From a virus (Duplodnaviria; Heunggongvirae; Uroviricota; Caudoviricetes): a DNA stretch of 64,000 nucleotides. The position numbers were made by a program, and so were the translations under genes. The notes under the pieces are model-generated. The model did not search any database. It was given only the letters and a program-made list of their open reading frames with translations, and was not told where the DNA came from. Positions 1 through 64,000 of the stretch are shown here, piece by piece (positions within the stretch are counted from its first letter, which is position 1; every line of letters begins with the position of its first letter). Where the stretch lies: the IMG/VR virus record IMGVR_UViG_3300029549_000273; one strand, 5' to 3'.

Positions 1-928
1 CAACAGTCGCTTTCCGGTCGTTGTTGATGGCAACCATCTTTCCAAGATAGGCCTGTGCGTTGCTGTTATCCGTACACAGTAGGGCCTTCAGCACGGACGT
101 TCCTCCGGCATTATACATACGCCCAGGCGCGTTGATAAGCGGCGCGACGGTGTATGCGATAGTCTCTTCATTCATCGGAGCGCCGGAGGAGGCTGTCCAG
201 AGCAACTGATTGATGCCGGCAGGCAGATGCGCTTCCCCGCTGTTGACTCGTCGCAAGCCATTCATAACAATAGCTCGGTTATCACCCGTCAGCGGCATGG
301 AGTCCGCAATCGTGCCGATACACGCAAGTACCAGTAAATCATCCGGCATGGCACTGATGTCCGCAACGCGGAGCATATACTGCGCCAGCTTGAACGCAAG
401 ACCTGCACCGCAATATTCCTTGTATGGGCTGGAGTCTCCGTCCATGTGTGGGTCACAAATTACAGCGGCGCGTTTCGGTTCACGGCCATCTGCGAGATGG
501 TGGTCCAGCACTACGACCGTGTTGCCGTGCTCCGTGGCGGCCTTGTCCAGAACGTCGCCGGCCGCGATGCCGTTGTCTACCGTGATGATAAGGCTGTTTT
601 CGACGCCCTTCAAAATCGAATCGGATACGCCGTATCCGTCCGTAAATCTGCGGGGGATGATGGGCCGCACCTTGACGCCCATGCTATACAGGAGCCGCGT
701 CAGAATCGTGGTCGAGGTGATGCCGTCCGCATCATAGTCGCCGACAATCACGACGGGCATATTCTTGCGGATACATTCCTCAATGGTCTCCCCCGCCTGC
801 TTAATACCGCAGACTTGCTCTGCGGGCACTTCTCTCGGCGATAGCAGTTCTTCTGCGCTTTGACCCGACATACCGAGAATTGCCTCTTCGATTGTATGAT
901 AAATTGTTTTATTCTGAATCCATTCCAT
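1..928 (-). CDS. recJ: RecJ-like single-stranded-DNA exonuclease (DHH phosphoesterase family), N-terminal part only; the gene continues beyond the window edge
   Basis: The reverse translation of 928 downward reads MEWIQNKTIYHTIEEAILG...PVVIVGDYDADGITSTTIL...LDHH, which matches the DHH motifs of RecJ. The start ATG is at 926-928. The ORF runs off the window edge. Confidence 0.6.
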   Translation of the reverse strand, partial: MEWIQNKTIYHTIEEAILGMSGQSAEELLSPREVPAEQVCGIKQAGETIEECIRKNMPVVIVGDYDADGITSTTILTRLLYSMGVKVRPIIPRRFTDGYGVSDSILKGVENSLIITVDNGIAAGDVLDKAATEHGNTVVVLDHHLADGREPKRAAVICDPHMDGDSSPYKEYCGAGLAFKLAQYMLRVADISAMPDDLLVLACIGTIADSMPLTGDNRAIVMNGLRRVNSGEAHLPAGINQLLWTASSGAPMNEETIAYTVAPLINAPGRMYNAGGTSVLKALLCTDNSNAQAYLGKMVAINNDRKATV

Positions 929-1586
929 TGCTCAAGAATTCCCTTCTGCGGACAAACGCCTTCGCGCAAAGGAACTGCCCGTCGTCGCTTCTACAATAGT
1001 CGCAAAGCTCCATCCCGCCGCATGGCGTCTCAACACCATGCTCCCGTTTCTGCGCCTCTTTCAGCACCTCGTCGAGTGCTGCGAGGATATCGTCCACACT
1101 GAACAGGATGTCAGCAGGCCTCTCATTTTCCTCGCCGCAGCCGTCCGCGTATTTTGCGCTCTCCGCACAGGCCATCTGGTCACACAGCTCGTTATACTGA
1201 TTGCCGTTGTGTCCTTTCACCCAGATGAAGGTGCATTTGCGTTGTGCTGTCAGCTTATCAAGCTCCTTCCAGAGGTCCAGGTTTTTTACCGGGCCTTCCT
1301 TTCGCTTCCAGCCGTTCCGCTTCCAGCTTTTCAGCCAGCCGTCGTTAAAGGCCCGTACAACATACTGGGAGTCGCTGTATATCTTTACGCCGGTCGTGTC
1401 CTTGTCCAGCGCCTTTAATCCTTGAATCAGCCCCATCAGCTCCATGCGGTTGTTCGTCGTGTCGCTCGCGCCTCCGGACAACTCTATCTGCTTCCCATCG
1501 CAAAGGATGACAGCCGCCCAGCCGCCAGGTCCGGGATTGCCGATGCAAGAGCCGTCTGTATAGATGGTTGCCTGCTTTCCTATCAT
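909..1586 (-). CDS. rnhA: Ribonuclease HI with a roughly 90-aa Cys-containing C-terminal extension
   Basis: MIGKQATIYTDGSCIGNPGPGGWAAVI...TNNRMELMGLIQGL...IWVKGHNGNQYNELCDQMA are RNase H family motifs. The ribosome-binding site AAAGGAGAA precedes the ATG at 1586. The start chosen is the internal Met of the 249-aa ORF. Confidence 0.8.
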   Translation of the reverse strand: MIGKQATIYTDGSCIGNPGPGGWAAVILCDGKQIELSGGASDTTNNRMELMGLIQGLKALDKDTTGVKIYSDSQYVVRAFNDGWLKSWKRNGWKRKEGPVKNLDLWKELDKLTAQRKCTFIWVKGHNGNQYNELCDQMACAESAKYADGCGEENERPADILFSVDDILAALDEVLKEAQKREHGVETPCGGMELCDYCRSDDGQFLCAKAFVRRREFLSNGMDSE

Positions 1587-1646
1587 CGAAATTCTCCTTT
1601 CTGCCTGTATTCTTGAGAATACAAGCACCCTGGTTCTTTGGTTCTC

Positions 1647-1675
1647 ATTATACCACATTACTGCTAAATTGTCAA
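1647..1675 (-). promoter_or_regulatory. Sigma-70 consensus promoter TTGACA-N17-TGgTATAAT upstream of rnhA
   Basis: The reverse complement reads TTGACAatttagcagtaatgtggTATAAT. The -35 box is at 1670-1675, the -10 box at 1647-1652, and the spacer is 17 nt. Confidence 0.55.
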
Positions 1676-1765
1676 TTTATTGCGTATTTATTTGCGGGCA
1701 TTTTTCTGTTTTTCTGTGAACTTGAAAATAAAAAAAGCGGCTATGCGAAAACGCATGGTCGCTCT

Positions 1766-2125
1766 TTATGTATGGCCCAAATTTCTCTTTATATGGAAAT
1801 CTTTCCGTAGTGCATAATACAGGGTGTCTCCCTCTGCCTTAATGGTTGGCAGGCACTCTCCCGTGTTGTCTCTGGCATACGCAAGGCACAGAATCGTGCC
1901 AAACCGGCAATCGCGCAGCCGCCCTTCTGCTTGCGCACGTCTGACCAATTTCATGCTTGCTTCGGAAGATAGTTCAAGCCGATAGATTTCTTCATCGCCG
2001 ATGTGTGTCCACGAAATCACAAATGTGTCAAGCCAGTCCCCCATCCGCTCGGATTCTTTCTGCATCCAATGCCGGATTTCGGCATGGGTCGCTGTCCAAT
2101 GAATATCGAACTTCTTTGTGTTCAC
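1766..2125 (-). CDS. Hypothetical protein (119 aa), probable GTG start
   Basis: The ORF has GGAGGAGGG 7 nt upstream of the start. No recognisable motif was found. Confidence 0.45.
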   Translation of the reverse strand: MNTKKFDIHWTATHAEIRHWMQKESERMGDWLDTFVISWTHIGDEEIYRLELSSEASMKLVRRAQAEGRLRDCRFGTILCLAYARDNTGECLPTIKAEGDTLYYALRKDFHIKRNLGHT

Positions 2126-2184
2126 TATACGCCCTCCTCCTATGAGGAATGTTATCTCAAGGTTTTCGTGTGCAACACCGCTCC

Positions 2185-2307
2185 TTACCCGCAGAGTTGT
2201 TCAATCACACACCGCAAGAGTAGCAGAGCAAGGAAGGCAACACCAGCAATGATGCGGGCGCGGACGCGCTGTCTCTCTTGAATTTGTTCGAGATTGCTAT
2301 TCATCAT
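2185..2307 (-). CDS. Possible small membrane peptide (40 aa)
   Basis: The sequence is MMNSNLEQIQERQRVRARIIAGVAFLALLLLRCVIEQLCG. An AGGAG motif lies 10 nt upstream. The ORF is short and was not in the supplied ORF track. Confidence 0.2.
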   Translation of the reverse strand: MMNSNLEQIQERQRVRARIIAGVAFLALLLLRCVIEQLCG

Positions 2308-2539
2308 AGAAAAATCGCTCCTGTCTCGTTAGATTTGGTGGGGGATTATTGACTTATGTCAGAGATTGAAATTGCAGAATTTGGCTGGATGCCTATTTAG
2401 TATCATTGTCAGTTGTAATTGACACCAAATGTGCGTGTTGGCTGTGTTATTTTGCAGCGTGTGCGTGGGGCGTGGACTCCTATTTGGTGTCGATGACATC
2501 TACGGTCTACACCAAGTAGGTATGCAAAGCAGCTCCTCT

Positions 2540-4042
2540 TTACAAATTGCCCGTTATTTTTAGATTGATTTTCACCTGCTTTTTGTCGTCCACGATGATA
2601 GAATCTATAATTCTTCTGAGGTCCATATTGGTTGCAGATTGCAGGCTGAGAAACCGCTCAATTTCCGTCATCGCTTCATTCGTGATGCTTTCGATGGTCC
2701 TTTCCTGTGTGCGTTGTCCTTCGAGGAGAATAAGCTGGTCATCAATCACATTGATAGATTCGTTGATTTCTGCTGTCTTACTTTTCAACGCTTCCATCGT
2801 GATGACATCATTGGCGTACATCTCCATATACTTTTCCAACTTTGCCTTCAGCTTGACCTTTTTCGCCTCAAGCGTTTGAGCGTCTGGCTTACTTCCCTCC
2901 ACCGCATTTGCTTCCTTAAACTTGCGTGCGATTTCCTGAGCGATGGACTCTTTGTTAGAGACAACCTCTCTCAGGTAGGTGGAGAGTGTTTCAATTAGGT
3001 CATCCTCTCTGACGATTGTGTTGTTGGAACATCGTTTTGCGGTATACTGGTTGTTGGTTGGACATCGCCAGTAAATGTAATCGGAGTTTGGATAATGCGT
3101 CACTCTTCGTGAGAAGGCGCGTCCGCATTCCTTGCAGCGTATCAGGGTGCTGAATAAATGCCTGTTGCTGTATCGCCCAGTGAAATGCGTGTATTCGGTC
3201 GCGTATTGTTTTCTCCTCTGCTCCAAGATTTCCTGTGCCTGCTGGAAGCGTTCGGGCGTTATGATGGCCCATTCCGGGCGGTCATGGTGGTAATACTGTT
3301 CCTTCGGCAGCGCCTTCGTCGTTCCTTCCAGAAAGTCCACAACGGTATAGCGGTGATTGATGTAATGTCCGCTGTAAATTGGGTTCTCCAGTATTCTCCG
3401 TATGTTCCTCTGGTTCCAATCGTTACCAAACTTGGTTTTCATCTGCTTTTCGGCAAGTGTGATGGCGATAAGGCGGCATCCAAGTCCCTCGTCGATGTAG
3501 AGATGATAGATTTCTCTGACGACCTCCGCTTCCCTCTCGTTGATTTCCATAGTGAAGTTATCAATCCGGTCATATCCGAAAATTCGCGGCGGTACTCTTC
3601 CTTTCTTTGATGTAATATTCTTCCCGAACTTGACTCGCTTAGACAGGTTCGAACTTTCCTCCTGCGCCACAGCGCCGAGCAGCGTGATGACGAACTCCGA
3701 TTCGCCAAGCACTTTCTGGCTGTTATTGACAAAAATCACGTCGATTCCTCTCGATTTGAGCTGTCGAATCGACGTGAGTAGGTCTACAGTATTTCGTGCA
3801 AATCGTGAGACATCCTTGACCACAAGAAGGTCAAATAGCCCAAGTTTTGAGTCACTCAGCATTTTGTTGAACGCATCGCGCTTTTTGAGCTGTCTGCCTG
3901 TAATTCCTTCGTCCGTGTAGACATTGACCAGATGATGCCCATTCTGCTTTGCAAAATCCGAGAAAAACTCCATCTGATGCTCTAAGCTATCTAATTGCCG
4001 TTCCTCGTCGGTGCTAACTCGTGCGTACCCGCACATTCTCAT
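2540..4042 (-). CDS. Large serine recombinase (resolvase/invertase catalytic domain, recombinase domain and zinc ribbon)
   Basis: The N-terminal YARVSTDEERQLDSLEHQ carries the catalytic-Ser motif. A Cys cluster is present at CKECG...CPTNNQYTAKRC. The C-terminal coiled coil and 500-aa length are typical of phage/ICE serine integrases. A ribosome-binding site AAAGGAGG precedes the start. Confidence 0.88.
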   Translation of the reverse strand: MRMCGYARVSTDEERQLDSLEHQMEFFSDFAKQNGHHLVNVYTDEGITGRQLKKRDAFNKMLSDSKLGLFDLLVVKDVSRFARNTVDLLTSIRQLKSRGIDVIFVNNSQKVLGESEFVITLLGAVAQEESSNLSKRVKFGKNITSKKGRVPPRIFGYDRIDNFTMEINEREAEVVREIYHLYIDEGLGCRLIAITLAEKQMKTKFGNDWNQRNIRRILENPIYSGHYINHRYTVVDFLEGTTKALPKEQYYHHDRPEWAIITPERFQQAQEILEQRRKQYATEYTHFTGRYSNRHLFSTLIRCKECGRAFSRRVTHYPNSDYIYWRCPTNNQYTAKRCSNNTIVREDDLIETLSTYLREVVSNKESIAQEIARKFKEANAVEGSKPDAQTLEAKKVKLKAKLEKYMEMYANDVITMEALKSKTAEINESINVIDDQLILLEGQRTQERTIESITNEAMTEIERFLSLQSATNMDLRRIIDSIIVDDKKQVKINLKITGNL

Positions 4043-4082
4043 GTGCCGGCCTCCTTTCGATGCCAGCCAAATTCTGCTGGTT

Positions 4083-4111
4083 CGATTATACCACGCGCAT
4101 CCAGCTCGTTC
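4083..4111 (-). promoter_or_regulatory. Sigma-70-like promoter TTGAAC-N17-TGGTATAAT upstream of the serine recombinase gene
   Basis: The reverse complement reads cTTGAACgagctggatgcgcgtggTATAATcg. Confidence 0.5.
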
Positions 4112-4296
4112 AAGATGCTACCTCCGCTCGGCCGGCAAGCAGCTTTGAAAGCACGATATCTTGAATGGCCTGCATTAGTTCGTCAGGAGTCGCACCGCAT
4201 TCGATGGTAAATACCACTTGTGTTGGCTTTTTCACCTGAAACACCTCCACTGCGAATTTTATGTTTCACACGGCCGAGTATATGAGAGTGATTCGC

Positions 4297-4578
4297 TCAG
4301 TCCTCGTCCTCGTCATCATCCTTCTCCCATTTCCTACGCTTTCTGCCGTTAGGAAGCAGAAATACGGCGAGTAGGCATTCCGTCAGGACCCATATTCCAA
4401 ATTTCTTTTGAACCTCTGGGTCAAACGCCGCAGGTTGGTATCCTTCAAACAGGATTTGAGGGATATGGCGCAGGACGTCCATATAAAGCTCTCCCTGCTC
4501 GTGCCAAAAATATGCGATGCCAAGAATCAGGACACCTACTACAACGCCTTTATAGATGGCTCTACGCAATGGTAGCAC
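4297..4578 (-). CDS. Hypothetical small membrane protein with an acidic C-terminus
   Basis: 93-aa ORF with a hydrophobic core and a DDDEDED tail. Confidence 0.4.
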   Translation of the reverse strand: MLPLRRAIYKGVVVGVLILGIAYFWHEQGELYMDVLRHIPQILFEGYQPAAFDPEVQKKFGIWVLTECLLAVFLLPNGRKRRKWEKDDDEDED

Positions 4579-5050
4579 TTCCCTTCACAGGAGGCAGCTC
4601 ATGCCCCGCGTTGACGATGAACGGCATCCAGGCGTTTACCTGAATAGTTCCGTCATGCCTATTCCTGGAATAAACGATGAAAGAACCCTTCTCGTGCTTC
4701 AGGTCTACCAATGCTCTTGCGACTGCCGCAAAGTTCTTGTTTCTCATGGCGGAATACCTGGCCGCAACCTCTGCGAGAGAAGCATACGGGTTTGCCTTGA
4801 TGCAGATAGACAGGCAGGCCAGTCCAACGGATTTAGAGTGTCCTCCTTTATCGTAGAAACACACATCTTCAAAGGAACACTCCATGTCCTCGTCCTTATG
4901 CTGTTCAATTTCACTCAGTAGGCGAAGTGTCCGCTCGCTCAGGTCTGGGTCAGAAGATACCAGGGCTTTCCCCTGTTCGGACAGCAGCTTGTCAGGGAGA
5001 CTGCACCAGGCATCGACGCCCGGCTGCGTTTTCAGCGTTCGGTTTGCCAT
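4562..5050 (-). CDS. Hypothetical protein (162 aa)
   Basis: ORF that continues the minus-strand gene array. No motif was recognised. Confidence 0.45.
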   Translation of the reverse strand: MANRTLKTQPGVDAWCSLPDKLLSEQGKALVSSDPDLSERTLRLLSEIEQHKDEDMECSFEDVCFYDKGGHSKSVGLACLSICIKANPYASLAEVAARYSAMRNKNFAAVARALVDLKHEKGSFIVYSRNRHDGTIQVNAWMPFIVNAGHELPPVKGSATIA

Positions 5051-5053
5051 TTT

Positions 5054-5662
5054 TCAACTCTCTCCTTTCACCAGAAATTCAATGCTTTCCGCATTATCCA
5101 GAACCTCCGCTTGAATATAGACAATTACAGAGGTCTGCTTGCAGTTAGAGATATCCTGGCTGAACTGGAAGGCAGGATTGATTTCTGCCGGTTCGATGAC
5201 GATTTTAACGCTCTCGTCCCCGATATACTGCTCGGCGGCCACCAGATTGACCTCTGTTCCGTAGGCATCTGTAGAGAAAACAATCGCCTTATATCCGGCG
5301 GCATACCAGTCATCGACGAGCGGGACCTGTTCCGGCTCCACCTGCACGATGTCAAGGTATTCGCTCAGGTACTTTTCGTATTCTTTCTTCGTGTCCAGCA
5401 TGAAATATCCGTTCTTCTCCAGTTTCCTGTTTACCTTTGTGGAGAGCACGGACTTGCAGAAGGTTCCTTTTGCATCCATATCTGCAAGTGAATCCTCTGT
5501 ATAGGGCTGAATGGTTACTTGACCTGAGATGCCGCCTCCCGACGGCATCCCGGTCATCAGTGAGATAGCAATTCCGACAACTGCCGCAACTATCAGCGCA
5601 ACACCGGCAATAGCTGTCAGAAGTTTTGCCCTTTCTTTCGCTCTGCTGTGCATGACGGTCAA
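5054..5662 (-). CDS. Hypothetical N-terminally membrane-anchored protein
   Basis: 202-aa ORF. The N-terminal segment LLTAIAGVALIVAAVVGIAISL is predicted transmembrane. Confidence 0.5.
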   Translation of the reverse strand: MTVMHSRAKERAKLLTAIAGVALIVAAVVGIAISLMTGMPSGGGISGQVTIQPYTEDSLADMDAKGTFCKSVLSTKVNRKLEKNGYFMLDTKKEYEKYLSEYLDIVQVEPEQVPLVDDWYAAGYKAIVFSTDAYGTEVNLVAAEQYIGDESVKIVIEPAEINPAFQFSQDISNCKQTSVIVYIQAEVLDNAESIEFLVKGES

Positions 5663-6162
5663 ATTTCAACTTCGCCTGCGGGAACGGCAACGGCCACAGC
5701 GGGTTCGGTGGCAGGTGCAGCAGGCTCAACCGGTGCGACAGGCGCAACAGGCGCGGGAGTAAACTCCGCAGCTACGGGTGCAGGAGTGGCTTCCTGAACA
5801 GGAGCGGATGCGGCTACCTCAACTGCGGCAGCAGGCGCTTCCGAAGTGGGAGTAGCAGGCGCAGTCTGTTCAGCCTCCGGCTCTGCGTCCGGTACAGCAT
5901 TTACCTCCATGACCGGCGTGGCGGTCTTTACGAACAGAGCCAGGTCCATCTCATACTTCTTTGTGGACGTCTCCAGACCAGTCACGAGGAAAGAGCGGTC
6001 TGTTCCGTACTTCTTGCGCAGATAAGCGAGGGCCTGAGCGGAATCGACAGCATCTGCGACCAGTTCGGACGGACATTCCTTGAATGCCGGCATACCGTTC
6101 TCCAAAACGGCCTCGGAATAATGGATGACCGTAGCGGTCACTTTTCGTGTGATTTTTTCCAT
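5659..6162 (-). CDS. Hypothetical protein with an Ala/Pro-rich low-complexity C-terminus
   Basis: An internal start (MEKITRK) is preceded by GAAAGGAG. The longer ORF reaching 6435 would overlap tRNA-Gly and was rejected. Confidence 0.5.
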   Translation of the reverse strand: MEKITRKVTATVIHYSEAVLENGMPAFKECPSELVADAVDSAQALAYLRKKYGTDRSFLVTGLETSTKKYEMDLALFVKTATPVMEVNAVPDAEPEAEQTAPATPTSEAPAAAVEVAASAPVQEATPAPVAAEFTPAPVAPVAPVEPAAPATEPAVAVAVPAGEVEI

Positions 6163-6405
6163 GTGTAAGCTCCTTTCGGCGGGCAAAAAATTCAAAAAAT
6201 AAGCGGCATCACAAGACAAACCCGCGAAAAACGGATAGTTTGCGACGCCGCTTTTGCTGGCTGCTGCTTGCCCGTCTCTCCGGACTGTCACCGCTGCGGG
6301 GCGGCTGCTTGCGGTTAGCCCCCGTGAGTCCCCGTTTCCCCTGCCCTGATGTGCTCTATCTGTGGGCAGACCGTTCAGACGTGTACTTTGTCCGAGCACT
6401 GGACG

Positions 6406-6482
6406 TGGAGCAACGTACCGGATTCGAACCGGCACCGCCGGTTTGGAAGACCGGAGTGCTGACCGTTAAACACCAACGCTGC
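6406..6482 (-). tRNA. tRNA-Gly(TCC), CCA encoded
   Basis: The reverse complement is GCAGCGTTGGTGTTTAACGGTCAGCACTCCGGTCTTCCAAACCGGCGGTGCCGGTTCGAATCCGGTACGTTGCTCCA. The anticodon loop is CTTCCAA. Confidence 0.75.
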
Positions 6483-6646
6483 TTGTTGCAGCTCCCGACA
6501 ATCGAGGCATCGTTTACTTGCGCGTCATGGGCGCTTTCGCAAGCCGCCGTGTATACCCACCGGCTCCGCGCCTGAATTGTCGGGCATTGTCATTCTTCGT
6601 GAGGCTTTCTGCACACGCTCACATCAGCCGAGAGCGACTCGGCAAC

Positions 6647-6723
6647 TGGTTTCGGGGGCGGGACTCGAACCCGCGTCAACCGGCTTATGAGGCCGGACTG
6701 GAACCATCTCCAGGCACCCCGAT
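6647..6723 (-). tRNA. tRNA-Met(CAT); the 1:72 pair is mismatched, so it could be the initiator type
   Basis: The reverse complement is ...CCGGCCTCATAAGCCGG...GCGGGTTCGAGTCCCGCCCCCGAAACCA. The anticodon loop is CTCATAA and the T-arm is GCGGG/CCCGC. Confidence 0.65.
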
Positions 6724-6732
6724 ATATATGGC

Positions 6733-6868
6733 AGGGACGGTTGGGAATCGAACCCACCACAAGCGGTTTAAGGTGAAGAGAGGACCGTCAACCGTTGCCG
6801 TGTGGAGTCGAACCACACGGCTTGGGGAATCGAACACCCGCCCAGGTCCTCTGGTCCGGGACCGTCCC
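6733..6868 (-). ncRNA. Atypical 136-nt tRNA-like structured element with three T-arm-like hairpins and a nested acceptor-like stem
   Basis: The outer stem pairs GGGACGG with CCGTCCC, and the inner stem pairs GAGGACC with GGTCCTC. The inner span is exactly 73 nt. T-loop-like motifs are GGTGTTCGATTCC, GTGTGGTTCGACTCCACAC and GGGTTCGATTCCCAA. The element cannot be parsed as one or two canonical tRNAs by eye. Confidence 0.3.
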
Positions 6869-6949
6869 GGATGGCATAGCCCCGCTTAGATTGTCACACA
6901 CTGATATCAGGCCGGACACATCCGAGCAGTGCAGTTTTCAGCGAGGCTA

Positions 6950-7026
6950 TGGTGATGCCAGCGAGGCTCGAACTCGCACTCTTCAGCGTGAAAGGCTGAT
7001 GACTTTACCAATTCGTCTATGGCACC
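6950..7026 (-). tRNA. tRNA-Glu(TTC), CCA encoded
   Basis: The reverse complement is GGTGCCATAGACGAATTGGTAAAGTCATCAGCCTTTCACGCTGAAGAGTGCGAGTTCGAGCCTCGCTGGCATCACCA. Confidence 0.65.
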
Positions 7027-7134
7027 GAAGGAAAGAGATATGGCTGGGCAAACGGCTTTTACTGCCCTGTCGGCACGGAATGGATACCGCCCCGGTGGGT
7101 TCTCACCACTATATTCTGTTAAGCCTATCTCTTG

Positions 7135-7210
7135 TGGCGGTCCCTGCTGGACTCGAACCAGCGACTTTCTGATTAACAGTCAGACGCTCTGCCAACTGAG
7201 CTAAGAGACC
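7135..7210 (-). tRNA. tRNA-Asn(GTT), CCA encoded
   Basis: The reverse complement is GGTCTCTTAGCTCAGTTGGCAGAGCGTCTGACTGTTAATCAGAAAGTCGCTGGTTCGAGTCCAGCAGGGACCGCCA. This is a canonical cloverleaf. Confidence 0.8.
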
Positions 7211-7217
7211 AAATAAA

Positions 7218-7289
7218 GTTGGAAGCCGGACTTGACCCGGCGACCTACGCATTACAAATGCGCTACGCTACCAACTGAGCTATGTCAGC
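7218..7289 (-). pseudogene. tRNA-Thr(TGT)-like remnant abutting tRNA-Asn; the acceptor stem cannot pair
   Basis: The 5' part GCTGACATAGCTCAGTTGG...GCGCATTTGTAATGCGT and the T-arm GCCGGGTCAAGTCCGGC resemble the Thr(CGT) gene at 8295..8370. The 3' strand TTCCAAC is not complementary to the 5' GCTGACA. Confidence 0.35.
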
Positions 7290-7401
7290 ATTTTGCTCGG
7301 CTCCCGGTCGCGGACGCCTTCCTGCCAGCCGCCCAGCACTTAGCAATGATGCCAGCCGCCAATCACTTAGCTTTTTGCGCTTCCTCGCCCGCATACCGGG
7401 A

Positions 7402-7488
7402 TGGTGCTATCGAAGGGACTTGAACCCTTACGCTGTTTCCGGCAGCAGATTTTGAGTCTGCCGTGTCTGCCAATTTCACCACGATAGC
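7402..7488 (-). tRNA. tRNA-Leu(CAA), long variable arm, CCA encoded
   Basis: The reverse complement is GCTATCGTGGTGAAATTGGCAGACACGGCAGACTCAAAATCTGCTGCCGGAAACAGCGTAAGGGTTCAAGTCCCTTCGATAGCACCA. Confidence 0.8.
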
Positions 7489-7499
7489 ATATTAAGAGA

Positions 7500-7586
7500 T
7501 GGTGGGCCGTGCTGGACTCGAACCAGCCGAGCCGTGAGGCACCAGATTTACAGTCTGGCCCGCTACCTGCTACGGAATACCGGCCC
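7500..7586 (-). tRNA. tRNA-Tyr(GTA), long variable arm, CCA encoded
   Basis: The reverse complement is GGGCCGGTATTCCGTAGCAGGTAGCGGGCCAGACTGTAAATCTGGTGCCTCACGGCTCGGCTGGTTCGAGTCCAGCACGGCCCACCA. Confidence 0.75.
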
Positions 7587-7616
7587 ATATTTGCCGCCAA
7601 AGGCGGCTTGGTGTGC

Positions 7617-8270
7617 TTACCCCCAATGCTGCTGCACAGGATTTCGGGAGCAATATTCCTTATATTGCTGCAATACTTCAACGCCACGCCCCGGTGAATC
7701 GGTTCTGTAGTCTACCGAATATGCAGCAAAGGCATCTCGTACTTTAGCGGCATATTCAGTGATAGTTCCCAGCATTTTGTCCTGCTGCTGACTCATGGCC
7801 GCCATCGTATCGCCAAACTTCATGGAATATTGGGCTTCCCATTCATCCACAAAATCTTCCTTGCTGGTGTTCCAGATATACCACGGCGGACATTCGCAAT
7901 CATCAGCCTTATAGAGCATATCCATGCCCCGCATTGAGTGGTTGATATAATCCATCAATGCGTGATACAATTCGCGGTATGCTGTGGCAAACGCCTGCCT
8001 ATTTTCATCGCCGTGTTGAAAGAGATACCCCGAAATCAAAACGCTGGCATAGCTTTGTTCAACAAAGCCGTACATATCAGCCAGAATTTGTTTGCGGCGG
8101 ACAAGTTCTTCTGTTTTCTCAGGAATATCCGACAGTTTTGGAATAGCATTAAGCACCACGCTTTTTCCGACTAATGCAGCTACCGCATCCGCCGCTCGTT
8201 CGTACCGATTGTCGTACCGATTGGTGACTTTTAATGCTTGCTTTAAGTCTGCTGAATCCAACATTGCCAT
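7617..8270 (-). CDS. Hypothetical protein (217 aa) embedded within the tRNA array
   Basis: Clean ORF with AAAGGAGA 6 nt before the ATG. It is flanked by tRNA-Tyr and tRNA-Thr. Confidence 0.55.
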   Translation of the reverse strand: MAMLDSADLKQALKVTNRYDNRYERAADAVAALVGKSVVLNAIPKLSDIPEKTEELVRRKQILADMYGFVEQSYASVLISGYLFQHGDENRQAFATAYRELYHALMDYINHSMRGMDMLYKADDCECPPWYIWNTSKEDFVDEWEAQYSMKFGDTMAAMSQQQDKMLGTITEYAAKVRDAFAAYSVDYRTDSPGRGVEVLQQYKEYCSRNPVQQHWG

Positions 8271-8294
8271 TCTCCTTTTCTAATGTTTTATTTC

Positions 8295-8370
<76 letters not shown>

Positions 8371-8389
8371 ATTTTTCTCTTTGGGAGAA

Positions 8390-8464
8390 TGGCTGAGATG
8401 GCTGGATTCGAACCAGCGAGTCAGGGAGTCAAAGTCCCATGCCTTACCACTTGGCTACACCTCA
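8390..8464 (-). tRNA. tRNA-Gln(TTG), CCA encoded
   Basis: The reverse complement is TGAGGTGTAGCCAAGTGGTAAGGCATGGGACTTTGACTCCCTGACTCGCTGGTTCGAATCCAGCCATCTCAGCCA. Confidence 0.7.
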
Positions 8465-8519
8465 ATATTTCGCGGGCAGACTTTGGGACCGTCTGCCGGG
8501 GTCGTAATCTCGACGAGTG

Positions 8520-8598
8520 CGCCAGCAACGGGATTCGAACCCGTGAACTCTACATCCTTTTGGATTAAGAAGCTGAATCCGCCCAGACTTCTGCCGGC
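8520..8598 (-). ncRNA. Non-canonical tRNA-like element (79 nt, no CCA, aberrant anticodon arm)
   Basis: The acceptor pairs GCCGGCA with TGCTGGC and the T-arm is ACGGGTTCGAATCCCGT. The only plausible anticodon hairpin is TTCTT-AATCCAA-AAGGA, which lacks U33. Confidence 0.3.
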
Positions 8599-8678
8599 AT
8601 AAATAGTTTTTAGAGGAGAAAGCAGACTACAATGCCGCCTGCCAGGGCGCTTCATGAATGGAGAAAGTTGAAAAAACG

Positions 8679-9003
8679 GCGGGTGGCCGGATTTGAACCG
8701 ACGAGTGCGCTCTCCTACCAAAGCGTCCACATATATTGCTTTAAGGGGGGGATTGGCAGACTATAACGCCGCCTGCCGGGGCAGATGTATGGGTAAAAAA
8801 GGAGAAGAAAAAAATGGCGGGCGGCCGGATTCGAACCGACGAGCGTTTGCCCCTGCCGGAGCACCCGCATATATACTGAAGGAGAAAGGCAGACTACGAC
8901 GCCGCCTGCCGGGGCAGATGTATTTGAATGAAAAGGGAGAAAGAAAAAATGGCGGGCGGTCGGATTCGAACCGACGGGCATTTGCTCCTGCCGAAGCACC
9001 CGC
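8679..9003 (-). repeat. Three tandem roughly 135-bp units, each containing an anticodon-arm-less tRNA-like element (acceptor stem, small D-like hairpin, T-arm), at the 5' end of the tRNA operon
   Basis: The units lie at approximately 8690-8745 (degenerate), 8816-8868 and 8951-9003. Each has the form GCGGGTG-CU(C/U)CGGCAGG(G/A)G-...-GTCGGTTCGAATCCG(G/A)C-CGCCCGC-CA followed by a U-run. A compensatory C-G to U-A change occurs in the small hairpin between units 2 and 3. Confidence 0.45.
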
Positions 9004-9032
9004 GTGTTTTGCCTCCTTCAATTTATGTTTGT

Positions 9033-9061
9033 ATTATACCACATAACATCTTGATTGTCAA
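9033..9061 (-). promoter_or_regulatory. Consensus sigma-70 promoter TTGACA-N17-TGgTATAAT driving the tRNA operon
   Basis: The reverse complement reads ttaTTGACAatcaagatgttatgtggTATAATac. It lies immediately upstream of the first tRNA-like unit. Confidence 0.6.
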
Positions 9062-9062
9062 T

Positions 9063-9098
9063 AAAATGATGAAAAAGGCCCACAGAATTGTGTGGGCC
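9063..9098 (-). terminator. Rho-independent terminator downstream of the 9105..9305 gene
   Basis: The hairpin GGCCCACAcaattcTGTGGGCC is followed by UUUUUCAUCAUUUU on the minus strand. Confidence 0.6.
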
Positions 9099-9104
9099 TT
9101 TCGA

Positions 9105-9305
9105 TTAGTTCTCGTCAGCCAACTCGTCTGCCCAAAGCGAGAGCCAGCTGTAGATTTCGTCGCCGATGTTCTTATCGAACTCAGGATGCTCGTCGAAACT
9201 CAGCGGAGCGTCGATTTGAGAACACTCCCCCGATTCGGGTTCGTAAATGTCGATTTCAACATGGTCGTTATCCATGCGGATAGTCAGCTCAAGATTCTTT
9301 TCCAT
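9105..9305 (-). CDS. Hypothetical small acidic protein (66 aa)
   Basis: A ribosome-binding site AGGAGAAATGAGTT precedes the ATG. The protein is acidic with a DELADEN tail. Confidence 0.5.
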   Translation of the reverse strand: MEKNLELTIRMDNDHVEIDIYEPESGECSQIDAPLSFDEHPEFDKNIGDEIYSWLSLWADELADEN

Positions 9306-9320
9306 AACTCATTTCTCCTT

Positions 9321-9917
9321 TCAAAAATTAGAAAGCCCAGCGTTCGCAATCATTTCCTGTATGGGCGTCTGGCTCTTTCCCTTCATAAATCGGCCAAACG
9401 CCGGGTGGTTCTGGTATGCTTTTTCCAGCTTCGCTCTGGTCCGATGTGCTGCACGAGCTTCGCATTTGGATACGAAGTACATCATTCCGGGCAAGACCTG
9501 CCCGAAAGTGGTGTAACTGCTTTTGGGCTTGTCCTGCATGGACTTGAGGAAGTCCACAACAGCTTCTCTCTTGTCCAATTTATCAAGCGCCATTTTTCGG
9601 TAGTCGATAACAGTCGGGTCCAATACGGTGTCCCCATTGAGGATGACGACACAATGATGGGCAGGAATCGTATCTCCCACGAATAGCCATCCAGCATAAG
9701 TGTCAGCTTGATAGCCGGCGTTCCGCAATGCTTCACGCAAAATGAAAGCGTTGTGGTAACAGCCTCCAACAGTGAATTGCATCCCATCAAAAACAGAGCG
9801 GATACCGTCATCTTTGCACGGCACAGTATTGTCGTGGCTCAGGACGATGCCTGTTTTTCCGTTGAGCGGCCACATAGCAGATGGGATGATGATATCTTTC
9901 CCTCCCATGTCCGGCAA
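9321..9917 (-). CDS. Hypothetical protein (198 aa)
   Basis: ORF in the minus-strand array. The conserved Cys/His residues GGCYHNA...HHCVV suggest a possible hydrolase, but this is unverified. Confidence 0.45.
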   Translation of the reverse strand: MPDMGGKDIIIPSAMWPLNGKTGIVLSHDNTVPCKDDGIRSVFDGMQFTVGGCYHNAFILREALRNAGYQADTYAGWLFVGDTIPAHHCVVILNGDTVLDPTVIDYRKMALDKLDKREAVVDFLKSMQDKPKSSYTTFGQVLPGMMYFVSKCEARAAHRTRAKLEKAYQNHPAFGRFMKGKSQTPIQEMIANAGLSNF

Positions 9918-10094
9918 ATCGGAGACGATGACTTTTTCTTTATTGTTGGATAGTTGAATATCTATAGTGCATTCTCCTCCTTTTTAACTTCTTCTTCCAA
10001 TTAAGCGGTGGGATTGGCTGAGCTGACAAGGAGTCAGGCTCAGCCAATCCACAGTTTAGTTGTAGGAATCTACGCCTTTTTGCATTGCTCCATG

Positions 10095-10997
10095 TCAGCC
10101 CTGCCCCGGAAACGGGCCGCGAGGCATTTCCTGTTTTGAGGGTGTTTCCGCATCAGGCTTAGGTGCATCCGCTGTGGCAGGCTGAGCCTGCTCAGGCGCT
10201 TTGACCGGCCGCGCAAATGCCTTAACGGTATCCCAGAATACATCCATCTGGTCCGTACACTCACGCTCTTCCAGGTAGGTCGCAGCAAGGTCCGCCATGT
10301 GAAGCATAGCAGCGAGCGGGTAGCGATTATAGACCTCACTGGTCTCGCGCTCATTCGCAAAGTCTCCCATGTGGTAGCGGATAGCCATGCGCTCCTCCGT
10401 GGTAAGTCCCAGTACGCCGAGGAATTTCTCGATGATGGCAACGGAGGCCTCTCCGTGGCCGAACTTGTGCGTATCGGTCACGGTGTAGCTCATAACCGTC
10501 TCCCAGATGAAATCTCCGAGGCTGTCGTGCTTTACGTCCTTTTGAAGGGCGTTTTTCACCTTCTCCGCGTCATACGTCTTCCGGTTCTTCGGTTCCATCG
10601 AATAGAACCCGACCTTGCAGATGTCATGGAGAAGCGCGACGATGGCAGCGGAGTCCATCATTGCCTTGCTTTCCTCGTTCTTGAGCTGCGCGTCGGCGTC
10701 CTTCATGGAGTTGGCGTTGCCTACGATGATAGTCAGCCATACATAGACATTCCAGGAATGCTCCATCAAACCGCCAGGATAGTTCCCGTGGTACTTCGTA
10801 GATGCGGGCGCGTTGACATAGTTCATCACGCCGTTTCCACAGCCCGACTGCATCCAGTTCAGGAGTCGCTTGATGCCTGGACGACCAGTCTCAATAAGGG
10901 CTGAAGAAATGTTCTTCCAAAGAGTTGCCTTCTCTTCCGTGGTCAGGCTGTCCTTGTGTGGAACATTGGCCGCAGTCAGTTTCACATTGCTCAACAT
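10095..10997 (-). CDS. HD-domain phosphohydrolase family protein
   Basis: The signature H...HD...H...D is present: KYHGN, LLHDICK, HKFGHGE and MLHMADLA. Confidence 0.6.
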   Translation of the reverse strand: MLSNVKLTAANVPHKDSLTTEEKATLWKNISSALIETGRPGIKRLLNWMQSGCGNGVMNYVNAPASTKYHGNYPGGLMEHSWNVYVWLTIIVGNANSMKDADAQLKNEESKAMMDSAAIVALLHDICKVGFYSMEPKNRKTYDAEKVKNALQKDVKHDSLGDFIWETVMSYTVTDTHKFGHGEASVAIIEKFLGVLGLTTEERMAIRYHMGDFANERETSEVYNRYPLAAMLHMADLAATYLEERECTDQMDVFWDTVKAFARPVKAPEQAQPATADAPKPDAETPSKQEMPRGPFPGQG

Positions 10998-11012
10998 TGC
11001 ATATCCTCTCTT

Positions 11013-11396
11013 TCAAAGTTCAAAATTGTCAAGGCTGCTTTTGCGCTCCGCAACATTCTGCACCTTTTGGAGCAGTTCCTGCTTGATAGCAGGCCACGAA
11101 TGAATCAGCTCAAGGCCAGCATCCGAACGAGTGCAGAAGTCAGAGCAGCCGAATTCCTGCGTGCCGGTTGGCAGCAGGTTCATGCACAGATTCCCTGCAC
11201 CTCCGCAAACACTGCGTCCGTCTACATAGAGTCGATACTGCTTCCCGGTGGTGCCGTTGGCAAAGTGTACCACATTGCCAAAATAGACAGTAATCGCTTC
11301 ACCACAGAGCTTCGGGCTGATTTCGGCTTCGATGTATGCCTTGATTCTCTCAATGTTGGATTTCAGCTTCGCCTTTTCTTCTGTTGTCAGTTTCAT
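11013..11396 (-). CDS. Hypothetical protein (127 aa)
   Basis: ORF with a ribosome-binding site. No motif was recognised. Confidence 0.45.
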   Translation of the reverse strand: MKLTTEEKAKLKSNIERIKAYIEAEISPKLCGEAITVYFGNVVHFANGTTGKQYRLYVDGRSVCGGAGNLCMNLLPTGTQEFGCSDFCTRSDAGLELIHSWPAIKQELLQKVQNVAERKSSLDNFEL

Positions 11397-11489
11397 TTTT
11401 TCATTTCTCCTTTACAATATTTGTGGAATCGTTCATATTTGATGTTTGATATAAGCAGTGCCAATATAGATGAGTTGAAATAACTGGAA

Positions 11490-11912
11490 TTATTCCAGAT
11501 ACGGCTTGAGAAGCTGCTGACAGTTACGGATTGTCAGGCTCGACAAGATTGCGGAAGACAGCTCGTAGGGGTCATCTTCGACAGTCTCGCTGTCCCATTG
11601 CTCGTTGCCTTTGAGACGCCGACGCATCATCATCTTCACATAGCCCGCTTCATCCTCACTCGGCTCGATTTTCAGGCCATCGACTTCGCCGTTGCGTACT
11701 GCATCAACCAAATCTACGCCCATAATGTGCTCGGCAACCAAATTCTGCCAAAATTCCGCTTCTTCCCATGCGGGATGTTCTACCGTGCGGACTTTCATTG
11801 CGGATGCGGATATCTCGACCTGTGTAGCATTATCCGGCAGGCCCAGCGTATCGCAAACCTCAGACCAAGCATCGCTATTCCGGAAATCCTGTTTTGCAAG
11901 TATCAGTTTCAT
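11490..11912 (-). CDS. Hypothetical protein (140 aa); paralog of 37595..37966
   Basis: Shares the motif W.EVC..LGLP..T.QVE.S.SA.KVRT with the ORF at 37595..37966. It is preceded by leader repeat copy A. Confidence 0.5.
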   Translation of the reverse strand: MKLILAKQDFRNSDAWSEVCDTLGLPDNATQVEISASAMKVRTVEHPAWEEAEFWQNLVAEHIMGVDLVDAVRNGEVDGLKIEPSEDEAGYVKMMMRRRLKGNEQWDSETVEDDPYELSSAILSSLTIRNCQQLLKPYLE

Positions 11913-11924
11913 TTTTATTTCTCC

Positions 11925-12095
11925 TTTATAAAATAGTCTTGTTTATATAAAAGTCAGCGGTATATAGCCGCTGACAGAACTTTCTTTTTGTTTGTGATAC
12001 TTCCTTGGTATGTTCTTAGCATAGCGACAAATATGAGAAATGGCCCATTTTTGCACAAGGAACCCAAGAACCCAAGAATTCTTGCGAATTGGAAT
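11925..12095. repeat. Conserved intergenic leader module, copy A (hairpin, palindrome and iterons)
   Basis: Contains tatataaaagtcagcggtatatagccgctgaca...gatacttccttggtatgttcttagcatagc...ggaacccaagaacccaagaa. Homologous to the copies at 22.5, 28.7, 32.7, 35.9 and 38.0 kb. Confidence 0.6.
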
Positions 12096-12122
12096 GGTTT
12101 TCTGGGAATCCTCAAAATTGGA

Positions 12123-12151
12123 TTGACTTTTTAATGCAAATTTGGTATAAT
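12123..12151 (+). promoter_or_regulatory. Plus-strand sigma-70 promoter TTGACT-N17-TGgTATAAT for the only plus-strand gene
   Basis: The sequence is gaTTGACTttttaatgcaaatttggTATAATat. Confidence 0.5.
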
Positions 12152-12279
12152 ATACTTGCAACGATGGATAACACGTTTGCATCATTTTTTTCATTTCTCC
12201 CCTTCAATAATATGGTGGATGGACAGTTCTTTGTGAAACTGTGTCCATTCACCATATTTCTTTTTTGTGGAGGTTTTTA

Positions 12280-12596
12280 TGAACAAGAAGTCTTTTTCCG
12301 GCCACGATATATCGGAGGCTGCCAATCTGCCAGTTGCTCCCCTCACACCTGATGACAACGAGTTCTACGCCCTGTGCGGGTTCATCGACGATATCTTTTT
12401 ACTGCCTGAGCGCCGAGAACGCATCGTGAAACTCGCACAGGACAACCACCTACCCATCTTCATGGTTGTGAATATGGTTGAACCTTACTTTGCGCTCAAC
12501 CATATTACAGAGTATGACCACTCGCCTGATTCGTTTGAGACGGTGTTCAAGTATCTAAAGACACTCGCTGACGAGGAGGGGGAACTGTTCGAATAA
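12280..12596 (+). CDS. Hypothetical protein (105 aa), the only plus-strand gene in the window
   Basis: GGAGG lies 6 nt before the ATG (MNKKSF...). A hairpin CAGGG...CCCTG follows the stop codon. Confidence 0.5.
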
Positions 12597-12683
12597 TCTT
12601 TTTTCATCAACACGCAAAAAAACAGGGCAGCTATGCTACCCTGTTGATGTGTCTTGTTGTGTGATTCTTTCTGCTGTGGCAAC

Positions 12684-13229
12684 TCAATCTTCGCAAGGCA
12701 GGCAGGACGCATCCATAACCTGCTCGTACAGTTTCTTGAATGCCCGGATGCGCAAGTCGTAATCATAATAGACAACTTTTGATTCCACGACATCCTCCCG
12801 CTCAACAGCTGGAAGAATCTTTATGACAACGGTATTTCTTTTTTTATTGATGGCCTCTCTGTCCTGTGTGAGGACTGTGATGGCGTAGATTTCCTTCGTT
12901 CTCGGATACAATTCCAGGATAAAAGAAACCTTGTTCACCATGTCCAGAATCTGAAAACGCTGCCGCTTCTCGACATAATCATAAGACTGGCGGCGGGAAG
13001 CGCGGGATAGCACGATATCTTCGGAGACCTTATCGGCGAAGATGGCGTCTTCAAAGATGGTGCCGAGGATAATTCCAGCCTTCTCAATGGAGCAGTTTCT
13101 TTCGGTGGAGCGGTCCTCAAAGTGTTCGCTGTAGAACAGGTTCCACTCCCCATCCAGTCCGTTCGCGTGCCCCATGTAGATGGTTGTGGCATTCCGAAAT
13201 GTGGCAATTTGGGGTTCTTTCTCCTTCAT
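12684..13229 (-). CDS. Hypothetical protein (181 aa)
   Basis: ORF with a ribosome-binding site; a terminator follows downstream. Confidence 0.5.
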   Translation of the reverse strand: MKEKEPQIATFRNATTIYMGHANGLDGEWNLFYSEHFEDRSTERNCSIEKAGIILGTIFEDAIFADKVSEDIVLSRASRRQSYDYVEKRQRFQILDMVNKVSFILELYPRTKEIYAITVLTQDREAINKKRNTVVIKILPAVEREDVVESKVVYYDYDLRIRAFKKLYEQVMDASCLPCED

Positions 13230-13242
13230 GTTTTTTCTCCTT

Positions 13243-13280
13243 AAATAAAGATTGTTACAAAGAAGGAGACACCGATTTCT
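13243..13280 (-). terminator. Rho-independent terminator after the SSB-like gene
   Basis: The hairpin GGAGACACCGagaaatCGGTGTCTCC is followed by TTCTTTGT. Confidence 0.55.
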
Positions 13281-13309
13281 CGGTGTCTCCTTGCTTTGTA
13301 TGTGCCGAA

Positions 13310-13963
13310 TCAGAACGGCAGCTCACCGTCATCATCAGAGATGTCGATAAAGCCGTCGTCGTTCATAGCGGGCGCTGCGGAAGCGTATGCGGCAGGACTA
13401 CCGCCGGACGCCTGCGCGTTGCCGCCGTTCTCCAGCATGACATTTGCGTTCTCCTTTTCCACCTTATCGGCTCCCACATGGTCCTTGGCAAACAGGGACA
13501 CGCGGCCAAAAGCGGCACGCTTCTTCCCTTCCTTATCCGTATAGACGGACAGTTCGCCGGAGAGAACGATGTTCTGCTTGAAGGTCAAATTGGGGTCGCC
13601 CATGACCTGATACAGGCCCATCGTGCTGCGGTCCATGAACACGCCGGCATACAGCTTGCCATTGATAAGTTCGACGCCGGTGGTTTCCAGGAACTCCTTG
13701 AAGGTCAGGTACTTCCCATCGTAATAGACAGAAGAGAAAGGATTGCCGTTGTTGCTCTTGCGGTCATCCGGGGAGATAACAACAGTACAGGCAATCTGCT
13801 TGTACTGCTTGTTGTTCTTGGATGTGCGCTCGATGACCTTGAACGGCTTTGCCCCACTCTTGGGGAAGTGGATGCCGCACTGGAACGTGCCGGTGATGCT
13901 GACGCTCTTTTCGCCCTTATAGGTGGAGACGACGTTCAGGTTGTTGGTGTACTCAGACATGAT
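13310..13963 (-). CDS. Putative single-stranded-DNA-binding-like protein with a C-terminal acidic DDDGELPF tail
   Basis: The internal start MSEYTNNL is preceded by AAAGGAGAAAAAA. The C-terminus DISDDDGELPF resembles the SSB acidic tip. The N-terminal domain is not a textbook SSB OB-fold. Confidence 0.4.
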   Translation of the reverse strand: MMSEYTNNLNVVSTYKGEKSVSITGTFQCGIHFPKSGAKPFKVIERTSKNNKQYKQIACTVVISPDDRKSNNGNPFSSVYYDGKYLTFKEFLETTGVELINGKLYAGVFMDRSTMGLYQVMGDPNLTFKQNIVLSGELSVYTDKEGKKRAAFGRVSLFAKDHVGADKVEKENANVMLENGGNAQASGGSPAAYASAAPAMNDDGFIDISDDDGELPF

Positions 13964-14185
13964 TTTTTCTCCTTTTCGAAATAATTTTTGTGATTGTAGC
14001 TTGCACATTAAAAAAATGGGACAAGCGATTCTTCCCTGCGGACAGTTCCGAATGCGCTTGTCCCAGCGAAGTATCAAGTCAATTTCATGAGAGATACTTC
14101 TTTAATGTAACGCCATCATACCCTACGATTTTCAATTTTCAAAACCTGTCTGTCCGGAACCTGAGAACTCAAGAACCCCAGCGGT

Positions 14186-16606
14186 TCACTGGCCGAACAT
14201 GGTGCAGAAGCGATAGAGCATGACAATGGTTTCAGCTCTCGTCATGTGGTACTGCGGACCAAGCGTTTGGTTCGACTGCCCCACGACAATGCCATTGGTC
14301 GCTGCCCAGCTCAGCGGGCGAACGGCGTAAGAAGAAACCGCGTAGAAATCAGCGTAAGCGTTCAGCACGCCAGTCTCCTGATAGTAAGCGAAGCCACGGC
14401 AGGTAGCGTAGCGGTACAGGATAGCGGCTGCCTGCTCACGAGTAACGGCGGCATACGGCTTAAAGGAGTTATCACCGTAGCCGGTGACAATGCCGTTCTC
14501 CGCAGCCCAGTAGATTGCATGAGCAAAGGGAGAGGAAGCAGCGACATCGGTGAAGTAGGTGTGACGTCCGGGATTCGGGCTTCCGCAGATACGGTACAGG
14601 AGCAGAACCAGCTCACCGCGAGAAACAGGCGTATTCGGGGAGAATACGTCGTTGGACACACCGTTGACGATGCCGCGAGAAGTCATGTAGCACAGCTCAT
14701 TGTAGTACCATGCAGAGTTGCTCACGTCATAGTACGGATTCTTCCAGCCCGGAGTCCAGTCATGGTTCGGTCCACCGGGATACCTGTTGCCGGCATTGTC
14801 CCAGTACCCGTTGATTCTGGTGAACTCCACGTCGAGGCGGTGGTCATCTCTGACGTTGGTGAAGGTGTACTGATTGTTGCGGGTGGAAACCAGAGAACCG
14901 TCCACATAAACGGCAGAAATCCGATAGCCTGCATCGGGTTCAAAGTAGAACGTGCGGCTATTTCCTCTGGCAACGGTGATACTGCCGCTGTCATTTGGCG
15001 TTACCGTACCGCCATAGCTGGAGCGAATGGTGATGTCAAATCTGGAGTTAGAGGAATTACGCTTTGCGAACTCAACGTAAATCTCGTGGTCCTCGCTGAC
15101 ATCGCGGAAGGTGTAGCTGCTCTTGGTCCCAACATACTCGTTATCGACATAGACGCCGATAATCTCATAGCCACTGTTCGCATAGAAGTTGAAAGTCTTA
15201 TCCGCACCATCCCGCACGGTATTCGTGCCAGACGGAGAAATGCGGCCGCCATCGGAAGCGGAAGCGTCGATGGTATACCGGTCATTCGTCGGTTTGGAGT
15301 GATTGGAAAGAATTTCGAAATGCTCCGTGGCATACGAGCCTCGGTAACTATTGATGCCGGTAACAAAGACAGTTGCCATGCCGACCTGTCTGTTGTTGGA
15401 GAAGCTCAGAGTGTAGTCCTCGCCTTCCGTCAGACGGTTGTTATAGCGGTCATAGACCTTTACCGTCGGCTCCTGATAGGTGCCGTCATAGTAGACATCA
15501 TTGACAACTACGCGGAAGTTCGTGCTAATGACGTCATCATCGACCTTGACATCATAGTAGGTCATTGTTCCTTCACGAACCGTAATAGCATAATTTGGGT
15601 TCACAGGGAATTCCGCACGGATGCCAAAGTACGGGCCATAAGAGTAGCCCGTCTTGGAATAGACGGAATAACGAGGCGAACCGAGGCTGTCGCCGGGGGC
15701 GAGACTGCCGCTGGTGATGTCATAGCGGAAGGTCGGGTCTGTATCTCGGATGCTGCAACGCACGTCGCGGATGCGCACCGTGATGGGAGCGGCCTGGATG
15801 GTGAACTCACGCATCTCGCTGACCTTGCTGTAGCTGCCGATTCCGTTGATGGTGACGCTGGCCTTGCCAGCATTGACGTTGTTGCGGTAAACGAGATTGT
15901 AGTCCCGTCCCTCTGTCAGCGTCTTTCCGGTGGAAGCGTCCTGAACGGTGGGCTTCGGCGTCTGAGCACTGCCGTTGTAGAAGACGTTGGACGGTCCGCT
16001 GATAACGACGGTGCCGAGCGTCTGGACAATCGTCAGAGTACCGGGCAGAACCGTGATTTCGTAATCGGCGTTGTCCTGGAAGGTCGCGCTGACCGTCTTG
16101 GTGCTGTTCCCGTTATCCTTCACGGAATACTGCGGCTGTCCAAGCGAATCTCCGGAAGCAAGTGTCCCCTGAAGAATCGTGTAGGTGTAGGAGGCCGGGT
16201 CCTTGACATCCTGCACATCGTCCACCTTCACGACTAACTGAGCGGGGTGAATGGTGAACTCACAGCTGCCAACATACCCTGCATACTTTCCCATTCCGAG
16301 AATGTACGCAATTCCCGTGCCGGCGTGAACATTGTTGCTGTATTCCATCCGGAAGTCAGTACCAGCAACCAGCTCCGTACCGCCCACTGTGATTTTTGGT
16401 GTCGGCGTCTGTGCTTTTCCGTTGTAGATGATGCCGCTGCTGTCGATTTCGCCGATACTGAGGCCGGACACGGCCTGCATTACGGCATAGCCCCCTTCTG
16501 TCCTCTCCGCCCCAGCAGTGTCGAGAGCTTGTGCCGGTGCTGTGACCAGCGTAAGCGTCAGAACTGCCGAGAGTGCGGCGGAACACACACGGTTTTTCCT
16601 ATTCAT
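14186..16606 (-). CDS. Cell-surface protein with a signal peptide, repeated MBG/Ig-like domains and three C-terminal S-layer-homology (SLH) domains
   Basis: The N-terminus MNRKNRVCSAALSAVLTLTLVTAPAQA is a signal peptide. The repeat YxIxxGxLAxGDSLGxPxYSV occurs several times. The C-terminal SLH motifs include FTDV...W....GIVTGYGDNSFKP...TREQAA. Confidence 0.8.
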   Translation of the reverse strand: MNRKNRVCSAALSAVLTLTLVTAPAQALDTAGAERTEGGYAVMQAVSGLSIGEIDSSGIIYNGKAQTPTPKITVGGTELVAGTDFRMEYSNNVHAGTGIAYILGMGKYAGYVGSCEFTIHPAQLVVKVDDVQDVKDPASYTYTILQGTLASGDSLGQPQYSVKDNGNSTKTVSATFQDNADYEITVLPGTLTIVQTLGTVVISGPSNVFYNGSAQTPKPTVQDASTGKTLTEGRDYNLVYRNNVNAGKASVTINGIGSYSKVSEMREFTIQAAPITVRIRDVRCSIRDTDPTFRYDITSGSLAPGDSLGSPRYSVYSKTGYSYGPYFGIRAEFPVNPNYAITVREGTMTYYDVKVDDDVISTNFRVVVNDVYYDGTYQEPTVKVYDRYNNRLTEGEDYTLSFSNNRQVGMATVFVTGINSYRGSYATEHFEILSNHSKPTNDRYTIDASASDGGRISPSGTNTVRDGADKTFNFYANSGYEIIGVYVDNEYVGTKSSYTFRDVSEDHEIYVEFAKRNSSNSRFDITIRSSYGGTVTPNDSGSITVARGNSRTFYFEPDAGYRISAVYVDGSLVSTRNNQYTFTNVRDDHRLDVEFTRINGYWDNAGNRYPGGPNHDWTPGWKNPYYDVSNSAWYYNELCYMTSRGIVNGVSNDVFSPNTPVSRGELVLLLYRICGSPNPGRHTYFTDVAASSPFAHAIYWAAENGIVTGYGDNSFKPYAAVTREQAAAILYRYATCRGFAYYQETGVLNAYADFYAVSSYAVRPLSWAATNGIVVGQSNQTLGPQYHMTRAETIVMLYRFCTMFGQ

Positions 16607-16654
16607 GCAAAATTTCTCCTTTCAAAATTTTTGGGGTTCCGCTCTATATATTAT

Positions 16655-16690
16655 CCCACATATACACTTATTAGTCAATTTATTTCTGAC
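16655..16690 (-). promoter_or_regulatory. Promoter TTGACT-N17-GATAAT upstream of the SLH surface-protein gene
   Basis: The reverse complement reads aaTTGACTaataagtgtatatgtggGATAATat. Confidence 0.4.
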
Positions 16691-16713
16691 TGAATATCCA
16701 AAAAGGCCAAAAA

Positions 16714-16758
16714 TATACAAAAAAACTGCGCGTCCTCCTTTTTCAGGAAGACGCGCAG
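16714..16758 (-). terminator. Rho-independent terminator downstream of the recD-like gene
   Basis: The hairpin GCTGCGCGTC...GACGCGCAG is followed by TTTTTTTG. Confidence 0.6.
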
Positions 16759-16762
16759 CTTT

Positions 16763-18988
16763 TCAACTTATCACCGTGAACGCAGCGTGAAGCCGGTCGC
16801 CCAAAAGGGTGTGCCGAACATCTGTCTGGTTGTTCAGTATGGCGGTGTTGAGCGCCTCTGTTTGACCAATCAACGCGACGTTCTGCTTGGCTCTCGTCAC
16901 GCCCGTATAGATGATATTGCGCTTGAGCATAACTTTGTGTTCCTCGGATACCACCATGATGACGGTTTGGTACTCTGACCCTTGACTTTTATGCACGGTT
17001 GTGCAGTAAGCAAGGTCAAGGTCCTGCATCATCTCAGGCGTATAGTCATGGCGTTTGCCGTCCCCGTTGAATTCGATAGACGCGATGTAAGTCCATCTGT
17101 TCATATCGTCCGGGTCCGGCATTTTGCTGATTTCATGGATAACGCCAATATCGCCGTTCATAGCGATTTCCGTGTTTTTCGTCTGCATGACCAAATCACG
17201 CGGACGAAACTCCAGCTTTCGAATCTTGATGCTCTCCTCCCCTTCTATGGGTGGATTGATAAGATTCTGGAGCTGGCGGTTGAACTCGTTGACGGAGAGC
17301 AGGCCCTTGTTCCGGAACGGATTCAGCAGAATCACATTCTCCAGACCAAATTTCTTCACCGCTTTCACATAGAACGCGCAGGCGGTGCGGAGAATTTCTT
17401 CCGGTGCAGACCGCTCAATGAAACAGAATGTGTTAGTAAAAGTGAGGTTTGTGCAGCCCTGGTTGATTTTCAGGCTATTCCCAACAATGGGGTTATCCTG
17501 TGCCTGACGGAAAATGACGCTCAGTCTGGTTGTTGGAACAGCCTTGCTGCGAATCATTTCGCGAAGCACATTACCGGCACCGACAGATGGCAGCTGGTCA
17601 GGGTCGCCGACAAAGACGACCTTTGCTCCATCAGGAATCATGGACAGAAGTTTCGCAGCGATGAATTGGTCCATCATGGAGGACTCGTCAATAATAAACA
17701 AGTTTCCCTCCAGGAAGCCCTCGTTGCGGTTGTCCAGCTCCGGTACTCCGGTGTAACCGATAGCAGAATGAATGGTCTGTGCTGGAAAGCCGGTTGCCTC
17801 AGACATTCTTCTTGCGGCTCTTCCCGTCGGAGCCAGAAGCACAGCATTGGAATCTCCACCGAACACTTGCTGATGGACATAGAGAACAGCCTTTGTGACT
17901 GTTGTTTTGCCCGTGCCTGGTCCGCCAGTGATGATTTCGACCTGATGCTCAAAAACACCGTGTACGGCGTCTCGCTGGCTGTCGGCCAGCTTGAAGTTCG
18001 CATCTTCGTACTCTTCGATAAAGGTATCAATTTCTGTGATTTTAGAATCGGAAGCGCTCATAATGCGGCGAATATCTTTGACAATCCCCGTCTCCTCCTC
18101 AAAGGATTTGGTGGAATAGACCATGTTGGCTGTGACCTTGATGGCCTTCATCTTGTACGCAAGGTTCAGCGCCTCTTTGCAGCTGTCCTCGGACACTGCG
18201 TTATGGAAGCCAGCATTAAGCACCTTGGTCATCTCACCGAGCAGTTCGTCCTTTGGAACGCACACATGGCCTTCCATAGATTTTTGCTCGAAAATATAAG
18301 CAAGGGATGCGATAAGGCGTGCCGACCTCGCGGGGTCAAAATCCGGCAGCGCACGCGCCAGCCTATCCACGGTTTCGAAGCCGAAGCCGCGCACCTGCAT
18401 CAGGGAATAAGTATGATGCTCAACGGTATCCAGCGGGTCAAGCTCATTCTTGTTGCAGTAGCGTACCAAGTCGTTGAGCATCTTTGGCGTAATCGCCGCC
18501 GCTGCATCGCCGAGCTTTGCAATGATTTTCCGCTGAAACTCCGTCTCTTTCAGTCTGGTCATCAGCTTTGTTACTATTTTATCAGTAACGCCATTGACAG
18601 CCTTGAGTTGAGACGGGTCAGACTCCAGTACATTCCAGACGCCATCGCCCCATTTGGCGTAGATACGCCCGGAAACGACTTTCCCGATACCGCATTTCAA
18701 GCTGCAAAAATAAGAGACAATGGCCGCCTTACCTTTTGGCTGCTCCATATCGAAGTAGCTTACTTCGAATTGGCGTCCATACTTCCCATTCTTGCTCATT
18801 CCCCACTTTCCGTGAAGGGTGTAGATGATGTCGCTTGCCGTCGGAAGGTTGCTTCCGCACGCGACGAGATACTCACCGGTATCCGCATCCTTATAGCGGA
18901 CGACCATGAAGCCGTCCGCCGAATGGATGGTGAAGGAGTGTTTGCAGCGCACCTCCTCCTTCAGCGTCTGGTTGATATCGTTACACAA
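16763..18988 (-). CDS. recD2: RecD-like (RecD2/TraA family) ATP-dependent DNA helicase
   Basis: The Walker A motif GGPGTGKTT is present, followed by LAPTGRAARRM, IDESSM and VGDPDQLPSVGAG. The C-terminal SF1 motifs are TVHKSQGSEY and TRAKQNVALIG. Confidence 0.85.
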   Translation of the reverse strand: MCNDINQTLKEEVRCKHSFTIHSADGFMVVRYKDADTGEYLVACGSNLPTASDIIYTLHGKWGMSKNGKYGRQFEVSYFDMEQPKGKAAIVSYFCSLKCGIGKVVSGRIYAKWGDGVWNVLESDPSQLKAVNGVTDKIVTKLMTRLKETEFQRKIIAKLGDAAAAITPKMLNDLVRYCNKNELDPLDTVEHHTYSLMQVRGFGFETVDRLARALPDFDPARSARLIASLAYIFEQKSMEGHVCVPKDELLGEMTKVLNAGFHNAVSEDSCKEALNLAYKMKAIKVTANMVYSTKSFEEETGIVKDIRRIMSASDSKITEIDTFIEEYEDANFKLADSQRDAVHGVFEHQVEIITGGPGTGKTTVTKAVLYVHQQVFGGDSNAVLLAPTGRAARRMSEATGFPAQTIHSAIGYTGVPELDNRNEGFLEGNLFIIDESSMMDQFIAAKLLSMIPDGAKVVFVGDPDQLPSVGAGNVLREMIRSKAVPTTRLSVIFRQAQDNPIVGNSLKINQGCTNLTFTNTFCFIERSAPEEILRTACAFYVKAVKKFGLENVILLNPFRNKGLLSVNEFNRQLQNLINPPIEGEESIKIRKLEFRPRDLVMQTKNTEIAMNGDIGVIHEISKMPDPDDMNRWTYIASIEFNGDGKRHDYTPEMMQDLDLAYCTTVHKSQGSEYQTVIMVVSEEHKVMLKRNIIYTGVTRAKQNVALIGQTEALNTAILNNQTDVRHTLLGDRLHAAFTVIS

Positions 18989-19069
18989 AGGCTGTCACCT
19001 CCTTCCGGAGGCACAGCGTCTGTGGCTGATGTGTCTCATTTTTTCATTTCTCCTCTCATTGAAGAAGCA

Positions 19070-20437
19070 TCACTTTTTGCGAGTACGCACCTTTTTCCGT
19101 TTGATGCTGAAGACCCGTGAACTTTCCGGATTTACTGACACACACTGATTGTACGCATCAGGGAAGCGGATTTTCAGAGTTTCCATATCCACGTTCGTTC
19201 TCGAACGCGGACTCCATTTGACTTCCATAAACTCATTGTCGGGAAGATTGATACGTCCCTCTACGGCGTCGTTCAGCTTGAGCATGAACAATTCAGAGAT
19301 AGCATCCTGGCGCTCTTTGATGGCATCGACTTCCTTCTGCTTCGCGACGCGGTTTTCACCAAGCGTGAGCCACTCATTTGCGGCGGCCAGCATATCCAAG
19401 TCGTGCGTCATATCGACAGCATCGGCACTGGGGTCTGCATAGCCGCTGTGATAGGTTCGGATGACTTCGATATCCTTCTTCGGGATACCGGAAGCCTCCG
19501 GCTCCACATTCGGCTCCACATAGGTGTTCCACCACTCTTCTCCGTTTGCCAGCTGGTCGTCTTCCGCCAGCTTATCGCGCTCGACGCAGCGGGCGACGAA
19601 CTGCTCGCCGCTGTACGCACTGCCGACGTAAAGTCCCCCAACGATAAGGTCAACAATGAACAGGCAGCCAATGTATGTTCCCTGCACGCGGTCATCATCC
19701 AGCACTGCCGGATACTGGCGCGTCTGCGGGACATAAGAGCGGGGAATCTTGCCGTCTTTCCATGCGTCCCAGTTTTCCGCGACGGTCGTTTTCGCCTCAA
19801 AGACAAAGATGCGGCCATCCGGCGAGATGACAATGCCATCAATGTTCGCCGTCTGATGCGGGTACTTCCGGGAACGGAACATCCGTGTTTCGGGAATCCG
19901 CTTGAAGCCAGTCAGCTTCAGAAAGGCGTCAATGACTCTATCTTCCATGATGTGTCCACGCTCGAAGACGGCCTGGGCATCATTAGACGGAATGAGTTCA
20001 GGGGTGCCCACCTTGTCGTGGTAGGTCTCCTGCGCCGTTTTGTACCGGCTCTCGCCACGGATGGCGGCGGCGTCAGAGCCGCCGATGCCGAAGTGACGAA
20101 GGGCCTCCCACTCTTTCGTCTGCACGAAAGCGCAGTCAACGACGACCTCCGCATTCGGCCACTCGAAGCGATGCTCGATAGGCTTCCCGTCGTAGCTGTT
20201 CTGAACCCACATGGCAAGTTCCACGCTGTCCATCCGCTCGAACAGGTCAAAGCTGTTGTCAAACAGGATTTTGGCCGTCTTCGCGAACGCCGCGCCGTCC
20301 ATGCCGGACTTTGCGAGCGCGTCATCGAGTTTTGCCATACGGGCCTTAATGACTTTCACCGTGTCCTCGAAGTAGGACCGTTTTCCCGCACAGATATGCG
20401 GGCAGGAATCAGGCAGATTGCATTCAAAATAACTCAT
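19070..20437 (-). CDS. YqaJ-like (lambda-exonuclease fold, PD-(D/E)XK) recombination exonuclease domain protein with a C-terminal extension
   Basis: HFGIGGSDAAAIRGESRYKT matches the YqaJ viral-recombinase motif, and downstream D/E/K residues are present. Confidence 0.55.
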   Translation of the reverse strand: MSYFECNLPDSCPHICAGKRSYFEDTVKVIKARMAKLDDALAKSGMDGAAFAKTAKILFDNSFDLFERMDSVELAMWVQNSYDGKPIEHRFEWPNAEVVVDCAFVQTKEWEALRHFGIGGSDAAAIRGESRYKTAQETYHDKVGTPELIPSNDAQAVFERGHIMEDRVIDAFLKLTGFKRIPETRMFRSRKYPHQTANIDGIVISPDGRIFVFEAKTTVAENWDAWKDGKIPRSYVPQTRQYPAVLDDDRVQGTYIGCLFIVDLIVGGLYVGSAYSGEQFVARCVERDKLAEDDQLANGEEWWNTYVEPNVEPEASGIPKKDIEVIRTYHSGYADPSADAVDMTHDLDMLAAANEWLTLGENRVAKQKEVDAIKERQDAISELFMLKLNDAVEGRINLPDNEFMEVKWSPRSRTNVDMETLKIRFPDAYNQCVSVNPESSRVFSIKRKKVRTRKK

Positions 20438-20440
20438 TTC

Positions 20441-20995
20441 TTATTCTCCTTTTTTGAAATTCGGATTGAACGTGCTGTTGTATGCAGCGGTTCCGTTCCA
20501 GTCATCGTAGAGGACGGTTTCCGTCTGCGTCCCATTCCGAAACGTGACGTTCGGGCGGATGCAGTTCCCGTCCATCCACGAGGCACCGCATTCGTGGCAG
20601 GTCAGCCAACGAGCGAACGGTTCGTTGCAAAGTTTCCGCATGAGGTAGCCGCCGGTGTCGAGTCTGCGCCAGATTTCTGTGCATTCGCCATCCATGTCGC
20701 AAACGAACTCGACATCAATGGTCTTCGGCGGATTGCGTGTCTGGTCGTTCTTGTATGCGTTCCACGACACGCTCGGAAACCACTCTTTGCAAACCTCGCT
20801 ATACTCCATCTTTGAATTTTCTGCAATGTACTGTTCACCGAGCAGCTCCACATCTTCTTCTTTCATATAGAGCTTTCCGGTGTTGCCCGCGTCATCAGTG
20901 AACACAACCGCTTTTCGTTCTGCCAGAACGATGTCCGCGTTATCGCCATACGGAACAGCTTCTTCCTTTGTGATGTCTCTGATTTCAACTTTCAT
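20441..20995 (-). CDS. Hypothetical protein (184 aa)
   Basis: The ORF has AGGAGAATAAGAA upstream. No motif was recognised. Confidence 0.45.
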   Translation of the reverse strand: MKVEIRDITKEEAVPYGDNADIVLAERKAVVFTDDAGNTGKLYMKEEDVELLGEQYIAENSKMEYSEVCKEWFPSVSWNAYKNDQTRNPPKTIDVEFVCDMDGECTEIWRRLDTGGYLMRKLCNEPFARWLTCHECGASWMDGNCIRPNVTFRNGTQTETVLYDDWNGTAAYNSTFNPNFKKGE

Positions 20996-21240
20996 TTCTC
21001 ATTCTCCTTTTTGTACTTTTTCTTCGCACATTCCGGGCAGAGGACGTTTTCGCCGCTCTGCATCATGGTCATGTAGATTTCCTGTCCAAACGCGCTGATG
21101 AAGCACTTGGAGCAAAAAACCTTTCCGCATCCTTCCGCCTCACACGACCACAGTTCCCCGTGGACGTCATCGGAGGCGTCCCACTTCGCGTTGTGGCCGC
21201 AGAAATCGCAGGTGTAGGTATCTGTCTTTTCGACATACAT
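20992..21240 (-). CDS. Small Cys-rich zinc-ribbon protein (82 aa)
   Basis: The start MYVEK follows AAAGGAGAA. CxxC pairs occur at CDFCG...C..C...CSKC...CPEC. Confidence 0.45.
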   Translation of the reverse strand: MYVEKTDTYTCDFCGHNAKWDASDDVHGELWSCEAEGCGKVFCSKCFISAFGQEIYMTMMQSGENVLCPECAKKKYKKENEK

Positions 21241-21299
21241 AAGCAGTTCTCCTTTCATGGGCGGCGGTGTGGGATTGCTCCGCACACCGCCGTAATCAC

Positions 21300-22496
21300 T
21301 TACTTCCAAGCAACTGTTCCACCGATGTCATAATCGGACCAGTTGAGGTTCAGCGTCTTTCCGATAAGCTCTTCCAACTCCAGAACCTTCGCATCGCTCG
21401 CACCTGCGTGCTTGGCGTAGGTGGGGATTTGTGCCATGCTCAGGTAGATGTCCAGCGCAGACATACGCGGCGAGTTGATAACGAAGGTGTCAACCTCCTC
21501 ACGCGCCGGGTCAGCGTACTTTCTGGGAATTTTCAGGTAGGAGCAGATACCGACGAGGCAGTTGACGGGATTGGAGATTTCCATGCTTCCCATCTTCTGC
21601 ATCATGGCAGCGCCATCCTCAAACAGCGCGTACAGTCCGTCCGCTTCATCCTCGAACTTCTCCAGTCCGTACTTCCCTGCCGCCAGCTTCTTGTGCTCGA
21701 CGCGAATGCCCTTTCCAATGGCGAAGGAGAAGGCCCCGCCTGGGGACATCAGCTTCGGCATCAGAATTGCCGAACTGGTCGCTGTGTCGCTGGTAGACAG
21801 TCGAACAACGGGCATCCAGTTGACAGCATGATTGCGGGAGACCGCGTTCGAAAGCGCCTTCTGGTACTTGTCAATGAGGTCGTCACGGACGTCGGGCAGC
21901 TCCCACACAGCGCTGGTATAGCTATGGGAATTGAACCCTTCCTTGAACTTCGGGACGCCGAATCGGTTGTTCAGCTTCTCCTTCGTGATACGGACCAACT
22001 CGCTGATGCGCATAATGGCGTAACCGTCGGATGCGCCGCTGTGCAGCGCGGACAGTTTGCCATAACGCAGCAGGAGAAGCCCGTTTCCCTTGGCATACCG
22101 CAGAGCGATATTCAAGCACTGCGCAAGGTCGGCAAACCCTTCCGCTTTCACCATGTTCGCATTGGCGGGGCCAATCAAACCGGCGGTGGTGTAGAGTGTC
22201 GCACGACCGGTATCACGCAGGCACCAGGTTGTGCCCTGATACTGAACCATGAGGTTCGTACCGTAACCACCATGCAAATCGTTGACGGCGGTATCATGTG
22301 CCGTATCATGGTCAACGCCATACTTTGCCACAGCGTCCGCTACGAACATCGGCCCATCCAGAGGAATGACCTGAAGCTCTTTGCGAGGGATTTCGGGGAG
22401 CCACTCGCTGTTGTTTTCCATGTCCCGGATAGAGTCGATAAATTCCGACTCGTCATGGAACATTTCTTGGAAATCGTCAAAAATCTTGCTGCTCAT
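21300..22496 (-). CDS. Hypothetical protein (398 aa)
   Basis: The ORF has AAAAGGAGAAATGAAAAAATG upstream. It is preceded by leader repeat copy B. Confidence 0.55.
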   Translation of the reverse strand: MSSKIFDDFQEMFHDESEFIDSIRDMENNSEWLPEIPRKELQVIPLDGPMFVADAVAKYGVDHDTAHDTAVNDLHGGYGTNLMVQYQGTTWCLRDTGRATLYTTAGLIGPANANMVKAEGFADLAQCLNIALRYAKGNGLLLLRYGKLSALHSGASDGYAIMRISELVRITKEKLNNRFGVPKFKEGFNSHSYTSAVWELPDVRDDLIDKYQKALSNAVSRNHAVNWMPVVRLSTSDTATSSAILMPKLMSPGGAFSFAIGKGIRVEHKKLAAGKYGLEKFEDEADGLYALFEDGAAMMQKMGSMEISNPVNCLVGICSYLKIPRKYADPAREEVDTFVINSPRMSALDIYLSMAQIPTYAKHAGASDAKVLELEELIGKTLNLNWSDYDIGGTVAWK

Positions 22497-22514
22497 TTTT
22501 TCATTTCTCCTTTT

Positions 22515-22690
22515 CGTGAATTATTAGGTGATATATAAAAGCCAGTATCCGCAAGGGATACTGACTGAACTTTCTTTATGTATGTGATACTTCCTTTGTA
22601 TGGTCTCAGCATACCGGCGGATGAAGAAAACGCCTTATTCTCCTTTCAAGAACCCAAGAACCGAGGAACTTTACGGCCCAGTAAGGCAAC
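22515..22690. repeat. Conserved intergenic leader module, copy B
   Basis: Contains tatataaaagccagtatccgcaagggatactgactgaactttctttatgtatgtgatacttcctttgtatggtctcagcataccggcgg...caagaacccaagaaccgaggaac. Confidence 0.6.
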
Positions 22691-22859
22691 GAAGCCTTTC
22701 CTCCCGGAAAAACAGTGCAAATATGCCCTCTCATGGTGCATTTCTGCTCTTGCATGGACCTTTGGAATCCGGACAAAAAAGCGAGCAGGCATTAAGCCTG
22801 CTCGCGGTTTGCTGTTCGCTGAATGCGGATTCAGTTTTAGCCCCGAAGGGTGGCAAAAA

Positions 22860-23159
22860 CTATTTATCGCATTGGCTCTCAAGATAATCCACATCATCCA
22901 CATATCCGGATACGCGGATATGCAGAAAGTTTTCGTCAGGCTCTACACCAACGACATCGTAGCTGATTTCCGATAGGCAGCAATTCAGCCCGACGAGACG
23001 CTCGGTAAGAATATCATCGAATCCTTCCATGTCATTTTCAATGATGTCATCCAGCGAGATGCCAACGACACCGGAAATTTGGCCGTCATCATCGAGATTT
23101 TTCAGAATTTCTGCGGCGGTGTAAGGCTGTTCCATAACCGTGTAGTTTAAGAGTCCCAT
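22860..23159 (-). CDS. Hypothetical acidic protein (99 aa)
   Basis: ORF with a ribosome-binding site. Acidic. Confidence 0.45.
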   Translation of the reverse strand: MGLLNYTVMEQPYTAAEILKNLDDDGQISGVVGISLDDIIENDMEGFDDILTERLVGLNCCLSEISYDVVGVEPDENFLHIRVSGYVDDVDYLESQCDK

Positions 23160-23203
23160 TTTGCTTCTCCTTTTGTGTTTTATTTCTGTTCCGGAAAGAT
23201 AAT

Positions 23204-24958
23204 TCAGGGGTTTGCGGCAAAAAGCAGGTTACTGATTTCTCCGCACACAGCGTAGATGCCGGCGGTATCTTTCTTTCCGCTGGCTCCGGAGGTAAGTACG
23301 ACCACGCCGCAGCCCGTGTCAGGATTGTAGCACATGAGGTTGTACGCACCGTATGCGCTGCCGGTGTGATAGAACAATCTGCTCTGCCCATAGGTATTGG
23401 CTCGCAGACGCAGAGGCTGGCACTGGTAGAATCCGCCGGACACAGCCTTATCGCCGTGTGACTCCAATGTGGAGGCGATGGACGGAGAAAGGTACTGTGC
23501 GCCCTCGTATTTGCCATCACCGGCAAGCAACGCCACAATTTTTCCAAGGTCGTAGGCGCTGATGGTGAGTCCGCCTGCGAATCCACTGCCGTCCGTACCG
23601 GGCAGTTCGTCATCAATAGCCTTGAGCATTTCCTGGTAGGACAGGCCCGTGCTGCCATCGGCACGGTAGAGCACCGCCAGTTTTTTCGTATCGGATACAC
23701 TCCCTGTTCGGAATGCCGCGTCGATGGACAGTGGACGGTAGAGGTAATGTCCAAGCAGCTCGTCCATCGTGCAGCTGTTTGCTCGCTCGACCGCAAGCCC
23801 CAGTGCAGAGAAGGCGTAGTTGTTATACAGCCAGTTTTCCAAGTTGCCGGAACAGACCTCGCGTGTCGCAGACGAAGACATGAGTCGCGTCTTCATCCCC
23901 TCATAGCTTCTTGATACATCCTCCGGTGCCCTGAGAGAAGATGTATGTGTGAGAACGGAACGGACTGTAATGTGGTCTCCTTCCTGTGCTTTGTGGATGG
24001 GAAAACCGAGGTAGGTGTCCAGCTCTGTATCGAGAGTCATCGTTCCTTCTTCTGCGGAAAGGCTCGCTGCCATACCAACAAGCACTTTTGAGATGGATGC
24101 AGCCCGAACTTTCGTATCTGCTGTCATGGCTGATACTCCGCGAACCGCCTCTCCATACGCAAAGGTATCTGATACATGGCCGTCCTTAATGTACGCAATC
24201 GACAGACCGACCGCACCGTACTTTTTTGCAATCGCATTGATTCTGTTTTGCAACGCTGCGTGCTGTTCTGTGGCCTGCACCACGGCTGACGCCGGGATTG
24301 TCCGGACAACAGGTCCGTTATTCTGGAGCCAGCAGCCGAGTGCGAGAATCATATCGACAGCTTCTTTATGATTCATCGTGCCTTTCGGCTCGAATCCTTT
24401 TTCTGAAGCGGTCAGGATGCCGTTCTCCATGCACCATTTCACAGCTCTTCTCGCGTAAAGCGGGACCTGCGCGGCGTCAGCGCACGCAAGCAGCGTGCGG
24501 GATGAAAGCGGAGCGGCGTCACAGCCCATCGCCTTCGCCAGACGGGCAGCCATCACAGCGGCCTCATTCCGTGTCAGCGGTGTGTCCGGCTCCAGTACGC
24601 CGGCCGCCGTGCCATTTATGATTCCGTTTGCCTTTGCCCAGCTCACCTGAAGCGCGTAGTATGCGTTCTCCGGAACATCGGGGAACGATGTGCTCTGAAC
24701 CGTATCAAGCTCCGGGTTTGCGAGGTTCACCAGCATGGTCAGGAACTGCGCCCGTGTGGTCTCACCTTCTGTCTCAAGCATTTCTTCCGGGATACCGTCC
24801 GGCACGCCGGCTTCAAGACTCTGAGTCGGCTCAGTGTTATACGTTGCGTCTCGCACCTCCGTATCGGTCTCAAATTCTAATGCTGCGGAGCTTGGCGTCG
24901 CGAAAAGCAGCAGCAAAAAAGCCGCAGCAAATGCGGTAAATTTTCTTTTCACGTTCAT
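23204..24958 (-). CDS. Secreted SLH-domain protein fused to a serine-hydrolase (beta-lactamase/DD-peptidase family) domain
   Basis: A signal peptide is present. The SLH-like motifs are FPDVPENAYYALQVSWAKANGIINGT and LTRNEAAVMAARL. The S-x-x-K motif is SISKVLVG. Confidence 0.7.
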   Translation of the reverse strand: MNVKRKFTAFAAAFLLLLFATPSSAALEFETDTEVRDATYNTEPTQSLEAGVPDGIPEEMLETEGETTRAQFLTMLVNLANPELDTVQSTSFPDVPENAYYALQVSWAKANGIINGTAAGVLEPDTPLTRNEAAVMAARLAKAMGCDAAPLSSRTLLACADAAQVPLYARRAVKWCMENGILTASEKGFEPKGTMNHKEAVDMILALGCWLQNNGPVVRTIPASAVVQATEQHAALQNRINAIAKKYGAVGLSIAYIKDGHVSDTFAYGEAVRGVSAMTADTKVRAASISKVLVGMAASLSAEEGTMTLDTELDTYLGFPIHKAQEGDHITVRSVLTHTSSLRAPEDVSRSYEGMKTRLMSSSATREVCSGNLENWLYNNYAFSALGLAVERANSCTMDELLGHYLYRPLSIDAAFRTGSVSDTKKLAVLYRADGSTGLSYQEMLKAIDDELPGTDGSGFAGGLTISAYDLGKIVALLAGDGKYEGAQYLSPSIASTLESHGDKAVSGGFYQCQPLRLRANTYGQSRLFYHTGSAYGAYNLMCYNPDTGCGVVVLTSGASGKKDTAGIYAVCGEISNLLFAANP

Positions 24959-25033
24959 AAAAAATATTGGCCGCTCCTCCCCCCACGCCTTTCGGCGCGT
25001 GGGGGAGAAACGGCATTCTCCTTTCCGATAAAA

Positions 25034-25579
25034 TTATTGCCATCTCACGGCATGGTAGATTCCCGCTCCCTGTTCCGGGTCATTTTTGCTTGCTGGAAGG
25101 TCTTCATAGTGGACGCCCCGCATCTTCCGGGTAATCTTGATGGGATACGGAAGAGCTGCGTTGTCCTCGTTGTAGCAGGCAATGTCGATGCCGACGCCGC
25201 GAAGCTCGGCACTATAGGGCCGGTATAAGCTGACGGGTTCCCTCAGATGCTTGTCGAGCGCGTCACGCAGCTGCTCAAACGGGATGGACAGGTCTGCAAT
25301 GACCGGATACCATCTGAAATCCTTCAGACGGTACTGCTTTACGCTCCCGTTGTAGAAGCGGTGGATATGCGGAAGCAGGAAGTCCGGATTCTCCGCGATG
25401 AATGCGCGGTTCCACCGAACGACCAGTTCGTACACATCCTGCCCGTTGAACTCGCCGTAGCCTTCATAGCATGGCTCGTGGATAAAGGTCCCGTCCGGGC
25501 AGGCAATATAGCCTGCCCGGTCAGTACGCAGGTTCTGTGTGTTGTCAGTATCGGCAAAAAGCCAGGAAAAGCATCCCAT
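25034..25579 (-). CDS. Hypothetical protein (181 aa)
   Basis: The internal start MGCFSWLF is preceded by GGGGAGG. The longer upstream extension was rejected. Confidence 0.5.
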   Translation of the reverse strand: MGCFSWLFADTDNTQNLRTDRAGYIACPDGTFIHEPCYEGYGEFNGQDVYELVVRWNRAFIAENPDFLLPHIHRFYNGSVKQYRLKDFRWYPVIADLSIPFEQLRDALDKHLREPVSLYRPYSAELRGVGIDIACYNEDNAALPYPIKITRKMRGVHYEDLPASKNDPEQGAGIYHAVRWQ

Positions 25580-25595
25580 GTCTCCGCCTCCCCTC

Positions 25596-26012
25596 TCACG
25601 CCGCGTTGGAACGAATGTCCGTGAGGATACGCTCCAGCGCCTTGTATACGCCGGACGGCGTAAGCGCGTGCTGTTCCTTCGACAGGTCATTCCCTCTCCC
25701 GTGGTTCCACAGGAGAAGTGTGAAGATTTCAGGGTGCTCCGCAAACACGCGGCCATATACGGCCTTCGTATCGGCGTTCAGGATGGACACGGTAGCATTC
25801 ATCCCCCGGTTCTTGAGCGCACGGCAGATGCGCCGTGCCTCCAGACGGAGCGCCTGCTTGGATTCATCCAGCAGCTTCCCATCCTCGCTCATGTCGAAGT
25901 AAATGGTTAGGTTGCCATTGAACGCACCATGCACAGCGCCGCCATCCACGATATCGAACAGCTTCACGTTCTCAATGTCATATTCAAAACGCACCAATGT
26001 TCTCATTGTCAT
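25596..26012 (-). CDS. Hypothetical protein (138 aa)
   Basis: The ORF has AAAGGAGAGAAATG upstream. Confidence 0.5.
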   Translation of the reverse strand: MTMRTLVRFEYDIENVKLFDIVDGGAVHGAFNGNLTIYFDMSEDGKLLDESKQALRLEARRICRALKNRGMNATVSILNADTKAVYGRVFAEHPEIFTLLLWNHGRGNDLSKEQHALTPSGVYKALERILTDIRSNAA

Positions 26013-26791
26013 TTCTCTCCTTTCCCTTCTTCAAAAATGATTTTGGCTGCCTTGCGAAGCTCCGCGACCTTTTTTGCTTTATTTCCCGTGTCATCCAGGT
26101 CGAAAGTAAGGGCAGCATCCTTGAACCGCGTACAGCCATTCAGAGCGTCATCCCAGAGCGCACCGCGTTCCTCCTGTGCCTTGCTGAGCAGCGCCGCCTT
26201 ATCCGAAGACGCGGCGAGTTGCTTCTTCAGCGCGGGGAAATCGCGTTCGTCCATTTCGCAGGCGTTCGTATACTCGAAACGCTCATAGAGCGAATCAAGG
26301 TACTGGGTGGCTTTTTTTGTTAAGCCAAAACCCCTTACATAGACGTCTTTCCCGGCAGAATCGCTCAGGAAGCAGAGGCTCGGATTGGACTGCGCGGAGA
26401 ATTCGTAGACCGCCTCGCAGACAACCTGCAAATTTTCCATGCTTTCTTTACGATTGGGGACATCTTTCCCTTCCAGATGTTTGGTCAGGAACTCCTCCAA
26501 GCCTTTGCGCTCCTCAGACGGGAATAACCATGTGGCTCGCCACGAATTCCGCAGTAAGACGGGGTAGACCGCGCCGCCGACGAGAATGGCGAATTCATCC
26601 GCCGCGTCATCTCCGAAGAACTCAAGAGCGCTTCTGAGCCACGGCAGCAAGGCAGAAGAAACTACATCTTCGGCGATATCCGCCGCTCGTGTTTCTTCCT
26701 GAATACCCTGTACGCAACGCGCCATAATCGTGAGGTCGTAGATACTCTGCGGCTTTCCGATGTGCCACGCATCGAAGATTGTCATGCTCAT
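26009..26791 (-). CDS. Hypothetical protein (260 aa)
   Basis: ORF with an ATGA stop/start overlap with both neighbours. Confidence 0.5.
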   Translation of the reverse strand: MSMTIFDAWHIGKPQSIYDLTIMARCVQGIQEETRAADIAEDVVSSALLPWLRSALEFFGDDAADEFAILVGGAVYPVLLRNSWRATWLFPSEERKGLEEFLTKHLEGKDVPNRKESMENLQVVCEAVYEFSAQSNPSLCFLSDSAGKDVYVRGFGLTKKATQYLDSLYERFEYTNACEMDERDFPALKKQLAASSDKAALLSKAQEERGALWDDALNGCTRFKDAALTFDLDDTGNKAKKVAELRKAAKIIFEEGKGEK

Positions 26792-26792
26792 T

Positions 26793-27707
26793 TTACGCCT
26801 CCCTTTCCGCCTGCTGCATCAGCTGGGCAAGGATATCGTAGGCGTCTGTACCCTTTACCTTGTTGAGCAGTGCCATTGTGTCCGCATAACGTTCTCTGAT
26901 GACAGGCATACCGCAGAGCGCGGAACGAACCTGAAAATATCCCGGCGTCCGCTTGGCGGCAGCCAGCAGATGTGCTACGTTGCAGACACTCAACTCTTCT
27001 GCGCATCCGGCCCACTCGAAGGAGTCTCGGCCGATGGGTGCGCCGTTGCGGGGTGGAGTATTCCGCTCAATGGCGTCCAGGTACTCCTGCGTGTAACGCT
27101 CGGTGGAGGTGTCTTGAAGCGCCTCATAGGCCATCTTGAACGCGGCCAGCCACAGCCAAATGCGGTGTGCGATGGTTCGTCCCATATACGGGACGGTCTC
27201 CACGCCGTCCTCGTCCATCTCCAGCCATGCGGAGAAGGCAACGGGATTTGCCACGAAGCCCTTCTCAGAGTTGAAGCTGCCCAGCAGGTCCGTTTCTCTC
27301 TCGTCGAGGTCGTCCTGATACTCTGTTTCTCCGTTTGCGAGCATATCGGGATGATTGTCCCTATACTCTTCCAGCAACATGGTCTTGCGCTCACGAAGCT
27401 CACCCTTGGCCGTTTCGTAATCAAAGAAGTAGTCGTCCGTTGTGCAGACAAACTTCTCCATGAAATAGCCGGGTTTCTTCCAGTAGCCGGAAAGAGCCTT
27501 CAAAGTGGCAGTCTCCGTCAGGCAAATGACCGCAGAGCCAAGGTCTCCGGTGATATACACATGATAGCCGTCCATCACCGCACGAATCGCGTACGCCTGC
27601 GTCCCTGGCTGTCTCCAGTTCAGAACGCGCACGTTTTCGTCCAGAATGTCGAGGCGTGCCTTGTGGTTTGCGAATCGCTTTTCAGCTTTTACCATTTCCT
27701 GATTCAT
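26793..27707 (-). CDS. Hypothetical protein (304 aa)
   Basis: ORF with AAAGGAGAAGTAAAAAATG upstream. Confidence 0.5.
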   Translation of the reverse strand: MNQEMVKAEKRFANHKARLDILDENVRVLNWRQPGTQAYAIRAVMDGYHVYITGDLGSAVICLTETATLKALSGYWKKPGYFMEKFVCTTDDYFFDYETAKGELRERKTMLLEEYRDNHPDMLANGETEYQDDLDERETDLLGSFNSEKGFVANPVAFSAWLEMDEDGVETVPYMGRTIAHRIWLWLAAFKMAYEALQDTSTERYTQEYLDAIERNTPPRNGAPIGRDSFEWAGCAEELSVCNVAHLLAAAKRTPGYFQVRSALCGMPVIRERYADTMALLNKVKGTDAYDILAQLMQQAEREA

Positions 27708-27729
27708 TTTTTACTTCTCCTTTCCGCGT

Positions 27730-27921
27730 TCAGCAGTAGCTGCGTGCAAAATCCCGGTAAGCGTTGATACTCATTTCACAGTCATCGACCAGTCGATTGA
27801 TGACGGAGATTTCGTCCTCGGCAACACCGGAATCCTGAAGCTGCTTGAGCTTCTCGTTCACTTTCTCTACGGTCTCACAGGTAGTGAACCGGTGAGAATG
27901 GAAATCCAAAACATAAAACAT
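27730..27921 (-). CDS. Hypothetical small protein (63 aa)
   Basis: ORF with GAAAGGAGAAGATTTCT upstream. Confidence 0.4.
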   Translation of the reverse strand: MFYVLDFHSHRFTTCETVEKVNEKLKQLQDSGVAEDEISVINRLVDDCEMSINAYRDFARSYC

Positions 27922-27943
27922 AGAAATCTTCTCCTTTCGGTTT

Positions 27944-28174
27944 TCAAATGGTTGTGTTGTAATCCTTCGTCTTCACTTGGATGATAATTTGCGTACATTT
28001 GACAGTCACGAATGTCACTTTTGCTTCCAGGATACCCGGCATAGCGACTGCCGGAATCTGGTATAGGCTGCGAAAATGCCCAATCTCCTGCAAGCCGACG
28101 CGAACTACGACAGGGATTTCATCGCTGGCGGCACCGATTTGGCTGCAAAAGTCGAAAACAGTCAGTTTCTTCAT
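27944..28174 (-). CDS. Hypothetical small protein (76 aa)
   Basis: The internal start MKKLTVF is preceded by GGGGGATAACCCT. Confidence 0.35.
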   Translation of the reverse strand: MKKLTVFDFCSQIGAASDEIPVVVRVGLQEIGHFRSLYQIPAVAMPGILEAKVTFVTVKCTQIIIQVKTKDYNTTI

Positions 28175-28189
28175 AGGGTTATCCCCCAC

Positions 28190-28735
28190 TCAGTTCCAGC
28201 AGAGATTCCTGATTTCGCGGTCAGACAGACCAATCGTTCCATCCAGCATCTCCGTCAAGAACTCATACTGCTCGTCGCCAGTCATGCGGTCGGCATACTC
28301 CAAAACATTGTGGATAATGCGACCCGCCGTGCCGTCGATGTCGAAGTTGTTCAGAAGCCACTCGTAAGTGCCTTCGAGGCCGCAGGCTTCAGTCTCCTCG
28401 TCATCTGTGTTGGCGTCGCCATTTTCAAGAGCGTCAGCAAGGTCGTTGAGCATCTCTTGGATGGCGTCAGCGTCTTCCACCAACGTCTTGATGTCTGGCA
28501 CACCACTCACGCTGCTCTGCGCATCGACCAACATCTTGACGTGTTCCTCGGTATCGAAGCTGTCCGCGTAAGAACGGACTTCGGCTGCAAGACTCTCGGC
28601 GTCAGATGCGTCTTTCGTCAGAACCGTGAAGGAGAAATCTTCCCCCGCCGGACTGCACTGGTTAAATTCGATGCTATCGCTGTCCATATCGACTGCCCAT
28701 CCGTAGCTTTCTGCAATTTGAATCATTTTTTCCAT
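28190..28735 (-). CDS. Hypothetical acidic protein (181 aa)
   Basis: ORF with AAAAAAGGAGAATTAAAAAATG upstream. It is preceded by leader repeat copy C. Confidence 0.5.
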   Translation of the reverse strand: MEKMIQIAESYGWAVDMDSDSIEFNQCSPAGEDFSFTVLTKDASDAESLAAEVRSYADSFDTEEHVKMLVDAQSSVSGVPDIKTLVEDADAIQEMLNDLADALENGDANTDDEETEACGLEGTYEWLLNNFDIDGTAGRIIHNVLEYADRMTGDEQYEFLTEMLDGTIGLSDREIRNLCWN

Positions 28736-28744
28736 TTTTTAATT

Positions 28745-28925
28745 CTCCTTTTTTGAAATTTTTTTGATATATAAAAGCCAGTATCCGTATGGACGCTGAC
28801 TGAATTTTCTTTGTGTTTGTGATACTTCTTTTGTATGGTCTCAGCATACCGGCAGGCACGGAAAACTCCGCATTTTGCAAATTGGAACCTAAGAACCGAG
28901 GAACCTCAAATCTGGAGTGTGAAAA
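28745..28925. repeat. Conserved intergenic leader module, copy C
   Basis: Contains gatatataaaagccagtatccgtatggacgctgactgaattttctttgtgtttgtgatacttcttttgtatggtctcagcataccggcagg...ggaacctaagaaccgaggaacc. Confidence 0.6.
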
Positions 28926-28938
28926 GACAAAAAGAAAA

Positions 28939-28964
28939 AGCGCCGCCCACAAAGGGGCGGCGCT
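28939..28964 (-). terminator. Rho-independent terminator after the 28970..29182 gene
   Basis: The hairpin AGCGCCGCCCCtttgtGGGCGGCGCT is followed by TTTTTCTTTTTG. Confidence 0.55.
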
Positions 28965-28969
28965 CAGGT

Positions 28970-29182
28970 TTAAGACTTGGGAATGGCCTCCAGAAAGGGT
29001 TCGACCTTCTGGAACACCTTCTCAGAGCAGAGAACATTATTTCCGTTGCCAAGGTGCAGTTCCACGCGGTCGCCGATTCTGTTCCAGACCTTCTCCCCGT
29101 GCAGTGTATAGACGGGTAGGCTGCCGTATCTGCCGGCTTCCACGGTATGCAGCAGAGACGTCAGGTTCTTGATTTTATACAA
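28970..29182 (-). CDS. Hypothetical small protein (70 aa)
   Basis: ORF followed by a terminator. Confidence 0.45.
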   Translation of the reverse strand: MYKIKNLTSLLHTVEAGRYGSLPVYTLHGEKVWNRIGDRVELHLGNGNNVLCSEKVFQKVEPFLEAIPKS

Positions 29183-29936
29183 GGGCCGTCACCTCTGTCA
29201 TTTCCCCGTCGCAACGGAGAATCTTGAAGACCGCCATATCCACATTGGGATATGCCTCGGCAATCTTCTGGGCAACCTCGGCCTTGGAGGCTGCGTATAC
29301 GTCCATGACGAGCATGGGACCACCGCAGTCCGCCCAGTTGCCCTCCTGGGATTCATCCATCGGGTCAGCATCCTCGGACAGCTGCTTGGGGAAGTAGCCC
29401 TGCGCGTCGCGCACATACGAGCTATTCAGGAACACAAGATAGCGGCATTCCGCAACCTTGTCCCTGACTCGCTCAAAGAAGGCGCTGGCATCGAAGAGCT
29501 TTACCGCTTCCTCAAAGTGACTCGCACACTCCTGCGCAGGGACAAACAGGGCAATTTCGTCACCCTCCGGGTCGGTATCCTCGCCGAACAGAACGGTCCC
29601 CCACGGCTTGCACTGTCTGGTCAGTTCCGTTGCAATGCTGCGGAGCGCTTTCCTCGCCTTCTGTTTGGCGTCCTTGACAGCAGGGACATCCATCCAGTTA
29701 CTGTTGAACATCGTCGTGAGGAGCATCCCATCCTCGCCACTGTAAGTGACCGTATAGAGATTTGCGTCGTAGCCGGTGCTGAGCTGATAGTGTTCGTACA
29801 GTTCCTTCACCGCAGCGGGAAGCCGCTCAGAGTCACCTGTCGAAAACCCAGAACCGGGATAGTTTACCTCGCCCTCGGCGTTACACCAGTAATACATGGA
29901 ATCGGTCTGATATGCTTTGTTTAAACTTTTAATCAT
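29175..29936 (-). CDS. Hypothetical protein (253 aa)
   Basis: ORF with AAAAGGAGAAATGAAAAATG upstream. Confidence 0.5.
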   Translation of the reverse strand: MIKSLNKAYQTDSMYYWCNAEGEVNYPGSGFSTGDSERLPAAVKELYEHYQLSTGYDANLYTVTYSGEDGMLLTTMFNSNWMDVPAVKDAKQKARKALRSIATELTRQCKPWGTVLFGEDTDPEGDEIALFVPAQECASHFEEAVKLFDASAFFERVRDKVAECRYLVFLNSSYVRDAQGYFPKQLSEDADPMDESQEGNWADCGGPMLVMDVYAASKAEVAQKIAEAYPNVDMAVFKILRCDGEMTEVTALV

Positions 29937-29965
29937 TTTTCATTTCTCCTTTTTCCGTATTTTTC

Positions 29966-30511
29966 TTATTCATTGCCCGCCCGGATAACCGCAGCGACGG
30001 CCTCTGGCGTCGCGCCGATGGCATCCGTATAGTTGATGAACTCGTCCTCGGCATAGTCGCGTCCGCCCACGATGTAGGCAGAAACTACCATAGTCCAGAG
30101 GTGTTTGAAATCCTCAACGGACATATCGGCTGGCCGCTTAGCCAGCAGCCTTGGATGGGTCTTGGCAACAATGTCCAGCAGGGCATCTTCGTCGATGGTC
30201 TTGCTGTACGCATAGATCTCCTTGTCGTTCAGGAGTCGTTCGACCTGTGCGGCCAGGATTTCGACGCGCTCATAAGCGGTCAGCGCCCCGGCACCGTCGT
30301 CAGGACCGCAGCCGTTGTCCAGCTGGGCTTGGAATGCGGCCAAGTCCTCGTCCCAACAGGCGGTGTGTGCCAAGTAATAATAGGCGTTCTCGGCAGCCAC
30401 ATTGACGTCGAACCTGGAGTCATACTCCAGCTCGTCCAGTGCCCTGTCGATGACCTCCCGAACCCGTTTAAGGGTGAGAGAGGAGGATTCGTAGTCTTTC
30501 AGCAATTTCAT
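29966..30511 (-). CDS. Hypothetical protein (181 aa)
   Basis: ORF with GAAAGGAGACAGAAGC upstream. Confidence 0.5.
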   Translation of the reverse strand: MKLLKDYESSSLTLKRVREVIDRALDELEYDSRFDVNVAAENAYYYLAHTACWDEDLAAFQAQLDNGCGPDDGAGALTAYERVEILAAQVERLLNDKEIYAYSKTIDEDALLDIVAKTHPRLLAKRPADMSVEDFKHLWTMVVSAYIVGGRDYAEDEFINYTDAIGATPEAVAAVIRAGNE

Positions 30512-30539
30512 GCTTCTGTCTCCTTTCGAGTCAAGAAAA

Positions 30540-31970
30540 TCAGTTGTTGGGCTTCAGAATATCGGGTATCCAGTTTTCAGCAGATGGCCTGCGGAGGCTC
30601 TCCGGCACGCAATCATAGAACGCCGAATTTTCCGCCACAGCCATGTCGATAATCCAGAAATCGTCACCATTCTGCATCACGTCGATGCTCCACTGGCCTT
30701 GCAGGTCAAGCGCCGGCAGGAATTCCCGAATGTGTTCCACCACGGAATCGACATTCTCATGGTAGCGCCGCATCAAGGTCGCTTCGTGACTTTTGAAAAT
30801 CACATAATCGTGCATCTGATGCGGACTGTTTGCGTCCGAGCATGAACCAAAGCGATTGAGCATAGTCTTCGGCTCCCAATAGGGAGAGACACCGATGACA
30901 GCATCGCTGTCACAGTCAACAAATACGCGATATTCCGTATGAAGCGGCAAACCATGATAGATACAGGGATTTCCCTCTTTATCTGGAATGAATTCCCGCA
31001 CGACCCACTCATTTGTCGTTGAGACCCCATAAATGCAGGGAAAGCTAAGGGGACCGGCCATCTGTAACGCCTGATGGTGGATGTAGAGCAAATACTCGCC
31101 AAGTTCTCGAACCTCTTTTTCTCCGTGTACCAGGCAATTCCGGAAGTCGAACTTCGATGAATAGGTGCCGGTTTTCACGAAGTAATCCCGCTCGTCATTC
31201 AGGCGAAATACAGCGTGCGCCCAGTTATCGACGATTTGGATGGTCGAAGGCGTTAGGCTGTGATAGTCCAGACGAGTCATCTGTAAGAGCGTCAGGGGGA
31301 CCTTGGCTATCGTCGTTGCCGGAATCCGGAAGAATCCAGAATCCCGGTAGGCACGCACAAGCTCCGGGAACCAATGTCCGATGGAGTTGCGATTCTGCCC
31401 GATGATGCGGTAGGCCAGCGCATCAAGGTCAAGGATGTCCAGTCCCTGCCGAAAGCGGTTATACGCATCCCGACGCTCCTTCGGCGTCTTCCCGTTCTGC
31501 ATCTTGTCGTAGTAGAACAGGAGCGCAGCTGAGGCAGTGATGTCAAGGTCTCGCTTCATCAGTTCCCCACTCAGCTGCGGTCGCAGCGAAGCGGGAATTC
31601 GCAGCAGGTCCTGATTGGTGACAGGAGCATTTTTCTCCGGTGCGTTGGAAAGCGATTTTTCAATTTTGTCTGTTTTTCCATCATAAGTGTAGGTCAGCGT
31701 TTGCCCGATAAGCTCCTTCACGATGCGCTCCGTAAGAGCTTTCAGCTCTTCCGGGCTGTCGTCGCCGAGCCGCTCGTTTTTCGCCGCTGCCTGCCTGGAA
31801 TTGACCTCGAAAATGCTTTCTGGCTCAGTCTGCAACGCAGCTTTGGAATAAGCCTTCTCGAAGGCGTCCAGTGCATCAGGACTGACGCGCAGGATTTCCG
31901 CGATTCGGTCTCTGCTAATGTAGAATTTCTGTGCGGATGTCTGAGCAAACAGATTGTCTAAACCAAACAT
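30540..31970 (-). CDS. Hypothetical protein (476 aa), possibly an ATP-grasp-like fold
   Basis: Large ORF. The C-terminal motifs are only weakly suggestive. Confidence 0.45.
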   Translation of the reverse strand: MFGLDNLFAQTSAQKFYISRDRIAEILRVSPDALDAFEKAYSKAALQTEPESIFEVNSRQAAAKNERLGDDSPEELKALTERIVKELIGQTLTYTYDGKTDKIEKSLSNAPEKNAPVTNQDLLRIPASLRPQLSGELMKRDLDITASAALLFYYDKMQNGKTPKERRDAYNRFRQGLDILDLDALAYRIIGQNRNSIGHWFPELVRAYRDSGFFRIPATTIAKVPLTLLQMTRLDYHSLTPSTIQIVDNWAHAVFRLNDERDYFVKTGTYSSKFDFRNCLVHGEKEVRELGEYLLYIHHQALQMAGPLSFPCIYGVSTTNEWVVREFIPDKEGNPCIYHGLPLHTEYRVFVDCDSDAVIGVSPYWEPKTMLNRFGSCSDANSPHQMHDYVIFKSHEATLMRRYHENVDSVVEHIREFLPALDLQGQWSIDVMQNGDDFWIIDMAVAENSAFYDCVPESLRRPSAENWIPDILKPNN

Positions 31971-31982
31971 CTTCAGCCCTCC

Positions 31983-32729
31983 TTATGAGATTTGAGAATC
32001 GGCGTTCTTCACATAGTCTTTCACTTTCTTCTGAAGCTGGTTGACCTTGCAAATCACGTTCTCCTCGTCGTCGATATCCTCGTAACTGCTGTCACAGCCG
32101 TCTACCACATTACCGTTTGCGGCAATGTAGAGCGTATCGAAGGCAATGCTGTTGTACTCTGTGGAGTAATCCGTTACCAGCTCGTCCATGTCGGTCCTGA
32201 GCACCTCCGGTGCTCTTACGCCGATGCCGTTCTTGTTGGCACGTCCGGTATTTAACAGCCAATTCAAATCGTCATCCTTGACCGAATGCTGTTTACCCTG
32301 GCCGAAGAAGGACAAGCCGCTCAGAATTTTCGCGTTGTCATTGTCGCGGAACGCCTCGTGGAACATATCCACAGAGACATCGACCTCGCACATATCCTGC
32401 TCTTCCATCTTAGCATACGATTCCAGCAGCGTCAGCGCGAGGTCGCGCATCTGCTCCTTCGACGTCGCTCCGTTGGTGGCGACATAGAAAGCAGCCGGCA
32501 TCGTGTCATAACGCTCCGCAAGCTCAAAGTACCGCTTGATGGCCGGAACATTCAAAGACGGCTCGCCGCCCGTGAAAATGACGGAAGCAGGGTGGATATG
32601 CTTAGCGATGCCCGACAGAACTGCTGTTGAGATGTCAAGATTTTGCGCATCTCCGCGCAGGCAGTGGTTGCATTTCATGTTGCAGCGACGAGTGACCTCA
32701 ATGGCGAGGTAATTTACATAAATCTCCAT
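31983..32729 (-). CDS. Radical SAM domain protein
   Basis: The CNMKCNHC sequence is a CxxxCxxC motif right after the start, and VIFTGGEPSL is glycine-rich. The internal start MEIYVNY is 9 nt after GGAG. Confidence 0.6.
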   Translation of the reverse strand: MEIYVNYLAIEVTRRCNMKCNHCLRGDAQNLDISTAVLSGIAKHIHPASVIFTGGEPSLNVPAIKRYFELAERYDTMPAAFYVATNGATSKEQMRDLALTLLESYAKMEEQDMCEVDVSVDMFHEAFRDNDNAKILSGLSFFGQGKQHSVKDDDLNWLLNTGRANKNGIGVRAPEVLRTDMDELVTDYSTEYNSIAFDTLYIAANGNVVDGCDSSYEDIDDEENVICKVNQLQKKVKDYVKNADSQIS

Positions 32730-32744
32730 TTTCATTTCTCCTTT

Positions 32745-32915
32745 TTTGTGATGGTTATGTGATATATAAAAGCCAGCACCCACGCGGGCGCTGACTGAAC
32801 TTTCTTTTTTGTTTGTGATACTTCTTTGGTATGGTCTCAGCATACCGGCGGAAGTAGAAATTGCCGCATTCACCTTCCAAGAACCTGAGAACTGAAGAAC
32901 CGGAGAACTGCAAAG
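32745..32915. repeat. Conserved intergenic leader module, copy D
   Basis: Contains gatatataaaagccagcacccacgcgggcgctgactgaactttcttttttgtttgtgatacttctttggtatggtctcagcataccggcgg...aagaacctgagaactgaagaaccggagaac. Confidence 0.6.
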
Positions 32916-32919
32916 AAAA

Positions 32920-32945
32920 AGCGCCGTCCATTACGGGCGGCGCTT
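32920..32945 (-). terminator. Rho-independent terminator after the 32951..33868 gene
   Basis: The hairpin AGCGCCGCCCgtaatgGACGGCGCT is followed by a U-run. Confidence 0.5.
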
Positions 32946-32950
32946 TTTCA

Positions 32951-33868
32951 TCAAATTTTGTGGGTGCAGTACGGGCAGCGCTCGTCTGTTGCGTAGCAGA
33001 TGCACTCGGTATCATCCTGCCAGGGGTGGCAGGTATTGATGCGGAACCGTGCGGAAAGCGCGGTTTCCAGATAGTCGGTCACAGGACCAATGGCGGCCAT
33101 ATCCCAGCGAAGCGGAAGCCCGTCGTCGGCATCCTCCTGTAAGGAGTGTTCGCCGGCGGCTTCCTTCGCCTCGTCCGTAGCGTCAGACAGGAGGCCCTCC
33201 GGAAGCGCGTTGACGTGTTCCACGGAAAACTCATTCACAGCTGCGAGAAGAGCCTCTTTCGGCGCTTCCCCGTTTACGCTGTGGCCTGTGACAACCGCGC
33301 AGATGAAGTCGAACACTGCGTTGTCGATGCGGTCGCCGGCCTCGGCGAGGAGGTCGTTGTCCTTGACAGGCTCCCTGCGGATGGTGCCATGCGTCCACGG
33401 CCCTGTGTAGGTGCCGATGCTTGGCAGGCGCTCCAGCAGGGCTGCTTTCATGCCGTCAAGGTACGCCTTGTAGTGCTTCCTCTGGAAACCCTCCGAACAG
33501 GGGTTATCCTTCTGAAGCAGTTCCACGGCATAGGCCCAGTCGCTGTCCTCAATGCCGATGTAAAACAGGCTGCTTTCGAGGATGACGCGCACATTGCGGC
33601 CAAGCCACTTGTCCTGCTTGACACGCGCAAAGCTGGGATACCTGTGCGTGAAGTTCTCCACAAAGCACTCCAGCACATCCTCCAGCTCGTTCGCACTGCC
33701 TTCGTCATCGAAGAGCCAGCCGTTGCCGGACAAATCCTTGGCGCTGAGGTCTTTCTGGAGGATGGTATCCTCACAGTCATCCTCGCGGCGAAGCACTGTG
33801 GTATAGTCGCTGTCGATATAGAACAGGCCCTCATACGGACCGCTCACACAAACATTACCTTTTCCCAT
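32951..33868 (-). CDS. Hypothetical protein (305 aa), Cys-rich C-terminus
   Basis: ORF with a ribosome-binding site. The C-terminus is CHPWQDDTECICYATDERCPYCTHKI. Confidence 0.5.
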   Translation of the reverse strand: MGKGNVCVSGPYEGLFYIDSDYTTVLRREDDCEDTILQKDLSAKDLSGNGWLFDDEGSANELEDVLECFVENFTHRYPSFARVKQDKWLGRNVRVILESSLFYIGIEDSDWAYAVELLQKDNPCSEGFQRKHYKAYLDGMKAALLERLPSIGTYTGPWTHGTIRREPVKDNDLLAEAGDRIDNAVFDFICAVVTGHSVNGEAPKEALLAAVNEFSVEHVNALPEGLLSDATDEAKEAAGEHSLQEDADDGLPLRWDMAAIGPVTDYLETALSARFRINTCHPWQDDTECICYATDERCPYCTHKI

Positions 33869-33906
33869 TTTTTCATTTCTCCTTATTGTTAAAAAATCGT
33901 AGATTC

Positions 33907-34110
33907 TCAGATGTCGTCATCACCGACATCGAACCCCAAATGACAGAATCCAAACTCGTCGGACAGCCAGTTGGAAATCGTGTCGAGCCATTCTTCCCTA
34001 CTTGCAAAATGGGACTGGTCGAATCTGCTTGGCAGCTCAACTTCCTTCGGCAGGGAGGCTCTTGCCTCCCTGTCGCCGTCGGTGTCCCAAAGGATATTGC
34101 GGATTTTCAT
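33907..34110 (-). CDS. Hypothetical small protein (67 aa)
   Basis: The internal start MKIRNIL follows AAAGGAGAAATA. Confidence 0.4.
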   Translation of the reverse strand: MKIRNILWDTDGDREARASLPKEVELPSRFDQSHFASREEWLDTISNWLSDEFGFCHLGFDVGDDDI

Positions 34111-34121
34111 TATTTCTCCTT

Positions 34122-34526
34122 TCAGTCGGCGGACACATACCACCAGCCGGTGTATCTGTCTTCTTCGTGATTTCTTTCGTCCTCCTTGTGGTCGTAGTAG
34201 CCGGTGTGGAGGTCAAAGGCCTCCCCTCGTTCGTTGTAAAGCTGCCACAGGAGGTCGCACAGCGCGTTCGCGGCAGATTCTGTCTTGCACAGAATCTGGT
34301 CCCCATCGCTCCAGACTTCGCCATCGGAATAGTCGCGAACCCGCGCACAGATGAACGAAAAGAAATCCTTTTCTGCATAGCTGTCGCAGTTCACGGAGAT
34401 ATCGAGCGTTTTGCTGACATTCTCAATCTCGTCGTAGTGTCCTTTGACGAGATAGTTGTTCACGATGAACTGCATCCGCTTGGAGCACACGCCCACATGA
34501 GTGCAGTTGAGACAAGTCTTCTGCAT
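34122..34526 (-). CDS. Hypothetical protein (134 aa)
   Basis: ORF with GAAGGAGGATTGCTG upstream. Confidence 0.5.
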   Translation of the reverse strand: MQKTCLNCTHVGVCSKRMQFIVNNYLVKGHYDEIENVSKTLDISVNCDSYAEKDFFSFICARVRDYSDGEVWSDGDQILCKTESAANALCDLLWQLYNERGEAFDLHTGYYDHKEDERNHEEDRYTGWWYVSAD

Positions 34527-34527
34527 A

Positions 34528-35202
34528 TCAGCAATCCTCCTTCATCATGAAATCCTTCATAGCGTAGTCCTGGCAGCCGTCATCGCCCAGTCTCGGAGCC
34601 TTTCCGGTGACGAAGGGCAGCTTGCAGATGCCGTGCGGATTGAAGACACAGAACTCCGTGTCGCATTCCGTACACAGCTTCTCCAGTTCGGCGTAGTTAT
34701 CCCGTTCCTGGTCGGAACTGCACTCAATCTTCGTCAGATATTTCAGGCTGGCATTCATGGTATTCCCGGTTTTGAGCAGGTAGTTGAACATACCGTTTCC
34801 GGTATCGTCCCTCTCCACGCTCAGGAACCTCACGGTTGCAGCCTCAGAACGAGGCAGCAGCTCGACGATTTTGACCGTGGCACGGGAAGCATTCTCCGTT
34901 CCAAAGCCATAGGTACAGACATCGCCGGCCTTCAGCTCCTGTGCAGGCTGATTGTGACGGCAGGTATCGGTCTCGGAGTTGTAATCGCAGTTCTCCACGC
35001 ACTTGTCCTCCGGATGCTGGCAGGCGTCACAGAGCATCAGCCGCTTGCCGCAATGAGGGCAGAACGCCTTGTAGCCGTCTGCGGCCACATTCCATCGCAT
35101 CTCAACCTCTGCTTCGCAATGCGGGCAGACCTCTGTCACGATATACTCGCGGTCTTTGCAGGAACCGGTGGTTTTCTCACTAATATTAGTCATAATTCTC
35201 AT
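34528..35202 (-). CDS. Cys-rich protein with multiple zinc-ribbon-like CxxC pairs
   Basis: Contains CPHCEAE...CPHCGKR...CDAC...C..C..C and CTEC...C. Confidence 0.5.
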   Translation of the reverse strand: MRIMTNISEKTTGSCKDREYIVTEVCPHCEAEVEMRWNVAADGYKAFCPHCGKRLMLCDACQHPEDKCVENCDYNSETDTCRHNQPAQELKAGDVCTYGFGTENASRATVKIVELLPRSEAATVRFLSVERDDTGNGMFNYLLKTGNTMNASLKYLTKIECSSDQERDNYAELEKLCTECDTEFCVFNPHGICKLPFVTGKAPRLGDDGCQDYAMKDFMMKEDC

Positions 35203-35217
35203 TCTCCTTCTTTTTTG

Positions 35218-35916
35218 TCAGTCACGCCAGTATGCGCCGTCTTTCGCTTCGCCCTTCGGGAAAACGGTATACTCTGTTCCGTGCAGCACGATGTACTCAT
35301 GGTTCAGAACATTGACAGAATCTCCAACGTCAATGGTCTGAATGTTGAATACCTGCTTTGTGTCCAGACAGACGTCTGCCTTTGTCGCCGCAATGCAATT
35401 TCCGCCGTCCCAAACGGAGACATAAGGGATGTTGCGAACGATGGAAGGCTCTTCCTCAGTGCTCTGCTCAGCTTTCTCCAGAGCTGCCCGTACCTCGCCA
35501 ATCTGCCAAGAAGGCATCAACGGGAATCCGGCTCTCGTATAGAGACCGCCGCCCGCCTCCGCCTTCTCCAAGGCGGCCTTTGCGGCGTCCTCGGATGCGA
35601 AGATGGTGTACTGGCTGACCTCGATACCGGGCAAGTAGGAAAACGTCTTCGTTTTACCATCAGAGCATTCGACTTCGGTCATTCCCGAATAGGCAACGCC
35701 CGTCCAGCCAAACCAACCGGGTTCCACAAATTCGGAGAAGGTCACAGTAGACACCGTTACTTTTACGACCGCCAACTCTCTCGTGGACGGACGATACAGC
35801 CGACCGTATTTGTTGACTTTCTGCTTAAAGGTGATTGCGTACACCTCGGAGCCAATGCCGATGGGAACGCCGTCAGCAGTCTTGCACGCTGGTAAGAGAT
35901 ATGCCTTGTTCTTCAT
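35218..35916 (-). CDS. Hypothetical protein (232 aa)
   Basis: ORF with AAAGGAGAAACGAAAAAAATG upstream. It is preceded by leader repeat copy E. Confidence 0.5.
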   Translation of the reverse strand: MKNKAYLLPACKTADGVPIGIGSEVYAITFKQKVNKYGRLYRPSTRELAVVKVTVSTVTFSEFVEPGWFGWTGVAYSGMTEVECSDGKTKTFSYLPGIEVSQYTIFASEDAAKAALEKAEAGGGLYTRAGFPLMPSWQIGEVRAALEKAEQSTEEEPSIVRNIPYVSVWDGGNCIAATKADVCLDTKQVFNIQTIDVGDSVNVLNHEYIVLHGTEYTVFPKGEAKDGAYWRD

Positions 35917-35934
35917 TTTTTTCGTTTCTCCTTT

Positions 35935-36100
35935 TTGTTTATGAAATTTTTATATATAAAAGCCAGCATCCGCAACGGACGCTGACTGAACTTTCTTTGT
36001 GTTTGAGATACTTCTTTTGTATGATTTCAGCATACCGGCAGAAGAGAAAAAATCACCTATTTCCTGATGGAGAACCTAAGAATATGAGAACTCGATTGTG
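35935..36100. repeat. Conserved intergenic leader module, copy E
   Basis: Contains tatatataaaagccagcatccgcaacggacgctgactgaactttctttgtgtttgagatacttcttttgtatgatttcagcataccggcag...ggagaacctaagaatatgagaac. Confidence 0.6.
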
Positions 36101-36154
36101 GCAAAACATGGAAAAAGCGCCGGCGGATATTTTCATCCACCGACGCTTCAGTTG

Positions 36155-37150
36155 TTAAGTCGCGTGGAGCTTCCACTCGCTCTTCTCGCGGTCCACCGTA
36201 TAGATGAATGGCAGCGTGCCAGCCATCTCCCAGTTGATATACTTGCTGGGTTCCTGCGTTGTGACGACGCGATTGATGACGATGTGGCCTTCCCTGTCGG
36301 ACTCGACATACTTGCCGTCACCGTCCTCGATAAAGGAGTTGACGCTGAAATCCTGACCGGAACGGTACTGCTTCAGCTCAATCGCCATCCAGATGACCTC
36401 ATGGAAGCCAGCCTTAGCGGCCTCAATGGTATCGGCAGCGAATTTGTACCCGTAGCAGCCATCGCCGTCTTCCAGCATGATGCTGTTCACATATTTCTGC
36501 TCTTCCGCATCCCACTCCTTCAGGAGCTTCTTGTAGTCCATCTTCTCGTAGGTAGGACGGATGATGCGAAGCACTGCTTCCTGCTCGTCCTTTGATAAGG
36601 GGCGCACTGCCTCTACACAGACATCACCGAGCCACAGAGATACCGTGAGGTATGGCTTTGCGAGCTTGGTGCAGTATTCGTCTACATCCGCATAGATGTT
36701 ACAGTAGGAATCGTTCTGCTCCGTTTCAAAAAAGGTTCCGAATAGTCGGTCCACATCGGAAATGCCTTCCAGCATGACGTTCCACGTCTGCGTTTCATCG
36801 TCAAATAGGAAAGCATCGTTATTATAACGGTCAACGCAGAAATCAGAGTCGGTGATTTCTGCTCCCATGAGCTTCAGGGAGTCGATTTTTGCCAGTGACT
36901 TTCCCTTCTCTTCCTCTGAGCTTTCAACGAGACGAAGAGATGACGTAAGGAAATTTGACCGCTTCTCGTCCTGAAACAGCACCTCTACCATCTGGAGGTA
37001 AGGCTTGGTCTTCAGAAGGGCCATGATTCTGCCCGTCTGGTTATGGCGCTTGTTGCCGGAGGTGATGACCTGTACGGCGTCGAACAGGTGAAGGTTGATG
37101 CCATTGACATCCTTTACTTCGCTCCACTTCGGCATGATTCTATTATTCAT
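36155..37150 (-). CDS. Hypothetical protein (331 aa)
   Basis: ORF with AAAAAGGAGAAATGAAACATG upstream. A terminator follows it. Confidence 0.5.
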   Translation of the reverse strand: MNNRIMPKWSEVKDVNGINLHLFDAVQVITSGNKRHNQTGRIMALLKTKPYLQMVEVLFQDEKRSNFLTSSLRLVESSEEEKGKSLAKIDSLKLMGAEITDSDFCVDRYNNDAFLFDDETQTWNVMLEGISDVDRLFGTFFETEQNDSYCNIYADVDEYCTKLAKPYLTVSLWLGDVCVEAVRPLSKDEQEAVLRIIRPTYEKMDYKKLLKEWDAEEQKYVNSIMLEDGDGCYGYKFAADTIEAAKAGFHEVIWMAIELKQYRSGQDFSVNSFIEDGDGKYVESDREGHIVINRVVTTQEPSKYINWEMAGTLPFIYTVDREKSEWKLHAT

Positions 37151-37167
37151 GTTTCATTTCTCCTTTT

Positions 37168-37581
37168 TTAAGTCCACATCAAATTTATGCCGCCAACCTG
37201 CTCCACACGCTCTGTGATTTTCTGCGCGTCCTTCATACCGGGAATCGCGAATCTTGCGTTCCAAGCACGAATCAAATCCGACAAGGTTTTATCCTTGACG
37301 GGCACGGCAAAATCACAGCAGAAGTTGTATAGGGGCTGGTCCAGCATTTCCTCGTACACATCTTCGGTTCCTTCCACAATACGAATCCGCTTGGCTGTAT
37401 CGTGGATGTTGATGCGTCCGAGGTAGAGATGTCCGTGCAGTTCCTTCAGAGCCTTCAGCTTTTCTCGGTTCAGGTCGTTCAGAACACTGTCGGCCTCCGG
37501 CAGATTCAAAATGCCGCCGACGGAACGGATATGCTCCATCTCGGCTTGCATAAGCTGGTCGATTTTTTCCTGTGCGTTCAT
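37168..37581 (-). CDS. Hypothetical protein (137 aa)
   Basis: The internal start MNAQEKI follows GAAAGGAGAAAAC. Confidence 0.45.
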   Translation of the reverse strand: MNAQEKIDQLMQAEMEHIRSVGGILNLPEADSVLNDLNREKLKALKELHGHLYLGRINIHDTAKRIRIVEGTEDVYEEMLDQPLYNFCCDFAVPVKDKTLSDLIRAWNARFAIPGMKDAQKITERVEQVGGINLMWT

Positions 37582-37594
37582 GTTTTCTCCTTTC

Positions 37595-37966
37595 TCAAGC
37601 TGCCATCTGGTACAGCCATGCTTCAAAGTCTTCATAGTCCATCAGCCGTCCATCCACCTCGACGAATCCAGGCTGCGTTGTGCCGCGAACAACGGAAAAG
37701 GAATCTCCGCCGCCACAGAAAACGCGAATGTTCGTTCTGGAGATGCTCTCGCAGCGCAAGAAATACGAGCCGAGGCGTTCCCAAATTCGGGACATCTCCT
37801 CGTCGGTCGCTTCCCAACTGCGGTTTTGGCTGGTACGGACCTTTGTTGCGGATACGGACAACTCAACCTGCTCCGTATCTTCCGGCAGCCCAAGCTCCGC
37901 GCAGACCTCTTTCCACTTTGTTTCGTCACCGAAACCCCTCTTAAACATCATTGCTTTCATGTTCAT
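37595..37966 (-). CDS. Hypothetical protein (123 aa); paralog of 11490..11912
   Basis: Shares the motif W.EVC.ELGLPEDTEQVELSVSATKVRT with 11490..11912. It is preceded by leader repeat copy F. Confidence 0.5.
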   Translation of the reverse strand: MNMKAMMFKRGFGDETKWKEVCAELGLPEDTEQVELSVSATKVRTSQNRSWEATDEEMSRIWERLGSYFLRCESISRTNIRVFCGGGDSFSVVRGTTQPGFVEVDGRLMDYEDFEAWLYQMAA

Positions 37967-37974
37967 TTCTCCTT

Positions 37975-38130
37975 TTTGTTTATGAATTTTTTATATATAA
38001 AAGCCAGCATCCGCAACGGACGCTGACTGAACTTTCTTTGTGTTTGAGATACTTCCTTTGTATGCTCTGAGCATACCGGCAAATATGGAAACACGCCTAT
38101 TTTAATGTTGGGAACCTGAGAACCGAAGAA
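37975..38130. repeat. Conserved intergenic leader module, copy F
   Basis: Contains tatatataaaagccagcatccgcaacggacgctgactgaactttctttgtgtttgagatacttcctttgtatgctctgagcataccggc...gggaacctgagaaccgaagaatac. Confidence 0.6.
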
Positions 38131-38207
38131 TACATATCGTCACGCGCAATGTCCGCTTCACGCTGGCGGAACTGCTCGATTGGATTTAAGAAACGGAGAA
38201 TAGCAAA

Positions 38208-38233
38208 AAAACGCCGCCCATCTGGGCGGCGTT
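38208..38233 (-). terminator. Rho-independent terminator after the sigma-factor gene
   Basis: The hairpin AACGCCGCCCagatGGGCGGCGTT is followed by TTTTTTGC. Confidence 0.55.
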
Positions 38234-38235
38234 TC

Positions 38236-39347
38236 TTATTCAAGAAAGTCCTGAAGCATCTTCCCTGCCTTTCCGTTGCGTAGCTTATCGAGTGTTTTAT
38301 CTGTAACCTGACGGACACGCTCTCGCGTTAAGTCCATTTCGTCCCCGATTTCTTTGAGGGTATAAGCACAACCATCCTCCAATCCGAATCGTAAGCGAAG
38401 CACACAGGCGTCTCGTGCGGGCATATCGTGCAGGATTTTGTCCATCGTTTCCCATAGTGCCTTCCCTGACGTTGAAATTTCCGGGTTATCCCACTCGTTA
38501 TGGCTTGGGATGAATTCCGAAAGCGGTGTGTTGGAATCGCTTGCGGCGTCCGAATTGACGGGCGCATCCAACGAGTCCGGCTTCCGGTACTGGAGCGAGT
38601 GTTGGATGATGCGCAGTTTTTTCTGCTGCTCCCTTTTTGAAAGGGAATCCCACGCATCCCCCTCCATGTATTTTGCGATTTCTAAAGGGTCATCACAAGG
38701 TAAGCCTTTTTGCTGCATTTGTTCTTTTGCATTATTGACGCTCCGCCTGCCCTCCGCAACATAGATGGGCTTGCGAATGGCTGGGTCCGTCGTGGCAAGC
38801 GCTCTTGTGATGTTTTGCCTTATCCAGAAGGTTGCGTAGGTGGAAAACTTCACATTCCTCGAAATGTCAAAAGAGTCGATGGAACGCATGAGGCCAATGT
38901 TGCCCTCCTGAATGAGGTCCATGAACACCATAGAATCGGCTGAGTTTATATATTTCTTTGCGATGGACACAACAAGCCGAAGATTGCCCTCAACAACCTT
39001 ATCTTTCGCCCGTCTTCCTGCTTCTATGGCCTTCATCAGGTCTTTCTTGATTTCGGGGTCAACTGCATTCCCGCTCTCCTCGGCAATTACCCGCAGCGTT
39101 TCGAGCTGTTCGGCAGCGGCATTCCCCTTCTGCACTTTTTCAATACAGCGATTCGCTTCCACCTGCGGCATAATGGGAATACTGCCAATTTGGCTGAGAT
39201 ACATCGCCACATGGTCGCCGATATTTCCCGGCTGCTTCGCTTCGGTCTCCTGTTCATTCGAAGCTGCGATTTCTTCTGTTTCAGGCTGCCTTTCAATGGC
39301 TTCATAGGCAAGCGCACGGTCAGCGGCTAAATTACTGGTATTCGTGA
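38236..39347 (-). CDS. sigA: RNA polymerase sigma factor, sigma-70 family (RpoD/SigA-like), about 370 aa, probable GTG start
   Basis: Region 1.2 is VAMYLSQIG. Region 2 is NLRLVVSIAKKYINSADSMVFMDLIQEGNIGLMRSIDSFDISRNVKFSTYATFWIRQNITRAL. Region 4 is YTLKEIGDEMDLTRERVRQVTDKTLDKLRN. The ATG of the listed ORF sits inside the promoter, so the start was moved to the in-frame GTG at 39347. Confidence 0.7.
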
Positions 39348-39379
39348 TGTCAACCACCCCCCCTTCATTGAATGCAGCA

Positions 39380-39408
39380 ATTATACCACACAATAGCTTA
39401 CTTGTCAA
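39380..39408 (-). promoter_or_regulatory. Consensus promoter TTGACA-N17-TGgTATAAT for the sigma-factor gene
   Basis: The reverse complement reads gaTTGACAagtaagctattgtgtggTATAATtg. Confidence 0.5.
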
Positions 39409-39456
39409 TCAAAAGGCCGCCAGCGATGTGCTGACGGCCTTCCAGGATGGGAGAGA

Positions 39457-39960
39457 CTATTTTTGCTGTTGTGCTCGGAGTTGCTCCACCTCCGCCCTCC
39501 AGCGCGGTGTGGCCGTACTGATTGCCTCAACGGTACTTGGCGTGGTGGAGAGAGCCAGAATATCGGCTTTCGTCTTCACTCCTTCCAGACGGCGACACAT
39601 CTCCTCGTAGGTCGTGCTGTTGTCTGCCGTAATCCAACAACCGCAGATGTCGTTTGAGCCGTCCTCGTTGTGCCGGCTGGCGGTAGTGGGAATCTCAATG
39701 CACCAGAGGGCGAACTCGGAATATTCGGTGCTGCGGAATACATCCTGCACAAAGGGGTTTGTTTTCTTGAGCTGCTCCACAAGAGGACGCACGCAGTTTT
39801 TTTCCTGTTCATCCCTCCTTTGCGCAAGCCATATATTTTGCAATTCGAGAAAATGCGTTTCCTCGCCGCTTAATCTTTTTCCGTCAACTGCCTTCTGAAT
39901 GAGGTGTTCTCCCCGTTCCAAAAGCTCTTCAATCGTTGGGAACTTACCGTTTTCAAACAT
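39457..39960 (-). CDS. Hypothetical protein (167 aa)
   Basis: ORF with a ribosome-binding site. Confidence 0.45.
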   Translation of the reverse strand: MFENGKFPTIEELLERGEHLIQKAVDGKRLSGEETHFLELQNIWLAQRRDEQEKNCVRPLVEQLKKTNPFVQDVFRSTEYSEFALWCIEIPTTASRHNEDGSNDICGCWITADNSTTYEEMCRRLEGVKTKADILALSTTPSTVEAISTATPRWRAEVEQLRAQQQK

Positions 39961-39965
39961 TGATA

Positions 39966-40493
39966 TTACACCTCCGAAATTTCGATTCCGTACTTTTCCA
40001 ACATGAGTTTGCGTTTCATGAGATACTTTTCGGTTCGTTTTCCCTTCGCGTCTTCCACGATGCGTTTACCGTTGCGAAGGTATACGAAATCTGCCTTGTA
40101 GACCATTGGTCGAACCCGCTTGCCATTTGGCCGTGTATAGCCCTCGACCAGCGTGAAGTCCTGCTGGAGCCGCAGGTCCTGGATTGCACCGCCCTTGTAC
40201 TGCAAATAAAGTTCATCGAAGCGGCGTGCCTCCCGCTTGCTGGGGAATTTCACGGTTTCTCCATCCACCACGCGGAAAACCTTTACATTGCGATATTTGG
40301 ATGGCTCAGCAGAGTCCGCTTCTTTCGGCTGTTTTTGCCTTTTCTGTGCTTCCGACTGTTTTTTTGTTCGCTGCTGGTTCTGTTCGCGCTTCTGCTCGTC
40401 GAGCTTTGCACGCACCTGAATCTGTGCGGAAAGCGGCAGGCTATTGATGTCAATACCCACCTTCAGTTCCTCCGCCTGTTTGTGGCGCAGCAT
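39966..40493 (-). CDS. DUF1064-like (phage-associated putative PD-(D/E)XK nuclease) protein with a Lys/Gln-rich N-terminus
   Basis: The pattern FPSKREARRFDELYL...Q..F.L..........YKADFVY....K.VEDAKG.RT was matched from memory of the DUF1064 family. Confidence 0.35.
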   Translation of the reverse strand: MLRHKQAEELKVGIDINSLPLSAQIQVRAKLDEQKREQNQQRTKKQSEAQKRQKQPKEADSAEPSKYRNVKVFRVVDGETVKFPSKREARRFDELYLQYKGGAIQDLRLQQDFTLVEGYTRPNGKRVRPMVYKADFVYLRNGKRIVEDAKGKRTEKYLMKRKLMLEKYGIEISEV

Positions 40494-40836
40494 TTTGGTT
40501 GCTTCCTTCTCGCAGCAGAATCAAATTCATGACCCTCCATACCGTCCAGATACACAGATGGCGAACTATGCTTCTGCTGGTGCCGTGCAGGTCGGCGATT
40601 TGCGAAAACGTCATTCTGTCACGAAAATACTTTTGGACGATATCGCGGTTTCGCTCAGGAAGTGTGTCCAGCGCTTCATCGAACATCTCGTTAAAGCCCG
40701 GTGTAAATGAAATTTGATTCTTACCCCAGGCTGAAATTTGATTTTTACACCAGGCAAAGGATGTATCGTACATAATGGCCGCCTTCCGCCACTCCTCCGG
40801 GGCGAACTCAGGCTGGTTAATCTTGTCTGTCTTCAT
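40450..40836 (-). CDS. Small sigma-70 region-4-like helix-turn-helix protein (128 aa)
   Basis: The internal start MKTDKIN follows GGAGGTG. The helix-turn-helix motif is LPERNRDIVQKYFRDRMTFSQIADLHGTSRSIVRHL. A tandem 24-bp duplication produces a KNQIS repeat. Confidence 0.5.
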   Translation of the reverse strand: MKTDKINQPEFAPEEWRKAAIMYDTSFAWCKNQISAWGKNQISFTPGFNEMFDEALDTLPERNRDIVQKYFRDRMTFSQIADLHGTSRSIVRHLCIWTVWRVMNLILLREGSNQNAAPQTGGGTEGGY

Positions 40837-42079
40837 GGTCAGCACCTCCGTCCATCTTGGCCCCGCAATCCTCGCAGTATTTTTTGGTAGGCTTGTCCCA
40901 ACTGCCCTCAGTGGTAATGACAAAGCCGCACGCAGGGCAACACCACTCGTCCCCGCCAAGATGCGCCCAGCGGGTGTGCATTACCGGGGCCACGTCAGTG
41001 GCGGGAAAATCTCTTCGTGAGCTGCGCCACAGCATGAGCAGCATCTCGCTGACCGGTCTGGTTCGGTCCTTCCTCACGGCTTTCCTCACGCATCGCAGAT
41101 GCCCGCCGTCCGGGCAAAGCACACCGACGCCGTATGGGACAGTATCCTTCACCGCTTCGAAGACGTCTGCGGGCATAACGTAGTAGTTGTAGTCCGCGAT
41201 GAAGTTGTGCCCGTTAGGAGATTTGAAATCCTCCACAGAGGACTTGACCTCGTAGGCGTAGAAGTCCCCCTTCTCAATGCCGGAGGTCGAATTGTTGAGC
41301 GGCTGAAAGCGCATATAGTCCACGCGGATTTTGTGGTTCGTAGAGTAGTCGAATGTGACCTCTCTCGCCCAGTAGATGCGTGGGTCGTTGCGCGGGTCGA
41401 TGTATCGCTCCAGCATGGCAGAGAGCTGGCGAGTGTGTTCCTTCCGGGTGAAGGCATCACTCGTTTCCGGACAGAATTGAGCTGGCTTTCCAAGGATGAA
41501 ATGGAACGGCAGAGCCTTTTCCAGTACGTCGATAATATTCTGAAGGGTCCCCTGCCCGCATTGGCGCAGATTCTTCAGTTTGCCGCTCTCTATCAGTCGA
41601 ACAACATCGCCGATACTTTGGGCACCACTGAACATAAGGCAGTTCTTGGTGCGAGTCGAGAAATTGAGGCACTGAAACGGAACAGAATCGCACAACTCCT
41701 CGATTTTTTTCCAGTTGCCATTCTCAATGGCCTCCTTCAAAGCAGAGGCGAGAGGGCTGCCTGCAAACCGGCGCATTTCTTTCAGGATACCCCCCGCATA
41801 TTTGGGGTGACGCAGCCTCCTTATGGCGAGGTCGAAGCAAGAGTAGAACTTGCCGATGTCAATTTCCAGTGCGTTTGCGCATTGTGTTGGTGTAAGACCG
41901 TCGCGGTAGCGTTTTAAGATAGCTTCCCGCTCCAACTCAGGGAATGTGGCGATGGCAGCGTCTACAGCTGCGTCGAAAGAGTCAGAGAACTCAGCACACG
42001 GCATACACAAGCAATCCTGCATCAAATTCTTTCGCCATTCTACTGACGAGCGAAGCAGGAAACGCTCCTCAGTGTTCAT
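40817..42079 (-). CDS. Multi-domain protein: sigma-r4-like helix-turn-helix, RNA-polymerase-alpha-CTD-like helix-hairpin-helix, and a C-terminal zinc ribbon
   Basis: The helix-turn-helix is AILKRYRDGLTPTQCANALEIDIGKFY. The helix-hairpin-helix is FSTRTKNCLMFSGAQSIGDVV...GQGTLQNIIDVL. The C-terminus is CPACG...CEDCG. Confidence 0.5.
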   Translation of the reverse strand: MNTEERFLLRSSVEWRKNLMQDCLCMPCAEFSDSFDAAVDAAIATFPELEREAILKRYRDGLTPTQCANALEIDIGKFYSCFDLAIRRLRHPKYAGGILKEMRRFAGSPLASALKEAIENGNWKKIEELCDSVPFQCLNFSTRTKNCLMFSGAQSIGDVVRLIESGKLKNLRQCGQGTLQNIIDVLEKALPFHFILGKPAQFCPETSDAFTRKEHTRQLSAMLERYIDPRNDPRIYWAREVTFDYSTNHKIRVDYMRFQPLNNSTSGIEKGDFYAYEVKSSVEDFKSPNGHNFIADYNYYVMPADVFEAVKDTVPYGVGVLCPDGGHLRCVRKAVRKDRTRPVSEMLLMLWRSSRRDFPATDVAPVMHTRWAHLGGDEWCCPACGFVITTEGSWDKPTKKYCEDCGAKMDGGADHEDRQD

Positions 42080-42291
42080 TCCGCTCCAACCTCCTCGTCA
42101 TACTCTTCCGGGGTGATGATTTCTATGTCTTCCGCACTGTAGCCCAGTGCGTCAAGACACAGAAGTTCCGCGACCTTCTCTTTGTTGATGGATGCAGCAA
42201 TTTCCTCGTATGAGATATCCCTCTCTGCCGCCTCAAAGCTCAGCTGTACCACAAATGTGGGCAGCCGAAAACAAACTCTGTAATTTGCCAT
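42076..42291 (-). CDS. Hypothetical small acidic protein (71 aa)
   Basis: ORF with AAGGAGGGATTCAAAAAATG upstream. Confidence 0.4.
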   Translation of the reverse strand: MANYRVCFRLPTFVVQLSFEAAERDISYEEIAASINKEKVAELLCLDALGYSAEDIEIITPEEYDEEVGAE

Positions 42292-42306
42292 TTTTTGAAT
42301 CCCTCC

Positions 42307-42804
42307 TTAAAAATCGTGGACGTACTGCCAACTCTGCGGTGCTCTCGCAAGTGCGAAGCAGTCGAGGCTCTTGGGCCGGTCATAGGTCTGCACATCAGAG
42401 ATGTGCCATCCGTATCCCACGCGGCCACAGAGGTAGTCCTCTGCTTGCTTCACGGTGAGGCAGGCGTCCTCATACAGTTTCCCCGCTGGGGTGTAGTTTC
42501 CAGGTTGTGCGTTGACACAGTATTGAAGCGGCGCGTTGCTGCCCATATAGCCCACGCGCACCACACGGTCAATTTCGGTACAGGTAAACTCCCCTACCAC
42601 AAGACCGTTTGCCTTGTAGATTTTGCCGCCGCTATGGATTTCAAGAATTTCACCGGGCTTCTTTGTACCCTTGCAGGAGCAGTAGAGAAATACCATGAAG
42701 GGCGGCGTAAGGTTCGGTCTGGACAGGCGCAGCTCCACGGTCTTCTGGCCCGACAGGATTTTCTGGAGCCACTCAGGTCGGATGCTGAGCATGATGTTTT
42801 TCAT
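42307..42804 (-). CDS. ASCH-domain protein
   Basis: The internal start MKNIMLSIRPEWLQKILSGQKTVELR is the typical ASCH N-terminus. A ribosome-binding site GAAAGGAG precedes it. Confidence 0.55.
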   Translation of the reverse strand: MKNIMLSIRPEWLQKILSGQKTVELRLSRPNLTPPFMVFLYCSCKGTKKPGEILEIHSGGKIYKANGLVVGEFTCTEIDRVVRVGYMGSNAPLQYCVNAQPGNYTPAGKLYEDACLTVKQAEDYLCGRVGYGWHISDVQTYDRPKSLDCFALARAPQSWQYVHDF

Positions 42805-42959
42805 AGGAAAACTCCTTTCCGACGGCAAAAGCCGCCTTGTCTTGCTTGACAAAGCGGCTTGCTGGTGTATAATAAAAGCAGAAAGGCGATACCGATAAGC
42901 GGTCAGCCTAAGAGAATAGAGTCAAACGAAATGACCGTCTTCCTTTGGCGAGGGGCGGT

Positions 42960-43052
42960 CATTTTCGTTTGCAAATCTGAACTATCAGACCCACAAGGCC
43001 GATGATAACAAGAGAATACGCAAAAAGCGATTCGTAAGTAACCATTGGCATC
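42960..43052 (-). CDS. Small hydrophobic peptide (31 aa), candidate type I toxin-like
   Basis: The sequence MPMVTYESLFAYSLVIIGLVGLIVQICKRK follows GGAGGGAGGTG. A hairpin ATGACCG...CGGTCAT plus a U-run follows it. A convergent plus-strand promoter lies at 42852-42880. Confidence 0.3.
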
Positions 43053-43187
43053 ACCTCCCTCCACAGGGAAGTGCCGACCGCCTACCGTATATGGTAACGC
43101 CTTTCTGGCTCCTTTTGGAGCATTGTTATCTTACCAAAAAGGCCCCGCTTTGTCAATTTCCACCGCCCACGGTTTATCCGCAGGTGG

Positions 43188-44582
43188 TTATTTTTTTGCC
43201 TCGGCTGCTGCATGGGGAAGCCGCACCCAGCCGCCCTTATGACGAACAAGCTGGATTTTCTTCATGCTGACCATAAGCGGCTTTCCATCCGTGAGTAGGC
43301 TTAATGCCCTGCCATAGCTGGAGCAGCCCTTGGAAACGTATTTGCGATTGCCGTAGACCACGATATCTCCCGGCTGCATGGCATATCTCTGCTTTCTGGT
43401 CGAGGTTCGGCCCTTTGACTTCTTACAGCCACGGAACCGGCGCAGATTTTCGCCGTCAAGGTTATGATTGCGGTTCGTCCTGCCGGAGGACAGCTCGTTG
43501 CCAGAACGGATAACTCCCTTTTCCCGTGTGTCGTAATATTTGGCGTCATAGAATTTGGATAGGACTCTGTTGTTTCGCCTGTATTTCTGGAAGACCTCTG
43601 TTTCGCATCTGGCTTCCGGACGCAGCTCGCCCATGCAGTAGGCATCCGTAGCGCAGGAATACGGGAGGCCGAGGTTGGTGCGGACGCGCTTGGAGATGAC
43701 GCCATAGGTCATGTGTACTTCCGCAACACCCTGGAAGCGAGCCATCGCACGCTGATAGAGAATCCAGCGCACGCTATTCATAAACGCTTCGCCGGTATAT
43801 TTCCGCAGAGGCTTATCGAAGCCCCACAGCTTCCCGCCCTCCTTGTGATTGGCAGGTGTGTTGCACTTCTCGCAGCAGGTCGCAAGCTCCCTCATGCTGT
43901 TCCCATGCAGACCCTTCCAGTAGTAGGCGTGATGGACATGAAGGATAGCGCCGTCTTTCAGGCCTCTCTTGCAATACACACAGGTATAGTGGTCCCGTTC
44001 AAAGACCGCTTCCCGCAGCGTATCGTAGCCGTACTGCGGTCCATGCTGATAGTCCTTGCCCTGCGGGACAGGTTCCCCTGCCTCCAGCGCCGCAAGGAGC
44101 TGTGTATCGTATGTCGCGGCCTTGATAAAGACATCCGTGACAGGCATGACAGACAGATAACGGGAGATAATATCCAGGTGCCGCTCCACCTTGTTGTCCA
44201 GAGACGGAGCAATCCAACCGGGCTTTTTGCCTGATACACGGTTATTGAACCGTGCAGCCCGATACCGCAGGCGGTTTCTGCGCGTCCGGCGGTACGCTCG
44301 GCAGTCGTCATGGCGAGAGCGCTCGTTCGTGAGCATATCATATTGCTGCGATACGACCTCTTTTGCCTTTGTCTTAATGCTGACGCCGATATGCTCATAT
44401 CCGGTGCCGACGCACATTTCGATGGGCTGGGTATAGGTACTGGTATCGTAGGTCAGCTGGATGGTGAACGGGTTCCGCTTCGCAATCACAGCGCGGCCAT
44501 CCTTCAACAGATGGCGCACTTTGCCGTAATTTTCGGTCGGCATCAGCCGTTCACCGTTTGCACTTAAAACACATACTGGCAT
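43188..44582 (-). CDS. iscB: IscB-family (OMEGA-type) RRXRR/HNH protein with apparently degenerate RuvC catalytic residues
   Basis: The N-terminus MPVCVLSANGERLMPTENYGKVRHLLKDGRAVIAKRNPFTIQLTY is a PLMP/RRXRR domain. The arginine-rich bridge helix is RAYRRTRRNRLRYRAARFNNR. The HNH motif is CVYCKRG...HVHHAYYWKG...CCEKCN. The IscB-like C-terminus is GDIVVYGNRKYVSKGCSSYGRALSLLTDGKP. Aligned against an IscB sequence recalled from memory, the RuvC-I Asp is Gly, the RuvC-II Glu is Lys, and the RuvC-III His is Cys. Confidence 0.6.
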   Translation of the reverse strand: MPVCVLSANGERLMPTENYGKVRHLLKDGRAVIAKRNPFTIQLTYDTSTYTQPIEMCVGTGYEHIGVSIKTKAKEVVSQQYDMLTNERSRHDDCRAYRRTRRNRLRYRAARFNNRVSGKKPGWIAPSLDNKVERHLDIISRYLSVMPVTDVFIKAATYDTQLLAALEAGEPVPQGKDYQHGPQYGYDTLREAVFERDHYTCVYCKRGLKDGAILHVHHAYYWKGLHGNSMRELATCCEKCNTPANHKEGGKLWGFDKPLRKYTGEAFMNSVRWILYQRAMARFQGVAEVHMTYGVISKRVRTNLGLPYSCATDAYCMGELRPEARCETEVFQKYRRNNRVLSKFYDAKYYDTREKGVIRSGNELSSGRTNRNHNLDGENLRRFRGCKKSKGRTSTRKQRYAMQPGDIVVYGNRKYVSKGCSSYGRALSLLTDGKPLMVSMKKIQLVRHKGGWVRLPHAAAEAKK

Positions 44583-44616
44583 CTTATTTTTTCCTTTCAC
44601 GCTGCGGGTGCAGTTT

Positions 44617-44775
44617 CCTGTCATTCGGTGGGGGACGTCAACTGCGTGATGCTCCGTTTGCGGGGGGGGCTGCGGTATAGCTACCTGTCATTTGGTGGGG
44701 GACGTCAACCTGTCAATCCGGATTGCAATTTAATCGTACGGTATAGCTCCCTGTCATTTGGTGGGGGACGTCAAC
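44617..44775 (-). repeat. CRISPR-like mini-array of three 26-bp direct repeats with 41- and 40-nt unique spacers, abutting and overlapping the iscB start
   Basis: The repeat CCTGTCAT(T/C)TGGTGGGGGACGTCAAC is at 44617-44642, 44684-44709 and 44750-44775. The spacers share only a terminal cggtatagct. No cas1/cas2 is present. Confidence 0.45.
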
Positions 44776-44804
44776 TGAAGTTGAGTTTGCCGAGTATATT
44801 CCAA

Positions 44805-45105
44805 ACGACAAACCAAAAAGGTAAATCAGCACTTACCGCTCACGCGGCGTTACTGTGGTCCACATCGCCAAGGATATACCGGGTTTGATGGTACGCACAC
44901 TTCTCCTTCCCCTCAGAGATGTTTAATACGCACCCGCAGAGCGGCGGACTTGTGGAGTATCCGCCGGTGCCTATGTATTCCGGCATATCGTAGCCTTGCG
45001 GCTGAGGCTTATTGACGAGGCTTACTCTCCTTGCGGGTCATAAGCCACACCAAATGACAGGAGGCTGAGCCGGAGTTTCCGGCGCACCCGCCCGCCATTC
45101 GGCGG
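44805..45105 (-). ncRNA. Structured roughly 300-nt RNA element (copy A) with GNRA-capped hairpins, an anti-repeat complementary to the mini-array repeat, and a 3' intrinsic terminator; candidate omega-RNA/tracr-like RNA
   Basis: On the minus strand it contains CCCGCCgaatGGCGGG, GCCGGaaacuCCGGC, AGCCgcaaGGCU, and the segment CCUGUCAUUUGGUG, which is complementary to the repeat CACCAAAUGACAGG. It ends with the hairpin GGUAAgugcugauUUACC followed by UUUUUGGUUUG. An identical copy is at 46160-46465. Confidence 0.4.
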
Positions 45106-45112
45106 GGTAAAG

Positions 45113-45463
45113 CTAAAGAGCAGCGTCCTGATTGACAGGACATTCGAGACTCATGTTTTTTCTCTTCTCACAGGACTCTGCCTGCGACCACAAGCTGTTT
45201 GGCAGATTGAGCACCGTTACGAGGACATCCCCGGCAAACAGATAGACGTGCCGGTGATATACTCGAATATTGTTGATGGTTTTGTTTTTGAAGCGGATGG
45301 ATGTAAGGTATCCATTCAGGTGGCCTCTGGTCTCCGAGTGCTTCACGCCAAAGTCAAAGGCTTTCTGTGCATTGCGCACGGCTGCTCTTTTGCCGAGACC
45401 AGCACGCTGTTTTGTACGCTTCCTCGCGTGTTTACTTACCTGCGCTGACATGGTTCGTATCAT
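45113..45463 (-). CDS. Hypothetical basic protein (about 115 aa)
   Basis: The ORF MIRTMSAQVSKHARKRTKQRAG... is Lys/Arg-rich. The start is uncertain and it overlaps its neighbour. Confidence 0.3.
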   Translation of the reverse strand: MIRTMSAQVSKHARKRTKQRAGLGKRAAVRNAQKAFDFGVKHSETRGHLNGYLTSIRFKNKTINNIRVYHRHVYLFAGDVLVTVLNLPNSLWSQAESCEKRKNMSLECPVNQDAAL

Positions 45464-46034
45464 TCTGATGGACAGACACCGCGTTGCGATTGGCCTGCCG
45501 AATGAGCGACAGGATATCGTCCAGCCTGTTTCCGCCAAAGTACACAAGTAATGGCTGATACAGCGCCAATACCGCCACAACAAAGCAGACGGCATCAGCA
45601 GTACCCGCAGGGAAATCCGCCCGTGCCATAACTACAGAATACAGGCTTGCCAGCAGTACAATCGCCGCTGTGAGGGAAAGAACGGTATGGAAGAATAAAG
45701 CGAGCGCCTTACTCACAGCACCGCAGTTGGCGAACTTCTTCTCCACGAAATACTTCGCAGCCGGCAAGCCCACCAGGACTGCCAGCAGCACAAGCTGGAT
45801 ACCAAGAGAGACTTTGGGAATCTGGAACTCCCGGCTCTGGAAGAACAGCGTCACGCGGCTGCCGACGTTCAGTGTTTCAATGAGTAGGAATAGCCACAGA
45901 ACCGCAAGCACCAGCGGTCTCGGCGCATTGAGCTTGCCCACGGCGAAATCGCACAACACCCATAGCACAATGAGTACCGCAAGCTGCGGCATCATGAGCC
46001 GCCCTAATTCCAGAGCAAAACTAACAAAAGTCAT
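45432..46034 (-). CDS. Hypothetical polytopic membrane protein (200 aa)
   Basis: Multiple hydrophobic segments. It is flanked by the two copies of the 300-bp RNA element. Confidence 0.5.
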   Translation of the reverse strand: MTFVSFALELGRLMMPQLAVLIVLWVLCDFAVGKLNAPRPLVLAVLWLFLLIETLNVGSRVTLFFQSREFQIPKVSLGIQLVLLAVLVGLPAAKYFVEKKFANCGAVSKALALFFHTVLSLTAAIVLLASLYSVVMARADFPAGTADAVCFVVAVLALYQPLLVYFGGNRLDDILSLIRQANRNAVSVHQNDTNHVSAGK

Positions 46035-46063
46035 TGTTCATTCCTCCTGAAAAATTTACCGAT

Positions 46064-46135
46064 TCCTGTCATTTGGTGGGGGACGTCAATCCTGCGGGCC
46101 AGATGATACTCCCTGTCATTTGCTGTGGCACATCA
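46064..46135 (-). repeat. Second mini-array of two repeats (one degenerate) of the CCTGTCATTTGGTGGGGGACGTCAA motif
   Basis: The motifs cctgtcatttggtgggggacgtcaat and cctgtcatttgctgtggcacatcaac are separated by 21 nt. Confidence 0.35.
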
Positions 46136-46159
46136 ACGATTAAAAAGACGAGAATTCCC

Positions 46160-46465
46160 CTACTTGAGAAAACCAAAGATTTGGTAAATCAGCACTTACC
46201 GCTCACGCGGCGTTACTGTGGTCCACATCGCCAAGGATATACCGGGTTTGATGGTACGCACACTTCTCCTTCCCCTCAGAGATGTTTAATACGCACCCGC
46301 AGAGCAGCGGACTTGTGGAGCATCCACCGGTGCCTATGGATTCCGGCATATCGTAGCCTTGCGGCTGAGGCTTATTGACGAGGCTTACTCCCCTTGCGGG
46401 TCATAAGCCACACCAAATGACAGGAGGCTGGGTCGGAGTTTCCGGCGCACCCGCCCGCCATTCGG
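46160..46465 (-). ncRNA. Second copy (copy B) of the roughly 300-nt structured RNA element, more than 95% identical to copy A
   Basis: Near-identical to 44805-45105 with a handful of substitutions. It is the same terminator-capped structured element. Confidence 0.4.
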
Positions 46466-46477
46466 CGGGAGTGCAGA

Positions 46478-46849
46478 CTAATTGTTGTAGGAATTGAAGG
46501 GGCAAAGCATACACTTTTGCAGGTCCTCGCCGCAGAACTGGCAGAAATCCACCTCGCTTTCCCGCATCTTCTCAAAGATGGCGGCGAAGTTCGGCCAGTG
46601 GAAGCCCAGCGCCTTTCCGAGACTGTCGAGAAGCACATCCTGTGATAGGGCGGAAAACAATTCCGCGTCGCACAGCGGTTCGTCTGTCTCCGAATTGATG
46701 GGACAGACGATAACAGAGCCGCCGGTGATGTCTTCCCGCCATTGCGGCGGTGTTTCCCGGATGGTGTTGCCCTCCGTGTCCACAGTTTTTCTGGCCACCG
46801 TGTAGACGCCGCGCTGCACTACGACCGTGCTGCTCTTTGCATCCGGCAT
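46478..46849 (-). CDS. Hypothetical protein (123 aa) with C-terminal Cys pairs
   Basis: ORF with C-terminal CQFCGEDLQKCMLCP. Confidence 0.45.
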   Translation of the reverse strand: MPDAKSSTVVVQRGVYTVARKTVDTEGNTIRETPPQWREDITGGSVIVCPINSETDEPLCDAELFSALSQDVLLDSLGKALGFHWPNFAAIFEKMRESEVDFCQFCGEDLQKCMLCPFNSYNN

Positions 46850-46851
46850 TT

Positions 46852-48740
46852 TCAGTCTCCTTTCCCCGCCGCCAGCAGGCGCGGCACAAACTCAGATACT
46901 TCCAGTTTTTCTTGGTACATCTTCCGGCAGGTGATGATTTCCAGCTCATGCCGTGCCCGCGTCGCTCCGACGTAGAACGCTCGCGCATCCTCTTCGTCAT
47001 CCTCCGCGTCGCGGTCATCGCTGTCACCGGGAATGATGCCAGATACCATGTCGATTAAGATGACCTTATCGAACTCCAGACCTTTACTGGAATGGATGGT
47101 GGTAACGGTCACATTGGAATCCTCGCAGCCCTTATATTCCGTGATGTTTTTGAGTGCGGCGAGGAAGTCCGGAATGGTCGAATACTTCTCCGCTACCATT
47201 TTCAAAATGCTGATACGCAGACTGATAAACTGCTCGGAAGCACCGGCGTCAATTTTCTTCGTCAGCCAGTTGCTCCAATAGTCGAGCATGAACAGAATGT
47301 AGTCGATAGCCTCAGCAGGCTTCTTCTTCGCAAGGTCGGAAAAGTCCCTCGGCAGGCATTCTATTTTCCATGCGTATCCCTTGCCGCCTGCAAATTTCAT
47401 CGCGGCGCTGAATACGTTCCGGCACTCCCCTTCTTCAACCGCCTCGATAATGCGCTTGGCGGTGACGCCCTTCATGTAAAGGCCCATTTTGTAGTACAGA
47501 TGCCCAAAAGCGGTGGTGTCAGCAGGGTTCAGGGCCAGAAGCATAAAGTCGAGCAGGTCCCGAATGACGTAGTTCGTCATGAAGGTCCCCGTCGCATCTC
47601 TGGTTTGAACCTGAATGCCGTTCATCTGGAGCAGATTGATAAGAGGGATGGCAGAGTCGTTATTCCGATACAGAATTGCCAGGGATTCATCCGGCTTCTG
47701 ATTCCGGATGCGCTCCAGCAGAAGCTCCGCCTGCTGTTCCATGCGGTCGATGCAGGTCACGACGATGGCTCCGTCCTTTTGGGACTGGGCACGCATATTC
47801 TTGTCGAGTCGTCTCGTATTCAGTTTGATGAACTGATTGGCCGCTGAGACGATGTTCCTGTCGCTGCGGTAATTGGTCTCCATACGCAGGATACAGGGTT
47901 CGTTATAGTTGCTCTGGAAGTCCAGCAGTGCGGCAGGATACGCGCCTCGGAAGCCGTAGATGCTCTGGTCTTCGTCTCCGACCATGAAGATATTGCCATT
48001 CCGCCCAACCAGCTTCTGGACGATAAGGTGCTGGACATACGAGGTGTCCTGCGCCTCGTCCACACTCACATAGCGGAACTTCTCATGCGCCCGCTGTAAG
48101 ATGTCCGGGTATTCATCCAGCAAATCATTTGCCATGAGAAGCTGGTCATCAAAATCCATCAAATCATGCTCGCTCATGTAGAGCTTGTACGCCTGGTAAA
48201 AAGCAGAAAAATCAAGGCTGTTTTCTTCGATGGCCTCAATTTCCTGAAAGGTCATGAGCTTGTTTTTTACTTTGCACACCTTCTGCGCGAGAGACCGCAC
48301 CTGTGAATCACTGGGATACTCCGGAAGCATCTTAGCCGCAATAGCACGGACGATGCTCTCGTTGTTCGGCACCAGCTTTGGTACATGAATGTACTTCTCT
48401 TTCGCACAAGTATTGATGACGGACAGGCAGAAGCTGTTGATAGTGGAGAATGCCGGTATCCGTTCCGGGGCAAACTTCTTTATGAAACGCTCCTTCATTT
48501 CCTTTGCCGCAGCGCGGGTATAAGTGATGGTCAGGATATTCTCCGGCTTTACGCCTGCGACATACATGAGATAGCCGGTTCTCGCTACGATGACCGTAGT
48601 TTTTCCGCTTCCCGGCACAGCAAGGAGCAGCGTTGCTCCATTCACGCGCCGGACAGCGGCTTCCTGCTGTTCGTTGAGTCCGCAAATATTGAATTTTTGG
48701 CAAAAAGTGTGGTAATCCAATGCAGCGCACCCCCGAACTT
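46852..48740 (-). CDS. UvrD/PcrA-family SF1 DNA helicase, probable TTG start
   Basis: Contains LNEQQEAAV...LLLAVPGSGKTT, TITYTRAAAKEM and later SF1 motifs. The consensus promoter lies inside the longer ATG-less N-terminus, so the start was set at the TTG 8 nt after GGGGGTG. Confidence 0.8.
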
Positions 48741-48750
48741 TTATATTTAC

Positions 48751-48779
48751 ATTATACCACACATTAGCTTGATTGTCAA
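48751..48779 (-). promoter_or_regulatory. Consensus promoter TTGACA-N17-TGgTATAAT for the helicase gene
   Basis: The reverse complement reads aTTGACAatcaagctaatgtgtggTATAATgt. Confidence 0.5.
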
Positions 48780-48955
48780 TTCGTTTCAGAAAAGCTAAGC
48801 GCCCCAAGACAAGGAGCGCTTGGCTTGCTGGCTGACGTCTACTGCTTCTCAATATAGCCGCTGACAGGCTCTGCGTACATATTGTCGTCTGTGACAGGCT
48901 GGTAGCTTTGGGTTTTCAAACACAGTATATCACATAGAATTTTGTGTGCAAATAG

Positions 48956-49153
48956 TTACCGCTGCGAATGATGATGCCGCTTGCGTCGTGCAATTTGGTA
49001 TTCGTCGAATGCTTTAAGCGGTTTCTGAGCCTCGTCAATCATATTCTTTTCCGCCGTCAGCGCCTTCTGAAACTCCGCCCATGCAGAACAAGCCTCCGGC
49101 TTATGGCATCCGGGAGTGCGGTCTGGGCAGTCGAGACAAGGAGAATTAACCAT
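48956..49153 (-). CDS. Small Cys-rich protein (66 aa)
   Basis: The start MVNSPCLDCPDRTPGCHKPEAC follows AAAGGAGG. Confidence 0.35.
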   Translation of the reverse strand: MVNSPCLDCPDRTPGCHKPEACSAWAEFQKALTAEKNMIDEAQKPLKAFDEYQIARRKRHHHSQR

Positions 49154-51365
49154 GGGCCTGCGCCTCCTTTCCAAGCGCCGTCGCGAAGCGTTTGGCCTGG
49201 TATTCCGTAATGGTTCGGACACCGGCGCGTAACTTCCACTCGGACAGCTTTACCGGCCATTCCGCGTCCTGGCAGATACTGGTGTCCACGGCGTCCAGAA
49301 GCATTTTTTCCTTCGCTTCCCTTTTTCGGATGAAATCCAATGCTGTCTTGAGATAGCGGATGGCGTAGGCATAGTCCACGGCAATGCCGCCGATGCGCCA
49401 GTTACCGAGAGATTTGTTTGTGACCACATATTCCAGCCAGACCGAATTGAGGTAAGTCAGGTTGATGTACTCGCCATCGTATAGCTCGAAATTCGCACGG
49501 GCATTTGCGGCGCTTGTACGGTTCCAATTCCATTCGCCGCTCTTTTCAGCGGACACGAACACATGGCGCTCCGGCTCTGTCTGATAGTGCCGGAGAATGA
49601 TTTCGCCCTCTTGCGGCTTGAAGTATTTCGCTTTTGCCGTACCTTTGAACATCGCATTTGGGCGTTCAAATTCCACCATCTCAACCGGCGGGTCATATTC
49701 GACCAGATTCGCTTTATATAGCGCACAATCATCCACAGCACAGTCATGTGTGCGATTACGCTCGCCGCGTCCACGCACATTCTCCCATGCTCGCGGATAG
49801 ATAGTGGGGCTGTCCGTTTCAGGAACAAGATGCTGTGTCGTAAGCAGCATATCTCCCTGTTGGACTTTCTGATTGCATCGAGCGATGATATCCGTAAAGG
49901 AGCCGTACTTATTGTCTGAAATCCACTTATCCGCAACGGAGAAGATGACATACTCCGACTGTTTGGCAAGCGTAACGCCCTTCGGCAGCGGGAGCAGTGC
50001 GGAGTGGTCCACGACGCCTTGCAGGATGTTGTAGACGAAGGTGCGGGATACAAGGCCGTCCAGAATTCGCTTGCGCTGTTCTCTCTGCTCTTTCACATAC
50101 CGTTTACGCTCTGACTCAAAGATGAATTCCTTCGGCTCCTCCGGCACGGTCTCTGTAACGACCTGCGCTCTGGTGAGAATCAGGTCGTCACTGATATGGA
50201 CGCGGTTTTCATCCGTCCAGCCAAGGTAGAGATTTTCACCGTTTCGGATGATAATGCCAACGGTCTTGCCGTGGTAGTAGTCGTAGCGGTCGAGCATATT
50301 GTGGTACGGTCTGCCCTCATTGTCCATTGCGCGTCCGATGGATTTTCCGGTGCGGCTGAGGCGCACGAGCATGATGCAGCGTTCGTTCGGTGCGAAGGTG
50401 TCCAGCGCGTATGGAGAGTGCTTGAGGAAGCTCTCAAACATATCCAGCTCATTCCACTGAATTTCATACAGGGACGCGAGCCTCCCTAAATCCTCGTCGA
50501 GGAAGCGAAGTTTCTGATGCACGACGATAGGCTCCGTGTCCGGCGCGTTCTTGCCGGAGCGGATGCGGGTGAAATTGACGACTTCTCCGGCATAACAGCG
50601 GATGGCATAGATTTGGGAGTCCAGCAGGTAGATTTGTCCCTCCAGCTGTTCCTTTTTCTCTTCCATCTCCTCCATTTTGCGGTTCAGTTCCGCCATGAGC
50701 TTATCTTTCTTCTGCCAAAGCTCCTGCTTGAGGGCCTCAATTTGCGCTGTCAGTTCTGCAAGTTCGCCGGTCTTTGCGCCTTCGACATCCTTCATCTCAC
50801 TTTTCAGCTTCTCAATTTCGGTCTGGTGAGTGCTAAGCTGTTCCTTGACCGTTTTCTGAGACAGCGCGGTTCCCGCACCCACCGGAATGATGCTCATATC
50901 GCAGACGGCCGCCGAGCCAAGCTCCGCCATCGCCTGTGCAGGCGTCAGGTCGGAGTAGTCTCTGTCCGGCGTATAGGTCATGTACTTCTCAGGCTCCATG
51001 ACAATGATGCCCTTCTGCGGATTGCCGATGTATAAAAACGCTGCTTCCTTCGACCAGAGAGCTGCGCGGATAGGCTGTTCAAACTCCTCCGCGAAGTGGA
51101 AGAACTGAAGCATTTTTTCGGAAACCGATGCTCTCTGCTTCTCCCAATTCTCTTCCGTCTGATGGCCGAAAAAGCTGAAGGTGTTGCGGCCAATATCGTA
51201 GAGGTCAACGCCCGCGTTCTTTGCCGCCTCTTTCGTCAGTCTTGAACAGACGTCGGAAATCTCTTTTGCGTCAGCCATGGAGAGAGTGCGATACCACGCC
51301 AAATAGGCGCTCACGCCCTCCTTCGCCACCTTTACGGTGCCGTTGTTGTAAATAGGTTCCTGCAT
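49146..51365 (-). CDS. Large hypothetical protein (739 aa) with a central coiled-coil
   Basis: The long ORF has a coiled-coil segment EIEKLKSEMKDVEGAKTGELAELTAQIEALKQELWQKKDKLMAELNRKMEEMEEKKEQLEGQIY. No catalytic motif was recognised. Confidence 0.55.
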   Translation of the reverse strand: MQEPIYNNGTVKVAKEGVSAYLAWYRTLSMADAKEISDVCSRLTKEAAKNAGVDLYDIGRNTFSFFGHQTEENWEKQRASVSEKMLQFFHFAEEFEQPIRAALWSKEAAFLYIGNPQKGIIVMEPEKYMTYTPDRDYSDLTPAQAMAELGSAAVCDMSIIPVGAGTALSQKTVKEQLSTHQTEIEKLKSEMKDVEGAKTGELAELTAQIEALKQELWQKKDKLMAELNRKMEEMEEKKEQLEGQIYLLDSQIYAIRCYAGEVVNFTRIRSGKNAPDTEPIVVHQKLRFLDEDLGRLASLYEIQWNELDMFESFLKHSPYALDTFAPNERCIMLVRLSRTGKSIGRAMDNEGRPYHNMLDRYDYYHGKTVGIIIRNGENLYLGWTDENRVHISDDLILTRAQVVTETVPEEPKEFIFESERKRYVKEQREQRKRILDGLVSRTFVYNILQGVVDHSALLPLPKGVTLAKQSEYVIFSVADKWISDNKYGSFTDIIARCNQKVQQGDMLLTTQHLVPETDSPTIYPRAWENVRGRGERNRTHDCAVDDCALYKANLVEYDPPVEMVEFERPNAMFKGTAKAKYFKPQEGEIILRHYQTEPERHVFVSAEKSGEWNWNRTSAANARANFELYDGEYINLTYLNSVWLEYVVTNKSLGNWRIGGIAVDYAYAIRYLKTALDFIRKREAKEKMLLDAVDTSICQDAEWPVKLSEWKLRAGVRTITEYQAKRFATALGKEAQAHG

Positions 51366-51385
51366 GGTCGGTCCCTCCCTGTGCT

Positions 51386-51598
51386 TCAGAAAATCAGACT
51401 ACCCAAGGCGTCGTAGTCTGTGCTGCTTTTGAGTTTGGCGTAGCCGCCGTCCTCGCTAACGCTCCAGAGCGTGAAGGTTGGTGTATGGCCATCGTCACGC
51501 CTCTGTGTGATGGCATAGTGTGCTCCGTCCCGTGCGGTGATGGACACACCAGGGTATCGTGTCTCCTCCGGAGGAAGACTATTCTGCGCTTTTGCCAT
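51386..51598 (-). CDS. Hypothetical small protein (70 aa)
   Basis: The start MAKAQNS follows GGAGGAGGG. This is the C-terminal part of a longer spurious frame. Confidence 0.4.
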   Translation of the reverse strand: MAKAQNSLPPEETRYPGVSITARDGAHYAITQRRDDGHTPTFTLWSVSEDGGYAKLKSSTDYDALGSLIF

Positions 51599-52022
51599 CA
51601 GGCTTTCCCTCCTCCGTACTGGTTTTGATAGCACCGCACTCAACCAGAATGCGGTATATCTCATGGACAGCCGCATCCGAGACAGTGTATGTTCGCCAGC
51701 AACTGAATGGGTCGTATCCGTAAAAATCAGCATCAACGATTTTCTTGATGGCAGAGCGCTCGTCTGCGGTGCGAACCGCTTCCTCATAGGCTGCCATATC
51801 CGGATAGAGCACATAGCCGCCATTGCATTCATTCCGGTCGATGTATTCACCAGTCTTGCGGCTGAAGGCGTCGTTGCCGATGTAGAAATACTTCTTGCCG
51901 ACTTTTGTAACGGTTCTTGTGATTGGCGTTCTGCCGCCAGCGGTCCTTGCAAAATTGCCATACGGCATGAGCACGAGTTCGCGCCCGACACTAATGGTAG
52001 AGAGCCAGAGTTTGTCCTGCAT
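51579..52022 (-). CDS. Hypothetical protein (147 aa)
   Basis: ORF with AGAGGAGGACGATACT upstream. Confidence 0.5.
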   Translation of the reverse strand: MQDKLWLSTISVGRELVLMPYGNFARTAGGRTPITRTVTKVGKKYFYIGNDAFSRKTGEYIDRNECNGGYVLYPDMAAYEEAVRTADERSAIKKIVDADFYGYDPFSCWRTYTVSDAAVHEIYRILVECGAIKTSTEEGKPDGKSAE

Positions 52023-52048
52023 AGTATCGTCCTCCTCTTCAAGGAAAG

Positions 52049-52579
52049 TTAATCAGCCACTTTGCTTATGACAATTTCTCCGTCTGAGCACTCAATGACG
52101 GAATAGGCTCCCTCACTCGAAATAATAATTGGCGCTCCTGCCTGAAACGTGAGAGTGTCTGGTTCCGTTTTGTTTGATTCTTTGCTGTTAGAAGCTGTAA
52201 TGCAAACGAGTGCAGCTGTAGCCGAAAGCAGAAATAAAGCCCTCTGCACAATTACCTTCCTCTCAGGGGTTTGCACTCGGTAGAGATGCACGAGTTCACA
52301 AACCGCGCAAACGCCGAAGCCAATGCTTCCAATAACGGAAACAAAGAGAAAGATAATATACGCCGCAAGAAGTGCCATAGAATCATTCAGAAAAAAGTAA
52401 AAGTCTGAAAGCAAATCCCACGCGCAGGCCGATGCAACACACAAAATCGCGGCCGCGACAATACAGCAAAGCGCAAATGCAGCTGATTCGAGTGCGCTGG
52501 CGTTTGTCATGTCCGTATCTGTATCGTCATCAAGCCCCTGCCGCATAAGCCAAAGGGACATGATAATCGGAAAGTTCAA
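52049..52579 (-). CDS. Hypothetical membrane protein (176 aa)
   Basis: Several hydrophobic segments. Confidence 0.5.
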   Translation of the reverse strand: MNFPIIMSLWLMRQGLDDDTDTDMTNASALESAAFALCCIVAAAILCVASACAWDLLSDFYFFLNDSMALLAAYIIFLFVSVIGSIGFGVCAVCELVHLYRVQTPERKVIVQRALFLLSATAALVCITASNSKESNKTEPDTLTFQAGAPIIISSEGAYSVIECSDGEIVISKVAD

Positions 52580-52599
52580 AATGATATCCTCCTGTCCGG

Positions 52600-53280
52600 C
52601 TATGGAAGTTCCCAGTGAATTGGTGTGCTTCCCATCTGTTCCAACAATCTGTTAGTTTGAGAAAAAGGTCTGCTGCCGATGAATGCTTTTACTACATCGT
52701 TTCCTTTTCGCGCCCCAAGGGGACTTGGATGACTTGAAAATACCACACCCTTATCAGGCAGTTGTGAAATTGGAATTCCGGCAAGAAAGGCTCTTGCCTG
52801 TCCGCCCCATGTGATGAACACAATCGGCTGCGGCAGCTTCGCACACGCCGCGAATACCGCCTGCGTGAAATTCTGCCACCCCCAGTTTCTATGGCTGTTT
52901 GCGGTCCCATCCTGTACTGTAAGTACGGTATTGAGCATGAGTACGCCTTGTTCCGCCCAGTGAGTCAGGTCTCCACTTTTCGGATACGGACAACCAATGT
53001 CACTGACCAGTTCCTTGAAGACGTTTTTGAGCGACGGTGGAAAAAGCACACCACGGTTTACTGAAAAGCACAGCCCGTTCGCCTGCCCCGCCTCGTGATA
53101 TGGGTCTTGCCCGACAAGGCATACCTTCACCTTCTCCGGCGTGGTAAGCTCCAACGCACGGAATATCTGCTCCTGCGGCGGGTATATTGTGCGACCCGCT
53201 TCGCGCTCACAGGCAGCCCGCTTGGCAAGCTCAGCTCCAAGCGCCTGTACATCCTGTGGGATTACATCGCTCCACATCAC
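52600..53280 (-). CDS. ung: Uracil-DNA glycosylase (family 1)
   Basis: Contains the motifs GQDPYH, LCFSV...LNTVLTV and HPSPL. Confidence 0.85.
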   Translation of the reverse strand: MMWSDVIPQDVQALGAELAKRAACEREAGRTIYPPQEQIFRALELTTPEKVKVCLVGQDPYHEAGQANGLCFSVNRGVLFPPSLKNVFKELVSDIGCPYPKSGDLTHWAEQGVLMLNTVLTVQDGTANSHRNWGWQNFTQAVFAACAKLPQPIVFITWGGQARAFLAGIPISQLPDKGVVFSSHPSPLGARKGNDVVKAFIGSRPFSQTNRLLEQMGSTPIHWELP

Positions 53281-53315
53281 TGGAAAATCACATCCTCCGT
53301 TTACTTTATGCTTAT

Positions 53316-53344
53316 ATTATACCACACATTAGCTCAAAAGTCAA
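53316..53344 (-). promoter_or_regulatory. Consensus promoter TTGACT-N17-TGgTATAAT for ung
   Basis: The reverse complement reads aTTGACTtttgagctaatgtgtggTATAATat. Confidence 0.5.
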
Positions 53345-53376
53345 TTTAATGCGTATGGAAACGGCCTTCGCGTGAT

Positions 53377-53916
53377 TCACGCGAAGTACCACTCCCCATT
53401 GCTGAATTCAACGAACTCTTCCTCGGCGGCGAAATGCACCTCCAAAAAAAGCTCTCCTTCGCCATTATCTACGACCACCACATCGTAGTCGTCGTCTCCA
53501 TAGTAGGAGATGATATCGTGATGCTTATTCGCTTTCTCGTCGATGATGCACATATCGCGCGGCACCTTGTAGAGCAACGCTCCATCCTTCCGCCGCGTAC
53601 AGCACGCGGCATCGTAGAAAAGGAAAGTCTCTCTGTTGTCTTCGTCGGCGTTTTTGAATTCCCTAATACCGTTCTTTTCCTTCTCCGCAAGTTCGTTAAG
53701 CAAAGCTACGACCTTCAGCGTTTTTACATTCAACATAGAGTTCCTCCTCAGTAATTCGTACAGCATCCCATAGAGATACTCCGGCGGGCTGCATTTCTCC
53801 TGCTCCCAGTTTCGGACTGTTCCCAGAGGAATTCCGGTGGTAAGGGCAAATTCACGCTGGGACAGCTTAAAATCCTGACGCTGCTTTCGGATGCGGTTCT
53901 GCTCGTGTTCAATCAT
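53377..53916 (-). CDS. XRE-family helix-turn-helix transcriptional regulator with a C-terminal domain
   Basis: The helix-turn-helix is LSQREFALTTGIPLGTVRNWEQEKCSP. The start is uncertain (MIEHEQ or the upstream MVEISM). Confidence 0.5.
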   Translation of the reverse strand: MIEHEQNRIRKQRQDFKLSQREFALTTGIPLGTVRNWEQEKCSPPEYLYGMLYELLRRNSMLNVKTLKVVALLNELAEKEKNGIREFKNADEDNRETFLFYDAACCTRRKDGALLYKVPRDMCIIDEKANKHHDIISYYGDDDYDVVVVDNGEGELFLEVHFAAEEEFVEFSNGEWYFA

Positions 53917-54089
53917 ACTTATTTCAACCACCCTTAATAATTTGTAGTGCGCAATCTAAGTATTTTTCAATATAGCACCGGCATTCTGACTTGTCAAGCG
54001 CAATATCCAAAATGTGTAAAAAATCACTCCCCCGTTGTCGAGGGAGTGATGTGTTCTGTTTGGAAGGGTCTGCCGCAGTCAGCTATGTA

Positions 54090-55583
54090 TTATTCAGCCT
54101 TGCCGTCCGCGTCATTCTTGGCAGGCGGTTCCTGCGGCTGTGTGGGAGCTGCCGTATTGTCCGGCTTGTCCATGACGATGACAGGAGAGGTCTGCTGGGC
54201 CGTGAGCTTGCCGCCGATGGCTCCGGCAATAAGAGACTTAATATCCAACCCCATTCCGGAAGAAAGGCCCTCTGTGACCTGTGTGGTGCCGTTGATGATG
54301 TCACCCAGCAGCTTCGCACTGTTGCCTTCGCCGTACATCGTGATTTTATCCACCTTGCTGAGAGGTTCAGCGACATTCTTGGCGATTTCCGGCAAAGCGT
54401 TCATAATCATCTCAACGATGGCCGCGTCGCCGTATTTCTTCATAGCTTCTGCCTTCTTGTCGATACCTTCTGCTTCAGCAACGGCCTTGGCACGAATGAC
54501 ATTGGCTTCCGCCTCACCGACGGCAGCAATACCAGCAGCTTCCTGCTCGCGGGCGTACTTTACGGCGTCGGCTTCCGCTCTCTTTGCATCCGCCTCACGT
54601 TGGCGCTCGAAAAGCTGCGCCTCCGCGTCCTTCTGACGTCGGTAGAGGTCGGCATCCGCCTGTGCGCGGACCTCCGCATCCAGAGACTGCTTCTTAACTT
54701 CGACCTCTTTGTTTTTCAGCTCCGCTTCGCGTTCCGCCTTGGCGATTTGCGCATTGACGGTAGCCGTCTCAATGGAGCGCTGCTGTTCCTGCTGCTGGAT
54801 GGTATACGCGGCATCGGCCTCGGCCTTCTTCGTATCCTCCTGAACCTTGAGTTCAGCTTTGCGGATGGAGAGGTCATTCAGCTTCTGAGCGATTTGCATT
54901 TCGGACTCGACTTTGGCATCGTTAGACGCCTTGGCCGCCTGCGCCTGAGCGATAGCCACGTCACGCTCCGCCTCAGCTTTGGCGATGGCAGCATCCTTCT
55001 GGATTTTGCTCATATTGTCCTGACCGAGGGAGTTGATTAAGCTGTTTTCGTCCGTGACACGCTGGATATTGCAGGAGATGATTTCGATACCGAGCGCACT
55101 CATATCTGTCTGTGCTTTTGACTGTACCTCGTCACCGAATTTCTTTCGGTCATTGCAGATTTCCTTGAGAGAGATGGTGCCGATGATTTCGCGCATATTG
55201 CCCTGGAGAGAATCCGCGATGGCGCAGCTGAAATCCGCTTCTCGCATATTCAGAAAGTTCTTCATGGCGAGCTGGATGCCTTCCGGGTCCGTCTTGACTC
55301 TGACCTTGGCAACCGCGTCCACATCGACGCCGATGAAGTCGTTGGTCGGGATATAGCCTTCCGACTTGATGTCGATGGAGATTTGCCGGACAATGAGCTT
55401 ATCTACACGCTCCAGAAACGGAATTCGGATACCCGCTCGCCCAATCAGAACGCGGGGCCTTTTTCGTATACCGGAAATGATGTAGGCCACATCGGGCGGA
55501 GCCTTTACATAGCCAAGAAGAAAGATAATCACCACAAGGGCCACTACTGCAATTACAGGCAGCAGCTTCACGAGATTTTCCAT
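54090..55583 (-). CDS. Flotillin-like SPFH/band-7 domain protein
   Basis: An N-terminal transmembrane segment is followed by an SPFH domain and a long Ala/Glu/Lys-rich coiled-coil. The layout resembles FloT/YuaG. Confidence 0.75.
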   Translation of the reverse strand: MENLVKLLPVIAVVALVVIIFLLGYVKAPPDVAYIISGIRKRPRVLIGRAGIRIPFLERVDKLIVRQISIDIKSEGYIPTNDFIGVDVDAVAKVRVKTDPEGIQLAMKNFLNMREADFSCAIADSLQGNMREIIGTISLKEICNDRKKFGDEVQSKAQTDMSALGIEIISCNIQRVTDENSLINSLGQDNMSKIQKDAAIAKAEAERDVAIAQAQAAKASNDAKVESEMQIAQKLNDLSIRKAELKVQEDTKKAEADAAYTIQQQEQQRSIETATVNAQIAKAEREAELKNKEVEVKKQSLDAEVRAQADADLYRRQKDAEAQLFERQREADAKRAEADAVKYAREQEAAGIAAVGEAEANVIRAKAVAEAEGIDKKAEAMKKYGDAAIVEMIMNALPEIAKNVAEPLSKVDKITMYGEGNSAKLLGDIINGTTQVTEGLSSGMGLDIKSLIAGAIGGKLTAQQTSPVIVMDKPDNTAAPTQPQEPPAKNDADGKAE

Positions 55584-55606
55584 TATTTATTACCTCCAGT
55601 TTTATT

Positions 55607-55635
55607 TTGTAAATATATTATACCGCATAACACCT
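55607..55635 (-). promoter_or_regulatory. Consensus promoter TTGACT-N17-cGgTATAAT for the flotillin gene
   Basis: The reverse complement reads aTTGACTcgtgaggtgttatgcggTATAATat. Confidence 0.45.
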
Positions 55636-55738
55636 CACGAGTCAATTTAGCGTAGAGGCAGACAGGTGAGACGCTGAACACGTCCCACCTGTCTGCCCAA
55701 ACCATATAACTTCAATCATGTGCGGCCTTTTGCACGTC

Positions 55739-56143
55739 TCACTCAATAGAGTCTTCCGGCTCTAAGGCTGCTCCGCAATGCACACAACGGTTCGACATGG
55801 TAGCGCAGTATCCACAGAGGACATCAGCCGGAGTATCAGCGCAGGTGATATGCCTGCCGCAGACCTGACAAAAGCCGTCTGAGAAAGCGTGGAGAACGAT
55901 GCGGTTTTTACACTTGCGGCATTCCTGCGGACCGGCAAAGCGCTGGACCCGTCCGACTTGCCCATCCTCCAGCATGACCTTAATACCGCGTGGATGTGTT
56001 GGACTGTTGGTGAGAATCCGCTTCACGACGCCGCGTGTGAGTTTACCTGTCGGCTGGTCTGCTTTGAGTACGATATCTACTGGCATACCTGGGTGAATGG
56101 ACGCCCGTTTGGTACAGGTTGGTTCAGGGATTTTATTTGTCAT
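55739..56143 (-). CDS. Hypothetical protein (134 aa) with an N-terminal YwbE-like domain and C-terminal CxxC pairs
   Basis: The N-terminal GMPVDIVLKADQPTGKLTRGVVKRILT is followed by several CxxC pairs. Confidence 0.4.
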   Translation of the reverse strand: MTNKIPEPTCTKRASIHPGMPVDIVLKADQPTGKLTRGVVKRILTNSPTHPRGIKVMLEDGQVGRVQRFAGPQECRKCKNRIVLHAFSDGFCQVCGRHITCADTPADVLCGYCATMSNRCVHCGAALEPEDSIE

Positions 56144-57872
56144 TTTGAGGGACCCCTCTCACTTTGGCCTTTTCGATTTTTCCAATCACTTCTGTTACCT
56201 TCTGTGCAGTCAGAGGGCTGGTGGTAGATTTATCCAGTGCGTCCAGCAGTTCCGGCAGCTCGCCGAGTTTTACGACCGGGATTTCGCTGTTGTCCGCATC
56301 CTGCAATTTTACATTCGGGTTGGCAAGGCAGATGATGCCGCATACCGGAACATCCTCACCAACAATTTTCGACAGTAAGGCAGCGTGACGCTTAACTTGG
56401 AAAGCGGGGCTTTCCGTTGTGGTGAAATGCCCTGCATTTCGCATATCCCGGTCCCAATAGTTCGTGTCATCGACGCGGATGGTTCCAACGTAGTTTTTGG
56501 TCTCAATATGAATGACGCCGGCAGGTCCTACGAGAAGGTGGTCGATTTCCTGCGGCTCTTTCATATAGTCCCACGCGGCAATACGGATACATCCTCCGCT
56601 GTACTTGCTCACGCAGTCTGCCGCGATGCTGCGGTATGCGCTGTGCTCTGCAAGCCACCACTTGAGTTTGTAATTCACTTCCTTCTCACCGGCTTCGCCC
56701 AGTTCTCGTGCTTTGCGCTCCCTCTCCTCCTGCTCCTGCTCCACACGAGCGGCTTCCGCCGCCGCGCTGGCGATTTGATTGCGGTAGTTCGAGCACACGC
56801 TTTCCGCGAGACCAGTCACGCCTTCCAGTATCAGATTAAGCTGACTATTGAGTTGAAAATGCTTGGCTTCTATTTCGCTGCACAAGTGCAAGATGTTTTT
56901 CGATTTTTCGAGAAGCACACACTCACCGAGCGTAAGGTCGGAGTAAGCGTCGCAGAAGGCATCTGGGATATTGAGCCTGCACTTCTCCATTATCCAGCTT
57001 TTTACTTCCGCTCTCTTCTGTGCTCTGACACAGCAATACTCCGGATGCGTCCGCTCCAACGTGTCGATGTACTGTCGCGCATGGGCGATGATGCCGCTTC
57101 GCTCCGCAGCAATCGCTGCTTCCTCGGCCTGCTTCGCCTCCGCTTCCCGGCATCTGGCCTCTTCCTGCCTGCGTTGCCGCTCCTCACGGATATGCTGCGC
57201 GGTCTTCCCGCTTACGCCAGGTTTGAACTCGTACATCTTGCCGGTCGCAAACAGGGCTTTCAGCAGGACGGAGACATAATAGGCGCTGTACGGAATCAGC
57301 AGGACAATGCCAAGGTAGCAGAACACATAGGATACGACGCCGAGAGCCTTCCACAACGAGACGACCAGGACGAAGGCCGCAACGTAGGCGGCCAGATAGA
57401 TAAGGCATTTTGTCCTCTGATTTTTGTCGCGAGTCATGGTCAAGAATTTGCTCTGCTCCACATAATCCGCATACTGTTCATCCGATACGACTTTCTGCCA
57501 CTCGTCCGCCATGCTGCGGTTTGCAAAGAAGAAGGTTCGGAGCATTAACAACAAACCGATAACCGCCAGCAAAATGAAGGCCACAATGCAGACACAAAGG
57601 AGTGCGAGCACAGCGCTAATCACCTTGAGGATACCGTGACCGAGCAGTTCGGCGAGCCATCCGCACAGCAGGGTCGCCAGAATTCCGCCCATGCCGATGC
57701 AGAAGGTCTTAGTGAGCAGTGCGGCTTCCTTTTTCAGTGTTGCCTTGACTGTACTGTAGTATGTTTCCGCAGACCTTATCCCCTCGTCGTTCTCCACAAT
57801 TTCCCGTGCGGCATCCATGTACTTATGAAGCCGGTCAACAAACCAATCTTTGATGGAATCCAACATAAGCAA
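56133..57872 (-). CDS. Membrane protein with a C-terminal NERD (nuclease-related) domain
   Basis: Several transmembrane segments at the N-terminus. The NERD-like segment is HLLVGPAGVIHIETKNYVG. Confidence 0.55.
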   Translation of the reverse strand: MLMLDSIKDWFVDRLHKYMDAAREIVENDEGIRSAETYYSTVKATLKKEAALLTKTFCIGMGGILATLLCGWLAELLGHGILKVISAVLALLCVCIVAFILLAVIGLLLMLRTFFFANRSMADEWQKVVSDEQYADYVEQSKFLTMTRDKNQRTKCLIYLAAYVAAFVLVVSLWKALGVVSYVFCYLGIVLLIPYSAYYVSVLLKALFATGKMYEFKPGVSGKTAQHIREERQRRQEEARCREAEAKQAEEAAIAAERSGIIAHARQYIDTLERTHPEYCCVRAQKRAEVKSWIMEKCRLNIPDAFCDAYSDLTLGECVLLEKSKNILHLCSEIEAKHFQLNSQLNLILEGVTGLAESVCSNYRNQIASAAAEAARVEQEQEERERKARELGEAGEKEVNYKLKWWLAEHSAYRSIAADCVSKYSGGCIRIAAWDYMKEPQEIDHLLVGPAGVIHIETKNYVGTIRVDDTNYWDRDMRNAGHFTTTESPAFQVKRHAALLSKIVGEDVPVCGIICLANPNVKLQDADNSEIPVVKLGELPELLDALDKSTTSPLTAQKVTEVIGKIEKAKVRGVPQNDK

Positions 57873-57957
57873 TCACCCCCAAAAGCTATGTCTTCATTCT
57901 ACCGTATATCTCGGTTTCTGACAAGCTGACTTTTTGGCTTCGCAGCTTCGCATTCGC

Positions 57958-58443
57958 TCAGCAGAATTCGGGAACGAGGACACGGACATCTTCCAGATTT
58001 TTATTGAACATTTTTGCGACCATTTCACCTTGGCCGCTGAACAGCACCTTGGAAATTGCGTACTTTGCGTATTTGCCACCCCATGCGTGGGAGAACGGAT
58101 AGGTATAGCAGATTTCAGATTTTCCTTCGTCTTCCTCAAAACCGTCCCACACCACATTCGTTTCCAGCATAACAACGGGCAGGTTCGTTTCGACTTCTTT
58201 GATGACCTCCGGGATACTACCCCACAGAACAATCCACTTATAGAGCATATTGGAGTTCATAGGGCTGTCATCGTTCTCATAGATGTGTGCATCCATTACT
58301 TCCCCATGTCCACTGTTCGGGCTTGCCTTCAGGTAGCGGAGTGATTTCAGTCTTACGCTCGTACACACTCCGTTCTCGCCGGTCACATCGAACTCGGCTT
58401 CCCTGACATCGCTTTTGATTCGTACTAAATATTTCTGTTCCAT
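57958..58443 (-). CDS. Hypothetical protein (161 aa)
   Basis: ORF with a ribosome-binding site. Confidence 0.45.
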   Translation of the reverse strand: MEQKYLVRIKSDVREAEFDVTGENGVCTSVRLKSLRYLKASPNSGHGEVMDAHIYENDDSPMNSNMLYKWIVLWGSIPEVIKEVETNLPVVMLETNVVWDGFEEDEGKSEICYTYPFSHAWGGKYAKYAISKVLFSGQGEMVAKMFNKNLEDVRVLVPEFC

Positions 58444-58463
58444 GCTGTATCCTCCTCATGCAG

Positions 58464-59852
58464 TTAAGAGACTGTCATGTATTTGACATCCTGCTCCATT
58501 GCTTCATAGTACGGTATCTGCCATTCTTCGCACAGAATTCCATACTCTACCTGCGTCTTTTCCGAGACTGCTTTCAATGTATCGACTCGCCGGATATCCA
58601 TAATGGTTCCCACGGATATCAACAAGCCGGCTTTGGTCTTGAGCGGAAATAGCTTCGCACTCACATCGGTGTTCTTCGTATAGATGCCGCTCTCGACCGC
58701 CGCCTCTATAATGTCCATTTCCTCCGCATCGACGTCAGTCTCTGCCAGCGTCCGCATCTGTGCAACGCCCTTTCTATCCAGCGTCAGCACATAAAGGTGG
58801 TCTAAGCCCTTTCCGAGATACTCTTTCCGCTTTCGCCTTTTCAACTTATCGCTGTAAATGTCGGCCAGGTCTTTTGCGTTCTTTACAATGAGTATTCCGT
58901 TGTTTTGCTGAGAGATGGTTCCGGCTCTGTTCGCGTTTCTGGAAAAGCCGTTTTTCAGTGTGATTTCCTTGGATACAATGTGCTCGTGCCAATCCATGCC
59001 GTTCGCGTTTGCGAGATAGACAATGTAGCTATGAAAACAGCCGATTAAAAGACCGCTGAGCCTGCACATCATAAGCCCGCGTGCTGCCTGCTTCTTCCGC
59101 TCCTCGGACAGCGTTGACAGCTCGACCCGTTTAACTTCATCGGACGAATAGAATATGGGGCCATCTTTCTTTTCCCCTCTGTTCCGAATCGTTATATTTC
59201 CGTTAGTTGCTTCCATTATCATCTTCATCAATGGCGTTCCGTCATCTGCTGCGCAGGTCACAACTTCGTACTCGGCTTCGCATTCCTCCTCCTCGTAATC
59301 GTCCTCGTCGTTGTCCGCACCATCTTCCCCAAGAATGCTCTCAATGTCGTCGAGCCACCAGCGGTCGGATTGCTCGTCGGTGTTCATCTTCTGTTTGGAG
59401 GCTAAAACACTCTTCTCCATTTCCTCCTCGCTCCTGACTATAAACATCATCTTTCCGCTGATGCCAGCTTCCACCGCCATCTGCATTGATACTGTTGACC
59501 GAAGGAACCGTTCCGCGTAATTCGTTGAAAAGCGCGTGCCTTTGATTTGCACTCTTTCGGAGTCCTCGACGCTGAGATTGGAAAGCCATTGGATTTTATG
59601 TGAGCATTTCTGCTTGAGGTATTCAATGCCGATTGGTGTTATAGTGAGATACGTCAGTTGATGTTTGCGAGATACGCCTTTGATGTTGTATGTCATTCGC
59701 CCATCACTGATGGTTCGTTCTTCCAACCCGCGTTCAACAGCACGATAGATGGCATCTTTTGAAAAGTTGAGCAAGAGAAGGGATTTCTTGGTCGCATAAT
59801 TGAACACAAGCAGTTGGTATAGGATGCTTTCATAGCAGGTCAATCGCTCCAT
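58464..59852 (-). CDS. Hypothetical protein (462 aa), possibly a DNA-binding or replication-initiation protein of a mobile element
   Basis: The N-terminus looks like a winged helix. A long acidic linker EDGADNDEDDYEEEECE follows. The local GC content is lower than the rest of the window. Confidence 0.45.
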   Translation of the reverse strand: MERLTCYESILYQLLVFNYATKKSLLLLNFSKDAIYRAVERGLEERTISDGRMTYNIKGVSRKHQLTYLTITPIGIEYLKQKCSHKIQWLSNLSVEDSERVQIKGTRFSTNYAERFLRSTVSMQMAVEAGISGKMMFIVRSEEEMEKSVLASKQKMNTDEQSDRWWLDDIESILGEDGADNDEDDYEEEECEAEYEVVTCAADDGTPLMKMIMEATNGNITIRNRGEKKDGPIFYSSDEVKRVELSTLSEERKKQAARGLMMCRLSGLLIGCFHSYIVYLANANGMDWHEHIVSKEITLKNGFSRNANRAGTISQQNNGILIVKNAKDLADIYSDKLKRRKRKEYLGKGLDHLYVLTLDRKGVAQMRTLAETDVDAEEMDIIEAAVESGIYTKNTDVSAKLFPLKTKAGLLISVGTIMDIRRVDTLKAVSEKTQVEYGILCEEWQIPYYEAMEQDVKYMTVS

Positions 59853-60143
59853 CTTTGAGACCTCCTCTCTTTCATTCTTTTACAGGCTCTTTTACCGAGC
59901 CGCTCAGCGGCTGTTATCGACCTCTGCCTATGCGGAAATAAGCGCCTGATTTCTCTGACAGTTACCAAGATGGCAGCAGATGGCTTAAAAGTCCAAAAAA
60001 TGATTGCTTTCTCCGCTGACTCCTGAGCATGACGGAAAATTCCGCTGACCGTGCTTTGGAGCCTTTGCAAAATCACGGTTTTTACGGCTTTTTTGTATAC
60101 AAATAAACCGTTTTTGCGAATGTCGATTTTTTTGTATGCTTTT

Positions 60144-60962
60144 TCAGCCTTTTTTTGCCGGTGAATCAGCAAAATTCTGATGGAAAATTTGAATGATTTC
60201 GTGCGGATTTGCGGACGAAAATTTGTCCGGACAGACGCAAATGTAGGTTCCTCGTGGAACATCATCGGAGCGAAAACCCGTCATGTGAAAGCTGGTTTTT
60301 TCTGCGGAGTCATCGCAAAAAGTATGCAGGCAAATGGTGTCTGTGATTGCTTTTGTGTCGAAATTATCGCAGTCAACAACGATATTTTCCGAGCAAGGAA
60401 ACACAAAAATATAGTTGATGCTTTGACTTGGGAACGGGGGAATTTCGTTGTCAAGAAGCATCAGGCTCTCGTGCAAAGACTGCGTAAAAAAGGAGAAGAA
60501 CCGCTTCAAAGCAGAGGCCTTTTCGATATGTGTAAGTGCGTAACTTCGGCTCCAAATGACAGGCAACATCGGCAACTTTATTAGCAGCTTTCCCTCCGAG
60601 AGGAAAGTGCGGATTCCCTCGATTTCAGCGCCAAATGCAAGATAGTTTTCCCTCTGAACAGCTGCTTGCGAAAGAAGTCCGCCTGCGGTATTCGGTGCGA
60701 TGATTGCTTGATACAGCGAGTGTGTGTGGACGAGTCCTGAAACGTAGAAGGACTTCACAATTTTCTGCGCGTCGATTTGATTTGCTTCGCGTTCAAGAAA
60801 GCCGTGGTCGTGCTCCACTTTTTCAGACAGCTTCAACACACTTCCTGCAAGGTTATTCAGCGCATTTGCTTCCCCTGCAACTTCCTCTGCCACGGACTTT
60901 GCCTCGTCGATTTGCATGAGCGTCAACACGAATTCTTCATCCGGCAAAGTTGAATTCACCAT
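60144..60962 (-). CDS. Hypothetical protein (272 aa)
   Basis: ORF in the conjugation-linked, lower-GC segment. Confidence 0.45.
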   Translation of the reverse strand: MVNSTLPDEEFVLTLMQIDEAKSVAEEVAGEANALNNLAGSVLKLSEKVEHDHGFLEREANQIDAQKIVKSFYVSGLVHTHSLYQAIIAPNTAGGLLSQAAVQRENYLAFGAEIEGIRTFLSEGKLLIKLPMLPVIWSRSYALTHIEKASALKRFFSFFTQSLHESLMLLDNEIPPFPSQSINYIFVFPCSENIVVDCDNFDTKAITDTICLHTFCDDSAEKTSFHMTGFRSDDVPRGTYICVCPDKFSSANPHEIIQIFHQNFADSPAKKG

Positions 60963-61576
60963 GAGACATACCTCGGAATATTGTTATTATCCAGCGTACA
61001 GAAACAGTCAAACCCACGGTAAAGGCGGCTATTTTCGTCCAGGCATTCTTTCATAATTGCCTCGCCGGTTTCCTTATTATTTACCAGTGCGATGTGCGTA
61101 GCTTCCTCCTCAATGGCGCTCCGTTCGCATTTGCTTCGCTTGTAAACAACAGCCTTTGCGATGTCAACGGTGTTGCAGACGGCAATATCATACGGAATAT
61201 ACCGCTCCTCACCGTTCTCGTCCAACGTGTTCGCGATGAAGGAGAACTGCATCGGATGGTCCAGCGAGGTTACATCCAGAATAGCGTCGCATCCGACACG
61301 AGCAATCACCCAAAACGCACGGATTTTCGCCTTCACATATTCAGGTCTCAGCCTCGATGTTTTCAGGCCCATCCGGTGAAACCAAATCAGCTCGTAGTCC
61401 TGTTCGTCGATGTCAAGGACTCGTTGGCTTGCCAGCGCATTGATAAGAAAATCAACCTGCGCTTGCGTAAGCTGCGAAGAGAAAAAGCGATACAACCCGC
61501 TTCGACTCAGCACAGTACATGACCTCATGAGACATTTCAAATTGTCAACAGGAGCTTCATATAACATAGTCAGCAC
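60956..61576 (-). CDS. Hypothetical protein (206 aa)
   Basis: ORF whose start and stop overlap its neighbours, indicating translational coupling. Confidence 0.45.
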   Translation of the reverse strand: MLTMLYEAPVDNLKCLMRSCTVLSRSGLYRFFSSQLTQAQVDFLINALASQRVLDIDEQDYELIWFHRMGLKTSRLRPEYVKAKIRAFWVIARVGCDAILDVTSLDHPMQFSFIANTLDENGEERYIPYDIAVCNTVDIAKAVVYKRSKCERSAIEEEATHIALVNNKETGEAIMKECLDENSRLYRGFDCFCTLDNNNIPRYVSW

Positions 61577-61606
61577 CTCTCTTGTAAATAGTTTTTTCCA
61601 TTGAAA

Positions 61607-63997
61607 TCAGCGCCTGAAGGCAGCGCAAGTACGCTTCTGCTCAATTCGGCGCTTCGCAGCGGCTCTTGCTTTTGGGTCAGTCGTTATCAGGTATTCTTCC
61701 GTATCCGTCGCCTTAACATTGATGAAAATGTGGTTCTCATTTGCGGTCAGGAGACAGGTTCCACGGTCCATGGTTTTTACACGCTTGAGTTCCTCGTCGG
61801 TCAGACCAATCGCATCCGCAATCGCGTTTGCTTCCTCTTTTTCACTGCGCAAAATCATTTTGATTTTGGCGTTTCCGATGATGGCGGTGCCAATTCCCGC
61901 AGAGAAGAAGTCTGCGATATTCTGCGTGGCAGCGACGGCGCTTCCACCGAAGCCTCGGATAGTACGGAAGATTTCGACCACGAAATTGGCGGCTTCGATA
62001 GGTGCATCGGAGCAGACCAAGCGCCAAGTCTCGTCAATGAAAACACACTTGTTGACGTTCCGATTTTCTTTGCATTTATCCCAAACATAATCCAATGCAA
62101 GGAACATAGCCACAGGAAGAAAGTCTTTCTGCGCATCGGAAACATCCAGCACTACGAACTTGTTGTTAAGGTTCACATTGGTTTGCGCGTTGAACGAAGA
62201 TGCAGAACCTGTGGTGTATCGCGTCAGCAAACGGCACAAACGATTTGCTGGTGCGCCCATCTTTTCCAGCTCAGAATATACATCCGAAAGGATAGGCATT
62301 TTACGGTATTTCTTCTTGTCGTTGGGGTCCAACAGGCTCTTGTTCTTATGGGTAATTCCGAAATTGCCGTAAGTTTTCAGCAGCGCGTCATCCACATACT
62401 GCACCTCTTCTGGCGTCATGTCCGGGATAATCAGCTTAAAGAAAATGAGAAGCTGCTGGATTTTCTGTGCCAAAATCGAGCCGGAAGTGACCAACGCACC
62501 ATCGTCATCGTAGACGTTGCCCTCTTCTTTCTTGCGTATCTCCATGATATTGATATTCTGTCCGGAGCCAGGTTTGATTTCAATGAAACTGCCCCCGACC
62601 TTCTCACAAAGCGGCAGGAACTCCTTGCCTTTCAGCGGCGCGATAATGAAGGTTTGAACCCCCTTCTCCCGCATTCTCAAAGCCAGAACCTGCGTGGTGA
62701 AGGTCTTACCGGAACCAGAGGAGCCGACAATATTGATGTTGGCATTGATGTATTGCTGGCGGTCGAAGAAGTTGACCAGAACCGGTGATTTGAACACATC
62801 ATCCACGCCCAGCATCACGCCGTCCTTATCGCACAGCTCCGAAGATGTGAACATATAGGTGGACGCAAAATCGGAACACAGAATATTTCTGCGGCTCTTA
62901 CGGAATAGGTTTTTGTCATACTCACATACGGGAATGGTGGAGCGAAACGCTTCTGCTTGCTGGAAAGTACAAGGCTTGAGAGTCAATTCTCTCTCAATGA
63001 AAATGCGCCGGATTTCCTTGAATTTGTAGTCAATTTCTCGCTCGCTTTCGCCTGTAATAGTGAGCATTGTAGACATATAGGCAAATTCGTCGCCGGCCGC
63101 GAGAGAGCTTTTCAGATAGTATCCTGCGTCCACCGCAGCCTTCACATCATCGTAGTCACTACTGGTGGTTTCTGTGTTGCGGAAGCGCATTGCATTGAAC
63201 CGCAGGCCATGATGCAGTGCCGTTTGAATTTTCTCCGGCGAAATCTTCTGAAGCCAAACATCCACATCAATCCCCTCTCCCAGCCCTGCCAGCAGCTGCA
63301 TCCAGCCGCCAAGAACGCGCACAGGATAGGCATTGCTCGGAAGATAGCAGCACATATAGTAGATGCCATCCACGATGATATATCGGGGACTTGACTCCGT
63401 ATCAATACAGTACGGAGCAAGCACATCATTGACAGGAAGATGCGCCGCGCTATCTCGCGTGAAGTCGATGTTTGCCGCCGTATATCGGGCAACAACATCC
63501 GCCATTCTCTCGTCAAACGGGTGGTTCGCGCTCTGTGCTCTGGACATAATATCGTAAAGCGTGGAAAGCACATAGACGTCATCGTGAGGCCTTGAAATCA
63601 TAATGTTGCCGCAGGCCCGAAGGTTGCTTCTGATGGCGTCCTCCTGTCTCGTAATGGTGCTTCTGATTTCATTCCATGATGGTGAACGATGTGCGAATCC
63701 ATCTTCTTCCTCATACTGGAATGCAAGAAAGAAGCGACGGGATACGCCTTGCGATGCGCCAAATTCTGACATCATGTCGATTTGCTCCCGCATCAGTTCA
63801 CGGGTTCCTTCATTCTTTTCATGGCGCACGCTTTCCACCATGCCGGAAATATAGTGTTCGACATTTGCGCGATTGGACAGAACTTTGATTTGGACAACGC
63901 TTGGAAACGAGCGGATTGCGGCCGCATATTGTGCCGTAATCATGTTCTTATCCTCGTTTGACCGTAAGCCGTAGTTGATAGGAGAGAACTCCATCAA
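61607..63997 (-). CDS. VirB4/TraE-family conjugative transfer ATPase (TcpF/Orf16-like)
   Basis: The 796-aa ORF has Walker A IVGSSGSGKTFTTQ and a Walker B-like VFIDETWRL. The AAA-like / DUF87 architecture is typical of Gram-positive type IV secretion ATPases. The start is near the window edge. Confidence 0.8.
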   Translation of the reverse strand: MMEFSPINYGLRSNEDKNMITAQYAAAIRSFPSVVQIKVLSNRANVEHYISGMVESVRHEKNEGTRELMREQIDMMSEFGASQGVSRRFFLAFQYEEEDGFAHRSPSWNEIRSTITRQEDAIRSNLRACGNIMISRPHDDVYVLSTLYDIMSRAQSANHPFDERMADVVARYTAANIDFTRDSAAHLPVNDVLAPYCIDTESSPRYIIVDGIYYMCCYLPSNAYPVRVLGGWMQLLAGLGEGIDVDVWLQKISPEKIQTALHHGLRFNAMRFRNTETTSSDYDDVKAAVDAGYYLKSSLAAGDEFAYMSTMLTITGESEREIDYKFKEIRRIFIERELTLKPCTFQQAEAFRSTIPVCEYDKNLFRKSRRNILCSDFASTYMFTSSELCDKDGVMLGVDDVFKSPVLVNFFDRQQYINANINIVGSSGSGKTFTTQVLALRMREKGVQTFIIAPLKGKEFLPLCEKVGGSFIEIKPGSGQNINIMEIRKKEEGNVYDDDGALVTSGSILAQKIQQLLIFFKLIIPDMTPEEVQYVDDALLKTYGNFGITHKNKSLLDPNDKKKYRKMPILSDVYSELEKMGAPANRLCRLLTRYTTGSASSFNAQTNVNLNNKFVVLDVSDAQKDFLPVAMFLALDYVWDKCKENRNVNKCVFIDETWRLVCSDAPIEAANFVVEIFRTIRGFGGSAVAATQNIADFFSAGIGTAIIGNAKIKMILRSEKEEANAIADAIGLTDEELKRVKTMDRGTCLLTANENHIFINVKATDTEEYLITTDPKARAAAKRRIEQKRTCAAFRR

Positions 63998-64000
63998 CTT

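What the first reader, a model, noticed from the sequence alone, without database searches (positions are those of the whole stretch)
6733..6868. A 136-nt nested tRNA-like structure with three T-arm-like hairpins inside the tRNA array
Between tRNA-Met and tRNA-Glu the minus strand carries an outer 7-bp acceptor-like pairing (GGGACGG with CCGTCCC). It encloses an inner 7-bp pairing (GAGGACC with GGTCCUC). The inner span is exactly 73 nt.

The region also holds three T-loop-like hairpins, including a perfect 8-bp CCGUGUGG-UUCGACU-CCACACGG.

It does not parse by eye as one or two canonical tRNAs.

Possible explanations are a tRNA interrupted by an inserted tRNA-like element, a Y-RNA-like tRNA mimic, or two overlapping degenerate tRNAs.
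Basis: seen in the sequence. Interest (0 to 1): 0.5.

Follow-up and report, generated by a model that had tools for sequence, protein, structure and literature searches.

The report
Unannotated tRNA-mimic RNA plus tRNA-Trp stub
The "136-nt nested tRNA-like structure" is two adjacent things: a 95-nt member of a widespread, apparently undescribed phage RNA family with two tRNA-type T arms, and the leftover 3' half of a tRNA-Trp gene cut down by a deletion.

Summary
The sequence features are real: three GTTCGAnTCC T-loop motifs, a 7-bp outer pairing and a 7-bp inner pairing. They do not form one nested RNA.

**Conserved RNA, window 6872-6778 (minus strand).** It matches full-length (40 bits, E about 3e-9) a covariance model built only from other viral contigs.
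- Across 86 members, 22 of 23 pairs show compensatory changes.
- Members lie in phage tRNA arrays, always on the tRNA strand, often within 0-10 nt of neighbouring tRNAs.
- They occur in gut Clostridia phages and in cultured Caulobacter phages.
- Rfam 15 has no model for the family.

**tRNA remnant, window 6769-6729.** This holds the third T arm, CCGUCCC and GCCA. It is the 3' remnant of a tRNA-Trp(CCA) gene. Relatives such as Oscillospiraceae CM18GR_63 keep that gene intact, 152 nt longer.

**Outer "acceptor" pairing.** It joins H0 to the orphaned tRNA-Trp acceptor strand. Its predicted probability is about 0.001, and no other member has it.

The family's function is unknown. A processed tRNA-elbow mimic is my inference. 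A Ro60/Y-RNA link was tested and not supported.

The parts
6778..6872 (-). Member of a conserved double-T-arm RNA family (model R1), about 95 nt: H0, P1, T1, T2 and mini-D
   Evidence: Model R1 was built from 11 other viral contigs, without the window. It matches positions 1-94 at 40.1 bits, E 3e-9. Fold z-score is -3.2. Family covariation is shown.
6855..6871 (-). H0 hairpin UCCGGGA-CGG-UCCCGGA.
   Evidence: All six model pairs show compensatory changes across 86 members, and the loop GG is 88-90% conserved. Pair probability in the window is about 0.99. The C->U change in L002 keeps the pair as G.U.
6845..6851 (-).
   Evidence: Covaries with 6780-6786. Relatives have GAGGGCC/GGCCCUC, GAGAGCC/GGCUCUC, GAGAGUC/GACUCUC and CUUACAG/CUGUAAG. 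All six P1 pairs have double changes.
6780..6786 (-). P1 3' strand GGUCCUC
   Evidence: Same evidence as the P1 5' strand. The span 6851..6780 is 72 nt.
6824..6839 (-). T1: 4-bp stem (with a bulged U here) and T-loop UUCGAUU.
   Evidence: The T-loop is 100% conserved across the 86 members. Pair (57,70) is GC in 55 members and AU in 27.
6797..6821 (-). T2: 9-bp hairpin GCCGUGUGG-UUCGACU-CCACACGGC.
   Evidence: The stem covaries: GGCGAGG/CCUCGC, UGUGAGG/CCUCACA and CGCGUGG/CCACGUG in close relatives. RNAalifold adds the base pairs (75,101), GC in 40 and AU in 36, and (76,100).
6789..6797 (-). Mini-D: short hairpin CAA-CGG-UUG with a GG loop
   Evidence: Aligned by the model to the family's GC-AAGGU-GC hairpin. 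The loop GG is 99% and 93% conserved, and both pairs covary.
6729..6769 (-). 3' remnant of tRNA-Trp(CCA).
   Evidence: It aligns base for base, with one mismatch, to the 3' part of a 78-nt tRNA-Trp(cca) that default ARAGORN calls in L166. The Rfam tRNA-Sec model scores 35.9 bits there. The window has no tRNA-Trp call.
6767..6771 (-). Deletion junction (UU|AAA). The window lacks 152 nt relative to L166-type relatives, at an AAAA microhomology.
   Evidence: Pairwise alignment. The same junction occurs in 18 fetched loci from 13 contigs. The undeleted form occurs in 19 loci.
6647..6723 (-). tRNA-Met(CAT), 5 nt downstream of the remnant's CCA
   Evidence: ARAGORN and Rfam, 43.9 bits.
6950..7026 (-). 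tRNA-Glu(TTC), 77 nt upstream of the conserved RNA
   Evidence: ARAGORN and Rfam.
9033..9061 (-). Consensus sigma-70-type promoter match (TTGACA-17-TATAAT with TG) upstream of the whole tRNA array
   Evidence: 12 of 12 match in the consensus scan, with a terminator-like hairpin just upstream. This is a pattern match only.

Best explanation
The flagged span holds two unrelated neighbours in a phage tRNA operon on the minus strand.

**(1) Window 6872-6778: a conserved RNA gene**
- It belongs to a family not represented in Rfam 15.
- The architecture is a 5' hairpin with a GG loop (H0), then a cloverleaf-like unit closed by stem P1.
- That unit holds, in order, a T arm (T1), a long hairpin capped by a second T-loop (T2), and a tiny hairpin with a GG loop (mini-D).

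**(2) Window 6769-6729: a dead tRNA stub**
- It is the 3' stub of a tRNA-Trp(CCA) gene.
- A 152-nt deletion removed the spacer and the tRNA's 5' acceptor strand, D arm, anticodon-stem 5' strand and most of the anticodon loop.
- This deletion brought the third T arm next to the conserved RNA.

**The outer 7-bp 'acceptor' pairing**
- It is a complementarity between H0 (GGGACGG) and the orphaned tRNA-Trp acceptor strand.
- It is not a conserved helix.

**Shown**
- Family membership, family covariation, strand and context of the family, and the deletion.

**Inferred**
- The family RNA is released from the polycistronic tRNA transcript by the tRNA-processing enzymes that trim its neighbours (RNase P at the downstream tRNA, 3'-end processing of the upstream one).
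- It then acts in trans as a stable tRNA mimic.
- Its two T-loops and two invariant GG loops could form D-loop/T-loop 'elbows', with T1+T2 stacking like a T/acceptor arm and mini-D+P1 like a D/anticodon arm.
- It might compete for, or scaffold, a factor that reads tRNA elbows. The partner is unknown.
For: **Membership**
- R1 was built without the window and hits 6872-6778 full-length at 40.1 bits. Window tRNAs score at most 14.8 bits.

**Family reality**
- The alignment holds 86 members, forming 47 clusters at 80% identity.
- 88.8% of cells are paired.
- 22 of 23 pairs show double changes.
- There are 524 compensatory cells against 160 in shuffles; 0 of 500 shuffles reach the observed value.
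- The slide control gives 0.634 at register against at most 0.168 off register.
- RNAalifold recovers the same helices independently.
- GG is invariant or nearly so in both loops, and both T-loops are 99-100% conserved.

**Context**
- Every ARAGORN tRNA within 1.5 kb of the 86 members is on the element's strand; none is opposite.
- Neighbouring tRNAs are often 0-10 nt away on both sides.

**Breadth**
- 39 IMG/VR contigs, 14-518 kb.
- 9 genomes, all Clostridia.
- Caulobacter phage RW scores 74.5 bits, in an unannotated stretch next to tRNA-Val.

**No Rfam family**
-.

**Deletion**
- The alignment to L166 is roughly 97% identical by eye, apart from two window gaps.
- Default ARAGORN calls tRNA-Trp(cca) in L166, covering the window's T3 segment.
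- Both forms recur in many independent assemblies.

**Outer stem disfavoured**
- Enforcing it gives -66.6 kcal/mol against an MFE of -71.9 kcal/mol, with pair probability about 0.001.
- Close relatives L262 and L283 lack any T3 or CCGUCCC segment after P1.
Against: - No expression or end-mapping data exist, so processing and stability are inferred from context only.
- The window subtype is a divergent member (40 bits against 60-104 for most members). Its J1 and 3' junction differ from the consensus.
- The 7-bp outer complement is perfect, sits exactly beside a T arm, and is followed by U-G-CCA. It has only a 1.6% chance in shuffles.
- Folding the isolated 140 nt does choose the outer stem, so a lineage-specific alternative fold is not excluded.
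- A2 was aligned to the model's structure, which inflates pair counts. This is mitigated by the MAFFT-only alignment A1 and by RNAalifold.
- The elbow model and the trans-acting mimic role are untested.
Confidence: 0.85

Rival explanations
1. One reading: one nested RNA of 136-140 nt. An outer acceptor stem (GGGACGG/CCGUCCC) plus the third T arm and a 3' CCA would frame an inserted tRNA-like module, in the manner of tmRNA or T4 species 1 RNA.
For: - The complement is a perfect 7 bp, lies directly 3' of a T arm, and is followed by U-G-CCA.
- The MFE of the isolated 140 nt uses this stem.
- An exact complement occurs in only 1.6% of shuffles.
- In L166 the pairing would survive as a U.G wobble.
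- T4 rnaC is a 139-nt stable RNA lying flush in a tRNA cluster.
Against: - The 3' strand belongs to a tRNA-Trp that has its own 5' strand in relatives, 152 nt of sequence away.
- The 5' strand lies in the covarying H0 hairpin.
- Pair probability is about 0.001, with a ddG of about 5 kcal/mol against it once 15 nt of context are added.
- None of the other members examined has a T3/acceptor segment.
- L272 has GGGACGG together with an intact tRNA-Trp.
- ARAGORN finds no tmRNA here, and there is no G3.U70.
Confidence: 0.06
2. The 95-nt RNA is a bacterial or phage Y RNA of the YrlA type. It would bind a Ro60/Rsr protein through H0 and present a permuted tRNA-like module to an effector such as PNPase.
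For: - The helix order is that of YrlA: closing stem, variable linker, T arm, closed 'acceptor' hairpin, D-like hairpin (PMC4201824; bioRxiv 10.1101/312249).
- In a subset of members H0 reads GGCGAACGG, which fits the published GNCGAAN0-1G Ro-binding motif (PMC4201824).
- One member (L191) lies 650 nt upstream of a bona fide Ro60 gene on the same strand. That gene scores TROVE 2.7e-34 and matches PDB 9KOP at 2e-35.
Against: - None of 12 related viral Ro60 loci carries the family within 4 kb. Those Ro60 genes simply sit downstream of tRNAs.
- Only 1 TROVE protein was found among 48 non-redundant 400-640-aa ORFs from 176 family loci.
- No TROVE domain in the 20 window ORFs scanned against Pfam. 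Ten further window ORFs scanned against PHROGs gave no Ro60-like match.
- No TROVE domain in the 10 largest unnamed ORFs of the complete Caulobacter phage RW genome.
- The window's H0 is GGGACGG, not GNCGAA.
- The conserved UA linker of YrlA is absent, the D stem is only 2-3 bp, and an AA linker separates T1 from T2.
Confidence: 0.08
3. Non-functional debris: scrambled tRNA pseudogene fragments produced by recombination between T-loop sequences in the array.
For: - The 3' part really is a tRNA fragment.
- L272 is a chimera with its crossover inside the T2 loop.
- L002 carries a G->U change in the remnant's T-loop.
Against: - This applies only to 6769-6729.
- The 5' 95 nt keeps its helices through hundreds of compensatory changes across 47 sequence clusters.
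- It occurs in phages of both Clostridia and Caulobacter, with conserved junction nucleotides.
Confidence: 0.03
4. A cis-acting element rather than a free RNA. It could be a leader or riboswitch for the downstream gene, or an attP site made of tRNA-like fragments for a nearby integrase.
For: - Some members lie 17-45 nt upstream of an RBS and start codon.
- Serine or tyrosine recombinases lie within a few kb in several loci and in the window.
Against: - The downstream ORFs are unrelated small proteins.
- Many members are flanked by tRNAs on both sides within 0-10 nt.
- Compensatory base changes indicate selection on RNA pairing, not on a DNA recombination site.
- No terminator or RBS-sequestering alternative was seen.
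Confidence: 0.04

Closest known systems
YrlA-type bacterial Y RNAs (tRNA-like module; PMC4201824, bioRxiv 10.1101/312249, PDB 6CU1)
   Same: - The element order matches a permuted cloverleaf: closing stem, short linker, T arm with a canonical T-loop, closed hairpin in the acceptor position, GG-loop hairpin in the D position.
- Neither has a free CCA end.
- YrlA-type RNAs also occur in phages.
- The stacked lengths (T1+T2 about 13 bp; mini-D+P1 about 9 bp) are tRNA-like.
   Different: - There is no consistent Ro60 neighbour.
- The 'acceptor' hairpin is itself capped by a second T-loop.
- The D stem has 2-3 bp rather than 4.
- An AA linker separates T1 from T2, and the conserved UA linker is missing.
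- There is an extra 5' GG-loop hairpin instead of a long Ro-binding 5'/3' stem.
- The family sits inside tRNA arrays, flush with the tRNAs.
Bacteriophage T4 species 1 and 2 RNAs (rnaC, rnaD)
   Same: These are small stable RNAs of 139 and 119 nt. They are encoded on the tRNA strand, 1-6 nt from neighbouring genes in the phage tRNA cluster. rnaC contains a canonical T arm. To my knowledge their function is still unknown.
   Different: There is no sequence or structure match. R1 gives 18 bits on rnaC, carried mainly by the T arm, against at least 33 bits for family members. They have one T-loop, not two.
Canonical tRNA and tRNA gene fragments
   Same: - T1 and T2 carry the tRNA T-loop consensus GTTCGAnTC.
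- 6769-6729 is a genuine tRNA-Trp 3' half ending in CCA.
   Different: - The 95-nt RNA has no 5'/3' acceptor helix, no anticodon arm and no conserved NCCA.
- ARAGORN and Rfam do not call it.
- The remnant lacks its 5' half.
tmRNA tRNA-like domain
   Different: - ARAGORN finds no tmRNA.
- There is no tag reading frame, no pseudoknots and no G3.U70.
- The framing helix is not conserved.

Membership tests
Double-T-arm RNA family defined here (model R1, alignments A1/A2) | Full-length match to a covariance model built without the query, clearly above the scores of true tRNAs | tested here: met
   Window 6872-6778 scores 40.1 bits, E 3e-9, over model positions 1-94. The best tRNA in the window scores 14.8 bits.
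Double-T-arm RNA family defined here (model R1, alignments A1/A2) | All five helices (H0, P1, T1, T2, mini-D) can form, with GG in both small loops and GTTCGAnTC in both T-loops | tested here: met
   The cmsearch alignment and the MFE fold of 6872-6778 show all five helices. Close relatives covary in H0, P1 and T2.
Double-T-arm RNA family defined here (model R1, alignments A1/A2) | Located in or beside a tRNA array, on the same strand as the tRNAs | tested here: met
   The window element lies between tRNA-Glu and tRNA-Met on the minus strand. Across the 86 members, no tRNA within 1.5 kb is on the opposite strand.
Canonical tRNA | Cloverleaf recognised by tRNA detectors | tested here: not met
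   Default ARAGORN gives no call. Rfam tRNA has no match at gathering threshold or at E<=10; tRNA-Sec reaches only 15.6 bits.
Canonical tRNA | 5' and 3' ends pair into a 7-bp acceptor stem followed by discriminator and CCA | tested here: not met
   The only candidate, GGGACGG/CCGUCCC, is followed by UGCCA, one nucleotide too many. It competes with H0 (probability about 0.001). Its 3' strand belongs to a truncated tRNA-Trp.
tRNA-Trp(CCA) (for 6769-6729 only) | Complete gene with acceptor 5' strand, D arm and CCA anticodon | tested here: not met
   Only the 3' 41 nt remain. The full 78-nt gene is called in L166, L198, L205 and L272. The sequence is homologous but it is a pseudogene fragment.
YrlA / bacterial Y RNA | Encoded next to a Ro60 (Rsr, TROVE-domain) gene | tested here: not met
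   - No TROVE domain in the 20 window ORFs scanned against Pfam; 10 further window ORFs scanned against PHROGs gave no Ro60-like match.
- No TROVE domain in phage RW's large ORFs.
- 1 TROVE protein among 48 ORFs from 176 family loci.
- 0 of 12 related Ro60 loci carry the RNA.
- The flanks searched were at most about 7 kb, and the window covers only part of the genome.
YrlA / bacterial Y RNA | Ro-binding motif GNCGAAN0-1G near the 5' end, in a 5'/3' stem | tested here: inconclusive
   A subset of members has GGCGAACGG in H0. The window has GGGACGG. The motif lies in a hairpin, not in a terminal stem.
YrlA / bacterial Y RNA | Permuted tRNA-like module: closing stem, V, T arm, closed acceptor hairpin, D arm | tested here: met
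   The topology of P1, J1, T1, T2 and mini-D matches. The linkers and the D-stem length differ. The 3D fold was not tested.
tmRNA | tRNA-like domain with G3.U70, a tag reading frame and pseudoknots | tested here: not met
   ARAGORN finds no tmRNA at default settings. Position 3-70 would be G-C. At 136 nt the span is too short for a tag frame with pseudoknots.
T4 species 1/2 RNA | Sequence or structure similarity to rnaC or rnaD | tested here: not met
   R1 gives 18 bits on rnaC with filters off, driven by the T arm. Only the genomic context is shared.

The most novel reading that the evidence does not exclude
The 95-nt RNA represents an undescribed, widespread class of phage-encoded tRNA mimic. 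It would present two D-loop/T-loop 'elbows', or dimerise through them. After being cut out of tRNA operons it would act in trans. Possible roles are a decoy for host factors or anti-phage nucleases that read the tRNA elbow, or a recruiter of tRNA-processing or tRNA-modifying enzymes. Cultured Caulobacter phage RW carries a copy next to its annotated tRNA-Val, so this can be tested directly.
Probability: 0.25. Interest if true: 0.8.

Novelty: new variant of a known kind. Interest (0 to 1): 0.55.

Why it matters
- Phage tRNA arrays are usually annotated as tRNAs plus 'spacers'. At least one recurrent spacer-sized slot holds a conserved, covarying RNA gene that standard tools (ARAGORN, Rfam 15) miss.
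- The family is found from gut Clostridia phages to a cultured Caulobacter phage, which gives an experimental handle.
- It adds a new architecture to the short list of tRNA mimics (tmRNA, YrlA, viral TLS, mascRNA).
- It recalls the long-unexplained T4 species 1 and 2 RNAs.
- For annotation, T-arm-rich stretches in arrays can be mosaics of real RNA genes and deletion-truncated tRNAs. Attractive long-range 'acceptor' pairings between them can be accidental.

Tried and rejected
1. **Standard or intron-containing tRNA.** ARAGORN with introns and relaxed thresholds gave only implausible calls at -ps70/80.
2. **Known Rfam family.** There was no match at gathering threshold, or at E<=10 with permissive filters, on the window, L078 or L166.
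3. **Near-identical relatives for covariation.** L001-L012 are 98-99.6% identical across the array and gave no information.
4. **Annotated phage genomes.**
   - The tRNA array (6300-8600) had no megablast match.
   - The element itself gave only T-loop matches with blastn.
   - The L078 homologue found the Caulobacter phages.
5. **Ro60/Y RNA link.**
   - Pursued through Pfam scans, a 48-ORF batch scan, PDB matching and 12 related Ro60 loci.
   - Rejected as a general association.
   - A DUF2828/DUF7788 protein lies near one lineage. It has no detectable PDB Ro60 similarity.
6. **cis-regulator of a downstream gene.** The downstream ORFs are heterogeneous.
7. **Alternative pairing of J1 (UGCA) with the 3' UGCA instead of mini-D.** Not supported: J1 varies (UGAAGC) without compensation, whereas the mini-D pairs covary.
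8. **Literature.** Searches for a prior description found only the general catalogue of 10,006 viral candidate RNAs (PMC10690425), whose supplements are not held. Prior listing there cannot be excluded.

Full report
**Observation**

  - GGGACGG is at 6868-6862 and CCGTCCC at 6740-6734.
  - GAGGACC is at 6851-6845 and GGTCCTC at 6786-6780.
  - There is a perfect 8-bp hairpin, 9 bp with the flanking G-C pair, around TTCGACT.
  - There are three GTTCGAnTCC motifs.
- The inner span is 72 nt, not 73.
- The region lies in a minus-strand tRNA array.
  - The ARAGORN calls are Gly, Met, Glu, Asn, Leu, Tyr, Thr and Gln.
  - Rfam alone adds one more tRNA, at 7217-7289; relaxed ARAGORN reads it as Thr(tgt).
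  - A consensus promoter match lies upstream at 9061-9033.
- No tool calls a tRNA in 6733-6868.
  - Default, intron-aware and mildly relaxed ARAGORN give nothing.
  - Rfam gives nothing at gathering threshold. With permissive filters the best match is tRNA-Sec at 15.6 bits, E 2.4.

**Finding relatives**

- Five IMG/VR contigs share the region at 98-99.6% identity, so they gave no covariation signal.
- A pattern for two T-loops closer together than separate tRNAs allow (GTTCGANTCC N5-30 GGTTCGANTCC) hit more than 120 viral contigs.
- Reading those hits showed several recurrent non-tRNA elements built from T arms.
- One of them shares the window's core...GGGCGGGGUUCGAnUCCCCAAGCC[hairpin with UUCGACU]GGC....

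**The family**

- I aligned eleven members from other viral contigs with MAFFT (A1). I wrote a structure for them with these elements:
  - H0, a 6-bp hairpin with a CGG/UGG loop.
  - P1, the closing stem.
  - T1, a 4-bp stem with a T-loop.
  - T2, a 5-9-bp stem with a T-loop.
  - mini-D, a 2-3-bp stem with an AAGGU-type loop.
- Even on this unfitted alignment, 17 of 23 pairs show changes on both sides. No shuffle out of 500 reaches the observed scores, and the slide control peaks at register 0.
- Model R1 was built from A1 and does not contain the window.
  - It matches window 6872-6778 over its full length at 40.1 bits, E about 3e-9.
  - The window's real tRNAs score at most 14.8 bits.
- One degenerate pattern scan of each collection showed how widely the family occurs.
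  - 9 hits in genomes, all gut Clostridia.
  - More than 116 metagenome contigs, mostly human gut and rumen.
  - 39 IMG/VR contigs of 14-518 kb.
- R1 aligned 86 distinct members (A2), forming 47 clusters at 80% identity.
  - 88.8% of cells are paired.
  - 22 of 23 pairs have compensatory changes.
  - There are 524 compensatory cells against about 160 in shuffles.
  - The covariation score is 0.634, against at most 0.168 for slid registers.
- RNAalifold recovers the same helices on its own. It also extends T2 by a pair that is G-C in 40 sequences and A-U in 36.
- Conservation of unpaired positions:
  - Both T-loops are 99-100% conserved.
  - GG is 88-99% conserved in both small loops.
  - Several junction nucleotides are over 90% conserved.
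- No member matches any Rfam 15 family.

**Context of the family**

- Every ARAGORN tRNA within 1.5 kb of the 86 members is on the element's strand. Neighbouring tRNAs are frequently 0-10 nt away on both sides.
- Where an ORF follows instead, the ORFs are unrelated.
- The family is also present, unannotated, in four cultured Caulobacter phages. In phage RW it scores 74.5 bits and lies between tRNA-Val and an 828-aa ORF.

**The third T arm**

- The closest relatives of the window subtype are L166 (Oscillospiraceae bacterium CM18GR_63), L198, L205, L272, L283, L262 and L249.
  - They covary with the window in H0, P1 and T2.
  - None has a T arm directly after P1.
- Aligning the window array to L166 shows roughly 97% identity by eye, apart from two window gaps.
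  - One gap is a 152-nt block missing between ...CUUCACCUU and AAACCGC...
- In L166, default ARAGORN calls a 78-nt tRNA-Trp(cca).
  - Its 3' part is the window's AAACCGCuUGUGGUGGGUUCGAUUCCCAACCGUCCCUGCCA.
  - Its acceptor 5' strand is AGGGGCG.
  - Rfam's tRNA-Sec model gives 35.9 bits there.
- The window therefore retains only the 3' 41 nt of that gene, and no tRNA-Trp is called in it.
- The deletion junction, at an AAAA microhomology, recurs in 18 fetched loci from 13 contigs. The intact form occurs in 19 loci, so this is not an assembly artefact.

**The outer pairing**

- GGGACGG is the 5' arm plus loop of H0. CCGUCCC overlaps the orphaned acceptor strand of tRNA-Trp.
- With 15 nt of upstream context the MFE forms H0, not the outer stem.
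- Enforcing the outer stem costs about 5 kcal/mol. Its pairs have probability about 0.001, against about 0.99 for H0.
- The isolated 140-nt fold does pick the outer stem. An exact complement arises in only 1.6% of shuffles.
- I therefore keep a small probability for a lineage-specific alternative fold. Nothing conserved supports it.

**What the family might be**

- The order P1, linker, T arm, closed hairpin, GG-loop hairpin, P1' is the order of the tRNA-like module of YrlA Y RNAs (PMC4201824; bioRxiv 10.1101/312249). Some H0 hairpins also contain a GNCGAA-like motif.
- I tested the defining Ro60 association, and it does not hold in general.
  - No TROVE domain in the 20 window ORFs scanned against Pfam.
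  - Ten further window ORFs scanned against PHROGs gave no Ro60-like match.
  - No TROVE domain in 10 ORFs beside other members.
  - No TROVE domain in the large unnamed ORFs of the complete RW genome.
  - A batch scan of 48 non-redundant 400-640-aa ORFs from 176 family loci found one TROVE protein. It is L191:1659-3023, a clear Ro60 homologue.
  - None of 12 related viral Ro60 loci carries the RNA. Those Ro60 genes simply lie downstream of tRNAs.
- The family works like a YrlA-type mimic in topology, but it is not shown to be a Y RNA.
- T4 rnaC and rnaD are a contextual analogue but not homologues; R1 gives 18 bits on rnaC.
- The processing and elbow-mimic mechanism in my best explanation is inference from tRNA structural knowledge and from the flush tRNA context. 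It is not a result.

**Verdict**

- The nested-structure interpretation is not supported.

Noticed in passing
window 44853-45016 (-) and 46216-46435 (-); ORF 43188-44624 (-): Two HEARO RNAs (93.7 and 91.8 bits) lie beside an RRXRR (IscB-type) ORF. This looks like an IscB/omega-RNA element inside the phage-like genome.
   Followed up: no
window 7217-7289 (-): An extra tRNA (Thr, tgt) is detected by Rfam at 41.2 bits and by relaxed ARAGORN, but not by default ARAGORN.
   Followed up: partly
window 7027-7134 (-): The 108-nt spacer between tRNA-Asn and tRNA-Glu folds into a closed three-hairpin structure. Its z-score is -4.1, and 0 of 200 shuffles fold as well. It may be another unannotated RNA in the array.
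   Followed up: no
window about 8620-9000: Imperfect direct repeats of roughly 135 nt (about 76% identity) lie just upstream of the tRNA array, near the promoter match.
   Followed up: no
window 6647-6723 (-): tRNA-Met(CAT) has an A1/A72 mismatch at the top of the acceptor stem, shown in the Rfam alignment. This is reminiscent of the unpaired 1-72 position of bacterial initiator tRNAs.
   Followed up: no
L006 8425-8447 and L007 783-805: The exact T2 hairpin sequence CCGTGTGGTTCGACTCCACACGG occurs alone between two ORFs in unrelated viral contigs. It is a stand-alone T-arm-like hairpin.
   Followed up: no
L029, L033, L085, L093, L098, L099, L102, L124, L130; L048, L106, L128, L084; L115: Viral tRNA arrays hold other recurrent non-tRNA elements built from two or three T arms and closed by an acceptor-like stem. 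Examples are an 88-nt 'GAGAGAGCACCUUGG...GGCAAUGGUGGUUCGAUUCCACCUUCUCUC' type and a 140-nt three-T-arm type. R1 scores them only 18-26 bits.
   Followed up: partly
L134, L163, L170, L185, L238, L250, L277 (20-40 nt downstream of the family element): A conserved block, GGAUGGGUUUUAGGAnGnCCUGAACGAAGCCCCnCAAGC, follows the element in one sub-lineage. It has no Rfam match and may be a second linked RNA.
   Followed up: no
L191 1659-3023 (-); L314-L325: A clade of phage Ro60 homologues (TROVE plus vWA_Ro60) is closest to Thermus phage phiLo Ro60, PDB 9KOP. These genes typically lie just downstream of one to three tRNA genes. Their own Y RNAs were not sought.
   Followed up: partly
L209 517-1995 (+), L246, L289, L292, L093 10441-11985 (+): DUF2828+DUF7788 proteins are encoded near tRNA arrays that carry multi-T-arm RNAs. 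They have no PDB sequence match.
   Followed up: partly
L272 4486-4580 (-): This element is a chimera: window-type 5' half and L166-type 3' half, with the crossover inside the identical T2 loop. One mismatch is left in the T2 stem.
   Followed up: no
L209, L246, L274 (0-1 nt upstream of the family element): ARAGORN calls a CTA-anticodon tRNA ('tRNA-Pyl', an amber-suppressor type) directly abutting the family element.
   Followed up: no

Follow-up and report, generated by a model that had tools for sequence, protein, structure and literature searches.

The tRNA operon of a temperate Oscillospiraceae gut phage (IMG/VR record IMGVR_UViG_3300029549_000273) has a very strong promoter, and directly behind it lie three tandem tRNA-like units, U1–U3, that lack an anticodon arm. 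The units are real, yet fit no described RNA family, and they clearly derive from a tRNA gene. From their sequence, we tentatively read them as transcribed mimics of the tRNA top half in which the acceptor helix and the U-run behind it may also serve as a terminator. The proposed reading as a tRNA mimic or regulatory RNA is the best supported, although the comparative evidence for constraint is mixed; its main rival is neutral debris of a tRNA gene. Positions below refer to the window, the whole 64,000-nt stretch of phage DNA analysed, and all features of the array lie on its minus strand.

A promoter-proximal array in the tRNA operon

An intrinsic terminator of the upstream gene (9073–9102; a 12-bp stem with a U-rich tail) sets the tRNA operon apart as its own transcription unit. 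The operon starts from a sigma-70-type promoter (9033–9061) with TTGACA, 17 nt, TATAAT and a TG-extended −10 element, matching the consensus at 12 of 12 positions and showing no variable site among 16 haplotypes of the lineage. The leader of about 22–29 nt (9004–9032) contains GAAGGAGG, which would pair with CUCCUUCA on the 3′ side of the first inter-unit hairpin when the array as a whole is folded at minimum free energy. No internal promoters before U2–U4 were found in a promoter scan.

Tandem Repeats Finder reported a period of 135 with 1.9 copies and 87% matches (8755–9003), and a repeat search recovered a 73-nt core three times, at spacings of 138 and 135. These results confirm the three tandem units of about 135 bp behind a consensus promoter that the original prediction had described. 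That prediction placed the units between the promoter and the first canonical tRNA; the three short units hold, but a fourth module (8598–8520) had been overlooked. The full order is U1, hairpin, U2, hairpin, U3, hairpin, U4, hairpin and tRNA-Gln, with tRNA-like structures flanking each hairpin.

The canonical tRNAs of the operon begin with tRNA-Gln(UUG) (8390–8464), which ARAGORN and Rfam called and which encodes its CCA, as do all eight canonical tRNAs there and none of U1–U4. Also in the operon are a pseudo-tRNA-Thr (7217–7289) whose acceptor stem is broken and, in this window, a tRNA-Trp remnant that a deletion of about 150 nt has truncated. The phage integrase (2540–4042) is a large serine recombinase. 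Among neighbouring ORFs, searches with Pfam, PHROGs, PADLOC and NCBIfam revealed no tRNA-related enzyme, toxin or defence gene, and no neighbouring gene hints at a partner protein; the ORF at 8270–7617 has a predicted structure of low confidence (pLDDT 54) and, in a homologue search, close relatives only.

Anatomy of the three short units

U1 (8951–9003; 53 nt) consists of the 5′ acceptor strand GCGGGUG, a 21-nt insert, the T-arm GUCGG-UUCGAAU-CCGAC, the 3′ acceptor strand CGCCCGC and discriminator C, after which A and U6 follow directly (8944–8950). The same layout, from acceptor through insert and T-arm to C, A or G and T6–7, recurs in U2 (8816–8868; 53 nt), with CCGGC for CCGAC and a tail of A and U7 (8808–8815), and in U3 (8678–8730; 53 nt), with the acceptor strands GUGGACG and CACCCGC and a tail of G and U6 (8671–8677) that reads A and U6 in some relatives. 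A covariance model built from U1–U3 themselves scored them at 81, 80 and 71 bits, respectively. All seven acceptor pairs form in U1 and U2, the T-stem has five of five pairs, and the T-loop is UUCGAAU or UUCAAAU (UUCRAAU), closed by a G–C pair. The units thus share the 7-bp acceptor stem and the T-arm loop UUCRANY closed by G53–C61 that define a canonical tRNA, whereas their 3′ end (…CGCCCGC-C-A-UUUUUU) lacks the encoded CCA of the operon's tRNAs. Folding energies of single units were unexceptional compared with shuffled sequences (z = −1.9, −0.6 and +0.3).

The description of a 53-nt element with acceptor, T-arm, discriminator and U-run but no anticodon arm was therefore essentially right, and the compensatory C–G to U–A change that had been noted in the small hairpin (columns 14–25) is real. 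Two details changed. The T-arm had been called perfect, but the copy quoted, that of U2, has a G–U pair in its stem, where most relatives have U–A. The promoter-distal unit, U3, had been called degenerate; this is true of the window, where five of seven acceptor pairs form, but most relatives carry the 5′ strand GCGGGCG and form six of seven, with C–A at position 6:67.

ARAGORN called neither a tRNA nor a tmRNA at U1–U3, and these units had no match to the Rfam tRNA model (RF00005) up to E = 10; their best Rfam matches were to tRNA-Sec at 16–19 bits (cut-off 47), through the acceptor and T-arm alone. Ordinary full-length tRNAs missed by eye, which the original prediction had named as its refutation, were found by neither Infernal/Rfam nor ARAGORN. 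Searches for other tRNA-like RNAs were likewise negative. For tmRNA, there was no Rfam match, and G3:U70 is absent, the pair being G3–C70. For Y RNAs, YrlA reached 22.7 bits (cut-off 69) elsewhere in the operon and the Deinococcus Y RNA 15.1 bits (cut-off 80), with no Ro-like gene among the neighbours scanned. The sole window match to mascRNA (RF01684), at 19 bits, lies inside tRNA-Leu, and the units were unmatched. ToxI-like arrays of type III toxin–antitoxin systems consist of promoter-driven tandem repeats of 34–45 nt with a ToxN/AbiQ-family toxin gene after them; the period here is 135 nt, not 34–45, and PADLOC, Pfam and NCBIfam gave no toxin match in upstream or downstream ORFs. We found no description of such elements in phages in the literature.

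A fourth module and conserved inter-unit hairpins

U4 (8520–8598) is an aberrant 79-nt tRNA-like gene that scored 22.3 bits against Rfam tRNA (cut-off 29), with no part but its acceptor and T-arm aligning to that model; ARAGORN made no call. Its acceptor (GCCGGCA/UGCUGGC) and T-arm are canonical, and its D and anticodon regions misfit the tRNA model, offering a hairpin AUCC-AAAA-GGAUG or a loop AAUCCAA. It has neither an encoded CCA nor a U-run, and none of its 79 sites varies in the lineage.

Each of the four modules contains a conserved 7-bp hairpin of the form GGCAGRC-N9-GUCUGCC. Hairpin 1 (8888–8910) reads GGCAGGC-GGCGUCGUA-GUCUGCC, with CCCC in front of it and CUUUCUCC motifs as flanks; hairpins 2 (8755–8777) and 3 (8621–8643) follow, and hairpin 4 (8475–8497), GGCAGAC-GGUCCCAAA-GUCUGCC, lies directly upstream of tRNA-Gln. 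Elsewhere in the window, there is one match with two mismatches (5167–5189) and no other. The hairpin is the best-conserved part across the four modules (83–91% identity), and its fold is unexceptional against shuffles (z of about −1). CUUUCUCC is complementary to the phage's own Shine–Dalgarno regions, and four of its eight copies in the window lie in array spacers. The conserved hairpin, like the terminator-like grammar of acceptor helix and U-run, had escaped the original prediction.

Distribution of the array

The array is limited to one narrow phage lineage. It occurs in about 45 independent assemblies, comprising IMG/VR contigs, human-gut metagenomes and one Oscillospiraceae prophage, and is alike in free viral contigs and the integrated prophage. 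Carriers are 95–99.9% identical and have two or three copies of the unit; no lineage member lacks the array, each keeping at least two units.

We searched IMG/VR with three fixed-stem or gapped patterns and with one structure-agnostic pattern, in which unpaired bases and spacing were fixed; the latter was also run on metagenome and GTDB collections. The structure-agnostic pattern had no IMG/VR match outside the lineage, and those extra-lineage matches in the metagenome and genome collections that were checked had no stems. The gapped pattern returned mostly class II tRNAs and a separate set of D-arm-less tRNA-Gly-like genes. Across the three collections, no diverged homologues of the units were found. 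With blastn, GenBank phages matched canonical tRNAs alone, and no related phage was deposited. Syntenic phages with 50–59% protein identity, reached via an HD-domain protein, have tRNA operons but no units or hairpins; in these distant relatives, 19 nt separate the equivalent promoter from a canonical tRNA, and no attenuator lies between them.

Two candidates were set aside. A 47-nt candidate of L027 looks like an isolated 3′ fragment of a tRNA or tmRNA and is not of the same family. Descent of the units from the promoter-proximal tRNA-Thr of the distant relatives is unsupported because the acceptor stems are unrelated.

Constraint between and within genomes

Between paralogues, identity is 74–92% for units, 83–91% for hairpins and 56–78% for spacers, and paralogue divergence (26% for the unit, about 40% for spacers) compares with at most 5% within the lineage. 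U1 and U3 differ at 5 of 32 positions in acceptor, T-arm and discriminator, two of these differences compensating each other in the T-stem (U–A to C–G), and at 9 of 21 positions in the insert. A U-run of at least six is kept in the three paralogues and in every relative, despite diverged adjoining sequence.

Within the lineage, variable sites number 7 of 159 nt in U1–U3 (4.4%), 13 of 212 in spacers and 1 of 154 in U4 plus tRNA-Gln. Polymorphism in U1–U3 is not below that of the spacers and is far above that of U4 and tRNA-Gln. Three of six stem substitutions break a pair. With three paralogues and near-identical orthologues, covariation was not significant: two pairs change on both sides, as they did in 186 of 500 shuffles. 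Relatives also differ by indels of 1–2 nt in spacer T and C runs, which break any reading frame across the array; a coding function is therefore rejected.

Candidate function and alternatives

If U1–U3 are top-half mimics, the acceptor stem would stack on the T-arm, with the poorly constrained 21-nt insert taking the place of the D and anticodon arms. Transcription would start at the operon's consensus promoter, and each nascent unit would fold with its 7-bp G+C-rich acceptor helix two bases upstream of U6–7. A large share of transcripts would then end at the U-runs or be cut by RNase Z after discriminator C, since no CCA is encoded; ending at the U-run is expected because the phage's real intrinsic terminators share this grammar. 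If a G+C-rich helix 0–2 nt upstream of a U-run of at least five is taken as the geometry of an intrinsic terminator, the units present a 7-bp helix (six G–C pairs), CA and U6–7, as in the phage's bona fide terminators, and enclose a 39-nt branched insert. A terminator scan made no call at the units because its loop limit is 3–8 nt, compared with this 39-nt insert. The minus strand of the 64-kb window has 23 T runs of at least six, at least eight of them after classic G+C hairpins and four in the array.

RNase P may trim the 5′ side, where U2–U4 have U at −1. The expected products are abundant RNAs of about 53–60 nt, unable to decode, displaying the part of a tRNA that RNase P, RNase Z, the CCA-adding enzyme, EF-Tu and many tRNA-targeting toxins recognize, while metered read-through would supply the downstream tRNA genes. 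Their most likely use, on which we speculate, would be to capture, as uncleavable decoys or sponges present in multiple copies, a host factor that binds the tRNA top half. The more specific proposal, a class of self-terminating top-half RNAs, made in high copy from a consensus promoter, that serve as uncleavable decoys and sequester either an immunity or toxin protein of the host directed at tRNA or an enzyme of tRNA processing, is unlikely. As for origin, a tRNA gene may have been internally deleted and the module of about 135 bp then tandemly duplicated.

The mimic reading gains from the retention of the array in about 45 assemblies, from the perfect, terminator-isolated promoter directly upstream and from the constraint between paralogues; tandem amplification in a phage tRNA cluster can, according to one report (PMC13096335), be selected as a counter-defence. 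It has to contend with three terminator-like sites ahead of tRNA genes, which would throttle those genes, with an operon that visibly accumulates tRNA debris, with syntenic relatives that manage without the array and with a copy number of two to three. Several of these points suit neutral debris, a somewhat unlikely explanation in which an internally deleted tRNA gene was tandemly duplicated by unequal crossing-over and now, whether transcribed or silent, decays slowly without function. The unit polymorphism that is not below that of spacers, the disruption of pairs by half of the stem changes, the two acceptor mismatches of the window's U3, the varying copy number of two or three, the non-significant covariation, the absence of the array from more distant syntenic relatives, and the pseudo-tRNA-Thr and truncated tRNA-Trp in the same operon are all as decay would leave them. 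Yet minihelix, U-run and hairpin stems stayed nearly intact between diverged paralogues while insert and spacers drifted, no lineage member has lost the array, and a place directly behind a perfect, invariant promoter would be costly for junk. It is unlikely that the units act purely in cis, as attenuators or punctuation rather than products, whether as terminators metering strong-promoter transcription into the tRNA genes and the ORF at 8270–7617, or as RNase P and RNase Z handles that release four spacer hairpin RNAs with CU- or C-rich flanks, comparable to plant mitochondrial t-elements and tRNA-flanked RNAs. The fit of acceptor helix, CA and T6–7 to the phage's terminator grammar speaks for a cis role, as do a hairpin that is best conserved across four modules, near-unique in the window and bracketed every time by tRNA-like structures, the enrichment of CUUUCUCC in the spacers and a study that treats t-elements as end-forming signals (PMC1920247). 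However, the distant relatives place a tRNA 19 nt after the promoter without an attenuator, so no conserved regulatory need is evident; moreover, the absence of a scanner call at the units, the unremarkable hairpin fold and the lack of a known target for spacer RNAs all weigh against a cis role.

Two further explanations fare far worse. A DNA-level repeat, for example a packaging site or the iterons of a replication origin, is very improbable, as is a small gene for a repetitive protein: a 23-bp palindrome in each of the four modules of about 135 bp, which lie in a non-coding stretch, and open reading frames crossing the array on both strands could suggest one or the other, but a canonical T-loop and acceptor complementarity would be purposeless in such sites, the array lies within a promoter-driven tRNA operon, the palindrome is confined to the array, and frame-breaking indels among near-identical relatives contradict coding. 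The original prediction had offered recombinase targets or remnants left when elements integrated repeatedly at the 3′ end of a tRNA; tRNA-related sequence in a temperate phage with an integrase would suit such a reading. We reject this as the least probable reading of all: the units have two complementary acceptor strands, whereas att remnants are one-sided (PMC9897764); the enzyme belongs to the large serine recombinases and not to the tyrosine integrases that target tRNA genes; in related prophages, the junction with host genes (Mn-catalase/CotJ) directly adjoins the integrase, some 5 kb away from the array; and free and integrated forms do not differ in the array.

Should U1–U3 prove to be top-half mimics, they would represent a new kind of bacterial tRNA mimic, natural, repeated, strongly promoted and made of the acceptor/T-arm half only, as well as a natural tRNA-shaped terminator. 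Phage tRNA clusters are a front line against tRNA-cleaving defences, in which full-length replacement tRNAs alone have been implicated so far; as decoys, the units would add an RNA-based anti-defence distinct from the supply of such tRNAs, and they offer a simple handle for finding proteins that read the tRNA top half. If they are debris, they document tRNA-operon turnover through internal deletion, tandem duplication and decay, and are a reminder that elements of this kind escape tRNA finders. There appears to be a cultured lysogen, Oscillospiraceae bacterium CM18GR_63, which makes the question directly testable.

Comparison with known tRNA-like RNAs

The closest relatives in setting are phage tRNA genes and pseudogenes, which likewise sit in an operon with degenerate copies alongside and share the T-arm consensus and 7-bp acceptor stem; the units differ in their length of 53 nt, in lacking an anticodon arm and CCA and in the U-run that follows. 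The tRNA-like domain of tmRNA also combines an acceptor stem, a T-arm and an analogue of the D-loop and likewise lacks an anticodon arm, but the units have no tag reading frame or pseudoknots and measure 53 nt, against about 350 nt for tmRNA. RNase P and RNase Z also release tRNA-like RNAs that do not decode, among them mascRNA and the vtRNAs of murine gammaherpesvirus 68; the vtRNAs are clustered and followed by T-runs, and both kinds are eukaryotic and keep a four-arm-like cloverleaf. The likeness to the proposed role of the units lies in tRNA mimics, encoded by host or virus, that undergo tRNA-style processing without decoding.

In phage T4, the stable RNAs known as species 1 and 2 sit in the tRNA cluster, and their role is unknown. 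Plant mitochondrial t-elements are described as end-forming signals (PMC1920247). Both resemble the units as tRNA-like structures within transcripts or tRNA clusters, but they belong to other organisms, have other structures and show no sequence kinship, and neither is known for tandem copies with a terminator-like U-run. YrlA, a bacterial Y RNA, shows acceptor-like, D and T-arm mimicry without a decoding role (PMC4201824); in it, a long Ro-binding stem replaces the anticodon arm and rsr adjoins, and the array has neither. The tRNA fragments known from prokaryotes are as a rule att remnants with one side only, CRISPR spacers or ends of tmRNA (PMC9897764), whereas the units have both acceptor strands. 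In phage T6, SegB-driven tandem amplification of a tRNA-Tyr segment is selected for RNA dosage against a tRNA-cleaving defence (PMC13096335); that event is recent and involves a full-length decoding tRNA and a homing endonuclease, whereas the units are old (26% diverged), lack an anticodon arm and have no adjacent homing endonuclease.

The identity elements G3:U70 and G−1:C73 are absent from the units, whose stem has G1–C72, C2–G71 and G3–C70 with C73. Acceptor–TψC minihelices are used in the laboratory as substrates for RNase P, RNase Z, the CCA-adding enzyme and some aminoacyl-tRNA synthetases. Their coaxial acceptor/T-arm domain with discriminator is also common to U1–U3, where it is the part conserved between paralogues; in contrast to the laboratory minihelices, the units are natural, genome-encoded and tandem, and in them an insert of 21 nt separates the 5′ acceptor strand from the T-arm.

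Architecture of the array and its operon

All features of the array lie on the minus strand. A 12-bp intrinsic terminator (9102–9073) upstream of the operon promoter is followed by that promoter, a sigma-70 site with a 12/12 match and a TG extension (9061–9033), and a leader of approximately 25 nt precedes the tandem modules, each of about 135 bp. The first three modules start with the 53-nt units U1 (9003–8951), U2 (8868–8816) and U3 (8730–8678), and the fourth holds U4 (8598–8520), an aberrant 79-nt tRNA-like gene. Tandem Repeats Finder returned a period of 135 with 87% matches, and a repeat search of the window recovered the module core in three copies, spaced by 138 and 135. In each of U1–U3, a 7-bp acceptor stem (GCGGGUG / CGCCCGC) encloses a 21-nt insert and a canonical T-arm (GUCGG-UUCGAAU-CCGAC); the discriminator C, an A or G, and U6–7 follow. 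Every module is closed by a conserved hairpin, GGCAGRC-N9-GUCUGCC, whose sole other copy in the 64 kb is a two-mismatch match at 5167–5189. On the minus strand, the operon leader UGAAGGAG (9004–9026) is perfectly complementary to CUCCUUCA just past hairpin 1 (8876–8887); the two pair in the array's minimum-free-energy structure, giving a helix of about 11 bp around the entire first module.

A promoter scan detected no promoter-like site before U2–U4 or tRNA-Gln, so the downstream tRNAs would depend on read-through. These follow in the order tRNA-Gln, tRNA-Thr, an ORF (8270–7617), then tRNAs Tyr, Leu, Asn, Glu, Met and Gly. CCA is encoded in all eight canonical tRNAs and absent from U1–U4. The window represents a large temperate phage with a serine integrase (2540–4042), RNase H, helicases, a sigma factor and tail and lysis genes; neighbouring ORFs matched no tRNA enzyme, toxin or defence family. 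In L084, a more distant relative, an AAA_33 (P-loop kinase-like) ORF (9701–10180) lies within the tRNA cluster. A 252-codon plus-strand ORF (8928–9686) starts inside U1, antisense to minus-strand genes at 9305–9105 and 9917–9321; we judged it probably spurious because minus-strand signals and frame-breaking indels favour the minus strand. A protein-coding array was likewise rejected, as near-identical relatives differ by 1–2-nt indels in T and C runs.

The units lack an anticodon arm

The original prediction of an acceptor stem and T-arm with no anticodon arm was borne out by ARAGORN, Rfam and the sequence, and we add to it the fourth module with U4 and the per-module hairpin. No ordinary tRNA had been missed by eye at U1–U3: ARAGORN called 8 tRNAs in the window, none of U1–U3 among them, and Rfam, run at E = 10 on a 567-nt slice, matched these units at best to tRNA-Sec, at 16–19 bits, by way of their acceptor and T-arm. 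U4 reached 22.3 bits on the Rfam tRNA model (cut-off 29 bits), with the alignment restricted to the acceptor and T-arm. The C–G to U–A change described in a D-like hairpin is real, but the hairpin itself, in a fast-drifting stretch, is less certain; on folding, U2 and U3 favoured another local structure that borrows G7. The array is a real feature with a putative function.

Other atypical elements occur in the operon. A degenerate tRNA-Thr(UGU)-like copy (7217–7289, minus strand), 80% identical to tRNA-Thr(CGU) at 8298–8379, lacks CCA as well as an intact acceptor stem, and scores 41 bits on Rfam tRNA with no ARAGORN call. A 22-nt direct repeat at 7323–7371 (two copies, 27 nt spacing; plus strand TGCCAGCCGCC.A..CACTTAGC) sits in the spacer separating this pseudogene from tRNA-Leu. 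Just upstream of tRNA-Met (6727–6790, minus strand), a T-arm followed by CCGUCCC-U-GCCA represents what is left, at the 3′ end, of a tRNA-Trp(CCA). Relatives L078 (7570–7647 compared) and L075 have this tRNA complete, and the window lost its 5′ two-thirds through a deletion of approximately 150 nt. Between tRNA-Glu and tRNA-Met (6790–6880, minus strand) lies another non-canonical structured RNA, with no Rfam match, in which an 8-bp helix (AGAGGACC / GGUCCUCU) surrounds two T-arm-like hairpins, GGGCGGGUGUUCGAUUCCCC and CGUGUGGUUCGACUCCACACG. Its second hairpin carries two compensatory double changes relative to L078 (GUGUGG / CCACAC versus GCGAGG / CCUCGC), despite an identity of about 97–98% around this region.

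Distribution and constraint

Exact and degenerate pattern searches, one fixing just the spacing and the bases left unpaired, with every stem free to covary, together located units in 9 IMG/VR contigs, approximately 22 human-gut metagenome contigs and one GTDB genome. The last holds them on a 571-kb contig of Oscillospiraceae bacterium CM18GR_63, and hence in an integrated prophage. Carriers are 95–99.9% identical to the window across the region; most have three short units and five have two (U1 and U3). Syntenic phages with an HD-domain protein 50–59% identical share the layout of helicase, SLH protein, HD protein, terminator, strong promoter, tRNA operon and serine integrase, and lack the short units and hairpins; in one (L088), a canonical tRNA-Thr lies 19 nt after the promoter. 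Given these relatives and the near-identity of the carriers, the array is an innovation of one narrow lineage. Unrelated IMG/VR contigs (L017/L040, L019, L030, L032, L036 and L041) contain genes of about 51–57 nt resembling D-arm-less tRNA-Gly. These combine a GCGGG... acceptor, a T-arm and discriminator U with an anticodon arm whose loop contains GCC or CCC, and at least L019 also encodes CCA. ARAGORN called none of these genes, a type of truncated tRNA on viral contigs distinct from U1–U3.

Among the paralogues, identity is 74–92% for units, 83–91% for hairpins and 56–78% for spacers. Of 53 positions, 14 differ between U1 and U3, and 5 of these 14 lie in the acceptor, T-arm and discriminator (32 nt together); two of the 5 compensate each other in the T-stem (U–A to C–G) and two turn pair 6:67 from U–G into C–A. 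Their inserts differ at 9 of 21 positions, on a par with the spacers, so constraint between paralogues seems to sit on the minihelix of acceptor stem and T-arm. A U-run of at least 6 occurs in all three paralogues and all relatives. Within the lineage, the picture of constraint is weaker: 7 of 159 nt vary in U1–U3, 13 of 212 in spacers, 1 of 154 in U4 plus tRNA-Gln and 0 of 29 in the promoter, and 3 of 6 stem substitutions break a pair. In a formal test, covariation was no higher than in shuffles, and folding energies of single units were unexceptional.

Candidate functions

On its minus strand, the window has 23 T runs of at least 6, of which at least eight follow classic gene-ending G+C-rich hairpins and four are in the array. 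The acceptor helix (six G–C pairs and one G–U), two bases and U6–7 reproduce the geometry of those terminators, apart only from the pre-folded 39-nt insert closed by the helix. The consensus promoter may yield mainly short tRNA-shaped RNAs, with metered read-through feeding the tRNA genes downstream. RNase P could trim the unit RNAs, which have U at −1 in U2–U4, and their 3′ ends would be set either by termination or by RNase Z cutting after C73. Such an RNA could not decode, but would present the domain that tRNA-processing enzymes, EF-Tu and toxins binding the acceptor or elbow recognise. A multi-copy decoy would be the most economical trans-acting use of the units, each step of transcription, processing and binding being proposed from sequence. 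Tandem amplification in a phage tRNA cluster as counter-defence has a precedent (PMC13096335).

Neutral debris is a serious, if less than even, possibility: it fits the population data, the varying copy number and the narrow distribution, and the operon contains obvious debris in the pseudo-tRNA-Thr and truncated tRNA-Trp, but it sits poorly with selective retention of minihelix, U-run and hairpin across old paralogues. We consider it rather unlikely that the role is purely cis-acting, with units serving as attenuators or as punctuation freeing four conserved CU-rich-flanked spacer hairpin RNAs; in its favour, CUUUCUCC is complementary to the phage's Shine–Dalgarno regions and four of its eight window copies lie inside the array. 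Recombination sites and DNA-level repeats are both very improbable.

The suggestion that the units are attachment-site remnants is rejected. Integration remnants carry one side only (PMC9897764), whereas both acceptor strands, complementary to each other, are present in the units; the phage's integrase belongs to the serine recombinases; and in related prophages the boundary with the host adjoins the integrase and lies about 5 kb away from the array. Truncated Mn-catalase/CotJ genes, marking this boundary, follow the integrase gene in prophages L080, L083, L085, L087 and L088, and RNase H/RecJ follows it in the phage forms L081, L084 and L086, a pattern that points to a cotJC-like Mn-catalase gene in a spore-former as the integration site.

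Relation to known systems

A ToxI-like antitoxin array, tmRNA and Y RNA were rejected as identities, as the units lack their defining features. Full-text literature searches turned up no account of phage elements of this kind. The nearest known things are tRNA pseudogenes, laboratory acceptor–TψC minihelices and the tRNA-like domain of tmRNA, along with mascRNA, gammaherpesvirus vtRNAs, YrlA, mitochondrial t-elements and the T4 'species 1/2' RNAs. The units belong to none of these families and make up a tRNA-derived variant that combines both acceptor strands and a T-arm with an absent anticodon arm, a terminator-like tail and tandem repetition.

Follow-up and report, generated by a model that had tools for sequence, protein, structure and literature searches.

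A one-directional gene array in a gut virus record is part of a very large, probably conjugative element of an Oscillospiraceae bacterium, able to integrate into the chromosome

Of the elements described so far, the "Hodor" conjugative megaplasmids (Yuan et al., bioRxiv 2026, PMC12934698) come closest to the one examined here. These are very large, Bacillota associated, present in thousands of human-gut metagenomes, and classed as viral by standard tools. They encode VirB4 and VirD4 but no canonical relaxase. They also code for a short HD protein that resembles MOBH, with the helicase encoded separately, and for ParA, a sortase, and surface proteins with MBG and S-layer domains, and they carry TnpB insertions and Phage_lysozyme2 domains. 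Compared by description only, the element examined here shares all of these features. However, it differs in GC content (51.8% versus 44.6 to 47.1%), in size (152 kb or more, probably near 200 kb, versus a mean of 357 kb), and in having a large serine recombinase with attB, attP, attL, and attR sites, while Hodors are described as nonintegrating. The Hodor Rep_3, ParB/ParM, SecYEG/trigger-factor module, giant protein of more than 7,300 aa, and I-C CRISPR-Cas system were not seen in the 121 kb examined here.

The window is the whole 64,000-nt stretch that was analyzed. Within it, an initial annotation had marked positions 9105 to 58443 as a one-directional array of about 65 ORFs, largely small orphan genes, with frequent stop/start overlaps. 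The single direction was borne out, as 52 of the 53 ORFs of at least 60 aa lie on the minus strand (binomial chance of about 6e-15), while the ORF count came out lower (53, or 61 at a minimum of 44 aa). At 7 of the 52 gene junctions the genes overlap, and at 19 the gap is no more than 30 nt. "Largely small orphan genes" was about half right. Only 21 of the 53 ORFs matched a Pfam, PHROG, or NCBIfam family, with the other 32 having no match in any of the three, but 11 ORFs are 400 aa or longer (median, 200 aa; 27 ORFs of 200 aa or less). The pI is below 5 for 22 of the 53, and several proteins are Cys rich (5 to 8% Cys).

Gene orientation and gene style are unchanged on both sides of this interval, so 9105 and 58443 are arbitrary coordinates and not natural borders. 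The whole window (1 to 64000) is a single co-oriented stretch of a 52%-GC mobile element, with 63 of 64 genes on the minus strand by a codon-usage gene call and 90% of its length tiled by minus-strand ORFs. Flanking DNA in public contigs keeps this orientation, which covers at least 121 kb of the element, type IV secretion system (T4SS) genes included. Co-orientation is a property of the whole element and not of one region. The sole opposite-strand gene (12279 to 12596, plus strand) encodes a 105-aa orphan with its own consensus promoter at 12123 to 12151; it is called in public contigs too and sits in the window's lowest-GC stretch (45%). The lower-GC neighboring segment noted initially was also found, at 58 to 64 kb (47 to 49% GC versus 51.8% for the window). 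It carries a VirB4-type ATPase (61607 to 64000, minus strand; P-loop_TraG and AAA_10 domains) whose 5' end is lost at the window edge; its full length is 830 aa.

The array is a slice of a very large conjugative element of a human-gut Oscillospiraceae bacterium that is able to integrate into the chromosome. Directly upstream of the array, on the same strand, is a Gram-positive-type T4SS with genes for two pilin-like proteins, a CHAP/lysozyme hydrolase, a VirD4 coupling protein, and PrgI/VirB3-VirB4. An 881-aa protein of this locus, without a family match, may be VirB6-like. It is these T4SS genes, as read from sequence, that lead us to call the element conjugative. On its other side, the 9- to 58-kb stretch is followed by a 500-aa large serine recombinase (integrase; 2540 to 4042, minus strand) with Resolvase, Recombinase, and Zn_ribbon_recom domains, whose stop codon is about 125 bp from attP. 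The attP site is an imperfect palindrome at 2400 to 2426 (sense strand GGTGTCAATTACA-AC-TGACAATGATAC) with its crossover core, AC, at 2412 to 2413. All four large-serine-recombinase sites were recovered with the AC core: attB, empty, in 25 contigs, attP in 3, attL in 3, and the predicted attR, whose flank is identical to the attB flank at 400 of 400 positions. One attL contig (L023) leaves the element at attP and runs on into 62%-GC chromosome. The attB site is within a chromosomal ORF adjoining spoIIIAA. The circular junction and both integrated junctions were present in independent assemblies. For a sister element, which adjoins cotJ genes, LSR-RNase H and LSR-chromosome junctions were both seen. 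That the circular junction is common in assemblies and most attB sites are empty suggests plasmid-like maintenance. Rather than core-genome synteny without att sites or conjugation genes, we found att sites and a T4SS, in keeping with the mobile-element reading of the initial annotation.

Element size and circularity were inferred from assembled contigs and junctions. A contig of 152,351 bp is 100% identical to window positions 1 to 11658, with attP internal, and the sister element has contigs of 191,586 and 191,475 bp from different samples. The element is near-identical across thousands of human-gut metagenomes, with its exact YqaJ protein (g27) listed in 9131 collection blocks and another exact protein in 5853, and it is also present in an Oscillospiraceae isolate. 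Only 1 of 185,579 GTDB species representatives, Oscillospiraceae bacterium CM18GR_63, has the YqaJ protein. The host is a spore-forming Oscillospiraceae bacterium of the human gut with 62% GC; GC is 0.518 for the element versus 0.62 for the host chromosome.

Most of the functions named in the initial annotation held up. RecD2, UvrD, UDG, YqaJ, DUF1064, NERD, and sigma-70 were recovered, while the HD protein was weak in Pfam (strong in PHROGs) and the ASCH match was marginal (20.1 bits versus a cutoff of 21.2). All genes given with coordinates in this and the next paragraph are on the minus strand. The first genes beyond attP encode RNase H (909 to 1658) and a RecJ-like DHH exonuclease (2 to 928, 5' part only), both from domain matches; in a public contig, the full RecJ is 539 aa and is followed by RecG, R2K, an MBL-fold protein, ParA, and DpnD/PcfM. 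A tRNA cluster (Gly, Met, Glu, Asn, Leu, Tyr, Thr, and Gln) spans 6406 to 8464, with a ninth tRNA at 7217 to 7289 by Rfam. The HD-domain phosphohydrolase or nuclease g18 (10095 to 10997; HD and TraI_2 weak; phrog_28876, 5e-27) has an AF2 model with a pLDDT of 85.5 and the YhaM HD exonuclease as best PDB match. As the sole relaxase candidate, g18 has weak local similarity to MobH: its match to the MobH model NF041494 (E = 3e-5) has 23 bits versus a cutoff of 200, and homologs with 39 to 43% identity are in prophages with portal genes and without a T4SS.

The SSB-like claim was supported for g24 (13310 to 13960), a divergent 216-aa protein. It has no Pfam match, but its core is OB-fold-like, it has a disordered linker, and its C-terminal tip, DDGELPF, is invariant. 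The top 27 or so PDB matches of its predicted OB fold (pLDDT 65) are SSB or PriB (E ≥ 0.013). The family is confined to this element and its sister. Upstream are a secreted surface protein, g25 (14186 to 16606), with MBG, InlB-B-repeat, and three SLH domains; a RecD2-type SF1 helicase, g26 (16763 to 18988; PADLOC typeIV_RecD model, 2e-73); and the YqaJ-type exonuclease g27 (19070 to 20437; domain match). The 398-aa orphan g30 (21300 to 22496), which matched neither a family nor a PDB entry, shows the strongest conservation of any gene between the element and its sister (67% aa identity); the YqaJ exonuclease, RecD2 helicase, SLH surface protein, divergent SSB, and HD nuclease are conserved as well. 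The array's remaining genes are orphans, UvrD and UDG repair genes, two sigma-related genes, membrane protein genes, and IscB insertion sequences. An RpoD-like sigma factor, g53 (38236 to 39300), has a perfect sigma-A-type promoter at 39380 to 39408, and g57 (40817 to 42079) has sigma region-4-like and RNAP alpha-CTD-like domains, with its C-terminal part matching a PHROG of unknown function. The IscB insertion (43188 to 46435) comprises an RRXRR/HNH protein (43188 to 44624) and a HEARO (omega) RNA (44853 to 45016); a second, solo HEARO copy is at 46216 to 46435 (287-nt repeat D3, 98% identical). Consensus promoters accompany the UvrD/Rep helicase g67 (46852 to 48852; promoter, 48751 to 48779) and the uracil-DNA glycosylase g71 (52600 to 53280; promoter, 53316 to 53344). 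Domain matches identified SPFH/flotillin (54090 to 55583), YwbE/DUF2196 (55739 to 56143), and a NERD membrane protein (56133 to 57872).

The element also has at least 12 copies of a leader cassette, 7 of them in the window and all 7 on the minus strand. The cassette is about 170 nt long and consists of three direct repeats of GTTCT, the invariant palindrome GGTATG-N7-CATACC, and a hairpin (four covarying pairs) with a U-run. Its 3' end is about 30 nt before the ribosome-binding site, and a strong terminator precedes each cassette. Copy 1 (11919 to 12085) is upstream of the g20-g19-g18 operon, and others are upstream of g30 (22506 to 22681), g39 (28744 to 28915), the radical-SAM gene g44 (32737 to 32913), g49 (35927 to 36103), and g52, a paralog of g20 (37968 to 38139). 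A partial copy upstream of the SSB-like gene (14091 to 14190) has the direct repeats and a conserved block without the terminator hairpin. The initial annotation had suggested that these leaders could be single-strand promoters. This found no support: no −35/−10 (sigma-A) consensus was present inside the cassettes, they did not fold as single-stranded DNA into a long Frpo-like hairpin (z = −0.46), and copies are scattered around the element across at least 110 kb, to either side of both the T4SS and the att site. Their sequence suggests cassettes that combine a promoter with a 5'-UTR terminator. The cassette of the sister element has a sigma-A promoter, the same hairpin and U-run, and a ribosome-binding site.

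Seven perfect consensus promoters were found, versus about 0.03 expected by our own arithmetic. We propose a phage-like transcription program with two promoter classes. In class 1, six perfect TTGACA-N17-TGnTATAAT promoters would be read by host sigma-A and would drive the RpoD-like sigma factor, UvrD, UDG, flotillin, the tRNAs, and the RNase H/RecJ/RecG operon. In class 2, the leader cassettes would drive other operons. These cassettes most likely hold a non-sigma-A promoter read via the element's own sigma factor or an activator, and the promoter would be followed by a 5'-UTR attenuator requiring read-through. Alternatively, the hairpin and U-run could be a transcript stabilizer, a small-RNA 3' end, or a protein-binding site.

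On balance, we favor the array as backbone of a very large ICE or integrating conjugative megaplasmid. The block's functions would be the handling of single-stranded DNA, recombination, repair, and establishment, called on when the element replicates or reaches a new cell. The uniform gene direction would reflect how the whole genome is organized, as it does in phages and in many Firmicutes plasmids. The initial annotation had likened the array to a leading region or anti-defense island; the conjugative mobile element in that reading stands on the T4SS and att sites, while no known anti-defense family was found. As a leading region, the array would be the first DNA into the recipient, transcribed from the transferred strand and rich in anti-defense and establishment genes, which we consider unlikely. 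In a self-consistent version, nic would sit in the low-GC, partly noncoding stretch from 11.9 to 12.7 kb, upstream of the g20-g19-g18 operon with its MobH-like HD gene. Entry of the plus strand would start near 12.5 kb and proceed 5' to 3' toward higher coordinates, with the SSB-like gene first and RecD2, YqaJ, and the orphan genes after it. Consistent with this, the plus strand would be the template for all genes, the SSB-like gene is at 13.3 to 14.0 kb, many of the proteins are short and acidic, g18 weakly resembles MobH, and other parts of the element encode an Apyc1-like MBL protein and DpnD/PcfM. In the Hodor preprint, a short MOBH-like HD gene has a putative oriT located upstream of it (PMC12934698). 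However, orientation is uninformative because the whole element is co-oriented, and a uniform gene direction does not identify a leading region. None of the window proteins matched a known anti-defense Pfam family, such as the ArdA, KlcA/ArdB, Ocr, PsiB, or Acr Pfam families, and PADLOC on the window gave generic helicase matches only. The MobH similarity of g18 and the leaders count against this reading for the reasons given above, and the sister HD gene trails the SSB-like gene by 82 nt holding only a terminator. A further argument against it is the analogy with F or pIP501, by which genes downstream of the transfer operon, in its direction of transcription, would enter last if oriT is upstream of the operon. 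The search for a relaxase or oriT, in the window and beyond it, found neither, nor a replication initiator, in about 121 kb of the element, so the label "leading" cannot be assigned. Nothing tested marks the array specifically as a leading region or anti-defense island; with 32 of 53 genes lacking a known function, anti-defense or other roles are possible for many.

A phage reading strikes us as quite improbable. In it, the window would hold the early or replication genes of a jumbo phage or phage-plasmid, and the VirB4-like genes would have a role other than conjugation. IMG/VR lists the fragments as viral, the YqaJ, ERF, DUF1064/resolvase-like, and HD proteins are PHROG matches, and the tRNA cluster, own sigma factor, NrdD-like and HU proteins, and strict co-orientation would suit a phage. 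Yet about 121 kb of the element yielded no gene for a terminase, portal, capsid, or tail. The T4SS set is complete, including a coupling protein, pilin-like proteins, and a cell-wall hydrolase, and the nearest VirB4 relatives are on large plasmids of cultured Oscillospirales. The Hodor study also reports that such elements are routinely misclassified as viruses (PMC12934698). The rest of the element, beyond about 121 kb, could carry phage structural genes. An ordinary host chromosome, with a co-oriented leading-strand gene block, would account for the monotonic cumulative GC skew over the window, but the 25 contigs with an empty attB already refute it. The GC 10 points under that of the flanking chromosome, the near absence of the YqaJ protein from species representatives, and the T4SS and integrase genes point the same way, and we give this reading practically no weight.

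Beyond the Hodors, the preferred reading as an integrating conjugative element can be set against four known systems. Conjugative-plasmid leading regions and anti-defense islands (Samuel et al., Nature 2024, PMC11541004) likewise have co-oriented genes, an SSB-like gene, and many small uncharacterized acidic proteins beside transfer genes, but here no oriT/relaxase anchor, known anti-defense gene, or Frpo/ssi-like element was found and co-orientation is not local. Firmicutes large-serine-recombinase ICEs (for example, Tn5397/TndX; the Tn1549 family of Faecalibacterium, PMC12084326) share an integrase adjoining att, a 2-bp core, insertion within a host gene, and a T4SS of VirB1-like hydrolase, VirD4, VirB3/PrgI, VirB4, and VirB6-like protein. 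The element here is about ten times larger, carries tRNAs, an RpoD-like sigma factor of its own, and recombination and repair genes of a phage-like kind, and has a common circular junction with most attB sites empty; no MOBP7 or MOBT relaxase or MobC was found. Among Oscillospirales plasmids, VirB4 is 38% identical to those of the large plasmids of Vescimonas fastidiosa (pMM35_02, NZ_AP023417.1) and Subdoligranulum variabile (OY725878.1). pMM35_02 has the same T4SS gene set, including an S1-domain protein beside VirD4, followed on the same strand by sigma-70, SSB, and ECF sigma genes, and it too has no recognized relaxase (MOB-suite, non-mobilizable). It differs in its metabolic cargo; in the 42-kb plasmid stretch examined, no serine recombinase was seen and no window protein except VirB4 found a match. 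Finally, like the sporulation gene-intervening elements skin, SPbeta, and gin (PMC5595907, PMC5025042), this is a serine-recombinase element in an ORF adjoining the spoIIIA operon, but its target ORF has no known sporulation role, and the element is conjugative by its T4SS genes and far larger.

Genes were called with a codon-usage model over the whole 64-kb window; a greedy longest-ORF call was dropped because it picked antisense shadow ORFs. By this model, 63 of the 64 genes lie on the minus strand, as do the tRNAs called by ARAGORN (8/8), and minus-strand ORFs tile 90% of the window. The initial annotation had described a one-directional array at 9105-58443, and the strand counts bear this out, with 52 of the 53 ORFs of at least 60 aa in this interval on the minus strand. 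The sole opposite-strand gene is a 105-aa orphan (12279-12596, plus strand) with its own perfect promoter. The array is real, but its two ends are not natural borders, as the same architecture is found on both flanks. The ORFs of the interval have a median length of 200 aa, with 27 no longer than 200 aa and 11 of at least 400 aa, and 22 of the 53 have a pI below 5. Genes overlap at 7 of the 52 junctions, and the gap is 30 nt or less at 19 of 52.

A family match in Pfam, PHROG, or NCBIfam was found for only 21 of the 53 ORFs, leaving 32 orphans. Among the functions previously proposed, RecD2, UvrD, UDG, YqaJ, DUF1064, NERD, sigma-70, and VirB4 are firm by family matches. The HD hydrolase (g18, 10095-10997) has a strong PHROGs match but a weak Pfam match, and the match of the ASCH protein is marginal. 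Bacterial SSB has an OB-fold DNA-binding core, a linker that is disordered, and an acidic C-terminal tip with PF as its last residues. The SSB-like protein g24 (13310-13960) has no match to the Pfam SSB family, but it ends in an invariant DDGELPF tip preceded by a disordered linker. Its AF2 model has a pLDDT of 65, and the top PDB matches of this model are all SSB or PriB, with E values no better than 0.013.

We examined about 121 kb of the element in all. Beyond the 64-kb end of the window, upstream in the sense of transcription, the same strand encodes a VWA protein, ERF, a primase-like protein, two TrbC/T4SS-pilin-like proteins, proteins of 881 and 441 aa, a CHAP/lysozyme hydrolase, a VirD4-type coupling protein (756 aa), a signal peptidase, an S1-domain protein, a PrgI-like protein, and then an 830-aa VirB4. 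The type IV secretion system (T4SS) expected of an ICE, with VirB4 and coupling protein, is present. Downstream in the window, the tRNAs are followed by a 500-aa large serine recombinase. Past position 2412, the next genes encode RNase H, RecJ, RecG, an R2K protein, an MBL-fold protein (weakly Apyc1-like), ParA, and DpnD/PcfM, and farther on surface proteins, a sortase, HU, and, by eye, an NrdD-like reductase. No terminase, portal, or major capsid gene of a tailed phage and no canonical relaxase or Rep_3 gene was found in these 121 kb, and a walk along IMG/VR contigs reached no relaxase, no Rep gene, and no circle closure.

A megablast search with 24 kb against phage and plasmid collections gave no match. 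In an assembly collection, 9131 blocks list the exact YqaJ protein, and 5853 list another protein from the window; the contigs among the matches listed are gut-metagenome assemblies of up to 668 kb. One contig from JGI (152,351 bp) matches window positions 1-11658 at 100% identity, and 10 IMG/VR “viral” contigs carry the YqaJ protein. Its only carrier among 185,579 species representatives is Oscillospiraceae bacterium CM18GR_63. Two other very large “viral” contigs, IMGVR_UViG_3300021256_001754 (L028, 249,585 bp) and IMGVR_UViG_3300045988_183320 (L071, 147,408 bp), encode proteins more distantly related to the CHAP hydrolase (32% identity) and to the VWA protein (59% identity), a hint of a wider family of such elements.

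The integration sites of the element could be reconstructed. The attP site is an imperfect palindrome at 2400-2426 with an AC core at 2412-2413, about 125 bp past the recombinase stop codon, and it is also found in at least two other assemblies. One contig (L023) matches window positions 1-2413 at 99.8% and then continues into chromosome of 62% GC carrying rpmB, hprK, murB, rapZ, whiA, and dnaE, whereas the element side has 52% GC. When metagenome contigs from JGI were scanned with the chromosomal flank, the uninterrupted attB (...CCGTGGTC-AC-GGCTGTCGACCC...) was found at 25 sites, and attL, at the RNase H end of the element, in 2 additional contigs. This ratio of 25 empty to 2 occupied sites suggests that the element is mostly extrachromosomal. 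The attR site predicted from the left half of attP and the right half of attB was found within an IMG/VR contig on which the array and the T4SS are present as well, and its flank is identical to that of attB (400/400). All four sites (attP, attB, attL, and attR) were thus recovered with a common AC core, and the recombinase has the LSR domains. The ORF that hosts attB encodes a Cys-rich protein of 284 aa and lies immediately upstream of spoIIIAA-spoIIIAB. The loci behind these observations, and behind the insertion of a sister element described below, are L023, L041, L042, L057, L066, and L037.

Through a 58%-identical HD protein, we found a sister element. It keeps the gene order (g30, an orphan gene, then YqaJ, RecD2, SLH protein, SSB-like, HD, ..., recombinase, RNase H, RecJ) at protein identities of 35 to 67% across the kept genes, with just 22% for the recombinase. 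The sister was seen in two ways, as a circular junction and joined to the chromosome beside cotJA/B/C. Different samples gave two sister contigs of nearly equal length (191,586 and 191,475 bp), which points to a closed size of about 191.5 kb.

Taken together, we consider it somewhat probable that the array is a DNA-handling and establishment backbone module of a giant integrating conjugative element, and that this module is transcribed from host-type promoters and by way of a multi-copy leader cassette. The initial annotation had instead compared the array to a leading region or an anti-defence island. A leading region lies directly beside oriT, opposite the relaxase, and enters the recipient first; its genes are templated by the transferred strand, with a local orientation bias, and it is enriched in known anti-defence genes (ArdA, KlcA/ArdB, Acr, PsiB, and orphan methyltransferases) (Samuel et al. 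2024, PMC11541004). Applied to this element, a self-consistent model of this kind would put nic near 12.1 to 12.7 kb and let the SSB-like gene enter first. Part of this proposal held, as the block does lie in a conjugative mobile element. However, neither the relaxase nor the oriT expected of an ICE was found in the approximately 121 kb examined, where the relaxase families PF03432, PF03389, PF02486, PF08751, and PF01076 had no match. The anchor that defines a leading region, oriT with a relaxase, is missing, and oriT cannot be located by sequence. In the sister, the space between the SSB-like and HD genes holds no oriT-like feature, only a terminator. Nor can orientation discriminate, since co-orientation spans the whole examined element, including the T4SS operon, and so cannot mark a leading region. 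For the anti-defence island, no ORF of at least 60 aa in the window matched a known anti-defence Pfam family at an E value of 0.01 or lower. PADLOC gave generic UvrD/GajB and RecD matches lacking partner genes and called no defence system. A place in a conjugative mobile element is therefore supported, leading-region or anti-defence status is not established, and we regard the leading-region model as unlikely.

The sole relaxase candidate was the HD protein g18. Against the MobH model (NF041494/TIGR03760), it scored 23.1 bits, compared with a cutoff of 200, over residues 64-129 only, and no full-length match above the cutoff was found. A confident structure model of g18 has the YhaM HD exonuclease as its best solved fold. 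Its homologs, at 39 to 43% identity, are found in ordinary prophages that have no T4SS, where they lie between RusA and the packaging genes, and this prophage setting weakens the case for g18 as a relaxase. At two loci (L067 and L068), homologs of the g18 family sit in temperate-phage replication modules, after RusA and before ParB_N and a portal gene. The g18 family resembles, by description only, the “short MOBH-like relaxase” of the Hodor megaplasmids (PMC12934698), and its presence in prophages is a reason for caution in naming such short HD proteins MOBH-like relaxases.

The repeated structured leaders previously taken as possible single-strand promoters do exist, as cassettes of about 170 nt. 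Seven copies lie in the window, all in gene sense, at 11919-12085, 14091-14190, 22506-22681, 28744-28915, 32737-32913, 35927-36103, and 37968-38139 (anchors at 12005, 14102, 22595, 28830, 32826, 36016, and 38057). Five more were found outside it (L024 17993-18158; L034 9140-9304, 12272-12429, and 17693-17864; L026 1146-1324), flanking the T4SS and attP on both sides, for a total of at least 12. Those in the window always stand just upstream of an operon, and most copies follow a strong terminator that belongs to the upstream gene. The parts of each cassette are, in order, three direct repeats of GTTCT, an AAT and a palindrome (GGTATG-N7-CATACC) that are both invariant, the conserved block AAGGAAGTATCACAAAC, and a hairpin with four covarying pairs followed by CTTTTATATAT (a U-run), with the ribosome-binding site (RBS) about 30 nt farther on.

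An Frpo/ssi single-strand promoter is a long hairpin that mimics the duplex −35/−10 elements (Samuel et al. 2024, PMC11541004), and the cassettes do not fit this description. The template strand of one leader, as single-stranded DNA, is not more structured than shuffled sequence (z = −0.46), the RNA has a z score of −1.1, and the structure consists only of the 5-bp invariant hairpin and an 11-bp terminator-like hairpin. The cassettes contain no sigma-A consensus (TTGACA/TATAAT pair), and no spacing fit a sigma-A, sigma-H, sigma-E/K, or ECF promoter when these were sought by eye. At the equivalent position, the sister has a perfect sigma-A promoter followed by the same hairpin and U-run and then the RBS, which places the hairpin in a 5′ untranslated region. 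The cassette had no Rfam match at the gathering score or at an E value of 0.5 or lower. A subthreshold mmgR/suhB match at 28925-29006 was dismissed as it overlaps an ordinary terminator, and a long-range RNAalifold pairing of the GTTCT repeats with the palindrome, seen with 6 copies, was dropped when it vanished with 11.

The element also has promoters of the host type. Seven perfect matches to TTGAC[AT]-N17-TA[TC]AAT, with an extended TGTGGTATAAT −10 element, were found where about 0.03 would be expected by chance. Six are on the minus strand (1647-1675, 9033-9061, 39380-39408, 48751-48779, 53316-53344, and 55617-55645) and one is on the plus strand (12123-12151). Behind them lie the genes for g53 (38236-39300), UvrD, UDG, flotillin, and RNase H, the tRNA region, and the plus-strand gene, and the seven share about 55 nt of mutual similarity (repeat family D4). 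The g53 protein is an RpoD-like sigma factor, though its score is below every curated cutoff.

The cassette looks like a promoter plus attenuator, and we infer that the element may have two promoter classes and a sigma- or antitermination-dependent regulon. More tentatively, and with more doubt than belief, we propose that the cassette and the RpoD-like sigma factor could act together as a temporal switch in the style of phages, one that spans the whole of a conjugative element. Transcription would begin at the host sigma-A promoters, so that the sigma factor, and perhaps an antiterminator, would be made. The element's sigma factor would then turn on a regulon whose operons are all controlled by the same promoter/attenuator cassette, and this regulon would take in the SSB-like, HD, and YqaJ/RecD2 genes and many orphan genes. 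In the literature compared here, without a targeted search, we met no description of a multi-copy leader regulon in an ICE or plasmid.

The stretch at 11913-12683 has the lowest GC of the window (45%). Besides the sole opposite-strand gene, it contains two divergently oriented promoters, an imperfect inverted repeat of 13 bp at 12213-12252, and, at about 12620-12650, a bidirectional terminator; it could serve as an origin or in regulatory switching. The proteins g20 (11490-11912) and g52 (37595-37966), each encoded by the first gene after a cassette, look like paralogs by eye, with a common N-terminal motif in their translations (...W.EVC..LGLP......VE.S.SA.KVRT). The protein g57 (40817-42079) is unusually built for a protein associated with transcription. 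It has a sigma region-4-like helix-turn-helix, a domain like the alpha-CTD of RNA polymerase, and a C-terminal part that matches a PHROG of unknown function and is Cys-rich at its end by eye.

IscB/OMEGA systems belong to the IS200/IS605 superfamily. One such insertion occupies 43188-46469, where an RRXRR/HNH gene (g61; RRXRR match, 1.9e-41) has HEARO (omega) RNA upstream; the two HEARO copies score 91.8 and 93.7 bits against RF02033, above the gathering score. The second is a solo copy 1.4 kb farther upstream, at higher coordinates, and the two 287-nt repeats that carry the HEARO copies, 98% identical to each other, lie on either side of an ORF for a membrane protein (45432-46034). In further copies of the element, IscB or TnpB (IS605) is inserted elsewhere (L008 17526-18818, L020 15467-16606, L021 17151-18209, and L022 15103-16395), and these differing places imply insertion sequences active within the population. 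The tRNA cluster within 6406-9003 has nine tRNAs, namely, the eight ARAGORN calls and an Rfam tRNA at 7217-7289. After it come three tandem repeats of about 135 nt (8658-9003) that resemble a T-arm and acceptor and are not called as tRNAs. Secreted SLH-anchored proteins are encoded at 14186-16606 and 23204-24958 and on another contig (L070 3527-4633). This set, which comprises an MBG/InlB-repeat protein, a beta-lactamase-fold protein, and a protein with an anthrax-lethal-factor-like domain, probably alters the host cell surface.

If the backbone-module reading is correct, a mobile element that ranks among the most widespread in the human gut, with mostly unknown genes and exact protein copies in thousands of metagenome assemblies, would be a giant conjugative element able to switch between a free circle and insertion beside sporulation genes. 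With its own sigma factor, nine tRNAs, and a multi-copy cassette, it would lend itself to the study of phage-like gene timing in conjugative elements, and the carrier isolate CM18GR_63 makes experiments feasible. The case would also show that public catalogues file such elements as viruses.

The closest described kind is the Hodor megaplasmids (PMC12934698), which we compared by description and not by sequence. Both have a human-gut setting, are misclassified as viral, have VirB4/VirD4 and no canonical relaxase, and encode sortases, MBG/S-layer proteins, and a short MOBH-like HD protein, with the helicase encoded separately. Hodors are assigned by nucleotide identity to G1 or G2, of at least 90% across at least 80% of the length. 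Their GC content is 44.6 to 47.1% and their size 211 to 389 kb, and they carry Rep_3, ParA/ParB/ParM, sortases, and a SecYEG module as well as a surface protein longer than 7300 aa (PMC12934698). Of these hallmarks, ParA, one sortase, and MBG/SLH proteins were seen in the element, and Rep_3, ParB/ParM, the SecYEG module, and the giant surface protein were not seen in the 121 kb examined. The element also differs from Hodors in its GC content, which is higher and outside their range (51.8% in the window; 0.50 to 0.52 in the flanks), in its probable size (at least 152 kb), and in having an integration system that works.

Among Oscillospirales plasmids, large Vescimonas and Subdoligranulum plasmids encode a VirB4 38% identical to that of the element, and in pMM35_02 the T4SS is laid out in the same way, with sigma-70, SSB, and ECF sigma genes after it. 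No relationship could be detected between the orphan g30 (21300-22496) and the DUF932 protein of pMM35_02 (E = 0.031), and the PDB holds no relative of g30. Tn1549-family ICEs of Faecalibacterium share the T4SS parts list but are far smaller and have MOBP7 relaxases (PMC12084326). Finally, the insertion of the element beside sporulation genes recalls skin, SPbeta, and gin, intervening elements with serine recombinases by which such genes are interrupted (PMC5595907, PMC5025042). This likeness, together with attB beside spoIIIAA and the sister beside cotJ, suggests that excision might be linked to sporulation.
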